IMG/VR virus record: IMGVR_UViG_2848576382_000012 | Span: 2,793-66,792 of that record | Direction: 5' to 3' (one strand) | Length of the DNA: 64,000 nt | Origin: a virus | Taxonomy: Duplodnaviria > Caudoviricetes | Shown here: in pieces, positions 1-64,000 of the stretch | Position numbering within the stretch: position 1 is the first letter of the stretch | How the letters are laid out: each line of letters starts with the position of its first letter | Notes under the pieces: generated by a model | What the model saw: only the letters and a program-made list of their open reading frames with translations | What the model was told of the DNA's origin: nothing | Database searches by the model: none | Program-made: the position numbers and the translations under genes

Positions 1-18
1 CTGACATAGGCATTATTC

Positions 19-294
19 CTAGACGGTGGTTAATTGCGTGGTGATACTATTTCGAACGTTCTGAGCGGAATGCTCAGAAGTAACATTTTGTCCGAATACC
101 CAAATATGATAATCGATCATATTTACGCGAAACGCATACCAGTGCTGCTCTGGCGCATTCTCAATTTCTTTTAGAGTCATTGCAACAATCTGACCGGAGG
201 TGTCGCGCTGTACTTTCATTACATTGGTTATATAAACAATATTTGCCGTATTCACAACCTGACCAGCTGGCAAAGTAATAAATCTTGCCATCAC
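19..294 (-). CDS. Hypothetical phage protein
   Basis: 91-aa ORF co-oriented with neighbours; AGGAG-like RBS upstream. Confidence 0.6.
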   Translation of the reverse strand: MMARFITLPAGQVVNTANIVYITNVMKVQRDTSGQIVAMTLKEIENAPEQHWYAFRVNMIDYHIWVFGQNVTSEHSAQNVRNSITTQLTTV

Positions 295-321
295 TTTTTC
301 TCCTGTTATCGCCTACGTTAA

Positions 322-831
322 TTATATTTGATAAAAAACATGTTGCCCGTAACATATGTAGGTATCTATAAATCGATCCCGTGTATAGACTTCCCAATCA
401 AAATATAACCTGCATATCTCAGGGATCGCTTCATCATCTAAAAAATCGCTGTCGTACTGTATAATAAAATCGCTCTCTGATTCTAATGGTGCAAGTGTGG
501 TAATATATGCGTCTTCAAATTTTTCTTTATCAACGATATAAAGAAGATTCGTACAGTATTCATAATAGGCGTCTTGGCTATCGCCACTTAACTCAGATAA
601 TACGTCTATATATTCCCAGTTCAGATGCCCCTCTTTTTTAAGTGCTTCTTTGGGAATATCTATCCAATCGGGAAAAAAGTAACTATCGTCTTCATCCAGT
701 TCCCCGTAAAAAGTCTTAATGTTCTCTAAAAAATCGTCTTCATCCGTATAATCCAGTAGATCAAACCAGCGTCCGTGACTAGGATCTTGTGCGAAACGTT
801 TTTTTGTCGTGACAAAAATAGCAGGTGTCAT
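322..831 (-). CDS. ardA: ArdA-family antirestriction protein (acidic DNA mimic)
   Basis: Very acidic; G-x-W-FDL-x-DY-x-D N-terminal motif, DWIDIP, C-terminal YFDWEVYTRD...GQHVF. Confidence 0.85.
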   Translation of the reverse strand: MTPAIFVTTKKRFAQDPSHGRWFDLLDYTDEDDFLENIKTFYGELDEDDSYFFPDWIDIPKEALKKEGHLNWEYIDVLSELSGDSQDAYYEYCTNLLYIVDKEKFEDAYITTLAPLESESDFIIQYDSDFLDDEAIPEICRLYFDWEVYTRDRFIDTYICYGQHVFYQI

Positions 832-987
832 ATTCAGACCTCGCAGATAAATAATATTTCTTTTCGATGAATACTATTCTCTTTTTGTATGCACCTATGT
901 CAAATGAGTACGGAATATAACCCATAGAATTAATGAGATAGGTGCTGTTTTTATTTTATGAAAGGATGTTCTGTCAGAAGGGAGCAA

Positions 988-1419
988 CTAATCAATTAAA
1001 GCGCGTATTGGTGTCCAGATTTCTTGCCCTAAACCTGCACCATAATCCATTAAACCCTCGTATTTTTGACTAAATTGCTCTGACATTTTCGGTTCCTGTT
1101 CATAGGTCTTAAAAATGAAATGATTCAGTAAAAATAGGGTTGCCGTAATACCAACTTGTTCTGGTGATAAATCTTTAAAAGATGAACCATTTTCTGACCA
1201 TAACGAATAGCCACTATCAGGACAAATTAATATTGATTGATTAGAGAGTTCATAATATGAATAAGAATCCCCGTTATAATCCTCGGCGTATCTATCCATC
1301 CAGTTATAAAGATAGGTCTCTGCATTCATAAAATAATGACCAAAATGACGGGGTAAAAAAGCCAGCATTCTGTCATATCTGATTTCCTTTTTCGTGATGG
1401 GTTCTATACCTGAAAGCAT
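988..1419 (-). CDS. ArdB/KlcA-family antirestriction protein
   Basis: RMLAFLPRHFG, YNWMDRYAEDYNG, YYELSN, LSPEQVGITATLF and C-terminal IRALID match the Antirestrict family pattern. Confidence 0.8.
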   Translation of the reverse strand: MLSGIEPITKKEIRYDRMLAFLPRHFGHYFMNAETYLYNWMDRYAEDYNGDSYSYYELSNQSILICPDSGYSLWSENGSSFKDLSPEQVGITATLFLLNHFIFKTYEQEPKMSEQFSQKYEGLMDYGAGLGQEIWTPIRALID

Positions 1420-1540
1420 AAGTCACTCCTCAATTAATTGAGTTATTAAAGATAAATAGGTGACAATCAAACGATTATTGTTTGACCTAATTCAGTCAGG
1501 TTATTTTCTCAAGTAGAGTGTGTATGTCAAATTAGGGGGC

Positions 1541-1584
1541 TAAAGAGATAGCCCATGCCATAATCAGCATGGGCTATCTCTTTA
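1541..1584 (-). terminator. Perfect 18-bp inverted repeat, probable terminator downstream of parE
   Basis: taaagagatagcccatgc-N8-gcatgggctatctcttta. Confidence 0.7.
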
Positions 1585-1722
1585 ATTATGGTTGAAATTG
1601 AAAATATCCAGACGTTGTATTTATATAAACAAAATCAGGAGAAGTTGCATCATCATGTAAATGAGATTTAATCTTAAACGAAGAAAAGAATATATGAAAA
1701 ATCACGCTTATTATTTCCCTAT

Positions 1723-2007
1723 TTAGAGGAAGTAATGAGCGTGATTCATTTGTTGATGGAGGATACGCACAATGAAAATATCGTTTTCTCGGATCTTATA
1801 AAAAATCGTATGTTTGTGAAACTCAATGCGCATAACGTCAGGAACAACATCGTATTCCCTCCCAATATGCGGCATTCTGGCTAATGTATCGAAGAACTCT
1901 TCTAATGCCTCCGTATATTGGTCAGCCTGAGCTTCACCAAATTGCCGGAATGTATAGTCATAAATTCCGGCAAAATCTTCGGCTGCCTGTTTTGAGAGTC
2001 TATACAT
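1723..2007 (-). CDS. parE: ParE-family toxin
   Basis: MYRLSKQAAEDFAGIYDYT..FGEAQADQY, HTIFY, IVRILHQQM; ATG at 2007 overlaps the antitoxin stop. Confidence 0.88.
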   Translation of the reverse strand: MYRLSKQAAEDFAGIYDYTFRQFGEAQADQYTEALEEFFDTLARMPHIGREYDVVPDVMRIEFHKHTIFYKIRENDIFIVRILHQQMNHAHYFL

Positions 2008-2242
2008 TGTGTTTACGCTTCCTCTGCTCCGCAATATCCCGTAAGGTTAATGCACTTTCACCACTTTCCAGACCCGCAATAACCGCCTTGCGTATCACTT
2101 CATCATGCGCTTCCTGTTGTTCAAGCAGACGCAATGCGGAACGCATCACTTCACTGGCGTTTCCATAGCGACCGCTTTCAATCATACGCTGAACAAATCC
2201 GTCGAGCTGATCGCCCATACTAATCGTTGTAATCTTTCTCAT
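2000..2242 (-). CDS. parD: ParD-family RHH antitoxin
   Basis: ISMGDQLDGFV..IESGRYGNASEVMRSALRLLE, GLESG; directly upstream of parE. Confidence 0.88.
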   Translation of the reverse strand: MRKITTISMGDQLDGFVQRMIESGRYGNASEVMRSALRLLEQQEAHDEVIRKAVIAGLESGESALTLRDIAEQRKRKHNV

Positions 2243-2381
2243 ATCGCCTCCGTTGTATTAACTATTAATACAATTATCGCATGTTGTGGTCGTAAATCAA
2301 GCAATCTCAGTTATTGCGTTTAGAGAATATGCTGCAACTTCTGTATACCAGATTTTATTCTGCGCAATATCACGGGCTATC

Positions 2382-3509
2382 TTATTCCCCAAAATATGCC
2401 GCGTGTAAGACATCACCCATTGGTGTGCCTGGCTGAGTGGTGCGTGACCATGCTTTTGCTGCAGGAAAAATTTGTATCCATTTTGACAATGTTTCGCGGC
2501 CTTGTATCGTTCGGGGTTCTGGCAGGGAAATATCCACATAGGAGAGAATACCCTCCGCACCTGCAAATTGCTCCGGTTTTGCCTCTATGCCATCGGGGTT
2601 ACCAAAAAAGGAGGATATTAGACGGCTAAAGGTGAATGATCCTTTTAGTTCGAGCACATCAAATCGTGCTTCGTAGAACTGCGCACGGTCAAATAAGCCG
2701 TTGAGTAAGATTTCTGTACCCTGACATTGGTAAAATTCAGCATCATAGAACTGACCCACGAACGTGGTTTTATTAAAGATACAATTTACGAATACCGTTT
2801 CATTGTATATGCCGTCCAATGTCGCGCCCGTAAAATCTTCATCAACAATCACATGGCGTGAGTAATCCTTATTTAAGCGCCGTTTGTCAGCCGCTTCCAT
2901 CCGATAAACTTCCCGCGATGGGCGTACTTTTTTGGGGGGAATTTTATTATCCGATCCCGTCATACTGCTCGCGTCTGATAAACTCACGGGATATTGCGGA
3001 CACATGGTCGCAATGGCCGATTGCCTTAACTGGTCAATGACTTCGGGTTTTGCGCCTTTGCGTTTAGCCTGCACAATTTTGCACCATATGGTGTCCAGCT
3101 CGCCGTTTTTGATGATTTCATCCAATAAGCTCATCGCCGCATAATACTGGGGAGCATCAGGATTGTGTTTAAAGTATCCTGTTAACAATGCGGCTCGCAG
3201 CAGGCGTGGTACAGTCATACCTACCTGTTTATCCAATTTCGGCCCCAGATAGTTTGTTGCTACGGTTGTCCGCTGGACGCCAAATAAACGCGCAATACCG
3301 ACGGTATTCAGATCCAGTATTTTCATCCATGCCCGAATATCCGACACACGCGGACACGCAGGATTCTTCGGCCCCCAACGTAATAGTTCCCGTGTTTCCG
3401 CCAGATTACCCTGCATATAAAACCACACCGTTTCTTTTAGCTGCGCCTGCATAGCCTCTGTGGTTTCTTTTAAATAACTGTTCTCTACGAACCTTGCCCC
3501 TTGTGACAT
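2382..3509 (-). CDS. Protein with N-terminal HTH-like region and C-terminal pentapeptide-like repeats
   Basis: LNTVGIARLFGVQRTTV helix-turn-helix pattern; EDFTG ATLDG..TVFVN CIFNK TTFVG..AEFYQ..AQFYE ARFDV repeats; start at 3509 has an AAGGGGGA RBS. Confidence 0.6.
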   Translation of the reverse strand: MSQGARFVENSYLKETTEAMQAQLKETVWFYMQGNLAETRELLRWGPKNPACPRVSDIRAWMKILDLNTVGIARLFGVQRTTVATNYLGPKLDKQVGMTVPRLLRAALLTGYFKHNPDAPQYYAAMSLLDEIIKNGELDTIWCKIVQAKRKGAKPEVIDQLRQSAIATMCPQYPVSLSDASSMTGSDNKIPPKKVRPSREVYRMEAADKRRLNKDYSRHVIVDEDFTGATLDGIYNETVFVNCIFNKTTFVGQFYDAEFYQCQGTEILLNGLFDRAQFYEARFDVLELKGSFTFSRLISSFFGNPDGIEAKPEQFAGAEGILSYVDISLPEPRTIQGRETLSKWIQIFPAAKAWSRTTQPGTPMGDVLHAAYFGE

Positions 3510-3580
3510 TAGTCCCCCTTTTAGACCCTTATGTCTTATCACTGTTCTGGAATTTTATGCCTCAACCATCCAAAATCCGG

Positions 3581-3865
3581 TTATTTCGTCGTCGGCCATT
3601 GTTGCGCAGCATGAAGAACGCGTAAAACCATCAATATATCCCGTTTAACACGGTATACTAGAATATAATGTGGCCTCACTACGATTTCCCGTGTTCCTTT
3701 TACCCTGCCGGGTTTATACATCTCAGGTTGCAAACAAGCTCGTTCTGCGGACGCTTCAAATTCATCATCAAGCGCAATCGCCGCCTGTGGATTATCCTGA
3801 GCGATATACTCCATAATCTGCTCCCTGTCAGCCAAAGCCATAGGTTTCCACTCAAGACGCATCAT
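3581..3865 (-). CDS. RelE/StbE/ParE-family toxin
   Basis: LEWKPMALADREQIMEYIAQDNPQAA, GRVKGTREIVV, YILVYRV, LRVLHAAQQWP. Confidence 0.88.
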   Translation of the reverse strand: MMRLEWKPMALADREQIMEYIAQDNPQAAIALDDEFEASAERACLQPEMYKPGRVKGTREIVVRPHYILVYRVKRDILMVLRVLHAAQQWPTTK

Positions 3866-4302
3866 ATCCTCTTACGTAGATTGTCTTTTAGGGACGCAAA
3901 ATGACGTTTGGCGTCTTCATGTACTATCGCTGGGCGCGGATCGTCAAGAGATGTTTGTATCTGTGTTCTGAACCATTCATCATAGGCCGCCGCTTCATGC
4001 GCCCGTTTTAACGCCACGGCTCTATCTGGACGTGCATTCTTGCTCTGGTGTTCTGAACTGTAGTTGGACGCATCAACATTAAACTGTGCAATACCTACGT
4101 TTTTCAGGTAATTAACTAATGTTTCCAATTTTTTAAACAGCCGTACCTGACGACTGCGTTGAGCGGTTAACGAACACTCTGTCATGCCGTATTTCACTGT
4201 CACTACCCAGCCACCAAGCGTACTCACAACCTGAGCTTCACTAACCACACCCGCTTCAACTAAACGGTATAGCGTGGAATGATCTATAGTTTCTATTGCC
4301 AT
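3862..4302 (-). CDS. Antitoxin (StbC/PaaA2-like C-terminus)
   Basis: EAAAYDEWFRTQIQTSLDDPRPAIVHE motif; ATGA overlap with the toxin. Confidence 0.78.
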   Translation of the reverse strand: MAIETIDHSTLYRLVEAGVVSEAQVVSTLGGWVVTVKYGMTECSLTAQRSRQVRLFKKLETLVNYLKNVGIAQFNVDASNYSSEHQSKNARPDRAVALKRAHEAAAYDEWFRTQIQTSLDDPRPAIVHEDAKRHFASLKDNLRKRI

Positions 4303-4418
4303 AAGTTACCTCTAGGAATCGCTGTGCAAGTTACAAAAAGAAGTATTGCAATTAATTGTAATTTGCACAACGAAAAATAAAAAAATTTTAGATAATTCTG
4401 ACTAAGGCTTTTAGATAC

Positions 4419-4775
4419 TCATTTCTTTAAAGCGCATAATACGCCTTCAACAACAAAAAGTACGGCGGTAAACTTCATTGTTTTAGGCCAATCGAACACA
4501 ATATGCTCCACTACCGTATCACTTATTGTAATGCCTACGTGCTCATAATATTTTTTTACGGCAGTCGATGCGGCATCCTGCGCATCCATACTACCTCGGT
4601 GATAAATAACACTTTGCGCATCACGGCTGCGTAATTCGATACGCGCCAGTTGTGTCTCTGTTGCAGGCAGAAATTCGCCTTCTAGCACAAATACTTTAGG
4701 GAAAGTTCCTTCTTTAGATAAATCCAGTAAAACATATTCCGGTTTCATCTGTTCAGTCAGTTCTGACATATTCAT
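4419..4775 (-). CDS. Hypothetical protein
   Basis: 118-aa ORF with GAGGA RBS and upstream TTGACA. Confidence 0.6.
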   Translation of the reverse strand: MNMSELTEQMKPEYVLLDLSKEGTFPKVFVLEGEFLPATETQLARIELRSRDAQSVIYHRGSMDAQDAASTAVKKYYEHVGITISDTVVEHIVFDWPKTMKFTAVLFVVEGVLCALKK

Positions 4776-4827
4776 CTTAAAATTTCCTCTTGTTTTGATT
4801 TACCTTTCGTATCATCAGGCGTAATTG

Positions 4828-4861
4828 ATTTTTCCAAGAAATAGAAGTATGTCAATTGACA
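4828..4861 (-). promoter_or_regulatory. Putative sigma70 promoter of the leftward operon, with palindromic back-to-back -35 boxes
   Basis: TGTCAATTGACA palindrome at 4850-4861; minus strand TTGACA-16-AAAAAT. Confidence 0.4.
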
Positions 4862-5990
4862 AGATTGTTATTTCAGTTTTGCATAAAAATCACGTGATAA
4901 ATTAGAGTGTACTATTAAATTTTTGCTACCACTTTTTAGATAATTATTTAATAAAATCAATTTATTGCGTAGGTATTTTTAAGCGTTGCAGCATTTTTTT
5001 CTCGTTTTTAATCAAGATGTTAAATAGAAAAATTGCACACAATATGACACTTGCTAAAAACTAACAAAAGATCTCGCTAACAATAGAAATAAAAAGAATG
5101 GGAGAAAGCATAGAAGAGAATTTTTTAGGCTCGAAGATCTCGATAGATCTTTTTTGCAAAAAACAGTAAAAAATAGCACGATATTTAGAGAACTAAATAA
5201 TACGTTTATTTATATATTTATTATTAATTAATAATATTATATACATACTTCTTTTTTCTTTCCTCATGCCATTTATATTGCGATTTTTTCTAATAAAAAT
5301 AGCTGTATCTCTGACACAGAGAGAGATAATACATGACATAAGGTGCGCCGATACGTTTAGCAAACGTCTATACAAATTTTATTTCCTGCGCACACTTAAA
5401 TAACAACAGGTTACAAACAACATCACATCAAAGTACAAAATAGTTGTATTATGTCTAATCAGTAACTGATTGATAAAGAAAGGAATAATTTATAATGATT
5501 GTTAATAATATGTATCAGCATGTTAAATAAATGTTTCGTTTGCTTCTGGCTCCCACAGAGCGGCTTGCTACTTGAAATGTACAGAAAGAATCATTCTATA
5601 AATAACGTACAGCGCATTTCTGTACACGGCGGGGATACAGATATGTCATATAGGCTGCTTGCTCTGTGACGCGCACACAGAGAATGAATAAAAAAAAATT
5701 ATGTGTATTAGCATAACTTAATAATACGGTTGAATATTAATTCACTAAAAGTGACTTAATATTCATTTTGACGGTGTATGAAAAACATCTGATTCTCCTC
5801 GGTGAAATAACGGCACCTTACGTATGTGATCGCAAAAAAAGAAAAATAGCCCATTGACCCAGTGAAATGTTTTCGTTTTTGGAATTTATCTTTCTGAATA
5901 ATGAGATCATTTTTCCTCATACAGATTGTTATAAAAACGAAATATGTGATTTCATACAGTATTCTTATTTTTGTTATTAGTATCGAGAAA

Positions 5991-6019
5991 TTGACATAGG
6001 TTAATTAATAACCTATATT
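5991..6019 (+). promoter_or_regulatory. Sigma70 promoter with an overlapping palindromic operator
   Basis: TTGACA-17-TATATT; inverted repeat ATAGGTTA-N5-TAACCTAT at 5996-6016. Confidence 0.65.
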
Positions 6020-6065
6020 GATTGCATATCAGGCAATATAGCCACTTACAGAGAGAGGATTTATT

Positions 6066-6719
6066 ATGTTGACGAATACCGTTAAGACGCAAAAGAAAAG
6101 CGCGGCAAACGCGACTATTGCAGCCGCTGCGATTGCGGATATGAAAAAAGTGAAAGAGACAGTAGCAAAACATGATCAGTACAAACTAAATGGTTTAGAC
6201 GCGCGTAAAACGTTAATTAATGAAGTGTATCGCGTAGCAAAAGCAGATCATAAATTAAAAGCGGAAGTTTTTATTTTCTATGTAACTCAAATAGTTAAAA
6301 AAGGATCAGTGTTAGAAACTGTTTTACCCTTTTTCAAACAAGAAATTAAAGATATGTTTGATAGGGGCGAGCTGAAAGCAACTGCGATTGATAGTAATAC
6401 AGACGAATGCGTCAATGCAGACGTGGTATTTAATAATTTAAGGCGTTTATTTAATGCGGCAAAAAGTCGCTATGATAACGCGAAAAATGGCGGGAAAGGG
6501 GCAGATACACGCGACGACGAAATCAAGGCTAAATCATTCCTCGCGGTAACAAAAATGTGTGATATAGCGGAGGGATTTACTATGTTGCCACAAGCACGAC
6601 AATATAAGCTGATAAAATCGCTTTTCTTACAGCTTGATCCTACCAATCGTTTAGATTTGTTACTGGAACTGGACGCAATGAAAGAACAACCCATTCCAGA
6701 AATTGACGAGATAAAATAA
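6066..6719 (+). CDS. Hypothetical protein (monocistronic, probably early)
   Basis: 217-aa ORF, GAGGA RBS, consensus promoter upstream, terminator downstream. Confidence 0.75.
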   Translation: MLTNTVKTQKKSAANATIAAAAIADMKKVKETVAKHDQYKLNGLDARKTLINEVYRVAKADHKLKAEVFIFYVTQIVKKGSVLETVLPFFKQEIKDMFDRGELKATAIDSNTDECVNADVVFNNLRRLFNAAKSRYDNAKNGGKGADTRDDEIKAKSFLAVTKMCDIAEGFTMLPQARQYKLIKSLFLQLDPTNRLDLLLELDAMKEQPIPEIDEIK

Positions 6720-6740
6720 AAATCAGTGATCTATATTATA

Positions 6741-6770
6741 TGCCTCGTGCTATGCGGGGCTTTTTTATGT
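6741..6770 (+). terminator. Rho-independent terminator, copy 1
   Basis: gcctcgtgctatgcggggc followed by T-tract. Confidence 0.75.
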
Positions 6771-6917
6771 CTGCTATTCTGAACTTAAAAGGCAAAACAC
6801 TATCATTATTTCTTAGATGATTTGATAAAACATTTATGATAGGACTTTTAAGAGGGATATTCTGGAAGCATCAAAATGTATACTTTTTGATAGATTAAAA
6901 ATGTATCAGTTATTAAC

Positions 6918-6947
6918 TGCCTCGCGCTATGCGGGGCTTTTTTGTGT
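6918..6947 (+). terminator. Rho-independent terminator, copy 2
   Basis: gcctcgcgctatgcggggc followed by T-tract; near-identical to copy 1. Confidence 0.75.
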
Positions 6948-7314
6948 CTAATTGACTGAATAGAAAAGGGAACTTTTCATTACGATATAGACAATAAAGC
7001 CTGTCACACTGCGCTTCACTGTCATTAGATAATTAAAATTATATTAATAATCAATAGGTTAATTTATGTTCTATCTGGTGAAAGAAGTACGTTTTAGCCG
7101 CCAGGGAAGTCCCCCTTATGGGAAATTCGGTGGCCATGACGCATGGCGGCCGGTGGGACAACCTTGCAAGATTCTCACCGTTTTTTAAAATATACCGATG
7201 CCCCTATGTCAAAAGAGACCCCTCCCCCCCTTATTTATAATAAAAAACCAACGTGTCCGAGGAGAATGTCGGCTACTATACTTGTTCCAGTAATAAGCGT
7301 ATTAAGGAATAGAG

Positions 7315-7905
7315 ATGAGACACTATACTGTTGAAACCATTCTGGCCGACATGGAAAAAGCATTATCCTCTGTACCAAAGATAACGTATTCCCCCCTTTC
7401 TCTCCCCATAGAAATGTATGAAGGAACACTGGGGCTTGAACTTTATTATTCGCTTGATAAGGTGAAACACCTAACAGATAACGACTGGGATAAACTTATT
7501 TTGGAAGCCCGTAAAAAGGATATTGTTGTTATAGGAAATAAAGATGACACGAGACAATGTATTCAGTTTTGTCGCGGCGAATTTCAAACCACAATGCAGG
7601 ATATCTATTTTGAAGCATTAGACATGACGCCTTATGACGAGGGTGATCAAATGTTTCATGAGTGGTTAAAACTCAACATATCAGCAACTGATTTAGGAAA
7701 ATTATTAGGCGTCAGTGTGTTCTATGCCTGTTGTGCACCTGGGGGTGCTCATGCGGGAGCAGAAATACCACAACATATCGTGGAGCAGGCAAAACAGGCT
7801 TATCTGATTATATCGTTTCGACACCATCTTCGGGTGATAAACGAGCGAGAATATGAACATAAGGTTCCTCATGATCAAATTCATGGCTGCTGTTCTGATG
7901 ATTAG
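7315..7905 (+). CDS. Hypothetical protein, possible HTH in C-terminal half
   Basis: 196-aa ORF, AAGGA RBS; LNISATDLGKLLGVS. Confidence 0.6.
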   Translation: MRHYTVETILADMEKALSSVPKITYSPLSLPIEMYEGTLGLELYYSLDKVKHLTDNDWDKLILEARKKDIVVIGNKDDTRQCIQFCRGEFQTTMQDIYFEALDMTPYDEGDQMFHEWLKLNISATDLGKLLGVSVFYACCAPGGAHAGAEIPQHIVEQAKQAYLIISFRHHLRVINEREYEHKVPHDQIHGCCSDD

Positions 7906-7916
7906 TGTGACGGTAC

Positions 7917-7981
7917 GTTATTGTGCTACTTAAAAGAAGGATTCAGACATAAACTATCACCAATTTAAGTTGGTGATAGTT
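7917..7981. repeat. 65-bp direct repeat, copy 1, containing a 12-bp-stem hairpin
   Basis: gttattgtgctacttaa...aactatcaccaa-tttaag-ttggtgatagtt; 57/65 identical to 10053-10117. Confidence 0.9.
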
Positions 7982-8125
7982 GTAACGACCTAGATAGAAA
8001 TTACAATGCTATTTTTTAAAAAATAAGTTAAAATTAATAGGGTGATGAACGCCACATAATTTCAATTGAAGTTCATTTCCATAATTTTTGTTGATGGTTG
8101 GAATCAAATAAACACGGAATTAAAA

Positions 8126-8449
8126 ATGGATACTAAAAAAGTAGAAGAATTAATGAAAGAAAGTGGATTTACTTTTAAGGATATGGAGTTATTAAAATCT
8201 ATAAATAAAAAGAATGGAACTACATTGTTAGATGAAATGATCAGCTTAGAAGGTCGTTTTTATAGGTTGTTATTTGTTCTTCCTTTTTCTTTCTTAGTTT
8301 TAGCGTACTTTTTTTTAATGGCGGGTGAAGCAAATGTTATAGGGTTTTTTATTGCTTTATTTATTCTGCTTCCTCTTACGTTAGTAATGACAGCTTTTAA
8401 ATTGTCCTATCGGTCGTTTGTGTTTATGAGAAAATACAAACGACTGTGA
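8126..8449 (+). CDS. Two-TM membrane protein, candidate immunity protein for the DUF4225 effector
   Basis: Two hydrophobic segments; convergent with the DUF4225 gene (4-bp gap); ATG at 8126 preferred over 8066. Confidence 0.6.
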   Translation: MDTKKVEELMKESGFTFKDMELLKSINKKNGTTLLDEMISLEGRFYRLLFVLPFSFLVLAYFFLMAGEANVIGFFIALFILLPLTLVMTAFKLSYRSFVFMRKYKRL

Positions 8450-8453
8450 TATA

Positions 8454-9248
8454 TTATTTTTTACTATTTGCGGGGTCGTTATATGCGTCGTAGGTTGACT
8501 TTAACGTTACCCCATCTGCTAATATTTCGAATGAAAGTGCATATCCGCCCATAGTTTTATAACTTAAAACGTAATCTTCTTTTATATAATAAAATAATCT
8601 CCACGCTTCGGGTTTTAATACACTTCTAAATACACCGTATCCAGAAAGTGCGATGTCCACCCCTCCATAGACTAAATTGGCCGTCTTCTTATCTGAGCCT
8701 ATAAATTCAAAAGCATGTTCGTAGCCTAATTTTAAATAGCCTTTATAATCCGCATCATTATTAAGTATTGATGTTAAGTTCTCTTCGAAATTACCTGCGC
8801 CATGAATTATCATTGCTGAGCCTGCAACATAACCAACTATTGTTTGACTTGTCATTGTAACAAGGGCAACACCAGTGATGAATTGTGCAGCTCCAGCAAC
8901 TAAACCTACCCCCTTTAAAATATAAGTGTAGACATCATTTTCTTTTTTTATTTCAATAATTGCATACTTTTGAGCCATGTTATTTCTAAGCGTGTTTTCT
9001 TGCTCAGCAAGATATAATTTTTCTTGCTTTAAATCTTGTATTGCTTGTGATTTAGCGGATTCAGAAGATGATGCGCTTGATAATATTCCTAAATTATGAT
9101 CAGTGAATTTTTTAACATCACTTTGAAATCTCAGTTTTACTGAGACATTTCCAAGAAATTTTGATAATGCCAGAGATGACTCCGTTACGCTTCTGGCAGC
9201 TAATGCGCCCATAGTGGAAAAGTAATCATCATTTCTATTTATATACAT
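8454..9248 (-). CDS. DUF4225-like protein, putative Hcp-associated effector
   Basis: GVGLVAGAAQF..G, HGAGNFEE, ANLVYGGVDIALSGYG, LKPEAWRLFYYI..DY; 2 bp downstream of hcp. Confidence 0.78.
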   Translation of the reverse strand: MYINRNDDYFSTMGALAARSVTESSLALSKFLGNVSVKLRFQSDVKKFTDHNLGILSSASSSESAKSQAIQDLKQEKLYLAEQENTLRNNMAQKYAIIEIKKENDVYTYILKGVGLVAGAAQFITGVALVTMTSQTIVGYVAGSAMIIHGAGNFEENLTSILNNDADYKGYLKLGYEHAFEFIGSDKKTANLVYGGVDIALSGYGVFRSVLKPEAWRLFYYIKEDYVLSYKTMGGYALSFEILADGVTLKSTYDAYNDPANSKK

Positions 9249-9250
9249 GA

Positions 9251-9730
9251 TTAGTAAACCCTATCATCCCAAATGCTATAACCGCTAGTTCCTGCTGAAT
9301 AATGTTGCCATGTTATGCTTTTATATTTAAAAGATACACATTCTAATGGTTGTGCTTCATTATGAGTTAATGAGTTAGGGCAAATTATATCTATGTTGCT
9401 TATAGTGGCATTTGTTATTTTTATACTAAAATATCTAACCAATCCACCATTACTATCTGTTCGGTACATATCAAACACACATTCTAATTCTTCATTATTT
9501 GATATTGCCATACCTAATAATGGCGTTGATTTGTCTATTGGTTTTTTTATTGTGACAGGAAAATGATTTACATTTTGTTCTCTAGATAAAGAGTGGTTTA
9601 ATTCGTAAATATATATCTGATCTTCGCGGCCACATTGATAAATATTTCCAATGGAGTTTTCGGTTGAGCAACCGGAGGATATTAAACCTTGAGTTTTACC
9701 AGTAATCGTCAAATAAATAATATTAGCCAT
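9251..9730 (-). CDS. hcp: Orphan type VI secretion tube protein Hcp/TssD
   Basis: IYLTITGKTQGLISSGCST..SIGN, KPIDKSTPLL, ECVSFKYKSITWQH..AGTSGYSIW. Confidence 0.92.
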   Translation of the reverse strand: MANIIYLTITGKTQGLISSGCSTENSIGNIYQCGREDQIYIYELNHSLSREQNVNHFPVTIKKPIDKSTPLLGMAISNNEELECVFDMYRTDSNGGLVRYFSIKITNATISNIDIICPNSLTHNEAQPLECVSFKYKSITWQHYSAGTSGYSIWDDRVY

Positions 9731-10052
9731 TTCATTTCCTTTGTTGTATTTTTATCCATGATGAAAGTACACGATAATAAATTGGTTTGTCAATGTTGTT
9801 ATTTTATCTTAATGTACGGTTGATAACTATGAAGAGTCTACTTTTTAGAGGTTTGTGTTGCTGTAAGTGAGTATTTAAAGTATGGCGGATTTTTATGGTG
9901 TGAATTATAATTTAAGTAATGATACATATTTATTTATTATCTTTAAACGGAGAGTGTAGATTATTACACGTAAGGTTTCCTCATGAGAAGGTTGGTCATC
10001 TTTATTTTCGTTTTTAGATCGTTATACTTAACTTAATATGATACGACTCGTT

Positions 10053-10117
10053 GTTATTGTGCTACTTAAGAGAAAAAATTAGAAATAAACTATCACCAAC
10101 TTAAATTGGTGATAGTT
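10053..10117. repeat. 65-bp direct repeat, copy 2; its hairpin is the probable terminator of the Gly-rich operon
   Basis: gttattgtgctacttaa...aactatcaccaa-cttaaa-ttggtgatagtt; about 20 bp past the stop codon at 10137. Confidence 0.9.
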
Positions 10118-10136
10118 TATTTGGTTAGTATATAAA

Positions 10137-10559
10137 TTATCCATCATGTCCATCATGTCCATCATGTCCACCATTTGAGCCACCGTGACCACCGTGACCA
10201 CCGTGACCACCATGACCACCATTACCGCCGTCGCCGCCATTTCCTGAGCCACTTCCGTTTCCTCCATTTCCACCATTACCTCCATTAGCTCCCCCATTGC
10301 CGCCATTACCGCCATTTCCGTTGCTTCCGTTTCCGGCGTTACCGCCATTACCGCCATTTCCTGAGTCACTTCCGTTTCCTCCATCTCCCCCATTACTCCC
10401 ATTACTCCCATTACTCCCATTACTCCCATTACTCCCATTTCCGTGTCCTGCTGCGTGAACTGTTGAGGAAAAGATGATGGAAGAGGTATAAATCAGTGAA
10501 GAACAGATAAACATAGATAAAGGTAATAGATATAATAAAAATGATTTTTTCTTTATCAT
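10137..10559 (-). CDS. Secreted Gly/Asn/His-rich repeat protein 4
   Basis: Signal peptide ending VHA; (GSN)5, (GGN)n, (GGH)4, (GHD)3; AAGGAG RBS. Confidence 0.8.
   Translation of the reverse strand: MIKKKSFLLYLLPLSMFICSSLIYTSSIIFSSTVHAAGHGNGSNGSNGSNGSNGSNGGDGGNGSDSGNGGNGGNAGNGSNGNGGNGGNGGANGGNGGNGGNGSGSGNGGDGGNGGHGGHGGHGGHGGSNGGHDGHDGHDG
10389..10439. repeat. In-frame 9-bp tandem repeat (cccattact)x5
   Basis: Direct reading; encodes SNG repeats on the minus strand. Confidence 0.9.
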
Positions 10560-10569
10560 AATTAGCTCC

Positions 10570-10941
10570 TTAAATTACAGTACTATGGTTCCCATCGTGA
10601 CCACCATTGCCACCGTGACCACCATTGCCACCGGATGAATTGTTACCACTTCCTCCGGGGCCGCCATTCCCTCCATTGCCTCCAGGGTTATTGGCACCAT
10701 TACCATTTCCTCCGTTCCCGCCATCTCCACCATTAGAGTTATTACCTGTACCAGCATTTCCTCCGTTCCCTCCGTTTCCTCCAGAATCGCCGTCACCGCC
10801 ATTCCCTCCGTTTCCTCCATTTGCAATGAGAACATAACCGTTATTATGTGACGTATTCTTTACGAATGTATTGGGTGAAGCTGATACTGAGGAGACTGTT
10901 AATGAGCATATAAAGACGAATAATAATTTGTGGTGATTCAT
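10570..10941 (-). CDS. Secreted Gly/Asn-rich repeat protein 3
   Basis: Signal peptide ending VSA; YVLIA then (GGN)n; AAGGAG RBS. Confidence 0.8.
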   Translation of the reverse strand: MNHHKLLFVFICSLTVSSVSASPNTFVKNTSHNNGYVLIANGGNGGNGGDGDSGGNGGNGGNAGTGNNSNGGDGGNGGNGNGANNPGGNGGNGGPGGSGNNSSGGNGGHGGNGGHDGNHSTVI

Positions 10942-10957
10942 AGTGCTCTCCTTCTAC

Positions 10958-11317
10958 TCAATTATTATCACCACTACCACCATCACCTCCGTTACCACCG
11001 GCACCTCCATTAGCTCCTCCATTTCCGCCATTTCCTCCATTCCCACCGCCTGCAGCACCATTCCCACCATTTCCGCCATTTCCGCCGCCTTCAGCACCAT
11101 TCCCACCATTTCCGCCATTGATACAATCACTCCCTGGTATTCCATTCTGACCGTTTTGACCGGTTTCTCCATTTAAATCATCACAATTAATCTGGTTACT
11201 GGTTTTGGCTATTTTTGTTTTCATAGTGGAAGTGGAATGATTTGTGGGTTCAGCTTGTAAGGATAGAAAAGGAAAACCCAATATAGAAACAGCGATAATT
11301 AATTTATATAATTTCAT
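10958..11317 (-). CDS. Secreted Gly/Asn-rich repeat protein 2
   Basis: Signal peptide MKLYKLIIAVSILGFPFLSLQA; two Cys, G-x-x triplets, (GGN)n; start 11317 chosen from GGAG spacing. Confidence 0.8.
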   Translation of the reverse strand: MKLYKLIIAVSILGFPFLSLQAEPTNHSTSTMKTKIAKTSNQINCDDLNGETGQNGQNGIPGSDCINGGNGGNGAEGGGNGGNGGNGAAGGGNGGNGGNGGANGGAGGNGGDGGSGDNN

Positions 11318-11407
11318 TTTATTCATCTCCAAAAAAAATATTAAAAATATGAAATAACGCATCTGGTTAAATTAAAAAAATTAAGCAGATACGTTATTTT
11401 TTTTTAT

Positions 11408-11770
11408 TTAAATATTATGGCCGCCATTTCCACCGCCATTTCCATTTCCTGTCCCATTTCCATTCCCGCTTCCATTTCCATTTCCACTTCCACTTCCACT
11501 ATTACCTCCATCACCTCCGGTGCCACCTGGACCGCCAGGGGAATTATCGCCAGCTCCTCCCGGCCCACCATTTCCACCGTTACCTCCGGGATTTCCTCCA
11601 TTACCATTAATAAGTATATAAGGCAACTTGGTATATTCATGTTTAACAACTAACTTATTAATAGGATATTTATATGATGTTTCAATTGTTTTTGCTACTG
11701 ATATTGTTGGAATTAATGTCAATAGATAAGCTGCGATTATTATTTTGAACTTAGAGTAAGTTATTTTCAT
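11408..11770 (-). CDS. Secreted Gly/Asn-rich repeat protein 1
   Basis: Signal peptide ending SVA; YILIN then GGN/GGP/GN repeats; AAGGA RBS. Confidence 0.8.
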   Translation of the reverse strand: MKITYSKFKIIIAAYLLTLIPTISVAKTIETSYKYPINKLVVKHEYTKLPYILINGNGGNPGGNGGNGGPGGAGDNSPGGPGGTGGDGGNSGSGSGNGNGSGNGNGTGNGNGGGNGGHNI

Positions 11771-12137
11771 AATAAATCCTTATCATCCATTTAATAATGG
11801 ATATTTTATAGTTTATAACGAGAATACTTTAAATTTAATTAATTGTTATTTAATAGCCTATTTCAGCTCATAACAATATTATTCTTTTTGTTTAAACGAA
11901 ACATAAACAAGATAAAAACAAAACATATTTTGTTTTTCCAAATGAAATATCAAAGTTACCGTCTGTGGCTGCTCTAGGTTCGCATTGATGGAGGGGTTAT
12001 GGCGTAGTTGCTAACGAAGATCATGAATATGCTGCGTTAAAACTCGTCAATAATGATCTGAACAATCCTGAAAAATAATACAAATGTGAAGTAAAAAAAT
12101 TTGCTGTGAACGGTCGCCACCCAACCGTGGCGAACAG

Positions 12138-12377
12138 TCACTTATTTTCGTTTTCTTTTAACCAATCATCGACAAGTTTATTGATTAAGTCAGTGATGGA
12201 TGTGCCATTTTTTACGCAAGCGGCCTTAAAGCGTTTATGTTTTTCTTCCCCAAAATTGACGTTTACACGCTTAGTTTTTACTTCTGGCGGCGGTGAAGTA
12301 CCCATCACATGTTCTAGATCTCGATTTTCACCAAAGGTCATTTTTTTAGTGCTACTATGAGCTTTTTCGAGTGCCAT
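12138..12377 (-). CDS. parG: ParG ribbon-helix-helix centromere-binding protein
   Basis: MALEKAH..KKMTFGENRDLE..KRVNVNF.EEKH.RFKAAC..GTSITD closely matches TP228 ParG as recalled. Confidence 0.93.
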   Translation of the reverse strand: MALEKAHSSTKKMTFGENRDLEHVMGTSPPPEVKTKRVNVNFGEEKHKRFKAACVKNGTSITDLINKLVDDWLKENENK

Positions 12378-12429
12378 TTTTATTTCTCCCAAAGAATCAG
12401 CTCATAACATCATATGAGTAAATGAGTAA

Positions 12430-13050
12430 TTACTCAAATAATTTAGTTATTTCTTTGGTCAGAACCTCGATTTCACCTTTTGCCGCGCCATCATTTAATT
12501 CAAATACACTCTCACCATCTAATATTGATTTGACATAAGATTGACGGTTTGTGATTGCTGTACGAAGAAGTTCGACACCGGTCTCTTTTATACTTTCTTT
12601 CAGTATTTTAAGCATTAAGGCGTGTTCTACCTTACGTGTTATCAGGAAACGAGCGTCAACTTTACGACTATACGCTTGTGCTTCCAGTACAGTCACGACA
12701 CTACCCGCAGCAGCAAAATCTAATGGACTTGGTGTGACAGGAATAATGACAAGATCGCTTACCATAACCGCCGCAGACGTGATAACGGATAATGAACCAG
12801 CACCATCAACAATAACAAAGTCATATTCGGCTAAATCTTTTCTGATGCTGTAGACATCCTTTTCAGAAGCCGCCGTGAATACATCGAATACAGCTTTATC
12901 TGATTTGCTCCAGTGCGTTAGGCTCATTTGTGGATCAGTATCGACAACCGCAATATTGAATCCTGCGCGAGTTAGCGCGGTACAGATGTTAATTACGGCT
13001 GTTGTTTTACCTGAGCCACCTTTCGGATTTAGAAAAGAAAGTACTTTCAT
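12430..13050 (-). CDS. parF: ParF (ParA family, type Ib) partition ATPase
   Basis: MKVLSFLNPKGGSGKTT Walker A, VVDTDPQ, VDGAGSLSVITSAAVMVSDLVIIPVTPSPLDF, as in TP228 ParF. Confidence 0.95.
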   Translation of the reverse strand: MKVLSFLNPKGGSGKTTAVINICTALTRAGFNIAVVDTDPQMSLTHWSKSDKAVFDVFTAASEKDVYSIRKDLAEYDFVIVDGAGSLSVITSAAVMVSDLVIIPVTPSPLDFAAAGSVVTVLEAQAYSRKVDARFLITRKVEHALMLKILKESIKETGVELLRTAITNRQSYVKSILDGESVFELNDGAAKGEIEVLTKEITKLFE

Positions 13051-13070
13051 ATTTATACCCTCAAATGTGT

Positions 13071-13280
13071 TTTTACTCATATACACATTTACTCAAATGA
13101 TAAAAGGATTACTTAATAAACACCTTAGTATTTAATAAACAACCTAATCTGTAAAGAAATAAGGTGAGTAAAGGAGTAAAAATGTATAACTTCATATAAG
13201 TAAATGAGCTAATGAGTATAAGAGTAAAAGCTCAAATGAGTATTTGAGTAAAAACTCAAATGAGTGTTTGAGTAAATAAG
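13071..13280. promoter_or_regulatory. parH-like centromere and operator: array of ACTC/GAGT boxes
   Basis: Repeated tgagta/gagt/actc units with roughly 8-bp spacing upstream of parF; ParG is known to bind ACTC boxes. Confidence 0.8.
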
Positions 13281-13434
13281 TTTATAGTTAACTTTTCTAT
13301 ACGCAAAATTCCCATGTGAAATATTCTGATTTCGGAAGTGAAATATGAGAAAGGGTGACAGTTGGGAATACGATATAAAAGTCATTGGTTAAGATATATA
13401 CTTTTAAAAAAACAGGTCTATTGAGGGTGAAAAA

Positions 13435-15417
13435 ATGAGCTGTTGTGAAAATGATCGCACATTAGGTAATCGTCCTATGCGTCGGGGTGAGCCAGGCGAA
13501 TCGGCTTATGAATTTTGGAAAGAACAGCAGCCTCCGGGTTCGGATACATCGCCGTGTGCTTTTGAGAAATTCATGGAAGGGAAGACCGGTGAATCGGCGT
13601 ATGAATTCTGGAAGTCAAGGCAGCTACCCGGAACAGATACGTCAGAGCAAGCCTTTGCTGATTCAATGAAAGGGAAGATAGGCCCAACCGTAGAAGATAA
13701 AATCAGTGCAAAGGATCAATCAATCATCACTCAGCAGACCATTGTCGATGAGACACATAAGACAACGACAATTGGCGTGCAATTATCCGGTAAAAAAGAG
13801 AATGCACTGACTTTAGAAAAGGATGGATTGTTTAGCCCACTAAGTGAGAGCGGAAAATTAGTCTTTGACGCGACCTTTTTTTCAGGAAAGGGAACGCAAA
13901 CCGATCCATATAAAGTTATGATTGATAATTCGCAGACGAATATTTTGGGTTGGAGTCCTAATGGACTTAATGTGCCATTACTTTTTGATTCAAACGCTTT
14001 TAACTTTGTGCAGGGTTATAATGTCCAGCTGAGGATTTCGAAGAAAGCGGGGAATACACTGACTGTAGAAACGGATGGACTCTTTGGTAAAGGGGAGGCC
14101 GTCGTCAGTGCTAAAAAACAAAATATATTATCCAACAAAGATGATGGTCTTTATGTTCCTGAGAAACTGTTTCATCCTCAACAATTTCAGCATTTACCTG
14201 CTAACTCGAAACCTGATGATCCCAGTCTTGTCGCTTTATTGATTTCCTCTAATATTCGCAATGGACTGACATTTACTGACGATGGATTGTATGTAGTTGG
14301 TGTCCCCGAAGAGATACCAAAATATTTGTCTCTTTCCGCAGATGCAGAAGATGGTGATGATGGGGCAATTGCGGCAGACAATGTAGGGGGAGTAGCGCTA
14401 GGTTCAAGTGCACAGGCAACAGCAAAGCAAACTGTTGCTATAGGAACACAAGCAAATTCACAAGAAGATCACGCTGTTTCTGTTGGTGGTTATAGTGTTG
14501 CACGTGAAAATAGTATAGCTATAGGTTATCGTGCCGAAGCACGTCCTAAAGGAAGTGTTGCTATTGGGTATAAAAGTAGGACGAATGACCCTGACACCGT
14601 ATCTATAGGCAATTATGAGGAAGATTTGCAGCGAAGACTCACCAATGTCAAAGCAGGCGTATCGTCTTATGATGCGGTTAATGTGGGGCAGTTACAAAAA
14701 TTGGTGAATGTAAAGGAACTACCTTCAACAAAAGCAAATCCGGTGGATTTTAATACGTTGAAGGGGCCAATGACCTACATTATTTGGGAAGGAGATTACG
14801 ACGCAGAAAAAAATCCGTCACCGCATACCATGAAAAATGCGCCAGATTATGACGACCGTTCAGACAAAATAAAAGTGATTGTCAGTGATAATGGTTCGTA
14901 TCAAATCGCACACATACCAACAGGAGTCGTCATAAGAGATTTTAATAATAGCAATAAGGACTTAATTGATTGGGCGGAACCTTTAACCAGTAATATGGGA
15001 CAGGTTTATAAACAGGATGTTTCAGGGGTTTACTGGGGTGCTTCGAATTATGTTTTCTATAAGGAGAAAGAAGATAAAATCTTCAATGAAGAGGCTGTGA
15101 ATGCGATTTTTTCGGGCTTTAGAAAAGTTAATGCTCAGGCGGATTCAGTAATGGGGAAATTTGGCGGTGGCGTACTAGGTTTTGCAGAAGATGGCCGAGT
15201 AAAATTCTATCTTGATCATACGGAATTAGGAAGCACAACATCACCGGAGTATATATACAGTCTGGCAGCCATTTCTGATAAGTATAAAAATGATCCAGCG
15301 AATATGGGATCAGTCCTTCCCACAGGTGCATCACTAGATGATGTAAGAGAGTTATTAAATTTGGTTACTATGTTGTTGTACGAAGCGAATATGTTCAAAT
15401 TTAAGCCGAGTAAATAG
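13435..15417 (+). CDS. Fibre/adhesin-like protein with YadA head and neck repeats, no signal peptide or beta-barrel anchor
   Basis: GESAYEFW x2; IS-x3-N-x-L-x4-DGL repeats; VALG/VAIG/VSVG/IAIG head repeats; RRLTNVKAG..DAVNVGQL neck. Confidence 0.75.
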   Translation: MSCCENDRTLGNRPMRRGEPGESAYEFWKEQQPPGSDTSPCAFEKFMEGKTGESAYEFWKSRQLPGTDTSEQAFADSMKGKIGPTVEDKISAKDQSIITQQTIVDETHKTTTIGVQLSGKKENALTLEKDGLFSPLSESGKLVFDATFFSGKGTQTDPYKVMIDNSQTNILGWSPNGLNVPLLFDSNAFNFVQGYNVQLRISKKAGNTLTVETDGLFGKGEAVVSAKKQNILSNKDDGLYVPEKLFHPQQFQHLPANSKPDDPSLVALLISSNIRNGLTFTDDGLYVVGVPEEIPKYLSLSADAEDGDDGAIAADNVGGVALGSSAQATAKQTVAIGTQANSQEDHAVSVGGYSVARENSIAIGYRAEARPKGSVAIGYKSRTNDPDTVSIGNYEEDLQRRLTNVKAGVSSYDAVNVGQLQKLVNVKELPSTKANPVDFNTLKGPMTYIIWEGDYDAEKNPSPHTMKNAPDYDDRSDKIKVIVSDNGSYQIAHIPTGVVIRDFNNSNKDLIDWAEPLTSNMGQVYKQDVSGVYWGASNYVFYKEKEDKIFNEEAVNAIFSGFRKVNAQADSVMGKFGGGVLGFAEDGRVKFYLDHTELGSTTSPEYIYSLAAISDKYKNDPANMGSVLPTGASLDDVRELLNLVTMLLYEANMFKFKPSK

Positions 15418-15570
15418 GATCATTCTTTGTTCGTCCCTGATATGTGACCGGTGGTTTATAGGATTTCCCATTATAGTCGGATTGATAAGATTGTGTATTA
15501 TTCGTTTGATTTTTATTGGTAGCACAATCAGTTACTCGAACAGAAAGAGCTTCACTGTCTTTTAATTGAA

Positions 15571-16059
15571 TCATGTTATCCCCCAGGAAGTGTCTTTGAC
15601 TTTAGCGGTATCGTGAGTAAAGCCATCGGGTTGTGAGGCTTGTTTCCAATTCTGGCTCACATGACAATCAGAAATAACCTGTCCTTTTGTGTACGGAATA
15701 GTACTGGATATTTGACAGGAATGATTAACATTATGTCCATCACCAATGATGGTGCCAACGCCTTGTGAGACAGGTTGGTATGTGGTCGGGTTGCGTATTA
15801 CATTGGCAGCACCCACAATAACATACATAAGGGTACAGTTCTCAGCAAACACATTCCCCTCACCCGTTTGATGGGGAGGATGAGGCTTATTATCAGGGAT
15901 AAAATTGAGAGCACAGCCTTTTTGAAAGAGACAACCTTTACCAAAATAACAGGGATTAGAAAAGGAACAACCCGGGGCAAAAATGCAGCCATCGCCAAAT
16001 CGGGTATAACGTGGAAAATTTTGGGCTGATTTAATAATAGTACCGTTAGGGTAGGACAT
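15571..16059 (-). CDS. Hexapeptide-repeat (left-handed beta-helix-like) Cys-rich protein
   Basis: FGDGCI FAPGCS FSNPCY FGKGCL FQKGCA, 6-residue period. Confidence 0.65.
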   Translation of the reverse strand: MSYPNGTIIKSAQNFPRYTRFGDGCIFAPGCSFSNPCYFGKGCLFQKGCALNFIPDNKPHPPHQTGEGNVFAENCTLMYVIVGAANVIRNPTTYQPVSQGVGTIIGDGHNVNHSCQISSTIPYTKGQVISDCHVSQNWKQASQPDGFTHDTAKVKDTSWGIT

Positions 16060-16755
16060 ATGACCTCTGAGGAATCGCGTATGTTTGGTGACAAGCCACT
16101 ACATCTTATGCTGGGGCCAGATGATTTTCCTTTTTCGTTATTTGATGAAGAACAGCATGATCCGCTTTCGGTAATTAGTCAATTAGCGGAAAAACCCTGG
16201 GACGAGACATCAAAATTCTGGTCTGATGAGCGAAAATTTCCTGACAGTGAAAGGTCAAGCCAGGTTATTCATGACCGATTACGCAGTGAGCTGCAGACGA
16301 TGCTGGCGACAGATGTGACATTGGCGCGAGATATCGCCTATTTTGGTGATAATAAAATTAGTCTTATTTGTAAAGCGTATAGCCTGTCTGATGATGATGT
16401 CCTTTTAAAATTGAAAGAGGACGATTTTGCTTTACTGGTCAAAACTTTCCGAAAAGACATGGAGAAGGATGTGAATGGCATGTTGCGTGCCAGAGCGAAA
16501 TTAATGGTGGATGCCCAACTCGATGCCATACACGATTTAGTGATGAATAAGGACACAAGAGATTCGGATCGTGTACGGGCCTTTACCGCAATGGCACAGA
16601 TTGCTGATGCGATACCGCGTAATGAAAAAGGCGATATGATAAGTCCCGGTTCTGCAGCGAATATTGTGTTTAATTTTGGTGATCAGAGTCCATTTTCACC
16701 TAAGTTAAAAGCCGTATCGGAACAGGGAGTTGTGATTGATATGGAGGCGGATTAA
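16060..16755 (+). CDS. Putative terminase small subunit (start may be 16081)
   Basis: Immediately upstream of and overlapping terL; helical body; C-terminal NIVFNFG beta-tail. Confidence 0.55.
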   Translation: MTSEESRMFGDKPLHLMLGPDDFPFSLFDEEQHDPLSVISQLAEKPWDETSKFWSDERKFPDSERSSQVIHDRLRSELQTMLATDVTLARDIAYFGDNKISLICKAYSLSDDDVLLKLKEDDFALLVKTFRKDMEKDVNGMLRARAKLMVDAQLDAIHDLVMNKDTRDSDRVRAFTAMAQIADAIPRNEKGDMISPGSAANIVFNFGDQSPFSPKLKAVSEQGVVIDMEAD

Positions 16756-18281
16756 TGGCGCGTCTGGAAGTAGACTTAAGTTTTGATAAACATCAAACGC
16801 TATTACAGATGCACCGAAGTAGTGCTTATATCCGGGGGGTGATTGGCCCAGCGGGATCAGCAAAAACCACCTATGCCTTTAAAGATTTGGTTATCCGTTC
16901 TCTAATACAGTTACCCGCCAACGCAGACCGTACTCGTTATACCAGATGGGTAGTAATTCGTAATACAAACAAACAATTAAAACGTAACACTTTAGAAACG
17001 TTTAAACTGGCAATGGGTGGCCTCATGAATTACTGTCATGTAGTGGAAAGTCCCAATATTCTGGCAACCTGGCAGATGGATTTACCGGATGGAACACGTA
17101 TTCACAGTGAATGGCAGTTTGCTGCAATGGACAGTGAAGCTGCATTAGGGGATGCGCTGGGGGCAGAAATGACGGGTGTCATGATTGATGAAGCCTCAGA
17201 GATACCCGAAGAAATTGTAGAAATTATTTCAACACGTATTGGACGTTATCCATCTGCTGTCCGTGGCATACCTACCTGGACAGGCATGTTATTTACCACA
17301 AATGGCCCCAAAGAGAGTCATTGGCTTTATACCTGGTCATTACAAAAAAAACCTATCTGGAAAAAAATAGAGCATGAAATTGGTCGTGAGTATTTTGAAC
17401 TGTTCAAACAACCTCCTGCGTTAATACGACCGAAAGATTCGGGCGGCGAGTGGATACCGAATCCGAAAGCAGAAAATATTCATAATCTGGCTGATGGCTA
17501 TAATTATTATTATAAGATGCTGGGAAATTCAGATGATTATATTAGGGCCTATGTTGAAGGGCAGTTTTCACCGCTGAAAACCGGTAAGGTAGTTTTTCCA
17601 GAATTTCGCGTTCCTCTTCATGTTATTTCCCGCAATAGTGTTCGTATTCCTGATGGTGCTCCGGTTTATCTCGCTTTTGACTTCGGACGCACGCCAGTGA
17701 TGCTAATCGGAATTGGTACGAAGACAGGACGGATAGTGATCACCGATGAAGTCATGGGCGAGGCAATGGCCGTATCCACATTATTTGATGGTTATTGCCG
17801 CCCTGTACTCCTGCAGAAATACTCTCGTAATGTTATTGCGGGCGCTTGGGGTGATCCAGCCGGGGCCGATAAGGGACAAGCCGTAGAACTGTCACCCTTC
17901 GGTGTATTGCGACAGCGAAAAATTCCCATCTCAGTTCCGTGGGATACTCGGAATAAAATGGAACCACGTATTGAAGCGGTCAGTCGCCGTTTACGGACAT
18001 TAGACAGTGAGGGGGCACCTATGCTGCAAATATGTGATAACTGTGTCATGACGATTAAGGCCATCGATGATAAGTATATTTATGAAAACATTAAGGGTAA
18101 GACAGATGCCGTCATGGAGACACCCACAAAATCCCATATTGGTTGGGTGTCGGATCTGATGGACGCACTACAGTACTTATGTCTGGGCTATGATGTGGTA
18201 AATGGTCGCAGTGACAATGCACCGGATGAACGGGTAAAACCACGAACTCGGCATCATTTTGTGCGGAGGAAAAGAGCATGA
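16755..18281 (+). CDS. terL: Terminase large subunit
   Basis: Walker A GPAGSAKT, RWVVIRNT, Walker B VMIDE, nuclease AFDFGRTP and SDLMDALQY. Confidence 0.93.
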   Translation: MARLEVDLSFDKHQTLLQMHRSSAYIRGVIGPAGSAKTTYAFKDLVIRSLIQLPANADRTRYTRWVVIRNTNKQLKRNTLETFKLAMGGLMNYCHVVESPNILATWQMDLPDGTRIHSEWQFAAMDSEAALGDALGAEMTGVMIDEASEIPEEIVEIISTRIGRYPSAVRGIPTWTGMLFTTNGPKESHWLYTWSLQKKPIWKKIEHEIGREYFELFKQPPALIRPKDSGGEWIPNPKAENIHNLADGYNYYYKMLGNSDDYIRAYVEGQFSPLKTGKVVFPEFRVPLHVISRNSVRIPDGAPVYLAFDFGRTPVMLIGIGTKTGRIVITDEVMGEAMAVSTLFDGYCRPVLLQKYSRNVIAGAWGDPAGADKGQAVELSPFGVLRQRKIPISVPWDTRNKMEPRIEAVSRRLRTLDSEGAPMLQICDNCVMTIKAIDDKYIYENIKGKTDAVMETPTKSHIGWVSDLMDALQYLCLGYDVVNGRSDNAPDERVKPRTRHHFVRRKRA

Positions 18282-18595
18282 TTAAGGGGTTAGATATTGA
18301 TGGAACACGTGTTCTGTTGAACAGAATTCAATCAAATGTTAATGATCTGCTGCAAATGTGCGATACTATTGAGGGAAGCCCGAATAATGGGACAGAGCTG
18401 CCCGAAGCTGTTACTGCGCTTTGTCAGACGTTAATTCCCATAGAAACGCATATAACAACCGTATGGGATTTACTTTTTGGATCGGCCTCGACCATTGTGA
18501 AGAATTACTTTCTTGCAACGAAAGAACCCGATATGGCGGTTGTCTATAACTTCATTCTGATAAATGCGCCACACTTAACATCACGTTTAAGGTAG
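18278..18595 (+). CDS. Hypothetical phage protein
   Basis: ATGA overlap with terL; GGAGGA RBS. Confidence 0.7.
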   Translation: MIKGLDIDGTRVLLNRIQSNVNDLLQMCDTIEGSPNNGTELPEAVTALCQTLIPIETHITTVWDLLFGSASTIVKNYFLATKEPDMAVVYNFILINAPHLTSRLR

Positions 18596-18603
18596 GAGGT
18601 AAT

Positions 18604-18672
18604 ATGTATTACGCTCGTTGTGGTAATCGTAAAACGGGTTGTCCTGCTCGTAGTAAAAAATTCAGGGTTTAA
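18604..18672 (+). CDS. 22-aa cationic microprotein MYYARCGNRKTGCPARSKKFRV
   Basis: AGGAGGT RBS; fills the gap before the portal gene; below the ORF-track cutoff. Confidence 0.55.
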   Translation: MYYARCGNRKTGCPARSKKFRV

Positions 18673-18677
18673 ACATC

Positions 18678-20687
18678 ATGGCAAAGCTGTCACGCAGTAA
18701 GGAAAAGATGAATGCAACACTGGGGAATTTGATCGTTGCGCGGTATACACAAGCGGCATCGTCAAACAGTGATGCGCATCGCCGTTGTCAGCGTTGCCTT
18801 GACCTGATGAAAGGACAAATTGATTCGGTGCCGGTAGATCCAGAGGACGATGAGATTGAAGTCGCTATGAATATTACCGGCCCAATCACCCGAAATGTTC
18901 ATGCGCAGGTTGAGGAGGTACTTGATCCTATTCTCGAACAGCCTTTTGTTTTAGAAACCGATCCCGTCGCTCAATTGCCTGCGCCTGTTCAGGATGAATT
19001 AATAAATGCTATTGAAACCAATATCCAGCGTATCATTGAAATGACGGGAGGGGACGAATCGTTATTTACAAACCTGTTAAAGAATATGTCGCAAACGGCA
19101 CTGACGTTTTATAACGAAGCGGCGAAAACAGCTGCGAATAATCTTTATCCGGTTGTTTTACAAAAGCTGAAATTGGCTAATTTTAAAACAGAATTCAGTC
19201 AGTGGTTGTATAACTATGTTGCATATCCGTTAGCCATTTTAAAAGGCCCTGTTTATGAAACACGGAAGATGAAAGTATGGGACGGTATGGCAATGGTCTA
19301 CCAGGATCAGATGGTTCATCGCGTATATAATATTTCACCTTTTAATATTTTTCCGTCCCCGAATGCCAAAGATTTACAGTCATGTGAGTACGTTATTGAA
19401 CGCCAGCGACTTACGTCGAGTGAACTTCTCGATATGTCAGGCACAGTTAGTTTTGATGCAGAATCGATATTTTATGTATTGCAGGATCATGAAAAGTACA
19501 TTTTACCTTATGAGGCAACCGGCAGTGAAATAGAGCCGGATGCGTTAGGTGACTCTGGAATTGGCAGTGTCTCTGATTTATCGTGGATTGGTATCTATGA
19601 TGTGTTGATCCATTATGGCCGAATACAAGGTGCGAAATTAAAAGAGTATGGTGTTGATATCAGTAATGAATACCGACTCTATGAATCGGAAATTTGGGTA
19701 TTAGCCGGTACAATTATTAAATGTGTTTTAAATCCCGATCCATTGGGGCGCCGACCATTTTATACCGCTGCATTTTACCATTTGCCGGGCGAACTCTGGG
19801 GAAGCAGTATTCCTGAAACGATTGAAGATGTTCAGATCCAATGTACGACGGCGGGCCGAGCACTCGTGAATAATATGGATTTTTCCGCTGGCCCACTAGG
19901 TGAAGTAGATACAGCCCGTGTGAAAGGTGAAGGTGATCCGACAGAGATTTATCCACGTAAGATTACGCCCGTTAAACAAGATTCGTTCAGTCAGAATGCC
20001 CCAGCTTACCGCTTTTATACGATCCCCAGTCTTGCCGGGGAACTGTGGAGTATTTTTGATAAAGCCCATGCGTCTGCTTATGAATTAATTGGGATACCCC
20101 GACTGGCATTTGGACAAACACAAGGGGCAGCAACGATTGGTCGCACATCTGGAGGAGTCTCCATGATGTTAAACCAGGCGAGTAAGGCGATTAAACAACC
20201 CTTACTGTATGCGGAAAATCATGTGATTGAACCGATAATACAACGCTTTGTAGATATTGAATTACAGTTTAATCCTAATCCTTCTCTGAAAGGAGATGTG
20301 AATGTCAGAGCCAGTGGTGTCCGTGGGATGCAGGAAAAAGAAAAACAACAAGGCAATCTCACCTGGGTCTTGCAGTCGCTTGCACCGTTTGCAAGAGGAT
20401 TCGAAGTCCCTCCGGCATTTATTATGCGTATCTTGGAACAGCTATTATCACAGATGGGAGTCGATACAAAAGGCTTACCCAATATCGCGTTACAGGATGC
20501 GATGAATCAGGATCAAGGTATTATCGCCTCACTGACAGGAATGACGGACAATGTGGGAGCAGCCCAAAGTGGGACAATAGAGGGCGCACCCGCAATGAAT
20601 AATAGTGACTATACACAACCTCTGGATGGTCGAAGTGCGCAGGCCATCCAAACGATTAATCAAATGAATCATTCGTTAGGGGGATAG
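18678..20687 (+). CDS. Portal protein
   Basis: Follows terL; ILKGP, ISPFNIFPSP, LNPDPLGRRPF, PGELWGSSI, RTSGGVSMML motifs. Confidence 0.88.
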   Translation: MAKLSRSKEKMNATLGNLIVARYTQAASSNSDAHRRCQRCLDLMKGQIDSVPVDPEDDEIEVAMNITGPITRNVHAQVEEVLDPILEQPFVLETDPVAQLPAPVQDELINAIETNIQRIIEMTGGDESLFTNLLKNMSQTALTFYNEAAKTAANNLYPVVLQKLKLANFKTEFSQWLYNYVAYPLAILKGPVYETRKMKVWDGMAMVYQDQMVHRVYNISPFNIFPSPNAKDLQSCEYVIERQRLTSSELLDMSGTVSFDAESIFYVLQDHEKYILPYEATGSEIEPDALGDSGIGSVSDLSWIGIYDVLIHYGRIQGAKLKEYGVDISNEYRLYESEIWVLAGTIIKCVLNPDPLGRRPFYTAAFYHLPGELWGSSIPETIEDVQIQCTTAGRALVNNMDFSAGPLGEVDTARVKGEGDPTEIYPRKITPVKQDSFSQNAPAYRFYTIPSLAGELWSIFDKAHASAYELIGIPRLAFGQTQGAATIGRTSGGVSMMLNQASKAIKQPLLYAENHVIEPIIQRFVDIELQFNPNPSLKGDVNVRASGVRGMQEKEKQQGNLTWVLQSLAPFARGFEVPPAFIMRILEQLLSQMGVDTKGLPNIALQDAMNQDQGIIASLTGMTDNVGAAQSGTIEGAPAMNNSDYTQPLDGRSAQAIQTINQMNHSLGG

Positions 20688-20688
20688 T

Positions 20689-21201
20689 ATGGCGCAGGTA
20701 AAATGCCAATACTTTGATTTTTCAATCACAACATTTTTTGAGCCAGAAGTTTGTGAACCTCCTGCAAAGAATAAAAACACCTGCTGTCAGGTCACTCAGC
20801 TCAGAAATATGAAGTATTCAGGGACACCCAGTGATACGGATGATAAACCGAATGACTTGTCGGAATACCGTTTTATTGTAAATACGCTAAGTCAGATTCA
20901 TTTAGTGTGTGAGGATGTTCCATTTTGTGAATCAGCAATAATCTTGCGTGTACAGCGAATACTGGCATGTCAGATAGGTTGTGATACAGATTATAACGCC
21001 ATTTTGGAACATTGGCGTGGCAGTGGCATGATGATCCCCCCAGGTGAATATATCATAGATATCCCTGTCGGGATCGCATACGGAGCAGACCTGTGTGGCT
21101 TTCATATTGAAAAAACCCCGGCAGGCCATGTTACGGTAGTGATAGAACCTGCAACGACGGAACATGTCTGGGCTATGTTGTATAACAACGCGAAGTGTTA
21201 G
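20689..21201 (+). CDS. Cys-rich putative virion protein
   Basis: 170 aa, 10 Cys, tightly coupled in the structural operon. Confidence 0.6.
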   Translation: MAQVKCQYFDFSITTFFEPEVCEPPAKNKNTCCQVTQLRNMKYSGTPSDTDDKPNDLSEYRFIVNTLSQIHLVCEDVPFCESAIILRVQRILACQIGCDTDYNAILEHWRGSGMMIPPGEYIIDIPVGIAYGADLCGFHIEKTPAGHVTVVIEPATTEHVWAMLYNNAKC

Positions 21202-21210
21202 GAGAAAGAT

Positions 21211-23238
21211 ATGTCTAATTGCTGTTCCCCTATATTAACGTTTGAGCAGATCAGTAATTATATTCAGTCGGTCATTAATCAGAAGATAATCTGTAATGAA
21301 ATACAGGCAGGTCTCGTCGATTGTCAGGGAAATGTCCTCGCGCCAGCAACCCATATTATAAAATGTGATGAACTGAATACATTGGCGCAAGAGGCTATTC
21401 AGAAGGGCGATATTACTATTCCGGGTATTGAAGCCTTGTCATTTGATGGTGAACGTATCACGTTAGTGGATCAGGCGGGTAAAACCCATGAAGTGAATCT
21501 CGCCTCCATTATACCGCAGAGTTTAACGACGAATGGTATGGCCATAACGCTGACACTGAAAGACGGTAAACAGTTAACGGTCGATCTCACAAAAGCGGTG
21601 ACGCAGGCGGTTGCCGAAAAAACGCTCAAAAGTGCAGTCTTAACGAAGGATAACAGTCTTGAACTGATGCTAGGTGACGGCAGTAAAGTCACCGCCAATT
21701 TAGGTCAATTACTGGATGATGCGACGGTAAGCAGTGGCAATATTGATGCAAATGGCGATATCGAATTAGTCTTGGGAAACGGGAAAGTCATTAAAGTGCT
21801 CGCGGCAGCCTTACGCCGGGTCAAGATTGACCGGGATAGCCCGCTGACAGGAAACGGTGATGATATTCCTTTGAATATTGATTTTACCCGTGTCTGCTGG
21901 AAAGTGATTGATTCCATCACAATGGATGATAAAGGATTACATATCAAGATTGATAACCAGTGTGATGCCATTACATTATCGATGGATGATATAAAGAAAG
22001 CCTTAATCAATAAAGTTAAAGTGTGTGTTGCAAGTACAGGTTTTATCACCGGTGACGGGACGGAAGGAAATTGCCTGGATCTCGATTTACAAAAAGTGAT
22101 TAACGCATTTGTCGCAAATCAGGGTGTCATGACAACGCTGATTAATAGTCTGAACAATAAAATCAAAGTCAGTGTAAATAGTAGCTTAACTGGTTCAGGG
22201 ATAGCTTCCGATCCATTAGGAGTTAAAATTTCACCCGATAAGGGTAATTTACTGACTAGTCGCAATAACGGATTGTATTCTGGCGTACAAGCTACTGTCG
22301 ATGTCACGAATTTATACGTGGATTCAGTCGCGGGAGATGATAAGAATAGCGGTAAACTCAAAGAGCCATTGAAAACATTAAAAGAGGCGCTCAGTCGTGT
22401 CCGGCAGGATGAAAGTAATACCATCCATTTGCGTTGTGGTGGGGATTATATCTGGACGGGTTTTAACGTGACAAACGGTGCTGTCAGAAATATTCAAGCG
22501 TATGGTGACCCATTAATTGACGGTAATAAAAAACCTACAGTGACACCGCAAAGACCATCATATCAGTGGTGGTCGCACAGTGGTTTTACACGGCCAAAGA
22601 TTTATTACAATGTGGTTTATAATACGGCTATACACGTTTATGACATAGAAACTTGTTCACCACAAGGAGGGGGACAATTAGTTTGTACGGGATTACAGTT
22701 TATGTGTGAAGCGGCGAATGAACCGGGTACGCCTAATGCAGATAAAGATTATACCTCTGCCTGGGCGCGTTGGGATGGTTATGGGGTATACGGAATGAGT
22801 GATGGAAAAGTTATGTATTATGGCTGTATATTCCAAAACAAATATGCCCCCGTTGCCGCATTGCAGGAACCCGTCGGCGGCTGGCCGCAGCAGAACGGAA
22901 AACCCGTTTATCCGAAAGAATCCTGGTGGGGCATCACCGGAAAAGATTCAGTATTTGAAGGGGCACAACAGACCTTTATTGCCTGCTCTTATGCCAATTT
23001 GACCCAAGATCCAAAAGGCACCGACTTTCCAGGAGATTTAGTAGGGGAAAGTTCAGGCATGTCTCAGCTTTCGGTGAGAAATTACACCGATAGTTTTGGT
23101 GACCTGCCGGGTTATGAATATATAGACCAGAATATGGAAGCCGCTTTAAAGTTAAATGGCGTGTTAACGGGTGTGGTATATGACAGTGACAATAAACCGA
23201 GGAACCTGATTTCAAATATTATTTTGGGGAAACCATGA
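21211..23238 (+). CDS. Putative tail fibre/spike
   Basis: LTL-x-DG..VDL repeats, LTG-x-G..PL, ISPDKGNLLTSRNNGLY, LYVDSVAGDDKNSG..PLKTL beta-helix cap. Confidence 0.7.
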   Translation: MSNCCSPILTFEQISNYIQSVINQKIICNEIQAGLVDCQGNVLAPATHIIKCDELNTLAQEAIQKGDITIPGIEALSFDGERITLVDQAGKTHEVNLASIIPQSLTTNGMAITLTLKDGKQLTVDLTKAVTQAVAEKTLKSAVLTKDNSLELMLGDGSKVTANLGQLLDDATVSSGNIDANGDIELVLGNGKVIKVLAAALRRVKIDRDSPLTGNGDDIPLNIDFTRVCWKVIDSITMDDKGLHIKIDNQCDAITLSMDDIKKALINKVKVCVASTGFITGDGTEGNCLDLDLQKVINAFVANQGVMTTLINSLNNKIKVSVNSSLTGSGIASDPLGVKISPDKGNLLTSRNNGLYSGVQATVDVTNLYVDSVAGDDKNSGKLKEPLKTLKEALSRVRQDESNTIHLRCGGDYIWTGFNVTNGAVRNIQAYGDPLIDGNKKPTVTPQRPSYQWWSHSGFTRPKIYYNVVYNTAIHVYDIETCSPQGGGQLVCTGLQFMCEAANEPGTPNADKDYTSAWARWDGYGVYGMSDGKVMYYGCIFQNKYAPVAALQEPVGGWPQQNGKPVYPKESWWGITGKDSVFEGAQQTFIACSYANLTQDPKGTDFPGDLVGESSGMSQLSVRNYTDSFGDLPGYEYIDQNMEAALKLNGVLTGVVYDSDNKPRNLISNIILGKP

Positions 23239-23423
23239 ATGAATTACAAGAAGCCATTGCGACCTTTCGGAGTATGCCCGAAGCCGAAGCAATTTACGAT
23301 TTGCTTCGGGAACGTCTAGAAATACCGGAAAATTATGCCGAGTTAGAACAGCGAGGGGAACTGGCGAAAGAACATCGGGAATCCTTAATAGTGTATCGCG
23401 CAATTTCACAGGAGACACTATGA
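23235..23423 (+). CDS. Small hypothetical phage protein
   Basis: ATGA-coupled in operon. Confidence 0.6.
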   Translation: MNELQEAIATFRSMPEAEAIYDLLRERLEIPENYAELEQRGELAKEHRESLIVYRAISQETL

Positions 23424-23626
23424 TTACGGATAAACAGTATCGAGGAATTAACAGATTACGCAATCATGTCATTGGACGGCATATACGCTGGTTCTTAGAA
23501 GCGCAATTAACGCAGGCCCGTGAACAGTACGAAGCCTATCCGGCAACGGAAGAACGTAGACGATTATTGCAGGCATATAAAACCGTATTGCAAGTGCTCT
23601 TTATAACCCCAATGGAGAAACTGTAA
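23420..23626 (+). CDS. Small helical phage protein, probable paralogue of 23940-24125
   Basis: GGAG RBS; L-x-QAREQYE motif. Confidence 0.65.
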   Translation: MITDKQYRGINRLRNHVIGRHIRWFLEAQLTQAREQYEAYPATEERRRLLQAYKTVLQVLFITPMEKL

Positions 23627-23943
23627 TGGCAAAAAGCTATGCAAAAGTCCTCACCATTGGTGAGAATAATAAACCCCAGACTTTGATCGCCAGTGTGGCG
23701 CAGACCAATAATCCCACACACGGTTATCTGGTCTATTATGCTCCTAAAAAGAGTGATACGGTAAAAGACATTGATTTTCAACCATTTAATGTTGACAGTA
23801 AGCAGTTTAAAATCTCGACAAATAGTCCACAATTTGTCAGTACGTTACCGGGTACTTATGCGTTTGCCTTAGACCAACAGCAGGATGTGGATTTAAACCT
23901 GCTCGTGGTGGATTATATCGTGACGGTAAGAGGAACATTATGA
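23626..23943 (+). CDS. Hypothetical beta-rich phage protein
   Basis: TAATG-coupled; GGAG RBS. Confidence 0.65.
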   Translation: MAKSYAKVLTIGENNKPQTLIASVAQTNNPTHGYLVYYAPKKSDTVKDIDFQPFNVDSKQFKISTNSPQFVSTLPGTYAFALDQQQDVDLNLLVVDYIVTVRGTL

Positions 23944-24125
23944 TCAGTAATCGTGAAGTACCGATAACCGTGTTAAAACAGAATAAAGGTTTTCAGCAGT
24001 TTATAAAATGTCTGCAACAGGCATTACAGGATGCCCGTGAAGCGTATGAAAATACGGATGCGAACGATTTTAACCGAGGACGCGTTGCTGTCCTGAAAGA
24101 GATATTAAACGACTTAGACAGTTAA
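23940..24125 (+). CDS. Small helical phage protein preceding the scaffold
   Basis: LQDAREAYE..RGRVAVLKEIL; GAGGA RBS. Confidence 0.65.
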   Translation: MISNREVPITVLKQNKGFQQFIKCLQQALQDAREAYENTDANDFNRGRVAVLKEILNDLDS

Positions 24126-24134
24126 GGTGCCATT

Positions 24135-25229
24135 ATGCCAGGTTTATTTAATGATGATACAAATCAGCCGGTATGGGGACAGTCTCCTGCGGCACAGGAG
24201 AATACACCGACATGGACACCCTCAGCGTCGCTACCCGCACAGAACGGCTTTCAGGGACAGTCACCCGAACAACAGAATACCCAAAGTCAGAATGAGTATG
24301 ATGTTATCAGCCTTTTTGATGATCGGGGTAATATTAAAGGCTTGTCATCAGCTACAGGCGCGCCACCATCAGGACAATCGAATACACCTGGTGTTATCAC
24401 CGACCCGAATCTAAGTGCGTTGTTAGCGCAGATGCAACACAATCAACAACAACAACAGCTGTTTGAAGCACAACGTCTACAGCTGGAAAATCAGCGTCTG
24501 CAACACCAGCAACAGCAGGACTTACAGGTCAGACAGCAGCAACTGGCTGAACAACAACAGAAAGAACAAGAGCAATTTTTGCAGTCACTGATACCCCAGA
24601 TCAATATTGATGATATTAAAATTTCGGCAGAAGATGAAAAAACCTACGGCGACGCCGCACAATATATTCGAAAACAGGCGGCAGAGCAGACACAAAAGAT
24701 ACTCAAGGGTATGGCACCCAATTTACAGCGTATCGCGCAGGAACAATTTCGGTTGCAAAGTGAACTTAATCAACTGAAAGCATCACAGAGTAGCCCGGCC
24801 TCACAAGGTATGACACCGGAACAGGAAATGAACATTATCATTCGTTCTCAGGTGCCTGATGTAGAGACCTTAACGGCGCACCCGGCCTTTGCGGCATTTC
24901 GCAATTCAGAAGCTGCCGGAGGTTACTCTTATGGAAAACTCGTGGATATGGCCTGGAAACAGGGTGATGCACAACGATTGATCAATTTATTACAGACATT
25001 CCGTAGTGGTCTAAATCAGAGCAGTCAAGGGCAATCCCATCAGCCGGTCAATTATCAGGGCACCGCGCTGGGGAACACACCGCCTGTTCAACGCAAACAG
25101 GTGTTGAGTCAGCGCGAATACGATAAGGCTTACGCAGCATTTATGTCCGGCCAAATGGATGCGGAACGCTATCAGAAGATAGAAGATCAGTTCCAGTTGG
25201 CAATGTTGCAAGGGCGTGTTGTTGATTAA
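24135..25229 (+). CDS. Putative capsid scaffolding protein
   Basis: Gln-rich coiled coil directly upstream of the major capsid gene; C-terminal AMLQGRV. Confidence 0.7.
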   Translation: MPGLFNDDTNQPVWGQSPAAQENTPTWTPSASLPAQNGFQGQSPEQQNTQSQNEYDVISLFDDRGNIKGLSSATGAPPSGQSNTPGVITDPNLSALLAQMQHNQQQQQLFEAQRLQLENQRLQHQQQQDLQVRQQQLAEQQQKEQEQFLQSLIPQINIDDIKISAEDEKTYGDAAQYIRKQAAEQTQKILKGMAPNLQRIAQEQFRLQSELNQLKASQSSPASQGMTPEQEMNIIIRSQVPDVETLTAHPAFAAFRNSEAAGGYSYGKLVDMAWKQGDAQRLINLLQTFRSGLNQSSQGQSHQPVNYQGTALGNTPPVQRKQVLSQREYDKAYAAFMSGQMDAERYQKIEDQFQLAMLQGRVVD

Positions 25230-25256
25230 TGGCATAGCATAAACTGAGGAGTTCAT

Positions 25257-26222
25257 ATGCGACAGATGGGGGTAGTGCCAGCCGCGTCAGGATACCCGAA
25301 TTATAGTTTCTTGACGAATCCGATTATCGGAAAGGCGCTGATTGCACGATTTAAAATGAAAGGCATAACCGCACAAATCACGACGAGTCAGGTTGCGGAT
25401 ATTCCGAAAGAAATCAGTACCACGGGTAATGAAGTTATTTTACGCCGTGAGCCAGAGGCGGAAATCTTCGATTATCAGAAGAATCAGCCGCTAACACACA
25501 GTAAGTTAGCGACAGATATCTTCCGTATGACGATTGATCGGGCAAAATACTGGTCACTGAAAGTCAATTACATTGATACGCGACAGATCGAGAATATTAA
25601 TACGTGGGTTAATTCCTGGAAAGACGACGCAGCGAACAAAATGGACTTGTCGATATCCCGCGAAATTCTCATTCAAACGCCCTGGCAGGTTTCCCCTTTT
25701 AATAAGGGACAATGCGCAGGTGTGCGTACAGGGCAGTATAACTTAGGGACACTCGGTCACCCCGTCGTTTTATCACCCACGAACATCGGTGAACAACTTG
25801 CCAATGGTCGTGCAGTACTGGCAGAACAGGGAGTTAGTGGCCCTTTTATTATTATTACACCGTATGCGCTACAACCAATGATGTATCGTCCTGATTCTGT
25901 TTTGTACGATGCATCAAAATCCGGTCAGGCGAAATCGATTGTCTTAATGAATGGGGAAGTTTGGGTTGATATGGTGGGATATACATTTGTGTTTACCCAT
26001 GAAGCCCCCACCTATATCGATCCTGATACGGGAGACCGATGTTATACCTTACTGTTTGGTCGTAAAGATGCCATTTTGATGATCACGCAAATCAATTACA
26101 ACCGTGTGGTCGATTCGGATGCCACCGATTTTGCGACCTATTGGCAGGGATTACAGGTTTATGGATTTAAACTCATGCGACCTGAAGCTATGGCCGTAAT
26201 GTACGCTACCCTGAAGAAATAA
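25257..26222 (+). CDS. Major capsid protein
   Basis: EIS..GNEVILR.EP..EIFDYQKNQ.L, MTIDRAKYW, WQGLQVYGFKLMRPEA; GAGGAG RBS. Confidence 0.82.
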   Translation: MRQMGVVPAASGYPNYSFLTNPIIGKALIARFKMKGITAQITTSQVADIPKEISTTGNEVILRREPEAEIFDYQKNQPLTHSKLATDIFRMTIDRAKYWSLKVNYIDTRQIENINTWVNSWKDDAANKMDLSISREILIQTPWQVSPFNKGQCAGVRTGQYNLGTLGHPVVLSPTNIGEQLANGRAVLAEQGVSGPFIIITPYALQPMMYRPDSVLYDASKSGQAKSIVLMNGEVWVDMVGYTFVFTHEAPTYIDPDTGDRCYTLLFGRKDAILMITQINYNRVVDSDATDFATYWQGLQVYGFKLMRPEAMAVMYATLKK

Positions 26223-26231
26223 GGAGGCAAT

Positions 26232-27128
26232 ATGTCAGCGAAACGCTTTGGCTTATTCGACGGGGGCAACGTTCTTCGCCGGATTGATGATACGCTGTTT
26301 TCAACATTCAATGATGTTTTGCCCGTCCAACCGGCAGGTCATCAGAAGAAACGAAATCATCAGCTAGAAAACCATATTGATACCCAAGATTTTGCCTATA
26401 CCGGGGCATATGAAGTACCAGAACTGAGCGAGAAAACGGACTTTAAAATGCCCGATGGTGCTGAAATTGCCACCCATCTATTGGGAACGGGCTGGCTAAT
26501 TAATGCCATTGTCTATCACGTAAAACGGGTGGGAGCAGGTACATTAACACCGTTTGTGGAACTGTCTGTGTATGATCAGAAAACAGGAAAAGTCACGGGC
26601 GCAGAGAAAATAAATGTAGTCGATGGTGAAGGTAAGCAGTTAACGGTCGATTTAGCAAAACCGGGGTTTTATCTGGGATTCGTGCCAACCACCAGTAACT
26701 TGCCAGCACCACGAACGAAATTACCCAATGAGATGTCAATAAAACTGGATACCGCCAATACGACGCCCGTCGATGTGGTGATCCCAGCACAAACAATTCA
26801 GGTAGATAATTTCACCACATCAGATGATAAGAAGGTGACGGGATCGATCACTGTGCCGTCACAAACGGTAACAATACAGGTTCCGCGAGGGGCTTCTGCA
26901 GACGGGACAGGGAGTGGTTTACCCGTTCCCTTACTAACGACCACGAATGGTTATCTGGTCAATACCTTTAAAGCGGCACAAAATTCATCGCACGAGGATG
27001 TACCGTTTGATGCTTGTGTTGGCATTTATGCGGATATCACGGAATATTTTGATGAGCATCCGTGTAACTGTGCACCGACGCCTTGTGAAACCATTTTTCC
27101 CGACCCAGAGTGCCAGCCACTTAATTAA
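26232..27128 (+). CDS. Putative capsid decoration or minor virion protein
   Basis: Follows the capsid gene; AAGGAGG RBS; Cys-rich C-terminus; hairpin downstream. Confidence 0.55.
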   Translation: MSAKRFGLFDGGNVLRRIDDTLFSTFNDVLPVQPAGHQKKRNHQLENHIDTQDFAYTGAYEVPELSEKTDFKMPDGAEIATHLLGTGWLINAIVYHVKRVGAGTLTPFVELSVYDQKTGKVTGAEKINVVDGEGKQLTVDLAKPGFYLGFVPTTSNLPAPRTKLPNEMSIKLDTANTTPVDVVIPAQTIQVDNFTTSDDKKVTGSITVPSQTVTIQVPRGASADGTGSGLPVPLLTTTNGYLVNTFKAAQNSSHEDVPFDACVGIYADITEYFDEHPCNCAPTPCETIFPDPECQPLN

Positions 27129-27138
27129 GGTGTATCAG

Positions 27139-27167
27139 AAGGGGAGAATGAGACTCCCCCTCATTTT
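27139..27167 (+). terminator. Probable terminator after the capsid genes
   Basis: ggggag-N7-ctcccc hairpin followed by a short T run. Confidence 0.45.
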
Positions 27168-27179
27168 CAGGAGCGGATC

Positions 27180-27821
27180 ATGGCAGAAAAAATCACACAA
27201 CGTACCCGACGGCAGAAAGTCAGTGAATCACCGAAAATGTTAGCCTATGAAACACCCCACACTCGACAGCAAAAAGCCAATGAAGGATTGGATATTGTGT
27301 CTCATGAGATACCAGAGGATACACTAAATGAATCCAAAGCACCGCGTAAGCGAGTCCATTTTCAGCGAGGGGGCACGGCATTACAGGCACGTCATAACCC
27401 GAATCAATTATTACAGATTCGTGGGAATGATAAGAATGTGACAGCGCTTCGTGATCGCATGAAACCTCCCGTATCACCGGGGGCAACGCCGCTAGCCATT
27501 ATTGATGCGTATGGTCATATCATGCCTTTTGATGCAGAAAGTCCCATTGATCGCGTGATCTTAGCGAATGTACCGGATATTACGTATATCTATACGCATG
27601 ACGATTTACAGGAAGCACTACGGATTAATCAAGAAAAAATACAGCAGCGCCGATTCCATGAAACCGTACAAGGGGCACGCCTTTTCGTCGAACCTGTGCT
27701 GCCAACGCATGGATTCCGCAACGGCAATGAAGTTGTGTCAGCATTCTATGATGAAACCCGTATGGGAAATGATGCTGTTGTAATACAAGATCTCAACGAC
27801 ATGTCAAAAGACGTTTTTTAG
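27180..27821 (+). CDS. Hypothetical phage protein
   Basis: AGGAG RBS; in operon. Confidence 0.65.
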   Translation: MAEKITQRTRRQKVSESPKMLAYETPHTRQQKANEGLDIVSHEIPEDTLNESKAPRKRVHFQRGGTALQARHNPNQLLQIRGNDKNVTALRDRMKPPVSPGATPLAIIDAYGHIMPFDAESPIDRVILANVPDITYIYTHDDLQEALRINQEKIQQRRFHETVQGARLFVEPVLPTHGFRNGNEVVSAFYDETRMGNDAVVIQDLNDMSKDVF

Positions 27822-27829
27822 TTTTCGGA

Positions 27830-28441
27830 GTGATTATGGCGACAACGAATAGCGTGATTGAACGTGTATCCCGTCGCCTTGAAGACCAAGAGCCGGGATA
27901 TGCCTACACGCATTGGCAAGACGTGGATCTGCTTATCGCCGTTAACTATAGTCTACGGGTTATCGGGCGGTATCATCCACGGCAATTTGGTGCAATGGTT
28001 ATGTATGACTTGCCTGCCGATGGTTTATTACATACATCATGTACGGCTTTTTTGCCCCCCTATACGCTGACGAACCGCGCAGGAAGACGCATCCGATATC
28101 TGGCTTCGACGGAAGAGACACCTTCTGCATGGGATATGGTGTTATGTAATGGACAAGGCGGCCCATTATATTTAGTGAATCGTGCCGATGGCGAATATGA
28201 AGCCCATCCGGTTAACCCACATGAACACTATAAAGTGCGGGGACTTTGTATTCAAATCCCGACCGTGACTAAAGATGAGAATATCCCACTGACCGATGAT
28301 CTGCTTCCTGCACTGGAAGAGATTATGATGTTTTATGCGTATTCTTACGACAAAACGTCAACAGTCTATACGGAAAAAGGACACGTGCATTGGCAGAATG
28401 CGCTCTTATTATTGGGGGTAACCAATGGCAGTCGTCAGTGA
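27830..28441 (+). CDS. Putative head-tail adaptor protein
   Basis: VIERVSRRLED..HW...DLL..VN and AL..MMFYAYSYD..H adaptor-like pattern. Confidence 0.6.
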   Translation: MIMATTNSVIERVSRRLEDQEPGYAYTHWQDVDLLIAVNYSLRVIGRYHPRQFGAMVMYDLPADGLLHTSCTAFLPPYTLTNRAGRRIRYLASTEETPSAWDMVLCNGQGGPLYLVNRADGEYEAHPVNPHEHYKVRGLCIQIPTVTKDENIPLTDDLLPALEEIMMFYAYSYDKTSTVYTEKGHVHWQNALLLLGVTNGSRQ

Positions 28442-29024
28442 TTTAGTTGCACCGCTGCAGTTAATGTGTCGAAGCGTTGGCCCTGCACAGGCGCAACTGG
28501 CTTTAGTGGAATCCATGAAAACGTTCATGCTAGAAACGGAAATTTTCACGGACACGCTACAGATACCTTATCAGACCGGCGTTTGTGAGTACTGGCTGGA
28601 TATCCCAGCAGATCAGCTTATCAGTAGCATTATTAACGTTTCGGTTAATGGCGAATCAACGACACGTTGGGCACGTGACGGCCAGTACAATGTGGTGCAA
28701 TTGTTTGATGATTATCATGAGGGAGCCTGTGTTTTAGTACATTATTCCTGGGCAATAACCGGTATTGATAATTGCCAGATCCCGACGGAGTTTTTAACAC
28801 GTTTTCGTATGCCGATATTGGACGGTGCCAGGCAATATTTACACAGTATGTATGGGTCACAAATGGTCGATTATGTCGTGGCACAGCTTGCTGCCCGTCA
28901 GTTTCATGATGCGATTGCAGATACGAAAGCCTCCCGGATCATGAATTTTTCTAATTCCCGTCCCAAAATGCACTCAGGAAAGGTGCGGCGACGTACCAGA
29001 GCGTCCGCCAGGAGATTGCTATGA
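28425..29024 (+). CDS. Putative tail adaptor/connector protein
   Basis: Operon position; IP..F..RFRMPILDGA..L pattern. Confidence 0.55.
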   Translation: MAVVSDLVAPLQLMCRSVGPAQAQLALVESMKTFMLETEIFTDTLQIPYQTGVCEYWLDIPADQLISSIINVSVNGESTTRWARDGQYNVVQLFDDYHEGACVLVHYSWAITGIDNCQIPTEFLTRFRMPILDGARQYLHSMYGSQMVDYVVAQLAARQFHDAIADTKASRIMNFSNSRPKMHSGKVRRRTRASARRLL

Positions 29025-29629
29025 AATCGTATACGATTAATCGGACAGGAACACATTTGGACAGTGCGTGTGGTATCGATTGTGATCCCTGTGTTTTACC
29101 CGTTTATGATCCGGGATGTGAATCTACGGGGCCAGTCTGTCCTGAACAAATATGTAAACCCGAACCCTGTTATACATTCAGTGCGCGTCAGGCAATACGT
29201 ATTCAATCGGGTGAAATAGAACGGCTCTTTGATTTTCGTTTTTATACGCAGGAACGTAATGACGTTTGGGTGCGCCAGTCGATGATTATGCGTTTGCGCC
29301 GGATAAGCCATTGTCAGTGGCAGTGGGCGATGTGTGCTATTTCGGTCACACCGAAAGGAGAAGTTCGCTTCCGCTGGCCCGACCTATTCCTAAAAGCGCC
29401 CCCTGGATATTATGAAAGTGAATTGATCGTAAATCATGTTGCAGTCAATAAACGGCTTTATTTTTATAAACCGTTTATGACCGCCAACGTGAATGCGACA
29501 ACGGCGGTGATGCAGGAATGCACCAGTGAGTGTAACCAATATGAAACACAGTGTTGTGTGCCGGATTTAGAAGTATGGCCGGAAGATACCACACCGGTTA
29601 TCGCCTGTGGAGATTGCCATGATCGATAA
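29021..29629 (+). CDS. Very Cys-rich putative virion protein
   Basis: 15 Cys in 202 aa, clustered at both termini; ATGA-coupled. Confidence 0.65.
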   Translation: MKSYTINRTGTHLDSACGIDCDPCVLPVYDPGCESTGPVCPEQICKPEPCYTFSARQAIRIQSGEIERLFDFRFYTQERNDVWVRQSMIMRLRRISHCQWQWAMCAISVTPKGEVRFRWPDLFLKAPPGYYESELIVNHVAVNKRLYFYKPFMTANVNATTAVMQECTSECNQYETQCCVPDLEVWPEDTTPVIACGDCHDR

Positions 29630-30059
29630 AACGAAGTACGCCTTAAGTACTACACTGTCTATGAATATTGGGCCATCAGATCAATTTCTCATGGTGGCAT
29701 TGGGATTAGCCGGTGCCATGACGCCAGCTGCGGGTACTCATTATTATTTGACCATGAAAGGAATAGGCAGTAAGCGTGAGGTAGTGCTGGTGAATGGGGC
29801 GTCAGGCAATAAACTGCATGTAGAACGAGGCACTGACAGTACAGTTGCACAATCCTGGCCTGCGGGCACTTGTCTTTATTTTGACTGGAATCCCGCCCAG
29901 CTTTGCGAAATGATTGCACAGTGTACCGATAAAGGAATTGGAGGATGTATAACACCCGGCTGTTATGCGTTGTCTTGTGACACCATTATTACAGTAGACG
30001 CAGCAGGACACATTACGCACATCGATGGGGAGGCGAAGCCATGTTCCGAGCAATCGTGA
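29619..30059 (+). CDS. Tail-associated protein, paralogue 1
   Basis: REVVLVNGASGNKLHVERGTDSTVAQSWPAG motif, typical of fibre N-terminal domains. Confidence 0.65.
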   Translation: MIDKTKYALSTTLSMNIGPSDQFLMVALGLAGAMTPAAGTHYYLTMKGIGSKREVVLVNGASGNKLHVERGTDSTVAQSWPAGTCLYFDWNPAQLCEMIAQCTDKGIGGCITPGCYALSCDTIITVDAAGHITHIDGEAKPCSEQS

Positions 30060-30370
30060 CGTTTTCAGGGACACTCGATCAATATATTACAGCATCAGAG
30101 AATACTCTGAATATTGCCAATGGTCATGCACGTGACCTTGATGCTGTTGGGGTTGGAAATCATACGTATTTAATTCTGAAAGGCCCCGGTCGTGCAGAAG
30201 TCGTAAAATATCATCATACGACAAATTACGATGAAAAACCGTACCCGGATATTATCGCGGTTGAACGGGGTATCGAGGGAGGAAGGATGCCTTATTGTGC
30301 CGGGGACTGTATTACGTTTGTCTGGACAGATACAGGTATTCTTGAATTAGTGAAACAGCAGACCAGTTAG
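30041..30370 (+). CDS. Tail-associated protein, paralogue 2
   Basis: HTYLIL..AEVVKY..AVERGIEG..YCAGDCI.F.W. Confidence 0.6.
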   Translation: MFRAIVTFSGTLDQYITASENTLNIANGHARDLDAVGVGNHTYLILKGPGRAEVVKYHHTTNYDEKPYPDIIAVERGIEGGRMPYCAGDCITFVWTDTGILELVKQQTS

Positions 30371-30378
30371 GAGTCACG

Positions 30379-30825
30379 ATGCCGTCATGTCCGAATAAGT
30401 ATCTTGCACTGCCGTGTGATCTGTTGGGGAGTGGTACGTTGGGCGAATCTTTTTGTCAATCGGGAAACGTTAAACTCCGTAGCGGACAAGGACGGCATTT
30501 TCCTGAAATGCAGGCAGGCCAGATGTTTCATGCACTGATTAGTCTACCGTGTGATCCTGGGTGTGAGGAAGTGATTGTGACAGGCCGAAACGGAGATACG
30601 TTAACCATATCCCGTTTTCAAAATCGTCAGGGGTGTTTCCCGGTCGGAAGCCGGATTGTGTATACCGCGTGCTCCGTAGATGCTATTCGGGCGATTGCGC
30701 GGGAGTCACGCCCGAATTATGCGTATCCGCTTGTTTATGATTGTGAGACAGACACGGTGTCTATTGATTGTGCGGGTATCAAAGAATTAGTCCGTAAGCC
30801 CTGTGGAGTCGCCAATGAGAATTAA
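30379..30825 (+). CDS. Tail-associated protein, paralogue 3
   Basis: EEVIVTGRNGDTLTISR..FPVGSRI; 10 Cys. Confidence 0.6.
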   Translation: MPSCPNKYLALPCDLLGSGTLGESFCQSGNVKLRSGQGRHFPEMQAGQMFHALISLPCDPGCEEVIVTGRNGDTLTISRFQNRQGCFPVGSRIVYTACSVDAIRAIARESRPNYAYPLVYDCETDTVSIDCAGIKELVRKPCGVANEN

Positions 30826-32632
30826 TAAATTTCAGGGGGTCATTCCTAAAATCCGATCAGATAAACTGGGGGCGGGATTTGCTGCTTTTGCCGAAAATTG
30901 TTTACTTCATTCAGGCGCGATTGTTCCCTTACGTGCCCCCCGTCCCCTCTATAATGCGGTGGATATCAATGGAAAACCGATGAGTGGTGAAGTAAAAGCA
31001 CTATATAAAATTGGGGGGGCATGGCTCGGTTTCGAACACGTGACCCCCATTGCCGAAGATCCCATTCATATTGCAGGGCCACAATCTTTTCTTTTTGTTA
31101 AAGACAACCAGGTGTGGCGAAGCGGTTATGCATGGATAACAGACAAAGCGGGGCCGGTGGCATTAGGTATACCCCGTCCAATCAAGGCCCCTAAAGTAAC
31201 ATTGACAGGACAGAAATGTCGGGATGATATGCCCGTACCTGATGATTGCTGGCAAAATGCGTTGCCGAAGAAACCAGCACAGGATTGTCCGAATCAGGAA
31301 TTACCCCCCCAGGTGCTGACCTTTTGTTATACCTGGGTGACAGAGTGCCAAGAAGAGTCCGGGCCAAGTGATTATTCTGAACCGATCCTCGTTCCCTATG
31401 CCGAATCGGTCATGTTGGTGCCAACAGAAAAACCGCCGGTTAATGCCACAATGATCCGCTGGTATATGCTTTTGGTGGGAGATAAAGAAGCGGAAATGGC
31501 ACAGATAGATGAACAATCGGTAAAGACGCTGGCGTTTGTTTTTTGTCCAGATTTGTTCGCCGGTGGCAATCCGTTAATGACACAAACCTGGTATCCGGTG
31601 CCCTGTGCGGAGGGAGTTGCCAATATTGGCTATGGGGCAATTTTGGTTTGGTCGGGGTGTCATATTTATGTTTCCGCACATAAACAACCTCATGCGTTTC
31701 CCGAAGCCAATACGCTGGTTGTGGATGATGAGATCGTTCGTATTGTTTCTTTCCGAACAAAGACAGGTGCGTATCAAGCGGTGGTATTAACAAAGGGCGT
31801 CCCCTTTGTGATTGCGGGGGAATTACCCGATAAACTAACGATCACCCGTATTAATCGGCGAATGCCCTGTCTGAGTGTGAAAGGTGTGATGTGCGTGGGG
31901 GAGTCCGTCTATTATTGCAGTGAAGAGGGAATCGCGGTTGTCACCGGTGCCGGTGTTGGTTTGTTAACCGCAAACTGGATGGATAAAGAATGGTGGCTCA
32001 GAATGTCACCACAGAATTACGTACTGGGTTTTTATGACCAACGTATTTTTGCGTTTACGGATCAGGTGCAGAGTCAGTCAATTATGTTCCCCATGCGAAC
32101 GAATGATCAGGCATATGCAGAAAAAGATTTGGTGTATCTCAGTTATCGGGTACATGCATTATATTTTGGCGATGAAACGAGTATGGCCGTGGCATTAGGT
32201 TCAATGGTGTTTGACTGGGAACAGAATGATTATGCCATGCAGGCAACCTGGAAATCGGCCATTCTCTCAGCAAAAAATCCTGAATCAATAGGTGTCGGCG
32301 TCGTTCACAGTGATGCCGAAGATATCCCACATGACTGTATGGATTGGGTGACATTGGTTTGGCGAGAATATAAACGTTTGTTGACGCCTGCCGATACGGG
32401 CGAGTTTCTGCAGAAGTACCCTGATGCTTCTGCGGCGATCCCGTATATTGTTGCACCCAAAGTGGCGTTAACTCTACAGGGAAATGAACGGATAAGAATA
32501 GATCGTCCTGTTTGGAGCGATAAGCCCTTTAGAATTAATGGACAGGGATTAGTACGTCGTTGGCAGATTGAAGTGAAATCGACAGCGGTTGTATCAGAAC
32601 TGGCGTTAGCGGCAAACATGACCGAACTTTAG
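30815..32632 (+). CDS. Putative tail tubular/nozzle (stabilisation) protein
   Basis: MRINKFQGVIPKI..A..AENC, YTWVT..EESGPS, PHAFP, CLSVKG, YCSEEG, WKS motifs of podovirus nozzle proteins. Confidence 0.7.
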   Translation: MRINKFQGVIPKIRSDKLGAGFAAFAENCLLHSGAIVPLRAPRPLYNAVDINGKPMSGEVKALYKIGGAWLGFEHVTPIAEDPIHIAGPQSFLFVKDNQVWRSGYAWITDKAGPVALGIPRPIKAPKVTLTGQKCRDDMPVPDDCWQNALPKKPAQDCPNQELPPQVLTFCYTWVTECQEESGPSDYSEPILVPYAESVMLVPTEKPPVNATMIRWYMLLVGDKEAEMAQIDEQSVKTLAFVFCPDLFAGGNPLMTQTWYPVPCAEGVANIGYGAILVWSGCHIYVSAHKQPHAFPEANTLVVDDEIVRIVSFRTKTGAYQAVVLTKGVPFVIAGELPDKLTITRINRRMPCLSVKGVMCVGESVYYCSEEGIAVVTGAGVGLLTANWMDKEWWLRMSPQNYVLGFYDQRIFAFTDQVQSQSIMFPMRTNDQAYAEKDLVYLSYRVHALYFGDETSMAVALGSMVFDWEQNDYAMQATWKSAILSAKNPESIGVGVVHSDAEDIPHDCMDWVTLVWREYKRLLTPADTGEFLQKYPDASAAIPYIVAPKVALTLQGNERIRIDRPVWSDKPFRINGQGLVRRWQIEVKSTAVVSELALAANMTEL

Positions 32633-32640
32633 GGGGCATT

Positions 32641-33486
32641 ATGGCATCCGATCCGGGCAAGAAAGCGGAGTCTGTACAACAGGTCACGGTAGATAAAAAT
32701 ACGGTTGATGGTACGAATAATACAGCTAACTCAACCAATACGATTATTCAGGTTCCTCGTCCCCCTCGCCGCGATGATGGAAAGTGGATGGCGATAGGTT
32801 CGCTCGTGGGTACGTTGACGGGAATGCTGACGAACAAGGATCTGATTAGCAAAGCAAAAGATGCGGAAAATAATTGGGAGGATTTAACGAAATTTTTCCG
32901 CGATAAAGGATATGACCTGAATACCTGGGCGGATAAATTGCGACCGTGTGACGATAAGTTACATGATGCGTTATGTGCCTTTGCGTTGTGTGGATACCAA
33001 GCGGATTATGAGGGCATTCTGCGCCGTGCGCGAGCTAATGCAAAAATATTGGCGAACAAAACGTATATGGAGGCCCAACAAACGGCTGATCGTTATCATT
33101 ACGGTCTGAACTGTGATGTATGGGCCGGAATTAAACGTGCAGAAATCATAGCGACAACACTGGCAACGACACAGGCATTTGAAGAAGAACGGACGAAAGC
33201 CTTTGATCGTACATTTGAAGTACTGGAACGCACTACGACGATTTTCGAGCGTGATGTCATGAACCGCAAACAGCTTTCTGCGGACTATTTAGCCGGTGCA
33301 GGCCAGAACTATGGTTTTCTTGCGCAGTCCTTACGTGCCACGGCAAAAGCGGATATGGGGGACATGCAAATGTTAGCCACAGCACTAGGGGTCGTTTTAC
33401 CGATGCTCTTTGGTTTTTGTGGTTCGTCGGCTTGTGATGATGGCGGGGAGTCATTATCCCTTTCAACGAAAGAGGACACCGTATGA
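32641..33486 (+). CDS. Putative ejection/internal virion protein
   Basis: Gly-containing hydrophobic segments at both ends, helical core; follows the nozzle gene. Confidence 0.5.
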   Translation: MASDPGKKAESVQQVTVDKNTVDGTNNTANSTNTIIQVPRPPRRDDGKWMAIGSLVGTLTGMLTNKDLISKAKDAENNWEDLTKFFRDKGYDLNTWADKLRPCDDKLHDALCAFALCGYQADYEGILRRARANAKILANKTYMEAQQTADRYHYGLNCDVWAGIKRAEIIATTLATTQAFEEERTKAFDRTFEVLERTTTIFERDVMNRKQLSADYLAGAGQNYGFLAQSLRATAKADMGDMQMLATALGVVLPMLFGFCGSSACDDGGESLSLSTKEDTV

Positions 33487-33719
33487 ATAAAATGCATCGA
33501 CGTTTTGGGGAGATCCCCATAGTGACGTATACCCGTAGCCCACGTATGACCGCGTATTTATTGCGGCAATCCAAGACTGATGTGGAAGAAACGTCGCCGG
33601 TAGATACGTTGATACAGACCATGCAGGAGACCGTGAAAAATGGGGTACTCGATGATACGACATCAACCGCATTCCAGAGTGATCAGTTTGATGGAGTTGC
33701 GCAAATATTAGGGGGTTAA
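33483..33719 (+). CDS. Hypothetical phage protein
   Basis: ATGA-coupled; GAGGA RBS. Confidence 0.55.
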   Translation: MNKMHRRFGEIPIVTYTRSPRMTAYLLRQSKTDVEETSPVDTLIQTMQETVKNGVLDDTTSTAFQSDQFDGVAQILGG

Positions 33720-33720
33720 T

Positions 33721-34230
33721 ATGGCTTACGGGTTTGTGCCAAGAGACGATAGCTGGGGTGGTTCACTGGGAGGCTTTGGTTCTCTGGGCATGGGGGCGGG
33801 ACTGGCGAACGCATTAGGGGTTGGCCTTAATCTAGCTGATGGTTTTCGTCGTTACCAGAATAATGTGTATCTTGATCCCATGCGTTTGAGCAGTCAAAGA
33901 GCGGGTTTTGAAGCCGATTATGCGGGTAATAAATTTCAGCAAGGTCGTTACTTAAGCGGCCTGAGTACGCTAATTCAACGAGACGGCATGTCAGCAGATC
34001 CAGGGCCGTGGAATGACCCAGAACTTCAACGGCAATACCTGGAATTGCACAGGCAACTTACGCAGTCCGATCAGCCGATGGGCCTACAAATGCGACAACA
34101 ACCTGCGAGTCAGAATAATGACCCCGCCTACGGAGGCGCAATTCCCGGTTTGCTCGGCACGTATCAGGAACCGTCATTGGGTATGTCGCATCAATTCCAA
34201 TCATATTTTGGTAACAAGCAATTACGCTAG
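33721..34230 (+). CDS. Putative ejection protein
   Basis: Gly-rich amphipathic N-terminus, Gln-rich body. Confidence 0.5.
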   Translation: MAYGFVPRDDSWGGSLGGFGSLGMGAGLANALGVGLNLADGFRRYQNNVYLDPMRLSSQRAGFEADYAGNKFQQGRYLSGLSTLIQRDGMSADPGPWNDPELQRQYLELHRQLTQSDQPMGLQMRQQPASQNNDPAYGGAIPGLLGTYQEPSLGMSHQFQSYFGNKQLR

Positions 34231-34238
34231 GGGGATGT

Positions 34239-35633
34239 ATGGCAAACACGACACCCATTGCGCCTTATATCAGTCCTCAAGATCAAACGTTGTTTGATCA
34301 AGCAAAGACAATGGGCTTTGTCTATGACCCGAAAAGACCGTACTTTGAAAATAAAGGTTATGCGCAGTATATGGTAGGTCAGTCCCAACTGCCCGATAAT
34401 CATAAACCGTTTAAAGATAGCCTTTTGGGACAGGGTTTAACTGCGCTGGGAAACGCTTTGCAGCGTCATGGGTTCACAGATACCGCTGCCGTTTCCAGCC
34501 TCCCCTCACCTACAGATACGCAAGCCCTGAGTCGATTGTTAGACCCCATTATTCAGAAACATGGTATACCGTTACCCCCGTCCTCAGTCACACGGGAATC
34601 TCCGGTTCTTCCAGGTATCAATACCCCGCTGCCGACCACGCAAGGATCGTCACAACTTGTACCGCAGCGGGAATATCCGGGTATTAATACACCATTATCC
34701 CGAAAAGCGGGGACAGCTCCGGGACGTCAGCTGAGTGCGGAGCACATGGCAGATGCATTAGGCATACGTGCTCCGACAACAGTCAACTATAACCCGACAA
34801 CGAATTATGGGGGACACCCCGTTTATATGACGGAAAACGGCATTTATGGGATGCCAAAAGACAGTATTGGTGGCTTAGAAAGTTACGCTAATCTGATGGG
34901 AACAACGCCAGCACAATTGGTGCAGCAAGAAGACCTGTTAAAAGCCAGAGGGATGCAGGAGTCGCCTTATTGGCAACAGCAGTATGGAGAAACATTAGGA
35001 AAAACGCAGAATCCGTATTTGGCGAGAGCAGATGCAAACTTGGCTGCGACTGAGGCGTCTAAGAATGCGTATGGGGTGTTTGATCGCGTATTAGCCAATC
35101 CTACGATGCAAGCCAGTGTGCTGGGTAATAACCAGATTAACGGCCAGCTTTATCTTGATTCGAATGCGGGAGTGGTCAATCACGGCTTACTTGCCACCAC
35201 ACCGCAAGCCTATGGACATGGCACGGATGGGAATACCCTTATCCGATTACCGAATGGTTCCGTTGTCGCCGCGAAAATATCGGCCAATATGCCGCCTATG
35301 TTGACGGCTACAAGTATTGGAGCTGATGCCGCGTATAAGCAGGATATGACCTATACACAACAAATGGCGCAATTAGATGCGTTGATGGCGAAAACGGCAG
35401 GCAATCCGGCGCTGGCGAACGATCCGTTGCATCAACTCAAAATAATGAAGATGCTAACGGATATCAATAAAGCCCAACTGGAATTAAATCGGGGCGGCAA
35501 GTCACAGTCCATAAAACTTCCGCAAGTGCCTTTTGAACAATTACCCTCAGAAATGCAACAACAACTCTTAGAAAAACTACAGAGTGATTACGGGCTGGGA
35601 AATCCTGATCCCAATAAGGTCGGACTTGGTTAA
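34239..35633 (+). CDS. Putative ejection/internal virion protein
   Basis: Gln/Pro/Ala-rich, Cys-free; PGINTPL x2; operon position. Confidence 0.55.
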   Translation: MANTTPIAPYISPQDQTLFDQAKTMGFVYDPKRPYFENKGYAQYMVGQSQLPDNHKPFKDSLLGQGLTALGNALQRHGFTDTAAVSSLPSPTDTQALSRLLDPIIQKHGIPLPPSSVTRESPVLPGINTPLPTTQGSSQLVPQREYPGINTPLSRKAGTAPGRQLSAEHMADALGIRAPTTVNYNPTTNYGGHPVYMTENGIYGMPKDSIGGLESYANLMGTTPAQLVQQEDLLKARGMQESPYWQQQYGETLGKTQNPYLARADANLAATEASKNAYGVFDRVLANPTMQASVLGNNQINGQLYLDSNAGVVNHGLLATTPQAYGHGTDGNTLIRLPNGSVVAAKISANMPPMLTATSIGADAAYKQDMTYTQQMAQLDALMAKTAGNPALANDPLHQLKIMKMLTDINKAQLELNRGGKSQSIKLPQVPFEQLPSEMQQQLLEKLQSDYGLGNPDPNKVGLG

Positions 35634-35643
35634 GGGGGAGCTG

Positions 35644-36453
35644 ATGGCTTTTACCGATGGGTACTGGAAAAATAATCCACAATACGTTTCACGTATGGAA
35701 TATTATGCACCTAAAGTTCATCAAGCGGTACAGCAGTATGGTCTGGAACCCCAGGCGGCTAAGTTAATTCAAGGTATTTTGGGTGTGGAATCGAGGTGGG
35801 GGCTAGCTAAGGGCCTCGACACGCCGGGCGCAGCCGGAGAGCTGGGCATTGCGCAATTAACACCCGCTTACCGTAAAGTCTATAACATTAGTGATCCCCT
35901 TGATGCACAACAGTCGATTAATGGAATTGCGGAATATATACAGGATGCCCGACGTCGTGGTGTACCGTGGGATTTAATTCCCGTGGGCTATAATGCGGGA
36001 GATGGGCGACTTAGGCAATTGATGAGTGGTCAGCGTTCATTTGCCAGTCTGCCCCAAATCACGCGCAATTATGTGGATCGGATCAGACAGTTTATGGGAA
36101 CACCCACAAATCCGAATCTGGGACTGGTGAACTATTCACCGGCGATTACGCGAACGCTGCAACAGTATGGTCTATCAACGACACAACCAACGACCGCGCA
36201 AAGCGGATTAGACTTAGAATTTTCTGGTTTGGGTGATATGTCAAAAATGCTCGGTGTAGGGTATGAGTTACCACAAGACACATCGCCCTTCATGCAAGCC
36301 GATGGAAGCACCGAGGGGATGACATCGGGAGTACAGCGTATTGCCAGTTCTGATGATGATAACGGCCAGCCCCCCGTGCCTTTAGCGGGACTTTTTGGCA
36401 CACGTCCAGCGACGGCAGCAGAGATTGATCGCTTATTGCAAGGGGTAACGTGA
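35644..36453 (+). CDS. Virion-associated lytic transglycosylase (SLT domain)
   Basis: VESRW catalytic Glu, GELGIAQL.P, YNAG, TRNYV. Confidence 0.85.
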   Translation: MAFTDGYWKNNPQYVSRMEYYAPKVHQAVQQYGLEPQAAKLIQGILGVESRWGLAKGLDTPGAAGELGIAQLTPAYRKVYNISDPLDAQQSINGIAEYIQDARRRGVPWDLIPVGYNAGDGRLRQLMSGQRSFASLPQITRNYVDRIRQFMGTPTNPNLGLVNYSPAITRTLQQYGLSTTQPTTAQSGLDLEFSGLGDMSKMLGVGYELPQDTSPFMQADGSTEGMTSGVQRIASSDDDNGQPPVPLAGLFGTRPATAAEIDRLLQGVT

Positions 36454-39400
36454 TGGCAATAAATCCATTAAAAGTTCCTTTAGTCAATGGTAGTGGGAAT
36501 ATTGGCCTCATTAAGCGCAATGCACTTGCGATGCAATCTTCTCAGACGATTACCAATCCATTGGCCCGACAGCTCAGTGAAGAAAATAATGCGTTGGTAG
36601 CAACGCTTTTGGCTCAGGAAAACGGTCTCGGTAATACGCAGACGAGTCCTTTACCAAAGCCGGATTATACGAATGATCCAAATCTTTTTCCGACTGATAA
36701 CTTCGTCAATGTGACGGGCTATTTACGGGCAAAAAAATTTGGGGATAAATCGCAGGAAACGCAGCGTGAGATGTTGGACAGTCTTTATAAGGAAGTGAAC
36801 GAACGTTTCCCTGGACGGTTTACCGAAGCACAGTTAGCACAACCTGCGAGTAAAATTAATGGGGCACTTTTTACCGTCAATAACGATAAGATTAAAAACA
36901 GTAAACTCGTATCGGGATTCTGGCAGGGTGTAGGCTCAACAATTGCACAAGCCATTACCGGTACAGCAGATGCTGGTGCGGGATTATTAAATGCACTCGC
37001 TCCGTCAACCTTATCATCAGAGATAGCGGAAAGTGTGCATGAGTTTGACAAAGATACGCGTGAAAAGACCGAAACACCGTCTCGTCGAAATTATGTGAAA
37101 CGACGTGATGAACTGCTTGAACAAGGTCGTTACGCAGAAGCGGTAGCCCATATGGCAAGCAATCCTACGGGATTGGGAGAAGATGCCGCCATTCTGATCT
37201 TACCCTCATTAGGCGGTGGTTTTCTGTTACGGGCAGGCGCTAAAGGTGGTGCAAAACTGTTAGGAAAAGAAGCTGTTGAACAGACGCTAAAGCAACGCGC
37301 CAAAATGATGTTACGTTCACAGGTGGCGGCAGATGCCTTATTGGGTGCAGGTCATACAGCACAAAATATGGGAGAAAAGAACGATTATAAACTTTCTGCA
37401 GAGCAACGTGCAGCAGTCTTTGGTAAAGGTTTGGTGGATGCCGCGTTGTCTAAATTTGGTTATACCTACGGGATTAACCCTGAGAATTTACTATTACGGT
37501 TTGGAAAAGCCGCCGATCTCAAGGGGGCGAAAGGTATCTTAAAATCCTATTTTGGGTCAGCGGTGGTTGATGCAGCTAGTAATATGCCGTCGTCAGGTTT
37601 AGATGCGGCACTCTCAATGGGATTTGATAAAAACGGACAGTTTAATGTCAACCTGGTGGACTGGGAAAAAGTCACTCAGGCAATGGCCTCGGCAGGTGTC
37701 TATGCACCCTTTACCGGTGGTATTCCAGGAGCACTCCATGCCCGTCAACAGAACGCCAATCTGGGACGGATCGCACGGGATGAAACGGTCTTTAATAATG
37801 CGACGGAATCGAAAGCCCAACTGGCAGAAGCGTGGCCGTTGGCAGATGAGGCGGGAAGAAAAGATATTGCTCAGCAGGAACAGGCATTGAATGGGTTACT
37901 GGAAGCGAACTTGCAGGAACGTCTTGCGGCAATGGATGCCAGCGGATCACGTCTGTTTCGTAAAGCGAAAAAAGAACAGCAGGCCGCTGAACGTGCCAGT
38001 CTGGAAGAACGCTATCGTCATTTGATAGACAATAATCCGATTGCGGATAAAGAACAGTATGGCCCGACCGCCGATGATGATGCGGTTATCCTGCAAAAAG
38101 AATTTGGTAATCAGTCATTGGATATGCACCCAGCATATCTGGAACGCTATCATAAAATTTTTGCTATCGATAATGATCCATTACGAAAGAAGCCAAATGA
38201 AACCGCACCCGTAATGGAGTTAGTGCCGCCTCAATTGTTATTGGAAGATAAAGGACAACGGACGACACCATTAACAATGGCGGAATATGATGGCAGTTTT
38301 ATTGACTGGGCTAAGAACCGATCACCCGAAGAACGGGCAAATACCCTGTATCATCTAGAGCAGACAGACCGCATTAAACGCGCTGCAGAAGAAGCATTAT
38401 TGACTCGCTTACGCACAGAGCAAGACGCAGAACGCATCCAAGAACTGGATGAAAAATTGGCACAAATCCGTACTGAACGAATTGCGGCCAATACCGCATT
38501 ACAGAAAATGCTTGCGGTGATGCCCGTAGATGATCCCGCGTTGGGTTTGACCGATCATTTACGTCAGGAAGAGGCGCAGACACAAGCCAAAGTGCTCCGT
38601 GATATAGAACTTGCGACTCTAGCACGACAAAAAGTAACCGCAGCTGAACTGGCAAAAGCAGACAGTGACAAACTTGCACGTCTGGCTGCAGAACAAACCC
38701 TTCTTGCTGATGCTATTGACCAGCAGATTGCTGTGATGCCCGAAACGGTCAATACCATTAAAGCACAAAAACGGGTCACTCAGTTGCGGACAAACGCCAA
38801 TGAATATCTGGCACAGGCATACGAGAAAGCAACCGGGGAGAAAAAAAGTCCGTCGCTGGAATTGGCGAGTTTTTTGCCCGCTTACGAACAACGTTTGCAG
38901 GAGGCCAGTCAGGAAGCACGGGCTGCGCAGTTACAGGATGTGCGTAATTTACGGGACAGGCAAGACGAGGTATTCGCGCATCTGGAGGCCATGCGAACGC
39001 CGGAAGATTTAGGGCCACGTGAAAGTCAGAGCTACAATCATCTGCGCCGGACAGAAGCACACTTACAACGTGAGGAAGACGCACTCATTAATACGGATGA
39101 ATTGCTTGCGCAGACACCGAAAATACGGCTGAACCAGCGCAAACGCCAAATTAGGCGTGGACTTGCAGAGGAACAATCTGCCGCCGCTGCCAATAATCTC
39201 ATTCGTCAGGCGCGAAGGCAAAATCCCTTAATATCATCAGCGCGTCCCGATGCAACGCATACAGCGACGACGGCCTTATCTCAACGAGTACAGCTTTTTG
39301 CGGAAACCTTGCGTAAGCATCCTGATGCTCGTGATCCGTTAAATGTGGGGGCATTGGTCAATGACCGTGATACACGACTGGCGTTGCCAGCTGTGAATGA

Positions 39401-42400
39401 TGCCGCCGGTATGGTAGCTTTGTTGGCCGAACGCAAGGCGAAAGCCGAGGGTATGACTTCGGGTGTACTATATCGTAATCGGGCTATTCTCAATGATATC
39501 TTAGCGGCCTATGAAACAGTGCACCCGAAAGCCTATCAGGCCGGAATGCGTCTGGCAGAAAAGGTGCTTAAGGCCGAAGCATTGGGGAGATCTTTACCGG
39601 CGGGGGAGATTAAAGTCGGGTCATACTTAAGTCAGCCGAATATTGACATGCTGACTCGACTGAAAATGGGCGATATTCTCGGCGCACTGGAAGCAGTCAA
39701 AATCAACGGGCATACCAGCCCGATTGTACAGCAGCTGATGAATATGCTGAAAGCCGCACGCAAAACGTATCCGGTGAATATTGAACTGACAGCAGAACCT
39801 ATTGTTGTCCGTAATGCGGAAGTCAACGCGACCTATGATCCTGTTAATGCAACCATCTACATTCGGGATAAGGTTGCTGACCAACCTTATTATCTGATCC
39901 ACGAAGCGACCCATCATGCACTCTATCAGGTTTTAAATGATGAAAAGCGCATACTCGAACTCAGTGCTGAACAAGTGAAAGCGCGTTCGAACCTCATCAT
40001 GATGTACAGTGAATTTGCGAAGAAACGGAATTTACCCGATGGTTTGCAGTATGCACAAAGATCGATTGATGAGTTTATTTCCGAAGCCTTTTCCAATCCC
40101 CAACTGCAGGCTTATTTGCGAACCAATCCACTTGCCACACACGCCATTCCGAAATTTCGCAAAGCCTTTGGTTCATTGGTTGATGCCGTGCGCCGGTTTT
40201 TAGGTTTAAAACCCAAAGAATTCGATAATCTGTCCGATATTATTGGTCTCACCCGTTTGATTGTTGGGGCCGATATTATGCCTGTATCGGGACAACTTGC
40301 CGGCGAATTTAAGAATTTTGGTATTGCGGGCAATAAGAACTTTAATTCGGGTATTTTGCGGATACCGCTCGAAAATTCGGGAGACTGGCAATACATAGGG
40401 CGTATCGATATGTTACCCAGTGGGCGCTATAAGGTCACAATTGACGGTGAAAATGTGCCGTTTCGTGAGCATATTGTTGATACCGCGAATGAAGCGTCAG
40501 AATGGGCGGCGGATAATTATGGCGCACGCTTAGGCGACATCAGTGAAAACCCCACCGCGCCGCTTGTGGGTGAAATTCGTCAGTCGGATCTCTATGGTCA
40601 AGCGTTTGTGGATATGAGCGATAAGATTCTGGACTCTATCGGCAAACGTAATGAAACGGCGCAAACCATAGCCAAAGAAGTCACTACTCAGCTGTCCAGT
40701 CTGTGGAGTCATTTTTGGGCGACCAACGTAGATGTTTTCAGTCCGACGAAAGCAATAGATAGAATTGCAGATAGACTCGGATACCGGGGAACCGATGGAA
40801 AGCCGCTTAATTTGTATGAAAAACTGACTGAGGGAATGGCCCGTGCGCGTGCGGTGACAGGGCGGCCAGGTGCCGAACTGAATACGATTGAGCAAAGTAT
40901 CATTGAGGGTCTGCGGGCTATTGGTATTCCGTATCATGTTTTCCATGACTATGCTTATGCACAACGGGCCATTGAAATGGATCAGATAAAAAAGGAACTG
41001 GTCTTAATGGGCGTACCTACCCGTATTCATGAAAATCCCACGGCATTTCATTGGACAGATAACAAGGGGAAAACACATTCAGGGCTTGAAGGTGCGTATG
41101 AATTTCTGTCCACGTTGCCCGAAGACAAACAGGCACAAATCGAGTCCATTCTTAAACCCATGCGGGACATTAATCAGATGCTACTGGATGAGGAACGTAA
41201 ATCGGGATTGATTTCGACGGAAAGTTATTACCGTATGAAACAAGCCTATAATTATGTCCCCTTGTTATCTACCGGAGAAAAACGTCCATCAATTCATAAA
41301 GCCTTTCAAGGACGCTATACCAAAGCCGCCGATCCGGTGGCGAATATGCTGCATCAAATGCAAATTCGTTATGCCAACGTTGCCCGCAATAATGCGTTGC
41401 GGGCACTCTACGAAATGGTGAACAGTCTTGGTATGGCCGATCTGTTTAAACTGGAAACCCATAAGCTGGAACGTGATGATGCGGGTAATGTGATTGCGGT
41501 GGCAAACCAGAAATGGAATGATAAAAATGGCGTGTGGGTATTTTTAGGTGACAAGAAAGCCAAAATTGTCGTCGATACCCAAACCCGCTTTGGTAAAGAT
41601 TTGCTGCGGGCAATTCAGAAACCGGAGATGGCACCTTTATTGACAATGCTTCGTACCACAACAGGTTACATAGCATCGAATATGACAACCTACAGTCCGT
41701 CGTTTTTATTAAAAACACCAGTATGGAACACGGTGCTAACGTTGCTGAATTTCTCCGGGGCCTTTGACCGAAATATGTCTGCCAGTGACCATTATACTCT
41801 CGCAACAAAATCACTTGTCGATGTTGTTCGGTTATTACCTGAAATTATGCGGGATCGCGTCACCATGAAAACCGATAACCCAATGCGAAAGCTCTTTGCA
41901 AAGGTCGGTGCTGGCAATAATGCAGGAGCTTATTATGGTTTGGATGCAGTTAGCCGACGTCTCAATGCGGAGACGGCAACTAACCCCATAGATATTCTCC
42001 AACAACAAGGCATTCCGGGATTAGGAAGTGCAGCCGTAAATATGCACTATCGTTTTATTCGTGCTGTTCATGCCAGTGATGAAGTCTTTCGTTATTCTGC
42101 GTTTTTAAATTTTCTGGAATATAAGTCTGGTCGTGATCTTCGGAACATGACACAGAAAGAACTGGATGAGTGGGCTGCAAATAATCAGGACTTGATTACA
42201 CAAGCGGCCAAAGGTTCCCGTGATCTGGCGGGTAACTTTACCCGACACGGTTCAGGTAAAATCTTACCCGCATTTTTTGCTTTCTGGAATGCAGGAATGC
42301 AATCGTTGCCGTTAATATCCAGTATTATGTCTACACAAGTGGGTCGCTTCGGTCTCATGGGATTAGGCATTCTGGCTGCCGCTGCAACACAATCGGCGCT

Positions 42401-43367
42401 TGATGATCCCGATGATGAAGATACGGATGGCGGCTCAAAGTTCGCCCGTAGTCAGTCGCGCAAGAAGTCTATCTGTTTCGGGGATATCTGTGGTGAAATG
42501 CCTTATGAAGTACGTCCTTTTATGCTTTCGATACAGAACCTCGTTTTATTAGGACACGGAAAAATAGACATGGGAGAAGCCGTAGGGTCACTCCTTCGTT
42601 CTGCAGCAGAAACCTTTGTGCCCGTTCAGCCTGCCGGTGATGCAGATAGTTACACTGTCACGCGAATGATGCTACCGACAGCCGCCCAGCCGCTTATCAC
42701 GATAGGAATGGGTGTGAACGAGTTCGGGCAAGAAGTCGATAATAAGTATCCGGTAGACTGGAGCGGCAAACAGATCACGACTCCGGCAAACGTTGAACGT
42801 GGCAAGACGACCACACCTGAGTTTCTTAAAGACATGACTCGTTTCTTCTATGAAAAATCGAATGGTATGGTCGATATTTCCCCGGCCAGAACGGATGCGT
42901 TGCTCTCATCATTGTTCGGTGGTGTCTATAACATGGTACGTAATACCACGACGCCCCCCCTTCGGCCTGTTGGGTGGGGGGATAATGCTATCCTGCAGAC
43001 GGCGACGAGTGCTTATCGGTACAAAACGAATAACTATGCTGTCACACAAAAATATCGTGAGTTAATTACTCAGGCTACTGCGGCAGGCCGTCTTAACAAT
43101 CTGAATGATGATGGTTCATATAATGTCCTGATGAAAAACGATCCGGTTGCTAAGATTGAAAACCAGCGGGCAAAGGCAATGCGTAATCTGCGCGTTGAGG
43201 GCCTGACACGATCACAACTGAATGGCGCATTGGACAAAGCCTTTTATGACGGTGATGAAGCGGCGATTGCGCATTATCAGGAATTGATGCGTCAGTATGA
43301 TGACGAGAGCAGTCTTATTTATGGCAAGGCATTGATTGAACTGCAGGATATCGTTAATGAACACTAA
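36450..43367 (+). CDS. Giant internal virion / DNA transfer protein (polyvalent-like, zincin motif, LPD38-like C-terminus)
   Basis: 2305 aa at the end of the structural operon; IHEATHH..DEFISEAFSN; NFTRHG..FFAFWNA..Q; PYE; P.AAQPL; DISPARTD. Confidence 0.75.
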   Translation: MMAINPLKVPLVNGSGNIGLIKRNALAMQSSQTITNPLARQLSEENNALVATLLAQENGLGNTQTSPLPKPDYTNDPNLFPTDNFVNVTGYLRAKKFGDKSQETQREMLDSLYKEVNERFPGRFTEAQLAQPASKINGALFTVNNDKIKNSKLVSGFWQGVGSTIAQAITGTADAGAGLLNALAPSTLSSEIAESVHEFDKDTREKTETPSRRNYVKRRDELLEQGRYAEAVAHMASNPTGLGEDAAILILPSLGGGFLLRAGAKGGAKLLGKEAVEQTLKQRAKMMLRSQVAADALLGAGHTAQNMGEKNDYKLSAEQRAAVFGKGLVDAALSKFGYTYGINPENLLLRFGKAADLKGAKGILKSYFGSAVVDAASNMPSSGLDAALSMGFDKNGQFNVNLVDWEKVTQAMASAGVYAPFTGGIPGALHARQQNANLGRIARDETVFNNATESKAQLAEAWPLADEAGRKDIAQQEQALNGLLEANLQERLAAMDASGSRLFRKAKKEQQAAERASLEERYRHLIDNNPIADKEQYGPTADDDAVILQKEFGNQSLDMHPAYLERYHKIFAIDNDPLRKKPNETAPVMELVPPQLLLEDKGQRTTPLTMAEYDGSFIDWAKNRSPEERANTLYHLEQTDRIKRAAEEALLTRLRTEQDAERIQELDEKLAQIRTERIAANTALQKMLAVMPVDDPALGLTDHLRQEEAQTQAKVLRDIELATLARQKVTAAELAKADSDKLARLAAEQTLLADAIDQQIAVMPETVNTIKAQKRVTQLRTNANEYLAQAYEKATGEKKSPSLELASFLPAYEQRLQEASQEARAAQLQDVRNLRDRQDEVFAHLEAMRTPEDLGPRESQSYNHLRRTEAHLQREEDALINTDELLAQTPKIRLNQRKRQIRRGLAEEQSAAAANNLIRQARRQNPLISSARPDATHTATTALSQRVQLFAETLRKHPDARDPLNVGALVNDRDTRLALPAVNDAAGMVALLAERKAKAEGMTSGVLYRNRAILNDILAAYETVHPKAYQAGMRLAEKVLKAEALGRSLPAGEIKVGSYLSQPNIDMLTRLKMGDILGALEAVKINGHTSPIVQQLMNMLKAARKTYPVNIELTAEPIVVRNAEVNATYDPVNATIYIRDKVADQPYYLIHEATHHALYQVLNDEKRILELSAEQVKARSNLIMMYSEFAKKRNLPDGLQYAQRSIDEFISEAFSNPQLQAYLRTNPLATHAIPKFRKAFGSLVDAVRRFLGLKPKEFDNLSDIIGLTRLIVGADIMPVSGQLAGEFKNFGIAGNKNFNSGILRIPLENSGDWQYIGRIDMLPSGRYKVTIDGENVPFREHIVDTANEASEWAADNYGARLGDISENPTAPLVGEIRQSDLYGQAFVDMSDKILDSIGKRNETAQTIAKEVTTQLSSLWSHFWATNVDVFSPTKAIDRIADRLGYRGTDGKPLNLYEKLTEGMARARAVTGRPGAELNTIEQSIIEGLRAIGIPYHVFHDYAYAQRAIEMDQIKKELVLMGVPTRIHENPTAFHWTDNKGKTHSGLEGAYEFLSTLPEDKQAQIESILKPMRDINQMLLDEERKSGLISTESYYRMKQAYNYVPLLSTGEKRPSIHKAFQGRYTKAADPVANMLHQMQIRYANVARNNALRALYEMVNSLGMADLFKLETHKLERDDAGNVIAVANQKWNDKNGVWVFLGDKKAKIVVDTQTRFGKDLLRAIQKPEMAPLLTMLRTTTGYIASNMTTYSPSFLLKTPVWNTVLTLLNFSGAFDRNMSASDHYTLATKSLVDVVRLLPEIMRDRVTMKTDNPMRKLFAKVGAGNNAGAYYGLDAVSRRLNAETATNPIDILQQQGIPGLGSAAVNMHYRFIRAVHASDEVFRYSAFLNFLEYKSGRDLRNMTQKELDEWAANNQDLITQAAKGSRDLAGNFTRHGSGKILPAFFAFWNAGMQSLPLISSIMSTQVGRFGLMGLGILAAAATQSALDDPDDEDTDGGSKFARSQSRKKSICFGDICGEMPYEVRPFMLSIQNLVLLGHGKIDMGEAVGSLLRSAAETFVPVQPAGDADSYTVTRMMLPTAAQPLITIGMGVNEFGQEVDNKYPVDWSGKQITTPANVERGKTTTPEFLKDMTRFFYEKSNGMVDISPARTDALLSSLFGGVYNMVRNTTTPPLRPVGWGDNAILQTATSAYRYKTNNYAVTQKYRELITQATAAGRLNNLNDDGSYNVLMKNDPVAKIENQRAKAMRNLRVEGLTRSQLNGALDKAFYDGDEAAIAHYQELMRQYDDESSLIYGKALIELQDIVNEH

Positions 43368-43530
43368 AATTCCTTTGCTGAAACGCGTCTTGTGTGGATG
43401 GCATTCACCGCTCGGATATGTGTATTCGTTTTTCGTCGGTTCTGCCTATACCTGTCCGTGTTGTGCCTTTTGGCGAGGTGTCGTGTGGGGCGCGATTATC
43501 CTTGAAGGTCTTCATTATATTGTGAATTGA
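43357..43530 (+). CDS. Small membrane-associated protein with CPCC motif
   Basis: 57 aa from ATG 43357, overlapping the previous stop; hydrophobic C-terminus. Confidence 0.5.
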   Translation: MNTKIPLLKRVLCGWHSPLGYVYSFFVGSAYTCPCCAFWRGVVWGAIILEGLHYIVN

Positions 43531-43805
43531 CATCCCATCATCTTTCAAGACTATTAAAGTGAACTGCGATAACCATTTTCTCTTTAGCCTATAATCGAAC
43601 TGTTAGTCATCAAAAATTACATCTCATTCAGATTAAAAAATAACATAATTAATCCGTCACCTCTTATTTATTTTAATATTGAGTGTTTTCAATTAAACAT
43701 TTAATCTGATAACGTAAAGCTACAAAGAGAGTGAATATTGTTTCTAATATAAATTATAAACATGAGAATAAATTGTTAATTAGGAAGATATGCAAAAGGT
43801 AACGT

Positions 43806-44495
43806 ATGAATAGATCAATAGAAAGTTTAATTATGCCGTTAATTAAATTTTGGGAAAATAGTAATGATGCCTGGGGTGCGAAAGATCACACTTCACGATT
43901 TATCTATGCCAATAAAAGACATAATGACTTACTTTGTCTACCTAAAGGATATAATATAGAAGGTCGTTTTGATGGTGAAATTCCATCATGCACGTCAAAT
44001 TTTCAGGATGAATTTCAAAGACAGGACAGACGAGTTGAAACATTAGCAGATAGAGTGACCTCTATTGAAATTCATTCTTTTAACAACCTTCCCTACCTTC
44101 AGCCGTGGTATTGTGATAAGTATCCATTAATGGATGAAAATGGGGTATGCCGAGGAACCATCTTTCATGGCAGACCTGTAGATACGATAACACTCGAAAG
44201 GCTAGACAAAATAAATGTGCAAACCTCATTAGTTTTTACACCACCCTCAGAATTTTTTAGTAAAAGAGAGTGGGAAATAGTGTTTTATATTCTGCAGGGG
44301 CTTCCGACTAAAGAAATTGCTGAGAGGTTATTTTTATCCCAAAGAACCATCGCCAATCATATTCAAAATATATATCAAAAAACAGGGATAAAATGTAAGA
44401 GAGATTTAGTTGATTATTGTTATGAACATAATATAGCTAACTACATACCCGAAAGTTTTTTCAGAGGGTCAATGTCTTTCACGTTAGAAAAATAG
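43806..44495 (+). CDS. PAS-domain LuxR-family transcriptional regulator (LuxR solo)
   Basis: WGAKD..SRFIYAN PAS domain; FSKREWEIV..G...KEIA..L.LS.RTI.NH..NIY.K HTH. Confidence 0.92.
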   Translation: MNRSIESLIMPLIKFWENSNDAWGAKDHTSRFIYANKRHNDLLCLPKGYNIEGRFDGEIPSCTSNFQDEFQRQDRRVETLADRVTSIEIHSFNNLPYLQPWYCDKYPLMDENGVCRGTIFHGRPVDTITLERLDKINVQTSLVFTPPSEFFSKREWEIVFYILQGLPTKEIAERLFLSQRTIANHIQNIYQKTGIKCKRDLVDYCYEHNIANYIPESFFRGSMSFTLEK

Positions 44496-45189
44496 CCATT
44501 TACATATATCCAAAAAATATATCCGATCATGAAAAGGATAAGACTCAGGGTATAAGAAAAATTAATTTTACATTTTCATGAATGGCAAATTGATATACTG
44601 TATTTTAATAAATACAGAAAATTTCTTCCTGAATAAATCAATTTATTTGGACATCGTGAACTTTATTCTCTAATAATTCACCTGTCCAAACCCCCTATTA
44701 ACTATAAAGTGTTATATATCATTTTTCTCCAATATTGTGGTTACGAGAGTCAACTTTCTTCCCGAAATTGATAAACATAGTATAAGTGTTTTTTATAATC
44801 ACTTTGACTGTAACACAAACTGCATCATCTTTAATGATCTATTTTGTAGAGGATTTTGCAGATGCCCTCATAAATATATTTTTTATACGTAATATGAGTA
44901 ATTTTTACTCTGTAAGACTGAGTAATAATACTTAACATTAACACATATGTAGGAAAACATATTTTTATAATTATCACAATTTTATCTCTTTTATTTTCAA
45001 GTATTACTGTTTTTATTTAGCCAGGGAAAACACATTAAATTAAAATTCCGAAGATAATCAACGGTACTCAACGTTTTTATCCGCTTCGACACGTTCTGTC
45101 TTTGTGGTTCATCGTTTGTTGAGTAGATGTTGTCCTTCTTAATCACGATATGATAAGAAGAAGGGGATTTTGAATGTATTACTTGATGT

Positions 45190-45293
45190 TCAACAGTCTA
45201 TCAAAAAGTGCAAATTATTTTTAATAGCCCATGAAATATGGTCGCAAAAAGACTATGATAAATAATCAAATGTCTTTAGAGCGATGATAAATT
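45190..45293. other. Probable res site upstream of the resolvase
   Basis: Position and imperfect tatc/gata half-sites; subsites not resolved. Confidence 0.35.
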
Positions 45294-45863
45294 ATGGCAA
45301 AGATAGGTTATGCACGGGTCAGCTCAACAGGCCAAAGTTTAGATATTCAACTTGAAAAATTAACTCAGGCTGACTGCAAACGAATTTATCAGGAAAAACG
45401 GAGTGGTCGGACAGCGCACAGACCACAGTTCCAGGCATGTATGAATTATTTACGTGACGGGGATACGTTGGTTGTGACAAAGCTAGACCGTCTCGCCCGT
45501 TCTGTGACGCACTTGTCACAAATTGCTACCCGCTTTCAGGAAGAAGATATTGACCTCGTTGTTCTGGATCAAAATATTGATACCCGAACTTCGTCAGGGC
45601 GTTTGATGTTCAATATGTTGGCGTCTATTGCGGAGTTTGAAAATGACTTACGCAGCGAACGTCAGGCAGAAGGGATTGCCAAAGCGATAGAAAAAGGTGT
45701 TAAATTCGGGCGTCCCGCAAAATTAAATGATACCATGCGAAACGACATTTATATGCGCCGTCAGGCTGGGGCCACAATAGGGACGTTAGCAAAGGATTTT
45801 AAACTCGGTGAAGCAACCATTTATCGGGTCTTGAATGCGTTTAAAAACAGGGATAATGCGTAG
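45294..45863 (+). CDS. Serine recombinase (resolvase)
   Basis: GYARVSS..Q, EKRSG, GDTLVVTKLDRLARS, GVKFGRP, C-terminal HTH. Confidence 0.95.
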   Translation: MAKIGYARVSSTGQSLDIQLEKLTQADCKRIYQEKRSGRTAHRPQFQACMNYLRDGDTLVVTKLDRLARSVTHLSQIATRFQEEDIDLVVLDQNIDTRTSSGRLMFNMLASIAEFENDLRSERQAEGIAKAIEKGVKFGRPAKLNDTMRNDIYMRRQAGATIGTLAKDFKLGEATIYRVLNAFKNRDNA

Positions 45864-45907
45864 ATGTCGCAAAGTTTACAAAATTGGCACCCCCTAATGA
45901 GGATAAA

Positions 45908-45936
45908 TTGATCCTTGAGCGTTAGAGTGCTAAAGT
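45908..45936 (+). promoter_or_regulatory. Putative rep mRNA promoter
   Basis: TTGATC-17-TAAAGT with extended TG. Confidence 0.5.
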
Positions 45937-46033
45937 TAATAGACATTAATGTGTGTTTTTAAATCAGAATTTCTGGTCAGTCACGCCGAAAGGTGACTAA
46001 ATACAATCAGGAAATCCAATTAACTGATTGCTA

Positions 46034-46121
46034 AAAAGCAGAAACCCCATAATCTGAGTCATCTTGGCGGAGGAAGCAGAATTACGGGGTATCATAGAGC
46101 AGAAATCGTTTGTGGTTTCTG
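46034..46121 (-). ncRNA. Antisense copy-control RNA (Inc/RNAI/CopA-like)
   Basis: Minus-strand promoter TTGCAA(46156-46151)-17-TATACT(46133-46128); complementary to stem-loop accccataatctg..TTGGCGG..cagaattacggggt; ends in a U-tract. Confidence 0.85.
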
Positions 46122-46138
46122 TGTAGGAGTATAGAACG

Positions 46139-46195
46139 ATGAGACTTCTATTGCAACTTTTTGATCCCCGCCATAAGTGCAGGGGTTGTGTATAA
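46139..46195 (+). CDS. 18-aa rep leader peptide MRLLLQLFDPRHKCRGCV (RepY/RepB/Tap-like)
   Basis: AGGAG RBS; stop overlaps the repA GTG; contains pseudoknot partner CCGCCA at 46168-46173. Confidence 0.8.
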   Translation: MRLLLQLFDPRHKCRGCV

Positions 46196-47273
46196 AGTTC
46201 AACACACCCTATCAGCTTCTGATTACCCTATTCGTACCCGGCGTGGCGAGTCCAATGCCCTGCGAAAAGGGCAGTCCAAAATCCACCGGCGTAATACACC
46301 GAATCAAAATATTCAGGTTCCGAGGGGAACGCCTGCGCGTCTCGCTCGTACGCTGAAAAGCCACGACTGGTGGCGGGATAGTGACCTAATCACCCTGCGA
46401 CAAAAGGGATACATTCCCTATTCTGAACGAAATAATATCCATTATACCCGTAAGCCGATGCGTGTGCGTGCCCGCACGGAAAGCCGTGAGGCCATGACCT
46501 CGCTCGCACTGGCATTAGTCGCTCATGCCGATTTTTTTCCGGGCCATGATTATCTGTTTGAAGTCATGGTGCCCTTTGAATTTATTGCCAGTACAATGGG
46601 AGTACTGCATCAATATGAGAACGGGCGTAAAGCATATGATATTGCTTTACATGCACTCTCTGTCTTTGAACAAATGAAGCATCTTGTGGTTCATCGGGAT
46701 AAAGATCGTGACGCTGGACAAAATAAACCTGTACGTATCTGGCTGACACCGGATTTTTTCATCTCTAAAGGCATTCCCCGTGAGGAGATACGGCAAAGTC
46801 TGATCGCTTTTCAGAACTGGGCCGTTGACAGTGGTCAGCTTGAAAATCTGAATAAAAAATACCAGCGCCATTTATTACGCATGGAAAGATTGGGAATTGA
46901 TATCAGAAATAAACACGCCTTGTGTAAGCTACTGAAAAACATAAAACGCTCTGTTGTTGCACCTGATTTACTGGAAGAAAAAGCGAAAGCCATCAAACAT
47001 ATTGAAGAGACAATTGACGGTTTGGATAAGCCTAAATCAGAGAATCTGGAAGCGGAACTGAATGGCACTCAGCAGGCGCTCTCACGCTTGCAGAAAAAAA
47101 ATAAAACCTCTCGACCATACTGGGATTTGTATGTTAAGTGGCAATATACAACAACACCAGTGGCGGTTCATATTGCCCTGAACAAGTTAAAGGCACAGCA
47201 TCCGCATTTAGCGGAAAATTCAGACCAGTTTTATCGTCTCTTGCTTGAACAGGAAGGGGTCATACTCACCTAA
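46188..47273 (+). CDS. repA: Plasmid replication initiator RepA (IncFII/IncI/IncL-M superfamily)
   Basis: ESREAM..L..AL..HADF, LFEV, GVLHQYENGRKAYD, KPVRIWLTPDFF; GTG start inferred from leader architecture. Confidence 0.85.
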   Translation: MYKVQHTLSASDYPIRTRRGESNALRKGQSKIHRRNTPNQNIQVPRGTPARLARTLKSHDWWRDSDLITLRQKGYIPYSERNNIHYTRKPMRVRARTESREAMTSLALALVAHADFFPGHDYLFEVMVPFEFIASTMGVLHQYENGRKAYDIALHALSVFEQMKHLVVHRDKDRDAGQNKPVRIWLTPDFFISKGIPREEIRQSLIAFQNWAVDSGQLENLNKKYQRHLLRMERLGIDIRNKHALCKLLKNIKRSVVAPDLLEEKAKAIKHIEETIDGLDKPKSENLEAELNGTQQALSRLQKKNKTSRPYWDLYVKWQYTTTPVAVHIALNKLKAQHPHLAENSDQFYRLLLEQEGVILT

Positions 47274-47300
47274 TCGATGGTTTAATCGTCATATCAAATG

Positions 47301-47324
47301 AAACCGTGCACAGGCGCGGTTTTT
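47301..47324 (+). terminator. Hairpin/terminator after repA
   Basis: aaaccgtgc-N3-gcgcggttttt. Confidence 0.55.
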
Positions 47325-47329
47325 CCGTT

Positions 47330-47830
47330 GATTTTACTCGAAAATGGCTTATTTTTTGTTCAGATGAATCATCAGTGTTTCCAACGATTATGTCATTTTT
47401 TTCTCTTAAAAGAGATCATCTGTCTTAACACTCGCCGATTGGATAATAAATCCTCATTTAATTTCGAACAATGACCCATGAATATAATTAATTTCGAAAG
47501 TTATTTCTGAACAAAAAAGCCTTATAAATAAGGAATCACATTGCGTTGGGCCTCTAAATAAAGGCCACAACGCAAGATGTTAGTCCTTTTCACTACGTTC
47601 AAAGGAAAAACAGTGACAATTGATACAAAAGGAAACAAAAAGAAAAAAGAAGAAAGGACTTCGCTTGCAGCGGCTAACGCCGCGCCACTCAGAAAAAAAA
47701 CCATACAACAACAAGATATTACTACGATATAATCTCAAAACCAACGCGGTCAAGTCATCATCTCAGACGCAACACTATCGAGTACAAGCACGTTCCGTGC
47801 CATAGGTTCGCTTCGCTCACAGCTCTGCAC
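47330..47830. other. Probable cis/origin region of the plasmid replicon
   Basis: Non-coding, strongly A-skewed segment downstream of repA, where ori lies in this replicon family. Confidence 0.45.
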
Positions 47831-47865
47831 GTGAGGGGGATCTCTCCTTATCAGAGGGCTTATGG

Positions 47866-48051
47866 TCAATTTATTCCAAACCACATTCCAATACCTCTAA
47901 TAATCCCAAAAGGAAACATAACTATATCAGAGATCATCAACGTAATTTCTTTATGCAAAGCATCGAATATTATAGCTGTTAACCACCCAATAAAAAAAAT
48001 ACCACCTAAAACGTACCCCAATATTTCTGAAAATTCGTTGTTCATATACAC
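47866..48051 (-). CDS. Small membrane protein
   Basis: AGGAGG RBS; hydrophobic; FPFGIIRGIGMWF. Confidence 0.6.
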   Translation of the reverse strand: MYMNNEFSEILGYVLGGIFFIGWLTAIIFDALHKEITLMISDIVMFPFGIIRGIGMWFGIN

Positions 48052-48081
48052 CTCCTACTTCCATTAAAAAAACAAAGTCTT

Positions 48082-48516
48082 TTAATTACAGTCATATTTG
48101 TTAATGATAAAGGTTGATTGTGTATTTTTTGTTCCATTATAAATGAAAGAAACGATTGGCTGATAAATCGAATTGTTAAACCAGGTTTGCGCACACCAGT
48201 TTGACTTAACCATATGAAGCACATTGGAATGGAGTTCTTTTTCCATTTCTTTTGTAATAGGCACTGACACTGTGTAGGTATAAATGAACCCATTATCATT
48301 GGGTTTTATTTTTTCCATTATCGTATAGTTATCAATCCGTTTAGGAAGGTTCTGATTTAACGCAGCGATAGTCGCTTTTGTTTCTTTAATGACTTCCTGA
48401 ATGAGTTGTTTCTTACTTAACGTTTCTGCATGGGATACACTCATATAAATCATCATACTTGCAAGAATAAGCGCCAGAATAATAAGGGCACTCCCCTTAA
48501 TAAATCTATTTTTCAT
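48082..48516 (-). CDS. Exported protein of unknown function
   Basis: Signal peptide ending SHA; LNQNLPKRID.YT; two Cys. Confidence 0.7.
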   Translation of the reverse strand: MKNRFIKGSALIILALILASMMIYMSVSHAETLSKKQLIQEVIKETKATIAALNQNLPKRIDNYTIMEKIKPNDNGFIYTYTVSVPITKEMEKELHSNVLHMVKSNWCAQTWFNNSIYQPIVSFIYNGTKNTQSTFIINKYDCN

Positions 48517-48677
48517 AGTGTTATCCTTTTTTTACAGGGCATAAGTAAGGCTTCTATGTTAAATAGATAAATATAGTGTATTCAGGGAGTTAATTTGAAA
48601 AGAATTAAAGGTGTTTATTATTTGTTTAATGAAATTAATTCTATTTTATGCCATTTAAATTAATAATTTTGTATTAT

Positions 48678-49271
48678 TCATCTAATTATATCGTTTAAAT
48701 TGATAAATAGCTCCGTGTTCTGTGAAGAGGTTGTCACATGAATCACCGGCCCAGAAACCAAATGTGCTGCATCAAATTTTCCACTGACCTGACAGACATC
48801 TTCGATGGCTTCTTTGGGGGACATACCATGATCAAGGTTGCTGTATACACGTGATGTTATTTGAGCATCACCAATCACAATCCGTTGTTTTGGCACTGGG
48901 AAAAAAGGAACAGAAAGTCCTGACGTCAGCCACAGATAATTTTGTTTTTCAGGAATAATTAATATATTTCCTGTATCTGCATCATCAACATCTCGTAAAT
49001 GTGCCAGCAATTCTTTGCGGGATTGTTCACAAAAATTCATTCCACCACACATATAGGCATGAATAAGGGCATACCCGATTGACGGATCACCAACAAAACC
49101 CGCCAACCCACGTTCATGAAATGACATTTCACTCGCATTGGGGAAAGTGTCTTTTGTACCATTCAGATTGTAAGTGAAAATTTTTTGAATCGTCATGCGA
49201 TGATAGTTATCAACACAAAGAGAATCTGCATACAAACAATTTTCTAAGGCATCGTAGATCACAACACTCAT
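48678..49271 (-). CDS. Ntn-hydrolase / HslV-like phage protein
   Basis: MSVVIYD....LYADS N-terminus; GMSPKEAIE..D..VSGPV C-terminus. Confidence 0.55.
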   Translation of the reverse strand: MSVVIYDALENCLYADSLCVDNYHRMTIQKIFTYNLNGTKDTFPNASEMSFHERGLAGFVGDPSIGYALIHAYMCGGMNFCEQSRKELLAHLRDVDDADTGNILIIPEKQNYLWLTSGLSVPFFPVPKQRIVIGDAQITSRVYSNLDHGMSPKEAIEDVCQVSGKFDAAHLVSGPVIHVTTSSQNTELFINLNDIIR

Positions 49272-49337
49272 TGTAATTTCTCTTTTTTTATCTGCTGCTC
49301 CTCACCGCAAGCGGTGAGAAGTCGCATCAATTAATCA

Positions 49338-49889
49338 TTATGCATTGAGCCATAGCTCAGTGAATTCCTGGTAAATGTGCATGGCTAACGTCATATTCTG
49401 CAGTCGTTTGGCATTTTCACTTCTGGCTACCGCACGGGACTGTAACATGGCATAGAGATCATCGAGTTTTTGGTCAAACTCAACTGCATCAATATCTTTC
49501 AATACGTGCATATAATTCACGACCCCAGCCGTCACAAGACGTGGAGTCTTTAATGGCTGCTGTCGCGCTAATGCGGTCAGCAATTGCGTCATAACCTGAG
49601 TATTAAACGACGATTCGGGTGGAATGCTCACATCCGGCATCGTCGATGGTGTTATCGGTATTTCGGGTACGGATGACGGCGGATAGTTAACGGCAACGGC
49701 GACATCTTCCGTAGCAGAACGTAATACGGCTGCTTGTGTTTCTAACTGTTCCGACTTCTGCAATGTATCCGGTGCGACAAACGATTGTTTATTTCTGGGA
49801 GCTTTGCTTTGCTTCGGCTCAATAGGGATATCCTGCAGGCTATCGGCAGACGGGATCACCGATTTTTTTCGTGTCGATGGTTTAGTCAT
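49338..49889 (-). CDS. Hypothetical protein
   Basis: Overlaps the primase stop; GAGGAG RBS; disordered N-terminal half. Confidence 0.6.
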   Translation of the reverse strand: MTKPSTRKKSVIPSADSLQDIPIEPKQSKAPRNKQSFVAPDTLQKSEQLETQAAVLRSATEDVAVAVNYPPSSVPEIPITPSTMPDVSIPPESSFNTQVMTQLLTALARQQPLKTPRLVTAGVVNYMHVLKDIDAVEFDQKLDDLYAMLQSRAVARSENAKRLQNMTLAMHIYQEFTELWLNA

Positions 49890-52833
49890 TTGTTTCTCCT
49901 CTCAGATCAAGTTCCCACACATTGGGCCTTTTTGATTTTGTCGGAATACTGGTGACACCTTCTAGCATATGCTTACGGGTATCTCGTGCACGCAATAGCT
50001 TCATGTGCTCTTTAAACAGGTCAAAAGGATAGTTATTACTTTCACACCAACGTCGTGCAAAACCCTTATTAATAAATAATTTATGACTGTAATTTTCCTG
50101 ACGCAAACCGAGTTCTTTCGAGGGAAGCTGGTTCGACATAATGGGGGTGTTTGCTGCTCTGATTTCCAGACGGTTCTCAAATGTGGCTGAAATAAAGTGT
50201 TCAAAGATACTCGTCGGGGTGACTTTATCCTGCTCGACGTTGACACGTATTCTTTCTAACTGTTCTTTCACGGTAGTCATGACCCGTGCCACATCAAAAT
50301 CCCATACTCCCAATTCTTTACCAAGAATTAATCCCGCAATTCCCAGTGAGACTGTCCATGTCCAGTAACGTTCTTTTTGTGTAAAATCAAAAAATTCCTG
50401 ACATTCTCGACTCACGTCTTCACAGAGCTTTTTCACCAGATCCATGTTACGCATGAGGTTGCGTAACCAGAGTCTTCCAACAGCACCAGAATGGATCGTG
50501 CGGGCTAACATAAATGTTTGCTCAACGAAGTCTTTGTTCTCGTTGTTGCGTCCCCAAAGGCTTGGTAGATTGCTCATGTCGAGTTCGATAACACGGGCAT
50601 TTAACGCCTCAGACAGCGCATTCATATTTACCAGTTGTTGTGTCAGTGATAAGTTTCCTGTTGACAAAACCGCCATAGTCCAGGAGCCATTATTTTCTTG
50701 CAAACGATTCGTATTGGGTAATCCTCTGTCTTTATCGCGCCCCTGTGTTACGGAATAAACAAAATCCGTCAGTTCTTTGCCCTGACGTTCGGTGATTTCA
50801 TCAATGAACATGGTGATGGCATTTAATTCACCTAATCGTCGATAGAGCGCAACTGCCGTGTCACGGGTCAGACCTTCAATACCACTGCCTCCATCTACTT
50901 GGTGACGTCCCCAAATAGATACCGCCAGGCGGGCAGACGTTGTTTTGCCAACACCGGATTTCGTTGCATAACTATGAACAAGACAGCCCTGGACGCCCAT
51001 TAATTTAAATAATGGGGCGGCAAAACTCACACCCATTAAAAATTGTGGCAGCTCCATATCTGGCACATTAATTAAATCCATCGCTTTACGAAAACCGGCT
51101 ACAGACGCATCCTCACTCATACGAAAGGCTTTATCCATACTGCCCCCATTATTCGCCAGTATCATTGGTCGTACCGAACCATCCACACGAAACTCGGTAT
51201 TCCCCAACAGAAAAGCAGACATATCGTCTGTCCAGCCATAATGTTGGTGCTGCTTATCAGCGGCCCGTACATCGGCAGCCTGCTCTGCGGTTCGACGTAA
51301 AAAGGTCATAAGATTTCCCCATTGCCCTTTTGAGGTGACCGTGACACCATGTTTACTTAATAAGCCCTGTAAACTCTGATCTTTGGGTAACTCGGATACA
51401 GGTAATTCAAATACCCTTGCAGGATCATGTGGCATCGTCACCTGCATCACAAATGACTCACCATTCTGTGGCGAATAAACGCGGTTAAGAAACAAAAGCG
51501 GATATTTATAAATTAATATTTCTTTTCCATCGGCCTCTTTTGCCCGTTTCCAGATCCCCGACCCCATCGCACTTGACGCAATTTTATAATCACGGTGCAA
51601 TGGTAACGGTTGCTCCGTTATCTCCGCGACCTGTTTGCTCAGTAATGTAATTGAGGGGAGTTGGCCATCTTGTATCGTTACCGGACGTGCTTGCGGAATA
51701 TGGTTAATAATGGACTTTAATTCTTCTTCGGAGGCTTCTTCAATGACTTTGCCAAGTACAATGGGTGATCGAATTTTGCCCCAATGGGGGCAATCACGAC
51801 AGACATCCGGGTTGAGACGACTGAACATGTCACAGGTGTAAGGTTTATCTATCACGGATTGTGCTTTAGCTTCCGTTTCTGTAACGGAGTAAGTTGGATA
51901 CTGATCTGAGATTTTATGTATCCACTCCTCACCATCAAAACAATTTATCGCAATCGATAAAGCTCCCCGCCATGTCGGTTCGTCGGTGGTACTTTGTTGT
52001 TCATAACATAAGGCGAGTTGGTCACAGCCGCCTGGTTTGGGGTTTGTACTGCCTATATCACATCGTGCGATGATCTGAGCAAATGAAAATGATTTCTTTT
52101 GCACCCCCCATACCGCATCCTGAAAATCATTTTCATCTTGAAGAAAATCGGGCATCGCCCCCAGACTATCCGATTGCGGTTGTACATAAGGTAATACTTC
52201 CTGCATTTCGGCAAGAGTATAGGGTGTGGACTCAGTGGCTATAATACGAACGGCATTACCACTTTTGGTATGTCGTGTCCCCGGAACGCGTAAAATACCG
52301 CTGATGCGCATACTTGCGCCTGCGTCCATTTTTAAACCGTGTGTGTGGACGAGTTGTTCTAAACCCCCATGAAGTACCCGCCATTGTTCCGGTGACACGG
52401 GTTTATCCAGTATCCAATAAATATGTAAACCTTCACCACTGGCAATAATATAATTCGGTTGCCACATATCCGCGTCAACGAGCCATTGGGAAAACGCGGT
52501 ATAGGCCATTTCAAAGCTGGGGTAGGCCCATTTTGGGTGTTTCTCGAATTTTTCTTTCCCTGCATCAATATCTAGCCATAGGGATTTCACTTCCTGTACA
52601 TGATCATCCCGACGCCCAGCATATTCCGTTCCTTTTGTGTTAAAGGAAGACATGGCAAAGTATAAGTCCGTCTCTCCTGACTCATGCTGCTGAATAAATC
52701 TGGCAGCATTACCATCGCGGATATTGACCCAGTAGTTACGAACTTCTTTACCTGTCGCTGTCCGAGGATTCTTTTTGATGGTGACAAGCACCGTTTCACC
52801 CTCTGGAGGAACAACCGACGTTAAGAAGTCCAT
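49882..52833 (-). CDS. Primase-helicase (AEP/RepB-like primase, Cys cluster, DUF927-like ATPase)
   Basis: WLDID, SGEGLHIYW, ILRVPGT.H.K; PYTC..C..CPHWGKI.SP; SGVGKTT Walker A; FIDE; GRDK.R. Confidence 0.88.
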   Translation of the reverse strand: MDFLTSVVPPEGETVLVTIKKNPRTATGKEVRNYWVNIRDGNAARFIQQHESGETDLYFAMSSFNTKGTEYAGRRDDHVQEVKSLWLDIDAGKEKFEKHPKWAYPSFEMAYTAFSQWLVDADMWQPNYIIASGEGLHIYWILDKPVSPEQWRVLHGGLEQLVHTHGLKMDAGASMRISGILRVPGTRHTKSGNAVRIIATESTPYTLAEMQEVLPYVQPQSDSLGAMPDFLQDENDFQDAVWGVQKKSFSFAQIIARCDIGSTNPKPGGCDQLALCYEQQSTTDEPTWRGALSIAINCFDGEEWIHKISDQYPTYSVTETEAKAQSVIDKPYTCDMFSRLNPDVCRDCPHWGKIRSPIVLGKVIEEASEEELKSIINHIPQARPVTIQDGQLPSITLLSKQVAEITEQPLPLHRDYKIASSAMGSGIWKRAKEADGKEILIYKYPLLFLNRVYSPQNGESFVMQVTMPHDPARVFELPVSELPKDQSLQGLLSKHGVTVTSKGQWGNLMTFLRRTAEQAADVRAADKQHQHYGWTDDMSAFLLGNTEFRVDGSVRPMILANNGGSMDKAFRMSEDASVAGFRKAMDLINVPDMELPQFLMGVSFAAPLFKLMGVQGCLVHSYATKSGVGKTTSARLAVSIWGRHQVDGGSGIEGLTRDTAVALYRRLGELNAITMFIDEITERQGKELTDFVYSVTQGRDKDRGLPNTNRLQENNGSWTMAVLSTGNLSLTQQLVNMNALSEALNARVIELDMSNLPSLWGRNNENKDFVEQTFMLARTIHSGAVGRLWLRNLMRNMDLVKKLCEDVSRECQEFFDFTQKERYWTWTVSLGIAGLILGKELGVWDFDVARVMTTVKEQLERIRVNVEQDKVTPTSIFEHFISATFENRLEIRAANTPIMSNQLPSKELGLRQENYSHKLFINKGFARRWCESNNYPFDLFKEHMKLLRARDTRKHMLEGVTSIPTKSKRPNVWELDLRGETND

Positions 52834-52841
52834 ACGGTGCC

Positions 52842-53276
52842 TTATAGGTTAATACTATTTTTAATCAATGATTGAATATTTTTTAATCCAATAACATCCC
52901 AGTCGCGTTTTGAATCGTCGAAGGGAAGTTCACCGTCGTCACTGAGATCATTGGCCCAAGTGCTGTCATGTTTCAGCTCTTCCAACGTGTATTTGTATTT
53001 CAATGCGGTCTGTACTTTTTCAGCAAAGGCTAAAAGAATATTGGGATAGACTGTCTTAGGACTGCACGGTAATGCGCCCACGGCATCTATTTCCGTTAAT
53101 ACCATAATGGCTAAACGGACTTCATCGGTATATTTAGCCTGATACGCTGACGCATTGACAAGACGTCCAATCTGGGACGCCGACATATTGGGTAAGAGAT
53201 AACCCAACGTTTTATTGTTAATACCCAACTTTACCGCAAGTTCTGTAAGTTCCACAGATAACGTAGCCTCTGACAT
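52842..53276 (-). CDS. Hypothetical protein, possible HTH
   Basis: LGINNKTLGYLLPNMSASQIGRL; AAGGAG RBS. Confidence 0.55.
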   Translation of the reverse strand: MSEATLSVELTELAVKLGINNKTLGYLLPNMSASQIGRLVNASAYQAKYTDEVRLAIMVLTEIDAVGALPCSPKTVYPNILLAFAEKVQTALKYKYTLEELKHDSTWANDLSDDGELPFDDSKRDWDVIGLKNIQSLIKNSINL

Positions 53277-53318
53277 TCTCGTCTCCTTAATGCCATGATT
53301 GGATCATCGTTGATGCGA

Positions 53319-55061
53319 TTAATCGTTATTTTGTAACAACGCTGCGTTCAAAGCGGCCTCCATTTCAGGGGTTAATAGGCTGCCTTTACCTCGCGTCTTG
53401 GGTTGTTCATCATCTGGTGCTTCTGCAGCTTGTTGTTGTGCGGCACGTAAGCTCGGTGAGGCATTCGAGAAAGTCTCTTCGGCTTCGGTTGCTTCAACGA
53501 CAGAAGCACGGCGACTGACGCGTTGTTGTGTCGGCGTATTCACATCGGCAGAACGCTGTTCTTTTGCTGAGGATGTCACCGTTGCACCTCGCGTCCGTGT
53601 TATTCCTGTTGAACTGGTTTGTGTCGGTGCGGCGTGACGACGACGCCCCAGTACAGCTGAGGAGTCCGCAGGCGTATTTCGGGTACGTGTCTGAGTGGGC
53701 TGCTCTGGATTTGAAACGGTATCCTGTGATGCTACCTCGTTACGCCTACTGCGTGTACGTACAGTATTATCTTGTGTTATTGACGTATTCTGTAGTGTAT
53801 TCACGGCACTTCGATTGCGTGTGCGGACGCCACTTTTATGATCGTCTGAGGTATTTTGTCCGTCTGTCACCGGTGTTCGGGTACGGGTACGGCCTGCGAC
53901 CGCGCCATTTTCTTGCCGATTGGCTTCCGCCGCCCGTCTTGCCAGAGCTTCTGACTGACGACGCTCTTCGGCCAAACGTTGTTCTTCTGCGATACGACGT
54001 TCCTCTGCAATACGACGTTCTTCCGCTAAGTGTGCTTCATATTGTTGATAATCAGCTAACGTAACTTCTTCTATGTCAGGTGTTTCAACGGGTAAGTTTG
54101 TCCCCGGTTGTAACATAACAATTGCGCCCAGCTCCGTATGCCGCCAGTAGGTAGGTATGTTATCGGTGATAGGATTGTCATAGAAAATAATTTCACCGGT
54201 AAAGGGGTCTACAGTCTCCTGTCCCGTATTAACTGATTCGGTATTGCGTACTGGCGTATGGGCCGCTGGTGTTTGCAAATGGGCTGGCATTTGTCCGAAT
54301 CCCTCGGCACTCAGTTGTTCTGCTTGTTCTGTATCCAAAACACCGAGCCGCAGTACGCGGTCAAGTTCGTCAGATTCAATCAGTTTTCGTACCTGTTGGT
54401 ATTCTTCGGGATCAGCAACGTATCCTTTGGGTTTCATCAAAATACGTTTATGTTCTGAATAAGGATCGACATAAAGCTGAATCCAGGCTTTCGAGGGATC
54501 TAATTTTTGTTTTCTAAACCAGTTAACGAGGGCATTCAGTCCCATATAACCATCGGTATTCGGTTTTTCCCCAAAGATAGCAGTTGATGATAAATTCACC
54601 TGAAAAATGGTATCCCACGTACTGTCATTTTCTCCCGGTGTCCAAACGGCAATAGATTGCCGATAACGACATGCCCTCGATTCACCATTAATGCCAGAGC
54701 CGGGAAGATTTTGTGGACATAAATCACAGCGCGTACACTGCTTATGTTTCGCATCGGCAGCGGGCGTAATATTATCATTAGAGTAACAATCGGGGGTTTC
54801 TTTACTGCCTTCCACATACGTATCACGATAAAATGTGCGTCCGACCTTTGATGGTCGAAGCATAACAACGGTCATAGGCTGCAAAGGTTGGGACTGGGCA
54901 ACCAGATTCGGGCCAATAAAAGCCTGCAATATATGTCCTTTCATTTTGATGCGAGCAAAACTAGACAGTCCAACATCATCCCAGTAAGCACTTAGGCCGT
55001 CGTGTTCATCGCGCAAATGCGCAGGTAAATTATGATCAAAGGTCACGATAGAATTATTCAT
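53319..55061 (-). CDS. Putative ssDNA-binding protein with a long disordered Arg/Thr-rich tail
   Basis: RTFY..PDCYSND..C..CPQN..GSG..RACRY core typical of this replication module; ERR helix; RTR repeats. Confidence 0.6.
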   Translation of the reverse strand: MNNSIVTFDHNLPAHLRDEHDGLSAYWDDVGLSSFARIKMKGHILQAFIGPNLVAQSQPLQPMTVVMLRPSKVGRTFYRDTYVEGSKETPDCYSNDNITPAADAKHKQCTRCDLCPQNLPGSGINGESRACRYRQSIAVWTPGENDSTWDTIFQVNLSSTAIFGEKPNTDGYMGLNALVNWFRKQKLDPSKAWIQLYVDPYSEHKRILMKPKGYVADPEEYQQVRKLIESDELDRVLRLGVLDTEQAEQLSAEGFGQMPAHLQTPAAHTPVRNTESVNTGQETVDPFTGEIIFYDNPITDNIPTYWRHTELGAIVMLQPGTNLPVETPDIEEVTLADYQQYEAHLAEERRIAEERRIAEEQRLAEERRQSEALARRAAEANRQENGAVAGRTRTRTPVTDGQNTSDDHKSGVRTRNRSAVNTLQNTSITQDNTVRTRSRRNEVASQDTVSNPEQPTQTRTRNTPADSSAVLGRRRHAAPTQTSSTGITRTRGATVTSSAKEQRSADVNTPTQQRVSRRASVVEATEAEETFSNASPSLRAAQQQAAEAPDDEQPKTRGKGSLLTPEMEAALNAALLQNND

Positions 55062-55071
55062 AAGGAATTCC

Positions 55072-55491
55072 TTATTTCGCGGGTTTGAATTGTATGTGTT
55101 GTCGTGTAAATGCCTTTAATCCCGGTGGCAGGGCATCACCATGCTGTTTTCTATACGCTTCCACGCGTGGTTTTGATACGTTCTTACTGAAAAAAGATAA
55201 GTCCTGACTGGTAACAATAAAATCTCCCCAGGCATCCAAATCCTGCACACTGTATTCCACCGTCGTTTTTAAGAGAACCTTACCTGATTCCGTATCCAAT
55301 GAATGAATTTTCTCATTTTGCATCCGTTTTTGAACTTCGTAATACAGGACGCGTAATTGATCATCAATGCTTTTTGTTTCCTCTATCATTGCCGCCTTGT
55401 GCATGGCTTCAATGGCTTCTTTCTGTTGCATTAATTGAATATGGGCTGAGGCCAATTGCGCTGTTGAGATACCGACAAAAGGATCACTCAT
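55072..55491 (-). CDS. Phage protein (coiled coil, Gam/Gp157-like)
   Basis: SLDTESG.V, D.DAW..FI, LPPGL motifs; between SSB-like gene and helicase. Confidence 0.55.
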   Translation of the reverse strand: MSDPFVGISTAQLASAHIQLMQQKEAIEAMHKAAMIEETKSIDDQLRVLYYEVQKRMQNEKIHSLDTESGKVLLKTTVEYSVQDLDAWGDFIVTSQDLSFFSKNVSKPRVEAYRKQHGDALPPGLKAFTRQHIQFKPAK

Positions 55492-55493
55492 TG

Positions 55494-57083
55494 TTAGTCC
55501 CCCTGGTTGTCTTTTAAGAGACTCCTGTAAATATCCAGCAATGTTAATTGAGCATCTGCGCGTCCTGCGGTTATGTCATAAAGCTGTTTTTCCCGTTGAT
55601 CACCCCAGATTTCGGTTACCGTCATATGGTGTGTCTGTCCATTACGTTCCATTCGGGCATTAGCCTGTAAATACACTTCGGTACTGCTATACGGTGCAAA
55701 CCAAATGGTATGACTCGCTGCCGTTAACGTCACACCGTGTGCGAATGCGGAGGGCACACCGACTATCACTTGCATCTGTCCTTTAAGATCATCTTGAAAA
55801 CTGTCGAAGATTTTTTGGCGTGCTGTCTTACTTATCCCGCCGTGGATGACGCCAACCGCAATATTTTTAAGGCGTAAATAACGGGCAATCATATCAACAG
55901 CGGCACGGAATGGCGCAAAAATAAGCACTTTTCCCTCTTCACTGTGAATAATTTCCAGACATTCATTCAACCGTTTCGTGGGTTTCATTTCAACCACTTC
56001 GCCATTTTCAGAAAGCACGGCACCACAACAAATTTGTACCACTTTATTCAATAAAATGGCTTGGTTATCTCCCGTGATATCTTCACCCGCTAAATTAACC
56101 GTCTGCTGAATACGTAACATCTTAATTGCGGCATTTTGTACCGATGTTAAGGGTAAATAACGCGATTCATATACAATTGGTGGCAAATCAATACAATCCC
56201 GTGTTCGAATTCGGATCGCGGGTTTCATGTATTTTGCGACGGTATCCTGCCAACCTTCAAGGGGAAGTCGTTTAAACTCGTTGACTTTCCACGTCGTTAA
56301 ATTTTCCCACCAGTAGATATTCGGCACCGTATTACCAAAACCATCAAACATACAAATCTGGCCGAATGCATCTTTTGGCCCCATTGGTGTGGGGGTTCCT
56401 GTCATTTGCCACGCATACATGGCATTACGCACAAGGGGATAAACCAACGTCCATAAATCCGTTTCCCTGTTCTTTATTTTAGTACTCTCATCCAGAATAA
56501 TCAGGTCGTAATTATTCTGAATAAATTCCTTATGAAGTCCTTTCAACGCTTCGTAATTCGTAATGTGAAACGGTGCATCCGAGGCGACCTGTTCCTGTTT
56601 CTTTTTTACTGACCCTTCAATCACCGTAAAATCTGCCACACCGAACAGCAATTTTGCAGCGGTAGGCTGCCACGCATCCAATAATACGGAAGACGGACAA
56701 AGTACCAGGATCTTTTTTACCAATCCGAGGGTATACAGATAATGAGCCGCCCAGATGCCGATAGCGGTTTTCCCTGTTCCTGTTCCCGCAAAACAATAGG
56801 CTTTTTTTCTAAGACATAAAAAGTCAGCACATACAATCTGGTGCTGATACGGACGAAAATCACTGGGGCCGGGCCAATTATAGTCCCGATAAATAGGACT
56901 AACAGCGGGTAAATTGGCAAACGCCAGGAGTGCCGCATTATAATAGTTCCACTTATAGGCAACTGTATTGTCACCCAGATCAATACGTCCTTCTGGATTC
57001 AACACACGTGCCTGTTCTAGCTCTTGTTCTGACCCCTGAATGACGAGCGCCCGTTGCTGATAGAGTTGCAACGTTGCCATCAT
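55494..57083 (-). CDS. SNF2-family (SF2) helicase
   Basis: PYQHQ, GTGKT, ITNYE, ILDEST, MTGTP, HGVTLTAA, QANARMERNGQ. Confidence 0.92.
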   Translation of the reverse strand: MMATLQLYQQRALVIQGSEQELEQARVLNPEGRIDLGDNTVAYKWNYYNAALLAFANLPAVSPIYRDYNWPGPSDFRPYQHQIVCADFLCLRKKAYCFAGTGTGKTAIGIWAAHYLYTLGLVKKILVLCPSSVLLDAWQPTAAKLLFGVADFTVIEGSVKKKQEQVASDAPFHITNYEALKGLHKEFIQNNYDLIILDESTKIKNRETDLWTLVYPLVRNAMYAWQMTGTPTPMGPKDAFGQICMFDGFGNTVPNIYWWENLTTWKVNEFKRLPLEGWQDTVAKYMKPAIRIRTRDCIDLPPIVYESRYLPLTSVQNAAIKMLRIQQTVNLAGEDITGDNQAILLNKVVQICCGAVLSENGEVVEMKPTKRLNECLEIIHSEEGKVLIFAPFRAAVDMIARYLRLKNIAVGVIHGGISKTARQKIFDSFQDDLKGQMQVIVGVPSAFAHGVTLTAASHTIWFAPYSSTEVYLQANARMERNGQTHHMTVTEIWGDQREKQLYDITAGRADAQLTLLDIYRSLLKDNQGD

Positions 57084-57089
57084 TCAACC

Positions 57090-57680
57090 TTATGAATATA
57101 CATCATTCAATAATGTTTCCTGCCATAAACCTAATTCTTTGAGTTTATTATCACGGGCTTCTCGGGCCTCTTTAATCGTCTGATAACCACCTTGCTGATC
57201 GAGTCCTTTTCCCCGATAAATGCGCCAGTAAAATGTTTTCTCTTCGCGATTACGGTAAATTCCCGCACGAGGATTACGAAAGAGCTGTGCAATATGAGGA
57301 GAAAGACACACAATATTATCCACGGTACGCGCACAATTATCATCCAGTAATCGAACAAGGCCATTCGGTTCTTTGCCTGTCACGACAGCCCAAATAAGAT
57401 CCAGAATATTTTTCCGTATGTTTCCCGCACCGCTCCCAATAGCGATCCGAACATACGTGTTACTGCCATTCATTGTGATACCGACGTGTTCACCCGCATA
57501 ACGTTGGTTAAACCATGTACAGGAACGCTCTGCCATCCCCTGATCCGCCTGACTGTATTTTCGGTAGAGTTCTGGTGTACGTGCTTTCCAAAAAAGACCA
57601 CCCGTATTCGGATTATAGGTCATTAATGCCTGTAAATCTTTCGCCTTAAGAGTGTGTTTCATTCCATTGTCCTCCGACAA
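57090..57680 (-). CDS. Degenerate HNH endonuclease-like protein with AP2-like C-terminus
   Basis: YNPNTGGLFWK.R..WFNQRYAG N-terminus; HNH residues absent; GGYQTIKEAREARD. Confidence 0.6.
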   Translation of the reverse strand: MSEDNGMKHTLKAKDLQALMTYNPNTGGLFWKARTPELYRKYSQADQGMAERSCTWFNQRYAGEHVGITMNGSNTYVRIAIGSGAGNIRKNILDLIWAVVTGKEPNGLVRLLDDNCARTVDNIVCLSPHIAQLFRNPRAGIYRNREEKTFYWRIYRGKGLDQQGGYQTIKEAREARDNKLKELGLWQETLLNDVYS

Positions 57681-57942
57681 GTTTCATTATCTCTTCATCA
57701 GATAGGCCTGCAGTTTCTTTGGGTTTCAGTTGCTTAAGTATACTGACCAATCGGGCATTGGCGTTAGTCATGCCTTCTCCTGCCAACTGAACGCTGTTAT
57801 CTAATGATTCCATCATCGTCAGAATGGTTTCCAGCATGGCCTGTTCTTCTTTTCGTCGCTCATATAAATTGCGCAATAACACCAATAAGGCATCTCCCCT
57901 TATTGTCAGAAACGTGACATCTGGATTTTCTTTCATTGTCAT
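57646..57942 (-). CDS. Hypothetical coiled-coil protein
   Basis: 98-aa ORF in operon. Confidence 0.55.
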   Translation of the reverse strand: MTMKENPDVTFLTIRGDALLVLLRNLYERRKEEQAMLETILTMMESLDNSVQLAGEGMTNANARLVSILKQLKPKETAGLSDEEIMKLVGGQWNETHS

Positions 57943-57972
57943 GAGTATATCCGCTCGTATGTCAACTGTCGT

Positions 57973-58800
57973 TCACTTCTGAACCGTGGCATTAAACGGA
58001 CAGTTCATCACCGGACAATAGGCACACAACGGCGATGTCTGTTCCGGCCAATAATCACGCTCATAAGAATCAATAATACGTAAAGATTCCCGTAAAAATT
58101 TCCGCATTTGTATCGCGTGTCCTTCCTCATGAAGATAGGTTGTATGCGTTTTAACAGTGCCTGCTTCTAAGAATATCAGGGCACTATCAAATTGCGTATA
58201 ATGCTGCATGGTTGGCTGTGCTTTTGCCATGACACTCATTAAATCCAACTGATCGGTTTTAGGATAACGGTCTTTTCCTGTTTTATAATCATACAGATAG
58301 AGTTTTTTTAAACTTCCCATCCCTAAATCGGTTTTTCCCCGCATAAAAACGGCAGACGTATCAAACCAACTTGCTACCTTGCCGTCCGCTTTAATGGCCC
58401 ATTCCTGTTCACCGAACAAAGGAATACCAACACGCTGTTCTGCTACTAAGTTATTAAATTTCTTCTTTAACATATCCGCTACGCCAGTACCGATTTTTTC
58501 TTTCACCACCGCATCCATCAGCTGGCCTTTTAACAGATAATTTTCGTGAGCCTGGTGTACCTGCGTTCCCCATAAGGTGGCTGGGGTGTCAGTATAGGGA
58601 ATGTTATGTGTCAGGTGTTGTTCATAAAATCGTCGCGGACATTGTTGATACTGACTCAGTTTCGAAAATGATAAGGCCAACGACAAAAGTTTACCGCCCC
58701 CAACTGGTTTATGAATTTTATTCGGCCACTCCACATCATGATCCAGAGGATATGCGATTAAGTCGTCTTTTTCTTTTGCTGAAAAGATCACTTTACCCAT
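57973..58800 (-). CDS. PD-(D/E)XK (Cas4/RecB-like) exonuclease
   Basis: SFSKLSQYQQCPRRF, WGTQVH..E, RGKTD, DYKTGK, QLDL, LCAYCPV..C. Confidence 0.88.
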   Translation of the reverse strand: MGKVIFSAKEKDDLIAYPLDHDVEWPNKIHKPVGGGKLLSLALSFSKLSQYQQCPRRFYEQHLTHNIPYTDTPATLWGTQVHQAHENYLLKGQLMDAVVKEKIGTGVADMLKKKFNNLVAEQRVGIPLFGEQEWAIKADGKVASWFDTSAVFMRGKTDLGMGSLKKLYLYDYKTGKDRYPKTDQLDLMSVMAKAQPTMQHYTQFDSALIFLEAGTVKTHTTYLHEEGHAIQMRKFLRESLRIIDSYERDYWPEQTSPLCAYCPVMNCPFNATVQK

Positions 58801-59035
58801 CGCGCTTCACTCCGGGAATGCGTATCACCGGTTGAACGTCAGCTGGCCTTTTATTTTCCGAATCCAAGATCCAGCCCGTGATAAATTGTGTAATGAGAAT
58901 ACTGAACTGTTGCGCATCCGTCAGTTTTTCTAAGTCGGCATCACATTGGGGGGCAATAAAATCGTTACCAAAATTATAATTGATATCAACTTGACCATCA
59001 GGCAGATCGGTCACGGTAATAATGACATTTGCCAT
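58793..59035 (-). CDS. Hypothetical protein
   Basis: Start MANVIITVTD with AAGGAG RBS. Confidence 0.6.
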   Translation of the reverse strand: MANVIITVTDLPDGQVDINYNFGNDFIAPQCDADLEKLTDAQQFSILITQFITGWILDSENKRPADVQPVIRIPGVKRDG

Positions 59036-59036
59036 T

Positions 59037-59948
59037 TTATATACTCTCCTTTTGACAGTGAGGACAGTGACAGGCCATAAGATGCACACATGGTTCACCG
59101 TTAGATTTTATAAACAAACCATGACAATCTGGACAGTTGTGATGTAAACATGGCTTATCATTTTGAAATTGAGCGGTATTTGATAAGGTGGAAATGCTCG
59201 GTGTATCGGGTTTAGCATACAGAGTGAGCTTGCTATCGGTATCTTCCGTTATAATCTTTCCTAACGGAATAAGTTCGTTGGGGGGAAGAGACTGCCCTTG
59301 TGTGTCCATTTGATAACAGGCGGCGTTAATCTGGCTTGCAAACTGCCAGTACACTGCGAGCTGTCGTGATAAACATTGAGCTTCCCAAAGAGCATCGTGC
59401 TCTGCACGATGTGCTGTGCCTGTATTGGGTGCCCGAATCGGGAAGATCATTTCAAAGGTACGTAGACACGCCCCGTTATAGAACAGCCACGGTAGTGGTT
59501 CCGAATCGTTATTCACTTCACGATATAAGACTTCCATAATCGGACAGTCAAACGCAGCCCCACGCCCCAGTAAATAAAGATTACGAATAGGGAAATGGAT
59601 TTCACCCCAGTTCATATGCGCACTGACGGTTTTTTTAATCCAGGTTGTCATTTCCTGCATGACATCAATAAGTATTGGGGTGTCAGATTCACACGCTTTT
59701 TTAAACCTGAAACGTACTTCGGCTTCTTGACTCATAAGCCACGCCAGTGTGCTAGGTGTCTGTTTAAATCCCCGTGCTACCATATCATGCACATTGACCA
59801 GTGACCCCCACGATCCCAGTATGAGTCCGTCACCCCGCACTAAGGCAAGACCAACCTCCCAAACTAAAGGTTTATCCCCCGCCAGATTAGATAATGTCTC
59901 AACATCGGCAATGAGAAATAACGTATCGCGTTTTATTTTTGGCTGCAC
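59037..59948 (-). CDS. DEDDh 3'-5' exonuclease with C-terminal Cys/His cluster
   Basis: DVETL, RGAAFD, HRAEHDA; CLHHNCPDC..PCVH..CHCPHC. Confidence 0.8.
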   Translation of the reverse strand: MQPKIKRDTLFLIADVETLSNLAGDKPLVWEVGLALVRGDGLILGSWGSLVNVHDMVARGFKQTPSTLAWLMSQEAEVRFRFKKACESDTPILIDVMQEMTTWIKKTVSAHMNWGEIHFPIRNLYLLGRGAAFDCPIMEVLYREVNNDSEPLPWLFYNGACLRTFEMIFPIRAPNTGTAHRAEHDALWEAQCLSRQLAVYWQFASQINAACYQMDTQGQSLPPNELIPLGKIITEDTDSKLTLYAKPDTPSISTLSNTAQFQNDKPCLHHNCPDCHGLFIKSNGEPCVHLMACHCPHCQKESI

Positions 59949-59967
59949 GGTTTATCCTTATTTTCGT

Positions 59968-62061
59968 TTAGTTGCATTCTTTCAAAAGAGCATCAGCATT
60001 CCTCTGATTAAAACCAGAGGCTATCCAGATAGCTTCATCATATTGATCACCATAGGTTGGGCCTGCGGTCAGCTCACAATCAATAGGTGTCCGTTGCGCC
60101 CAATCGGGGCGCTCTCTCATTCGGTATTGGATTTGTTCACAGCAATAGGAAAGATCTTCGTTTGGTAGAATAAAAATTAATTCATCGTGTACGGTTAAAC
60201 ACCAAAAAAGGCCGTCATTTCGCAGGTTCATCATCATTCCCTGTAGAATACGGGTAGAACTGCCTTGTGTGACATTATTCGCAATAATGCCGCGATAAAT
60301 CTTGCGGGTTTCCCGTTTCTCGGCGTCGGTATACAAAATGATGTCGCGGTTTAATTCATCTTTACCGGCGATCCGAAGATCGTCATAACGCAGTATCCAG
60401 CCATCCGGTAAAATTATCTTGTTTTTCATGGCAATATAGTTGTTTTCATAGCCAAAAGAATAGGTGCCACCATAAAGCATCACGTCTAAGGCATTTTGGC
60501 ACTGCGTCCAGAACTGAACGATATTTTTATAACGGTCACGATAAAGTAAAACAGCGTCATGGCAGAATTCTTTGGTGACATCTAAATCATAGGCTGTGCG
60601 TAGCCGTAAATAAAACGATTCGAACCATGACCCATATTGCAGAGAAAGAATTCCCTCTTTACCGACGTTACGCTCTTTCTTTCGGCCATTTATTTTTGAG
60701 ACTTCATAACCATATAACATCGTTGCAAAGTCAGAATAAGGATCTTCATTGCAGGCAAACTGTAACAGCAAATCGTCCTGTCCGGCATGGTCAGCCATCC
60801 GTCTGGCTTCAATCTGCGATAAGTCGCAGGTGACGACTGAATAGCCTTTCGGTGCCCGTAGGGATTTTCGCAGCGTCAGATCGCCGCCACGTTTGGGGAA
60901 GTTCTGAACATTAATATCCTGATAGCCGACCCAGCGTCCCGTTGTTGCACCAAACGCTTTCAGGGGAACCGGCATCTTTCCTCGATGTGCAATATCTAAT
61001 AGATTTTTGGCCCGTGTGATCCCAATCGTGGACTTCTCGCCCATACGGGCTTCACAGACCGCCTCAAGAAACGGATCGCCCGATGTTAACAGCGCCTTAA
61101 AGCCCATATCCGTTTTAGCAAATGCATACGTCTTTTTTGGTGTCCCGTCCGCATTCTTTGCGGTCTTACTGTCTTTCATAGGAACATCCACACCCAATTG
61201 CGTCAGTACCTCTGCAAATTGAGGGTTTGACGATAAGCGTTTACGAAACGTCTCAACATCTTGTGAAAATGCCTCAGAAATTTTTGCCAGTTTGTCTTCC
61301 TGTAACTGTATCAGGCGCGGGATATACTCACACAGTAACGCCTTATCCAAATCAAACTGACAGACACAACCGGCCCGTATCGTGTCGGACATGGTGACCA
61401 TATCCATTTCAGAGTAGTGCCAACGGAAAAGGCCGTAGAGTGGTGGCAAAAGATCCACATCTCGAAGACCATAATCCCCATACCGCTGTAATCCAGTGGC
61501 CGTAAAATGTTCCAGACGCATTCCCATCACCTGGTGAACTTCTTCTTTCTTATTCGGCAGGGAATACCGTTTTGCTAATTGGGCCAGACTGTTTGCCGCT
61601 TTTGCGCCATGTAATGGCCGCGCCATCGTCATGGTACAGGTAAACTCAAGGGGTTCTATTCCGTAGTAATCTGACAGAATAAAACCATCAAAGGGAAGGT
61701 TGTGTGCGATGACGTTACAGTTGTGTAACATGAGGGCATTCAGTTCTTTTCTTACGGCACCTTTATGGTTCGGTATCCAGTACCGTTCGCCCGTATCAGG
61801 AATAAGAAAGGAGCAAAGTATGACCTGAAAACGGGGATCACGAACATACTTTTCATAGGTCATGCCTTTTGCTGATAATGAATACTTATTGGCAGGATCA
61901 TAAAACGTTTCAAAATCCAGAAAGACTTTCGGAATACGATCAAAATCAGAGGTCAGAGCACGTGTTAGGTTGTGACGGGATTGCTGCTTTTCCTTATCGC
62001 TGAATATATCGTTTTGCAGAATTCCATAATCGTATGCGTATAACATTATGTTACATTCCAA
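59968..62061 (-). CDS. Family A DNA polymerase with 3'-5' exonuclease domain
   Basis: LDFET, AHN..FD; TTGRW, NVQNFP; motif A DLSQIEAR; motif B R..GK...L...YG; motif C TVHDE. Confidence 0.95.
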   Translation of the reverse strand: MECNIMLYAYDYGILQNDIFSDKEKQQSRHNLTRALTSDFDRIPKVFLDFETFYDPANKYSLSAKGMTYEKYVRDPRFQVILCSFLIPDTGERYWIPNHKGAVRKELNALMLHNCNVIAHNLPFDGFILSDYYGIEPLEFTCTMTMARPLHGAKAANSLAQLAKRYSLPNKKEEVHQVMGMRLEHFTATGLQRYGDYGLRDVDLLPPLYGLFRWHYSEMDMVTMSDTIRAGCVCQFDLDKALLCEYIPRLIQLQEDKLAKISEAFSQDVETFRKRLSSNPQFAEVLTQLGVDVPMKDSKTAKNADGTPKKTYAFAKTDMGFKALLTSGDPFLEAVCEARMGEKSTIGITRAKNLLDIAHRGKMPVPLKAFGATTGRWVGYQDINVQNFPKRGGDLTLRKSLRAPKGYSVVTCDLSQIEARRMADHAGQDDLLLQFACNEDPYSDFATMLYGYEVSKINGRKKERNVGKEGILSLQYGSWFESFYLRLRTAYDLDVTKEFCHDAVLLYRDRYKNIVQFWTQCQNALDVMLYGGTYSFGYENNYIAMKNKIILPDGWILRYDDLRIAGKDELNRDIILYTDAEKRETRKIYRGIIANNVTQGSSTRILQGMMMNLRNDGLFWCLTVHDELIFILPNEDLSYCCEQIQYRMRERPDWAQRTPIDCELTAGPTYGDQYDEAIWIASGFNQRNADALLKECN

Positions 62062-62378
62062 GTGATTAGTGGCCTGATAATCAGATAAATTAATCCGATA
62101 AGACAGAAAATCAGTACCCAGTCACCTGATTTTGACATAAAGGCCGGACTTATTGTGTCTTGACGTCGGTCATAAAGCTCTTTTAAACATTGCAAATGAT
62201 GCTCGGCCATTTGTAAATTATCTTTATCATAACGTGTTAGCGTCCCATCATCATGCTGTTCTATTTTTTCTTGTAAATCCGCAATGTAACGAACGAGTTG
62301 TTCTTCATTCAAATCCGCATCTGCATCATATGACCATCCCTGTTCTTCACAGGGGAGAGTGACATGCACGTATTTCAT
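62046..62378 (-). CDS. Hypothetical protein with C-terminal TM segment
   Basis: GAGGT RBS; hydrophobic tail. Confidence 0.6.
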   Translation of the reverse strand: MKYVHVTLPCEEQGWSYDADADLNEEQLVRYIADLQEKIEQHDDGTLTRYDKDNLQMAEHHLQCLKELYDRRQDTISPAFMSKSGDWVLIFCLIGLIYLIIRPLITWNVT

Positions 62379-62426
62379 TCAACCACCTCGATTTATTTCA
62401 TGACGGCTATGAAAAACACCATTGTG

Positions 62427-63551
62427 TTACCTCAGCTGCATTAAAATACGTTTTCCAATCCAACTCATTATGGGAACGGCCATTGCATTGCCGATGACAC
62501 GATAACGATGTCCATCAGGGCAATCCATCGCAGGCTTACCCTTCCACGGGATTTGCGTATGATTATCCGGCAAACCTTGCAAGCGTTCACATTCCAGAGG
62601 CGTTAAACGACGCACGGTATTGGGTGTGGTTATCAAATCCGTCGCATCTTTATAGTCCCTGGATTTCAGCGTCGAAGACATCTCGTCTTGTTTATACGCA
62701 CCAAAGGCCAGCATTCTGTATGTTGATATCAGGCCGCTCCCTCTTTGTGAAAAAATTTCTTGGTTGCTCATTCCTATACCGCCCACATTGTGGCTCTGGT
62801 TTAAGGTCGGATGCGGATAGGTGAAAGAGTCCCAGTGACTACCAATAGAGCTTCTTCCAACGCTTTGGGTAAGACTTTGTTGCGTCGTTTGGCTCGTGTC
62901 AAAATTCCCGCACACGCTGTAGGACTCAAAAAGTATTTCGGCGGGATCGACATCTCTTCTAGCACTTGCGACAACAAACACGCGACGACGACGTTGGGCG
63001 ACGCCGAAATATTGCGCGTCCAACACTCGCCAGGCGACAGTTCGTTGTGGGCCAGACACCAAACCCGCGTTCGTCCATTTTTTCCCTGACGGCTGTAGGG
63101 GGACGTTTTCTCCGGCAAGTCCACCAAGAAAGCATCCAAAAGCATTATCTTTGCTGGATAATACGCCGGGAACGTTTTCCCAGACAATGATAGCTGGGGA
63201 TTCGGTATTTGATGCTCTGACGCTATCAAGGACATTCGCTATCTCCACAAAGGATAAGGTTAATTGCCCCCGTTTATCAATGAGGCCGCTCCGCAATCCG
63301 GCAATACTGAATGCCTGACAGGGCGTACCACCGACAAGAATATCGGGTGCACTTATACTTTGATTCATGATCTTATCTGCCACACAGATCATATCACCAA
63401 GATTAGTTATATGCGGCCAACGATACTGTAATACAGCACTGGGAAAGGCATCTGTCTCGCTAAACCATGCGGGTATTATTCCTAATGACTCCCATGCAAC
63501 ACTCGTGGCCTCTATACCTGAACAAACCGAACCAAAGTGCATCATACTCAT
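62427..63551 (-). CDS. DNA (cytosine-5) methyltransferase
   Basis: SVCSGIEA (I), GGTPCQAFS (IV), ENVPG (VI), QRRRRVF (VIII), RRLTPLECERLQG (IX), GNAMAVP (X). Confidence 0.93.
   Translation of the reverse strand: MSMMHFGSVCSGIEATSVAWESLGIIPAWFSETDAFPSAVLQYRWPHITNLGDMICVADKIMNQSISAPDILVGGTPCQAFSIAGLRSGLIDKRGQLTLSFVEIANVLDSVRASNTESPAIIVWENVPGVLSSKDNAFGCFLGGLAGENVPLQPSGKKWTNAGLVSGPQRTVAWRVLDAQYFGVAQRRRRVFVVASARRDVDPAEILFESYSVCGNFDTSQTTQQSLTQSVGRSSIGSHWDSFTYPHPTLNQSHNVGGIGMSNQEIFSQRGSGLISTYRMLAFGAYKQDEMSSTLKSRDYKDATDLITTPNTVRRLTPLECERLQGLPDNHTQIPWKGKPAMDCPDGHRYRVIGNAMAVPIMSWIGKRILMQLR
62801..63235 (-). CDS. Nested alternative-frame ORF, candidate MTase beta-type subunit
   Basis: 144 codons open inside the MTase gene; GECWTRN...P......LSQVLE..IPPKYFLSPTACAGIL.RA.RR.K.LP. 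Confidence 0.6.
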   Translation of the reverse strand: MSLIASEHQIPNPQLSLSGKTFPAYYPAKIMLLDAFLVDLPEKTSPYSRQGKNGRTRVWCLAHNELSPGECWTRNISASPNVVVACLLSQVLEEMSIPPKYFLSPTACAGILTRAKRRNKVLPKALEEALLVVTGTLSPIRIRP

Positions 63552-63564
63552 AACGTGTTGTTTT

Positions 63565-63951
63565 TCATTTTCCAACTTTTGTATTAATCGTTAATATGAC
63601 TCCATTCGGTAACAGATATCGTGGCCCATCAAGCGTTCCGTTATGAATGGCAGCCAGCCACGTATGAAATACAGACAGGTTGGTTTCATTCACGACAGCG
63701 GCATAACCACCTGCATTGAGTGTCGAGAGTAATCGTCGGCATTGAAGTGCCGTAGGTTTATTTTTTCCTGCCTTGACTTCAACCGCTAAAAATGACCCTA
63801 GTCCGCCCTGCACATCAGGCACACAACATATTCTGTCTGCATGACCACTGCGACCAAAGCCGCCTGTCGTGGGTGTAAGAACATACGCACCCACATGCGC
63901 TAGTAAACTATCGACCTGTTCCTTAACTTTTGATTCGGGGGTACGTGCCAT
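63565..63951 (-). CDS. VRR-NUC domain nuclease (putative Holliday junction resolvase)
   Basis: TPESKVK, GFGRSGHAD, FLAVEVKAG.NKPTALQ, AGG.A.VVNE; GGAGGA RBS. Confidence 0.9.
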   Translation of the reverse strand: MARTPESKVKEQVDSLLAHVGAYVLTPTTGGFGRSGHADRICCVPDVQGGLGSFLAVEVKAGKNKPTALQCRRLLSTLNAGGYAAVVNETNLSVFHTWLAAIHNGTLDGPRYLLPNGVILTINTKVGK

Positions 63952-64000
63952 GATTCCTCCTGTGTTATACCAACCGGTGGCTTCCATAGCGCGTCATAAA

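Follow-up and report, generated by a model that had tools for sequence, protein, structure and literature searches.

In phage P1, the functions for plasmid replication and for lytic replication are separate. Eight well-defined groups of phage-plasmids (P1, N15, SSU5/pHCM2, pMT1, pKpn, pSLy3, AB and pCAV), all sipho- or myo-type and 55-111 kb in size, are given in Table 1 of the review PMC11652158, which also records IncFII typing for the P1 and pMT1 groups. A few Podoviridae-type phage-plasmids were noted earlier (Pfeifer et al. 2021, PMC7969092). In the account of the F116 community in PMC7969092, its members are short-tailed phage-plasmids, some of them Klebsiella IncFIB elements with a Podoviridae prediction, and F116 itself has no recognisable replication and partition genes. 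The premise of the initial annotation, that the classic phage-plasmids are myo- or siphoviruses with other replicon types, is too strong, since Podoviridae-type members and IncFII typing are already on record. Here we describe a ~67-kb circular element of Xenorhabdus in which the genes of a short-tailed virus and those of a stably inherited plasmid lie on one DNA.

Circularity and relatives of the element

The window, that is, the whole stretch of DNA analysed, comprises 64,000 of the 66,792 bases of the single contig IMGVR_UViG_2848576382_000012, which IMG/VR classes as having direct terminal repeats and for which CheckV estimates a completeness of 100%. The contig ends overlap by an exact repeat of 99 bp. 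Three collinear contigs of ~67 kb were found in X. bharatensis, X. yunnanensis and X. innexi, one per genome (67,300, 66,914 and 67,540 bp); all are circularly permuted relative to the window contig and span its end-start junction. In one of them the terminal overlap is 111 bp, and the ends of another map to the neighbouring positions 55891 and 55889. Ahead of the window, the contig carries five further minus-strand ORFs within its initial 2,792 bases, so that the minus-strand blocks at both window edges form one arm on the circle, as the initial annotation had predicted. No chromosomal flanks or att sites were found, the contig being self-closing and its relatives separate ~67-kb contigs. Furthermore, the order of phage and plasmid genes is identical across four independent assemblies (the window contig and the three from Xenorhabdus), which argues against a chimeric assembly. 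The reading that the element has no integrase was borne out, since neither the tyrosine integrase family PF00589 nor the large serine recombinase family PF07508 was found in it; a relaxase family was not found in the element either. Three more distant IMG/VR relatives, with nozzle identities of 40-48%, encode neither this RepA nor a ParA-type ATPase or an integrase, which suggests that a plasmid-free version of the phage backbone may also exist.

Table 1. Features of the window, with coordinates, strand and the basis of each assignment.
Feature	Position	Strand	Basis
ArdA antirestriction protein	322-831	-	PF07275, E=2.4e-11
Antirestriction protein (Pfam family 'Antirestrict')	988-1419	-	PF03230, E=6e-08
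ParE toxin	1723-2034	-	PF05016, E=1e-21
ParD antitoxin	2000-2242	-	PF03693, E=2.7e-19
Second ParE toxin	3581-3865	-	PF05016, E=2.4e-18
PaaA2-like antitoxin	3862-4302	-	PF21217, E=7.6e-10
DUF4225 protein, cargo	8454-9248	-	PF13988, E=1.8e-44
Hcp, cargo	9251-9730	-	PF05638, E=1.5e-21
Four tandem Gly/Asn-repeat protein genes, cargo	10137-11770	-	translations; hydrophobic N-termini; 9-bp tandem repeats
parG (type Ib partition)	12138-12392	-	PF09274, E=6.2e-40
parF (type Ib partition)	12430-13086	-	ParA-type P-loop families, E=1.5e-21
parH-like centromere	13199-13276	.	upstream of parF; GAGT/ACTC 4-bp boxes, 4-bp A+T spacers; read from sequence
Probable tail fibre/receptor-binding protein, YadA-like repeats	13435-15417	+	PF05658, PF05662
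Small terminase candidate	16060-16755	+	position only
TerL	16755-18281	+	phrog_2, E=1.3e-27
Portal protein	18678-20687	+	phrog_332, E=4e-32; phrog_1216
Major capsid protein	25257-26222	+	phrog_267, E=1.6e-13
Structural proteins	27830-29024		PHROG matches
Tail nozzle/hub of short tail, 609 aa	30803-32632	+	predicted fold
Lytic-transglycosylase protein	35584-36453	+	PHROG matches
Giant polyvalent-type protein, 2305 aa	36450-43367	+	LPD38 PF18857, E=4.6e-10, residues 2017-2168
PAS + LuxR-type HTH regulator	43806-44495	+	PF08448, PF00196
Small serine recombinase, resolvase/invertase type, 189 aa	45294-45863	+	PF00239, E=6.7e-43; PF02796; phrog_125
CopA-like antisense RNA	46040-46120	-	two hairpins, CGCCAA apical loop, U-rich tail
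Promoter-like site for antisense RNA	46156-46128	-	sequence
18-codon leader ORF	46139-46195	+	read from sequence
RepA replication initiator	46161/46188-47273	+	tblastn homology to plasmids
Primase-helicase, 983 aa	49882-52833	-	phrog_25314, phrog_8841, phrog_2478; DUF927 PF06048, E=1.2e-22
SNF2-family helicase	55494-57083	-	phrog_62, E=3.9e-84; PF00176, PF00271, PF04851
HNH endonuclease	57090-57680	-	PHROG
Exonuclease	57973-58800	-	PHROG
Second exonuclease	59037-59948	-	PHROG
Family A DNA polymerase	59968-62061	-	phrog_17, E=6.6e-68
DNA methyltransferase	62427-63575	-	PHROG
Endonuclease	63565-63987	-	PHROG

Phage genes and cargo

The packaging, head and short-tail genes first read from the translations were recovered, with TerL, portal and capsid identified by PHROG and the nozzle by predicted fold (Table 1). 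Among cultured relatives, TerL is closest to phages with identities of 31% or less, several of which bear vB_..P_ names, and the portal relatives include HMO-2011, CHOED and MQM1-type phages at 20-29%. By its predicted fold, the protein at 30803-32632 is a short-tail nozzle: the best 32 Foldseek PDB matches of its AlphaFold2 model (mean pLDDT 83.7) are all short-tail tail or portal-tail complexes, headed by the portal-tail complex of phage GP4 (8jov_A, E=8.4e-30, TM 0.63/0.73) and followed by P22 gp10, T7 gp12, Sf6, SU10 and crAss001. Its PHROG label, 'internal virion protein', was dropped in favour of this fold. Profile searches of the whole contig matched neither the tape-measure family PF10145 nor the sheath family PF04984, in agreement with the earlier statement that such genes are absent. 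The ejection proteins that had been claimed have candidate genes: from position and domains, the transglycosylase and the 2305-aa protein (phrog_669, phrog_342 and phrog_13449 in 35584-43367) are probable ejected proteins, a label taken from PHROG names, domain matches and gene position.

The PolA, primase-helicase and SNF2 genes were likewise found, the first with a PF00476 match of 90.1 bits at 60049-61302(-), the others through DUF927 and phrog_62. The HNH endonuclease and the two exonucleases (57090-59948) were assigned through phrog_99, phrog_69 and phrog_255, and the methyltransferase/endonuclease pair (62427-63987(-)) through phrog_116 (E=2.9e-87) and phrog_93; among the three relatives, only X. 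yunnanensis has a close match (95%) to the methyltransferase. Both antirestriction proteins are kept in all three relatives, ArdA at 74-96%. Two of the relatives carry Hcp at 55-56% identity, none has a match to the DUF4225 protein, and the Gly/Asn-repeat proteins have no family match and are missing from all three. Family searches of the window ORFs identified no CI/Cro-type repressor, holin or clear endolysin, and the ORFs at 4419-8449 and 48042-49889 gave no informative family match.

The repA replicon and maintenance genes

The presence of RepA (361-370 aa) was confirmed by tblastn homologues in 409 plasmid records, 350 of them at a coverage of at least 80% and the best in Xenorhabdus plasmids (71%). 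A precomputed PF02387 match exists for 8 of 62 RepA homologues; RepA of the window falls short of the IncFII_repA model and matched no Pfam, NCBIfam or PHROG model, PF02387 giving nothing even at E<=10. The Rfam CopA model RF00042 matches the antisense locus at the predicted place and strand with a sub-threshold 23.2 bits (E=0.0027, model positions 1-92; gathering score 60), and no family emerged when the window was scanned against Rfam in general. The antisense RNA folds with z=-2.96. Its hairpin and the CGCCAA apical loop are kept in 15 of 15 related replicons, with compensatory changes in 5 of the 13 consensus hairpin pairs, and a leader ORF, which here overlaps the GTG start codon of repA with its last bases (GTGTATAA), is found in 13 of the 15. 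Typing places related replicons in IncFII or IncI1, and CopB-like genes lie upstream in them; CopB is absent from the replicon described here. A complementary 6-mer that could form a putative pseudoknot occurs in 12 of 15 replicons, yet also in 1032 of 3000 shuffles, and is weak evidence. The search for a replication origin returned no iterons and no enrichment of DnaA-box-like sites. With a CopA-like locus, its folds, a promoter-like site, a conserved hairpin and a leader ORF, the antisense-controlled replicon proposed by the initial annotation holds in silico, and it appears IncFII/I-complex-like, with a CopA-like countertranscript and a coupled leader.

In the plasmid state, replication would start at this replicon. 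An antisense RNA of ~85 nt would be transcribed leftwards from window position 46120, and its CGCCAA loop would base-pair with a UUGGCG loop in the leader of repA. We propose that this pairing blocks translation of the 18-codon leader peptide, and hence the translation of RepA that would be coupled to it, so that copy number would be kept low without a CopB repressor.

Pfam matches recovered all the other maintenance genes named at the outset, namely ParFG, a resolvase and two toxin-antitoxin pairs. The recombinase is of the resolvase/invertase type, and no inversion distinguishes the four elements. The parH-like boxes form an array with a TRF period of 24 and 3.2 copies, which we take to resemble the parH of TP228. 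Every relative has a partition system at this same locus, as ParFG, as another ParA with a 95-aa partner, or as ParM/StbB. The PaaA2-like/ParE pair (3581-4302) is kept in all three relatives (dN/dS 0.07-0.14), and the ParD/ParE pair (1723-2242) is limited to the window and X. bharatensis. The PAS/LuxR regulator is kept in all relatives, and a 41% identical homologue adjoins repA in a Yersinia ruckeri plasmid. ParF, ParG and parH would segregate plasmid copies, the small serine recombinase would resolve multimers, and the two ParE pairs would kill cells that lose the element.

Lifestyle of the element and comparison with known systems

Purifying selection acts on phage and plasmid genes alike: between the window and X. 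innexi, all 24 genes tested show dN/dS of 0.02-0.17 at dS of 0.46-1.10, with a dN/dS of 0.07 for the major capsid protein and a dS of 0.88 for RepA, a divergence about equal to that of the phage genes. Among the four elements, the phage genes are conserved and the plasmid and cargo genes variable. We consider it about 80% probable that the window is nearly the whole genome of a temperate short-tailed phage whose prophage is kept as a circular low-copy plasmid, and which would therefore be a phage-plasmid of Xenorhabdus. In silico, this reading is based on the genes present, the circular form, a contig of episome size in each of four assemblies, purifying selection on both gene sets, the nozzle fold and the conserved antisense hairpin; we infer from them that virions are produced, that RepA serves maintenance and that a regulator governs a switch between two states. 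Gene content also suggests two replication modes, a division that P1 has as well. In the lytic state, the genome would be replicated by the phage's family A polymerase, primase-helicase, SNF2 helicase and nucleases, packaged by terminase, portal and capsid, and delivered by a short tail with the nozzle, the YadA-like fibre, the transglycosylase and the 2305-aa polyvalent protein, while ArdA and the second antirestriction protein would shield incoming DNA.

Alternatively, the element could be a plasmid with a domesticated or defective phage, which replicates and segregates as a plasmid and makes no infectious particles, or particles serving another purpose. Such a reading would fit the lack of an identified lysis cassette or repressor in family searches of the window and the host-benefit-type cargo (Hcp with the DUF4225 protein, secreted repeat proteins). 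However, none of the ORFs tested for structure, packaging and replication is disrupted in any of the four elements; their dN/dS is 0.02-0.16 at dS of ~0.5-1.1, and selection of this strength disfavours a decaying prophage remnant. Moreover, the fibre is the most variable structural gene, as host-range selection predicts: its best match reaches 79% identity in one relative, 70% in another (across one third of the gene) and 50% in the last. We regard this alternative as unlikely. Less probable still is that a virulent phage persisted by pseudolysogeny or in a carrier state, or contaminated the cultures, its plasmid-like genes being accessory: lytic short-tailed phages that encode a polymerase do have a similar replication module, and no classical lysogeny genes were found in the window, but a full maintenance set (RepA with a copy-control RNA, partition with a centromere-like array, resolvase and toxin-antitoxin pairs) is kept or swapped for an equivalent system in every member, and genome assemblies of isolates from three other Xenorhabdus species contain the element. 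Finally, repeats can be misjoined in short-read assemblies and distant portal relatives lie inside large chromosomal contigs of Pseudomonas and Salinisphaera, but an integrated prophage or a chimera of phage and plasmid is very improbable given one gene order in four assemblies, circularly permuted contigs without host flanks, no integrase found in the contig, and similar synonymous divergence for RepA and phage genes.

As a temperate phage maintained as a plasmid, the element would share with the phage-plasmid class, as outlined in PMC7969092 and PMC11652158, a full tailed-phage gene set with a replicon, partition and addiction modules on one extrachromosomal molecule, as well as the pattern of conserved phage genes beside variable plasmid or cargo genes. 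It differs from the eight groups in its short-tail nozzle fold, its size of 67 kb and its Xenorhabdus host, the groups in Table 1 of PMC11652158 being long-tailed and from other hosts. Among 72,556 plasmid and 50,697 phage records, TerL matched 2 and 24, respectively, at no more than 31% identity, and the portal 4 and 36; homology to any of the eight groups did not emerge, with no P1, N15 or SSU5-type record among the matches listed, and as far as these TerL and portal searches see, the element does not cluster inside a described phage-plasmid group. With the F116 community, as described in PMC7969092, it would have in common a short-tailed phage kept off the chromosome and a plasmid-type replicon on a short-tailed backbone, whereas its replicon is IncFII-like and that of the Klebsiella members IncFIB; no F116 or Klebsiella record is among the TerL or portal matches listed.

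The replicon shares with IncFII (R1/R100) and the I-complex (ColIb-P9, IncB, IncK) a countertranscript loop CGCCAA facing a UUGGCG target loop and a short leader ORF overlapping the rep start, and differs from them in having no CopB, a RepA below PF02387 and a sub-threshold Rfam CopA score. The names used for this mechanism follow in part the terms given in PMC10724649. RepA has its nearest relatives (71%) on ordinary plasmids of Xenorhabdus, 29-40 kb in size, which are absent among the TerL and portal matches listed. Two circular, non-mobilizable elements deposited as plasmids, E. coli pSTEC648_2 (CP061838.1, 60.5 kb) and Photobacterium damselae p2_510 (NZ_CP090492.1, 60.5 kb), each encode a homologue of the portal, a toxin-antitoxin pair and either ParB or ParA as Par protein. 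In pSTEC648_2, TerL, PolA, the primase-helicase, SNF2 and ArdA are shared too, and an ORF of ~2300 aa occupies the position that the giant gene has here. The E. coli and Photobacterium plasmids match only 9 and 5 of the 66 window ORFs, respectively, at 21-34% identity, and both are without this RepA. Cultured short-tailed phages (HMO-2011-type, Vibrio CHOED, Aeromonas MQM1, Cronobacter vB_CsaP_Ss1 and Ralstonia GP4), several with genomes of 55-68 kb, are the best relatives by TerL and portal sequence and by nozzle structure, at identities of only 20-31%. These comparisons support the distinct lineage first proposed, and place the element as a new lineage within the known phage-plasmid class rather than as a new kind of element.

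A circular element with three sister contigs

The source record totals 66,792 bp, of which the window covers bases 2793-66792, and the same 99 bases open and close it. An exact overlap of this kind is the usual assembler trace of a circular or circularly permuted molecule. IMG/VR classes the record as having direct terminal repeats, with a CheckV completeness of 100%. The 2,792 bases outside the window hold five more ORFs, all on the minus strand, and a family scan of this first 2.8 kb of the contig gave no informative match. Because the missing bases carry minus-strand ORFs and the record ends overlap, the minus-strand blocks at both window edges join into a single arm on the circle, as the initial annotation had anticipated.

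A search with TerL led to three Xenorhabdus contigs of 67,300 bp (X. bharatensis CS20), 66,914 bp (X. yunnanensis XENO-10) and 67,540 bp (X. innexi DSM 16336), each also carrying RepA, and recovered an IMG/VR copy of the X. innexi element as well. All three are collinear with the window contig from end to end, at nucleotide identities of about 96-98%, 75-93% and 75-86%, respectively. Furthermore, they begin at differing points of the circle, and each passes uninterrupted across the junction between the end and the start of the window contig. In one the termini overlap by 111 bp, in another the two ends map next to each other, and host flanks were found on none of the three. Neither a tyrosine integrase (PF00589), a large serine-recombinase domain (PF07508) nor a relaxase was matched in the element, so the proposed lack of an integrase held for both recombinase families. 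The serine recombinase of the plasmid half was considered as an integrase and rejected on its size of 189 aa and its lack of PF07508. A tRNA scan of the window returned no tRNA gene. Taken together, the terminal overlap, the circular permutation and the lack of host flanks point to an extrachromosomal element without integration machinery.

Matches to the 66 window ORFs were found for 59 in X. bharatensis, 54 in X. yunnanensis and 55 in X. innexi. Common to the four elements are all phage genes, RepA, the resolvase, the PAS-LuxR regulator, one ParE pair and both antirestriction genes, and the variable part comprises ParDE, the DUF4225 protein, the four secreted Gly/Asn-repeat proteins and the methyltransferase. 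Between the window and X. innexi, dN/dS was 0.02-0.17 at a dS of 0.46-1.10 in all 24 genes compared, and RepA, with a dS of 0.88, was as diverged as the phage genes. Given these low ratios and the matching divergence of RepA, the union of phage and replicon is, judged by substitution rates, older than the split of these elements, with both halves kept functional. A near-identity search of the phage and plasmid collections with 24 kb of the window (13000-37000) returned no close DNA relatives. The G+C content of the accessory/plasmid arm (1-12000) is 32-46%, mostly below 40%, compared with 43-49% in the structural module (16000-44000), a contrast consistent with separate origins or with frequent exchange of accessory genes.

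Features of the element, ordered by window position where one is assigned
Feature	Position	Strand	Basis or description
Hcp and DUF4225 protein	8454-9730	minus	Hcp, a type VI secretion tube-family protein, directly upstream of the DUF4225 gene
Four tandem paralogous genes	10137-11770	minus	120-140-aa proteins of secreted Gly/Asn-repeat type
ParG	12138-12392	minus	ribbon-helix-helix; PF09274, E=6.2e-40
ParF	12430-13086	minus	ParA-type families
parH-like array	13199-13276		upstream of ParF/ParG; GAGT/ACTC 4-bp boxes, 4-bp A+T spacers
TerL	16755-18281		PHROG profile
Portal	18678-20687		PHROG profile
Major capsid protein	25257-26222		PHROG profile
Two virion structural proteins	27830-29024		PHROG profiles
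Tail nozzle/hub (predicted)	30803-32632		609 aa; PHROG label "internal virion protein" (phrog_511); predicted fold of a short-tail nozzle
Lytic-transglycosylase protein	35584-36453		PHROG profile
Giant ORF	after transglycosylase gene		2305 aa; LPD38 polyvalent-protein domain
YadA-like-repeat protein			660 aa; candidate fibre; most variable structural gene among relatives
PAS + LuxR-type regulator	43806-44495		beside the replicon; only conserved regulator
UUGGCG loop of long hairpin	46064-46069	sense	upstream of repA; followed by a second hairpin
Promoter-like site	46156-46128	minus	followed by two hairpins, CGCCAA forming the loop of the larger one, and then by a U-rich tail
Leader ORF	46139-46195		18 codons; own Shine-Dalgarno; stop overlaps the repA GTG at 46188
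RepA	46188-47273		homologues in plasmid collection
Serine resolvase	plasmid half		189 aa
Family A DNA polymerase	minus-strand arm	minus	PF00476, 90.1 bits
Primase-helicase	minus-strand arm	minus	983 aa; DUF927
SNF2 helicase, HNH endonuclease, two exonucleases, methyltransferase, endonuclease	minus-strand arm	minus

Virion genes and phage-type replication genes

TerL, portal, capsid, nozzle fold and fibre were all found intact and conserved across the four elements, which bears out the complete packaging, head and tail gene set read from the sequence at the outset. For the 609-aa protein, an alignment of 17 homologues was built and its structure predicted (mean pLDDT 83.7). When this model was compared with the PDB using Foldseek, the best 32 matches were without exception structures from short-tailed phages, either tail or portal-tail complexes, headed by phage GP4 (8jov_A, E=8.4e-30) and followed by P22 gp10, T7 gp12, Sf6, SU10, crAss001 and cyanopodophages. 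On the strength of these fold matches, the modelled protein is best assigned as a tail nozzle or hub instead of an internal protein, and since this member of phrog_511 has the predicted fold of a short-tail nozzle, the family's label may be misleading. The predicted fold is thus of the T7 gp12 / P22 gp10 type that marks short-tailed (podovirus-type) phages. Of two long-tail families searched, tape measure (PF10145) and sheath (PF04984), neither was matched anywhere in the contig, in which several structural ORFs carry no assignment. The giant ORF was weighed as a tape measure and rejected in view of its LPD38 domain, the nozzle fold pointing to a short tail and its place after the transglycosylase gene, where E. 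coli plasmid pSTEC648_2 likewise has an ORF of about 2300 aa. The variability of the YadA-like protein fits a putative receptor-binding fibre.

No CI/Cro-type repressor, holin or clear endolysin was identified in the element. Two ORFs at 6066-6719 and 2382-3542 were compared with a protein atlas, where they matched only phage clusters without a name at 0.91 or gave weak HTH leads at 0.80, and no repressor could be assigned among them; family scans of the small ORFs of the window were equally uninformative. Together with the virion genes, the element carries the polymerase, primase-helicase and nuclease genes of the minus-strand arm. TerL matched 24 of 50,697 phage records, the best at no more than 31% identity, and several of these bear names of the "vB_..P_" form that is used for short-tailed phages. 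The portal matched 36 phage records, including HMO-2011-type, CHOED and MQM1 phages at 20-29%.

Replicon, partition locus and cargo of the plasmid half

RepA homologues were found in 409 of 72,556 plasmid records (204 conjugative, 157 non-mobilizable and 48 mobilizable), the closest, at 71%, being those of two ordinary Xenorhabdus plasmids. In these records, the gene is annotated "Replication protein", a CopB-like "replication regulatory protein" frequently lies ahead of it, and IncFII or IncI1 typing is given for some of them. RepA itself gave no match in Pfam, NCBIfam or PHROGs, nor to PF02387 even at E<=10, a family for which precomputed matches exist in 8 of 62 homologues. Its predicted fold (mean pLDDT 80.5) had no PDB match at E<=0.001, and what the fold search did return were weak rows (E of about 1-2) that included small DNA-binding regulators. 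Around repA, no convincing iteron repeats were seen, DnaA-box-like sites were not enriched (5 vs 8.45 expected), and no origin could be defined.

Upstream of repA, the sense strand can form two successive hairpins, and a candidate countertranscript lies on the minus strand (see table). No Rfam family was found at gathering thresholds on the whole window or with permissive settings on 43300-49400. Searched alone, the CopA model (RF00042) gave a full-length match to the same stretch and strand at 23.2 bits, below its gathering score of 60. We compared 15 replicons of the RepA family, namely, the window, three sister elements (loci L006, L007 and L009) and eleven plasmids; the sister locus L008, identical to L009, and the plasmid loci L025 and L026, which lack the TTGGCG motif, were left out. 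When each replicon was folded separately, CGCCAA lay in the apical loop of a long hairpin in all 15, RNAalifold predicted 13 pairs with compensatory changes in five of them, and the leader ORF was present in 13 replicons. These features point to a predicted countertranscript with a CGCCAA-loop stem-loop opposite the rep leader, of the IncFII / I-complex type, and to putative translational coupling between leader peptide and rep. The names of the mechanism, in which CopA blocks translation of the leader peptide and an rUUGGCG loop motif and a repZ pseudoknot take part, follow in part PMC10724649. Within the Xenorhabdus group, the leader contains a site of six bases that are complementary to the loop. 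Such sites were found in 12 of the 15 replicons vs 1032 of 3000 shuffles, and because they turn up in a third of shuffles, a pseudoknot of the I-complex type stays a conjecture.

A tblastn search of the four elements with five CopB (RepA2) proteins, which as a control recovered one another, gave nothing better than E=0.24, and the resolvase gene occupies the usual place of CopB. A Yersinia ruckeri plasmid without an annotated CopB at that place has a 41% identical homologue of the PAS-LuxR protein next to repA and divergent from it (L027:60-770); this protein may be a replicon-associated regulator. In a broader scenario, which we regard as unlikely, the PAS-LuxR sensor would take over the role of CopB and double as the switch between lysis and lysogeny. 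Plasmid copy number and phage induction would then both answer to an environmental cue from the insect or nematode stage of Xenorhabdus life, and interchangeable partition cassettes (ParFG, other ParA and ParMR) would let related elements share one cell.

ParF, ParG and the array of 4-bp boxes upstream, whose layout we take to be that of TP228 parH, make up a predicted type Ib partition locus of the TP228 kind. This locus is swapped in two relatives: X. yunnanensis carries another ParA with a 95-aa partner (L014:1089-2050), and X. innexi carries ParM (StbA) with StbB (L020:4170-5631). Three partition types have thus replaced one another at a single locus, in elements that are collinear elsewhere. 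The window also encodes two ParE-type toxin-antitoxin pairs, ArdA and a second antirestriction protein. The plasmid functions named in the initial annotation were therefore recovered: a replication initiator, through the RepA homologues in 409 plasmids; ParFG with a parH-like array, through the ParA-type families, PF09274 and the boxes; and two toxin-antitoxin pairs with a resolvase. Antisense control of the replicon, also claimed there, gained predictive support from the hairpin with compensatory changes, the coupled leader ORF and the sub-threshold CopA match.

The window also carries cargo. Each product of the four tandem paralogues has GGNGGNGG-type Gly/Asn (and His) repeats after a hydrophobic N-terminus; these proteins match no family and have no counterpart in any of the three sister elements. 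Two of the sister elements encode an Hcp of 55-56% identity, and the DUF4225 protein occurs in the window element alone among the four. From the gene order, the two look like a putative Hcp-linked effector pair carried as cargo.

Wider relatives and place among phage-plasmids

In the plasmid collection, TerL matched only two records and the portal only four, namely, E. coli pSTEC648_2, P. damselae p2_510 and plasmids of Bradyrhizobium, Massilia and Endozoicomonas. pSTEC648_2 (CP061838.1) matched nine of the 66 window ORFs at 21-34%, including TerL, portal, nozzle, PolA, primase-helicase, SNF2 and ArdA, and has a ParB and a toxin-antitoxin pair of its own. In p2_510 (NZ_CP090492.1), the portal homologue is adjoined by ParA and a toxin-antitoxin pair, and its annotated products and window-ORF matches include tail-fibre and capsid genes. 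Each was deposited as a non-mobilizable plasmid, in a circular record of about 60 kb, and their gene content suggests that they are unrecognised short-tailed phage-plasmids.

Among species-representative genomes, the portal profile found 20 loci, which besides the three Xenorhabdus contigs were 24-34% identical. Some lie in large chromosomal contigs, suggesting integrated prophages, and others on contigs of 55-60 kb. The nozzle profile found the three Xenorhabdus contigs only. Nozzle homologues of 40-70% identity (proteins P0066-P0112) are encoded on hundreds of public contigs, the longest of these contigs measuring 59-70 kb and one 116 kb, and, on these homologies and lengths, a larger family of similar-sized elements exists. 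In three IMG/VR nozzle relatives that were examined, neither this RepA nor a ParA-type ATPase nor an integrase is present.

With nucleotide differences of up to about 20%, the four sequenced members form a natural comparative series, in which the phage core and replicon are constant, three types of partition cassette are swapped at one locus and the cargo (Hcp with the DUF4225 protein, the secreted repeat proteins and the methyltransferase) varies. The element is also a compact system in which to ask how one molecule keeps the theta replicon, with its copy control, separate from the polymerase replisome that the phage encodes.

Well-defined phage-plasmid groups come mostly from Enterobacteriaceae or Acinetobacter. 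In Pfeifer et al. 2021 (PMC7969092), 780 phage-plasmids are counted as well as 47 singletons, "few are Podoviridae", and Klebsiella IncFIB members of the F116 community are predicted Podoviridae. Table 1 of a review (PMC11652158) lists eight well-defined groups; all are sipho- or myophages, and two of them, P1 and pMT1, include IncFII typing. Among the papers listed in a literature search on Xenorhabdus phage-plasmids and terminase-bearing plasmids, none gave a description of the element. Members of the P1, N15, SSU5, pMT1, pKpn, pSLy3, AB and pCAV groups and of the F116 community were not among the listed matches of TerL (2 plasmid and 24 phage) or of the portal (4 and 36), and, as far as these matches go, the element falls outside the described groups, as had been proposed. 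The class is thus known and each ingredient has a precedent; as for this lineage and its host, they seem not to have been described before. The initial observation was confirmed, and its interpretation as a new lineage is supported within a known class. Phage-plasmids are already recognised as a class of elements that spread genes in viral as well as plasmid form, and to them the element contributes a short-tailed lineage whose host is a symbiont of insect-pathogenic nematodes.
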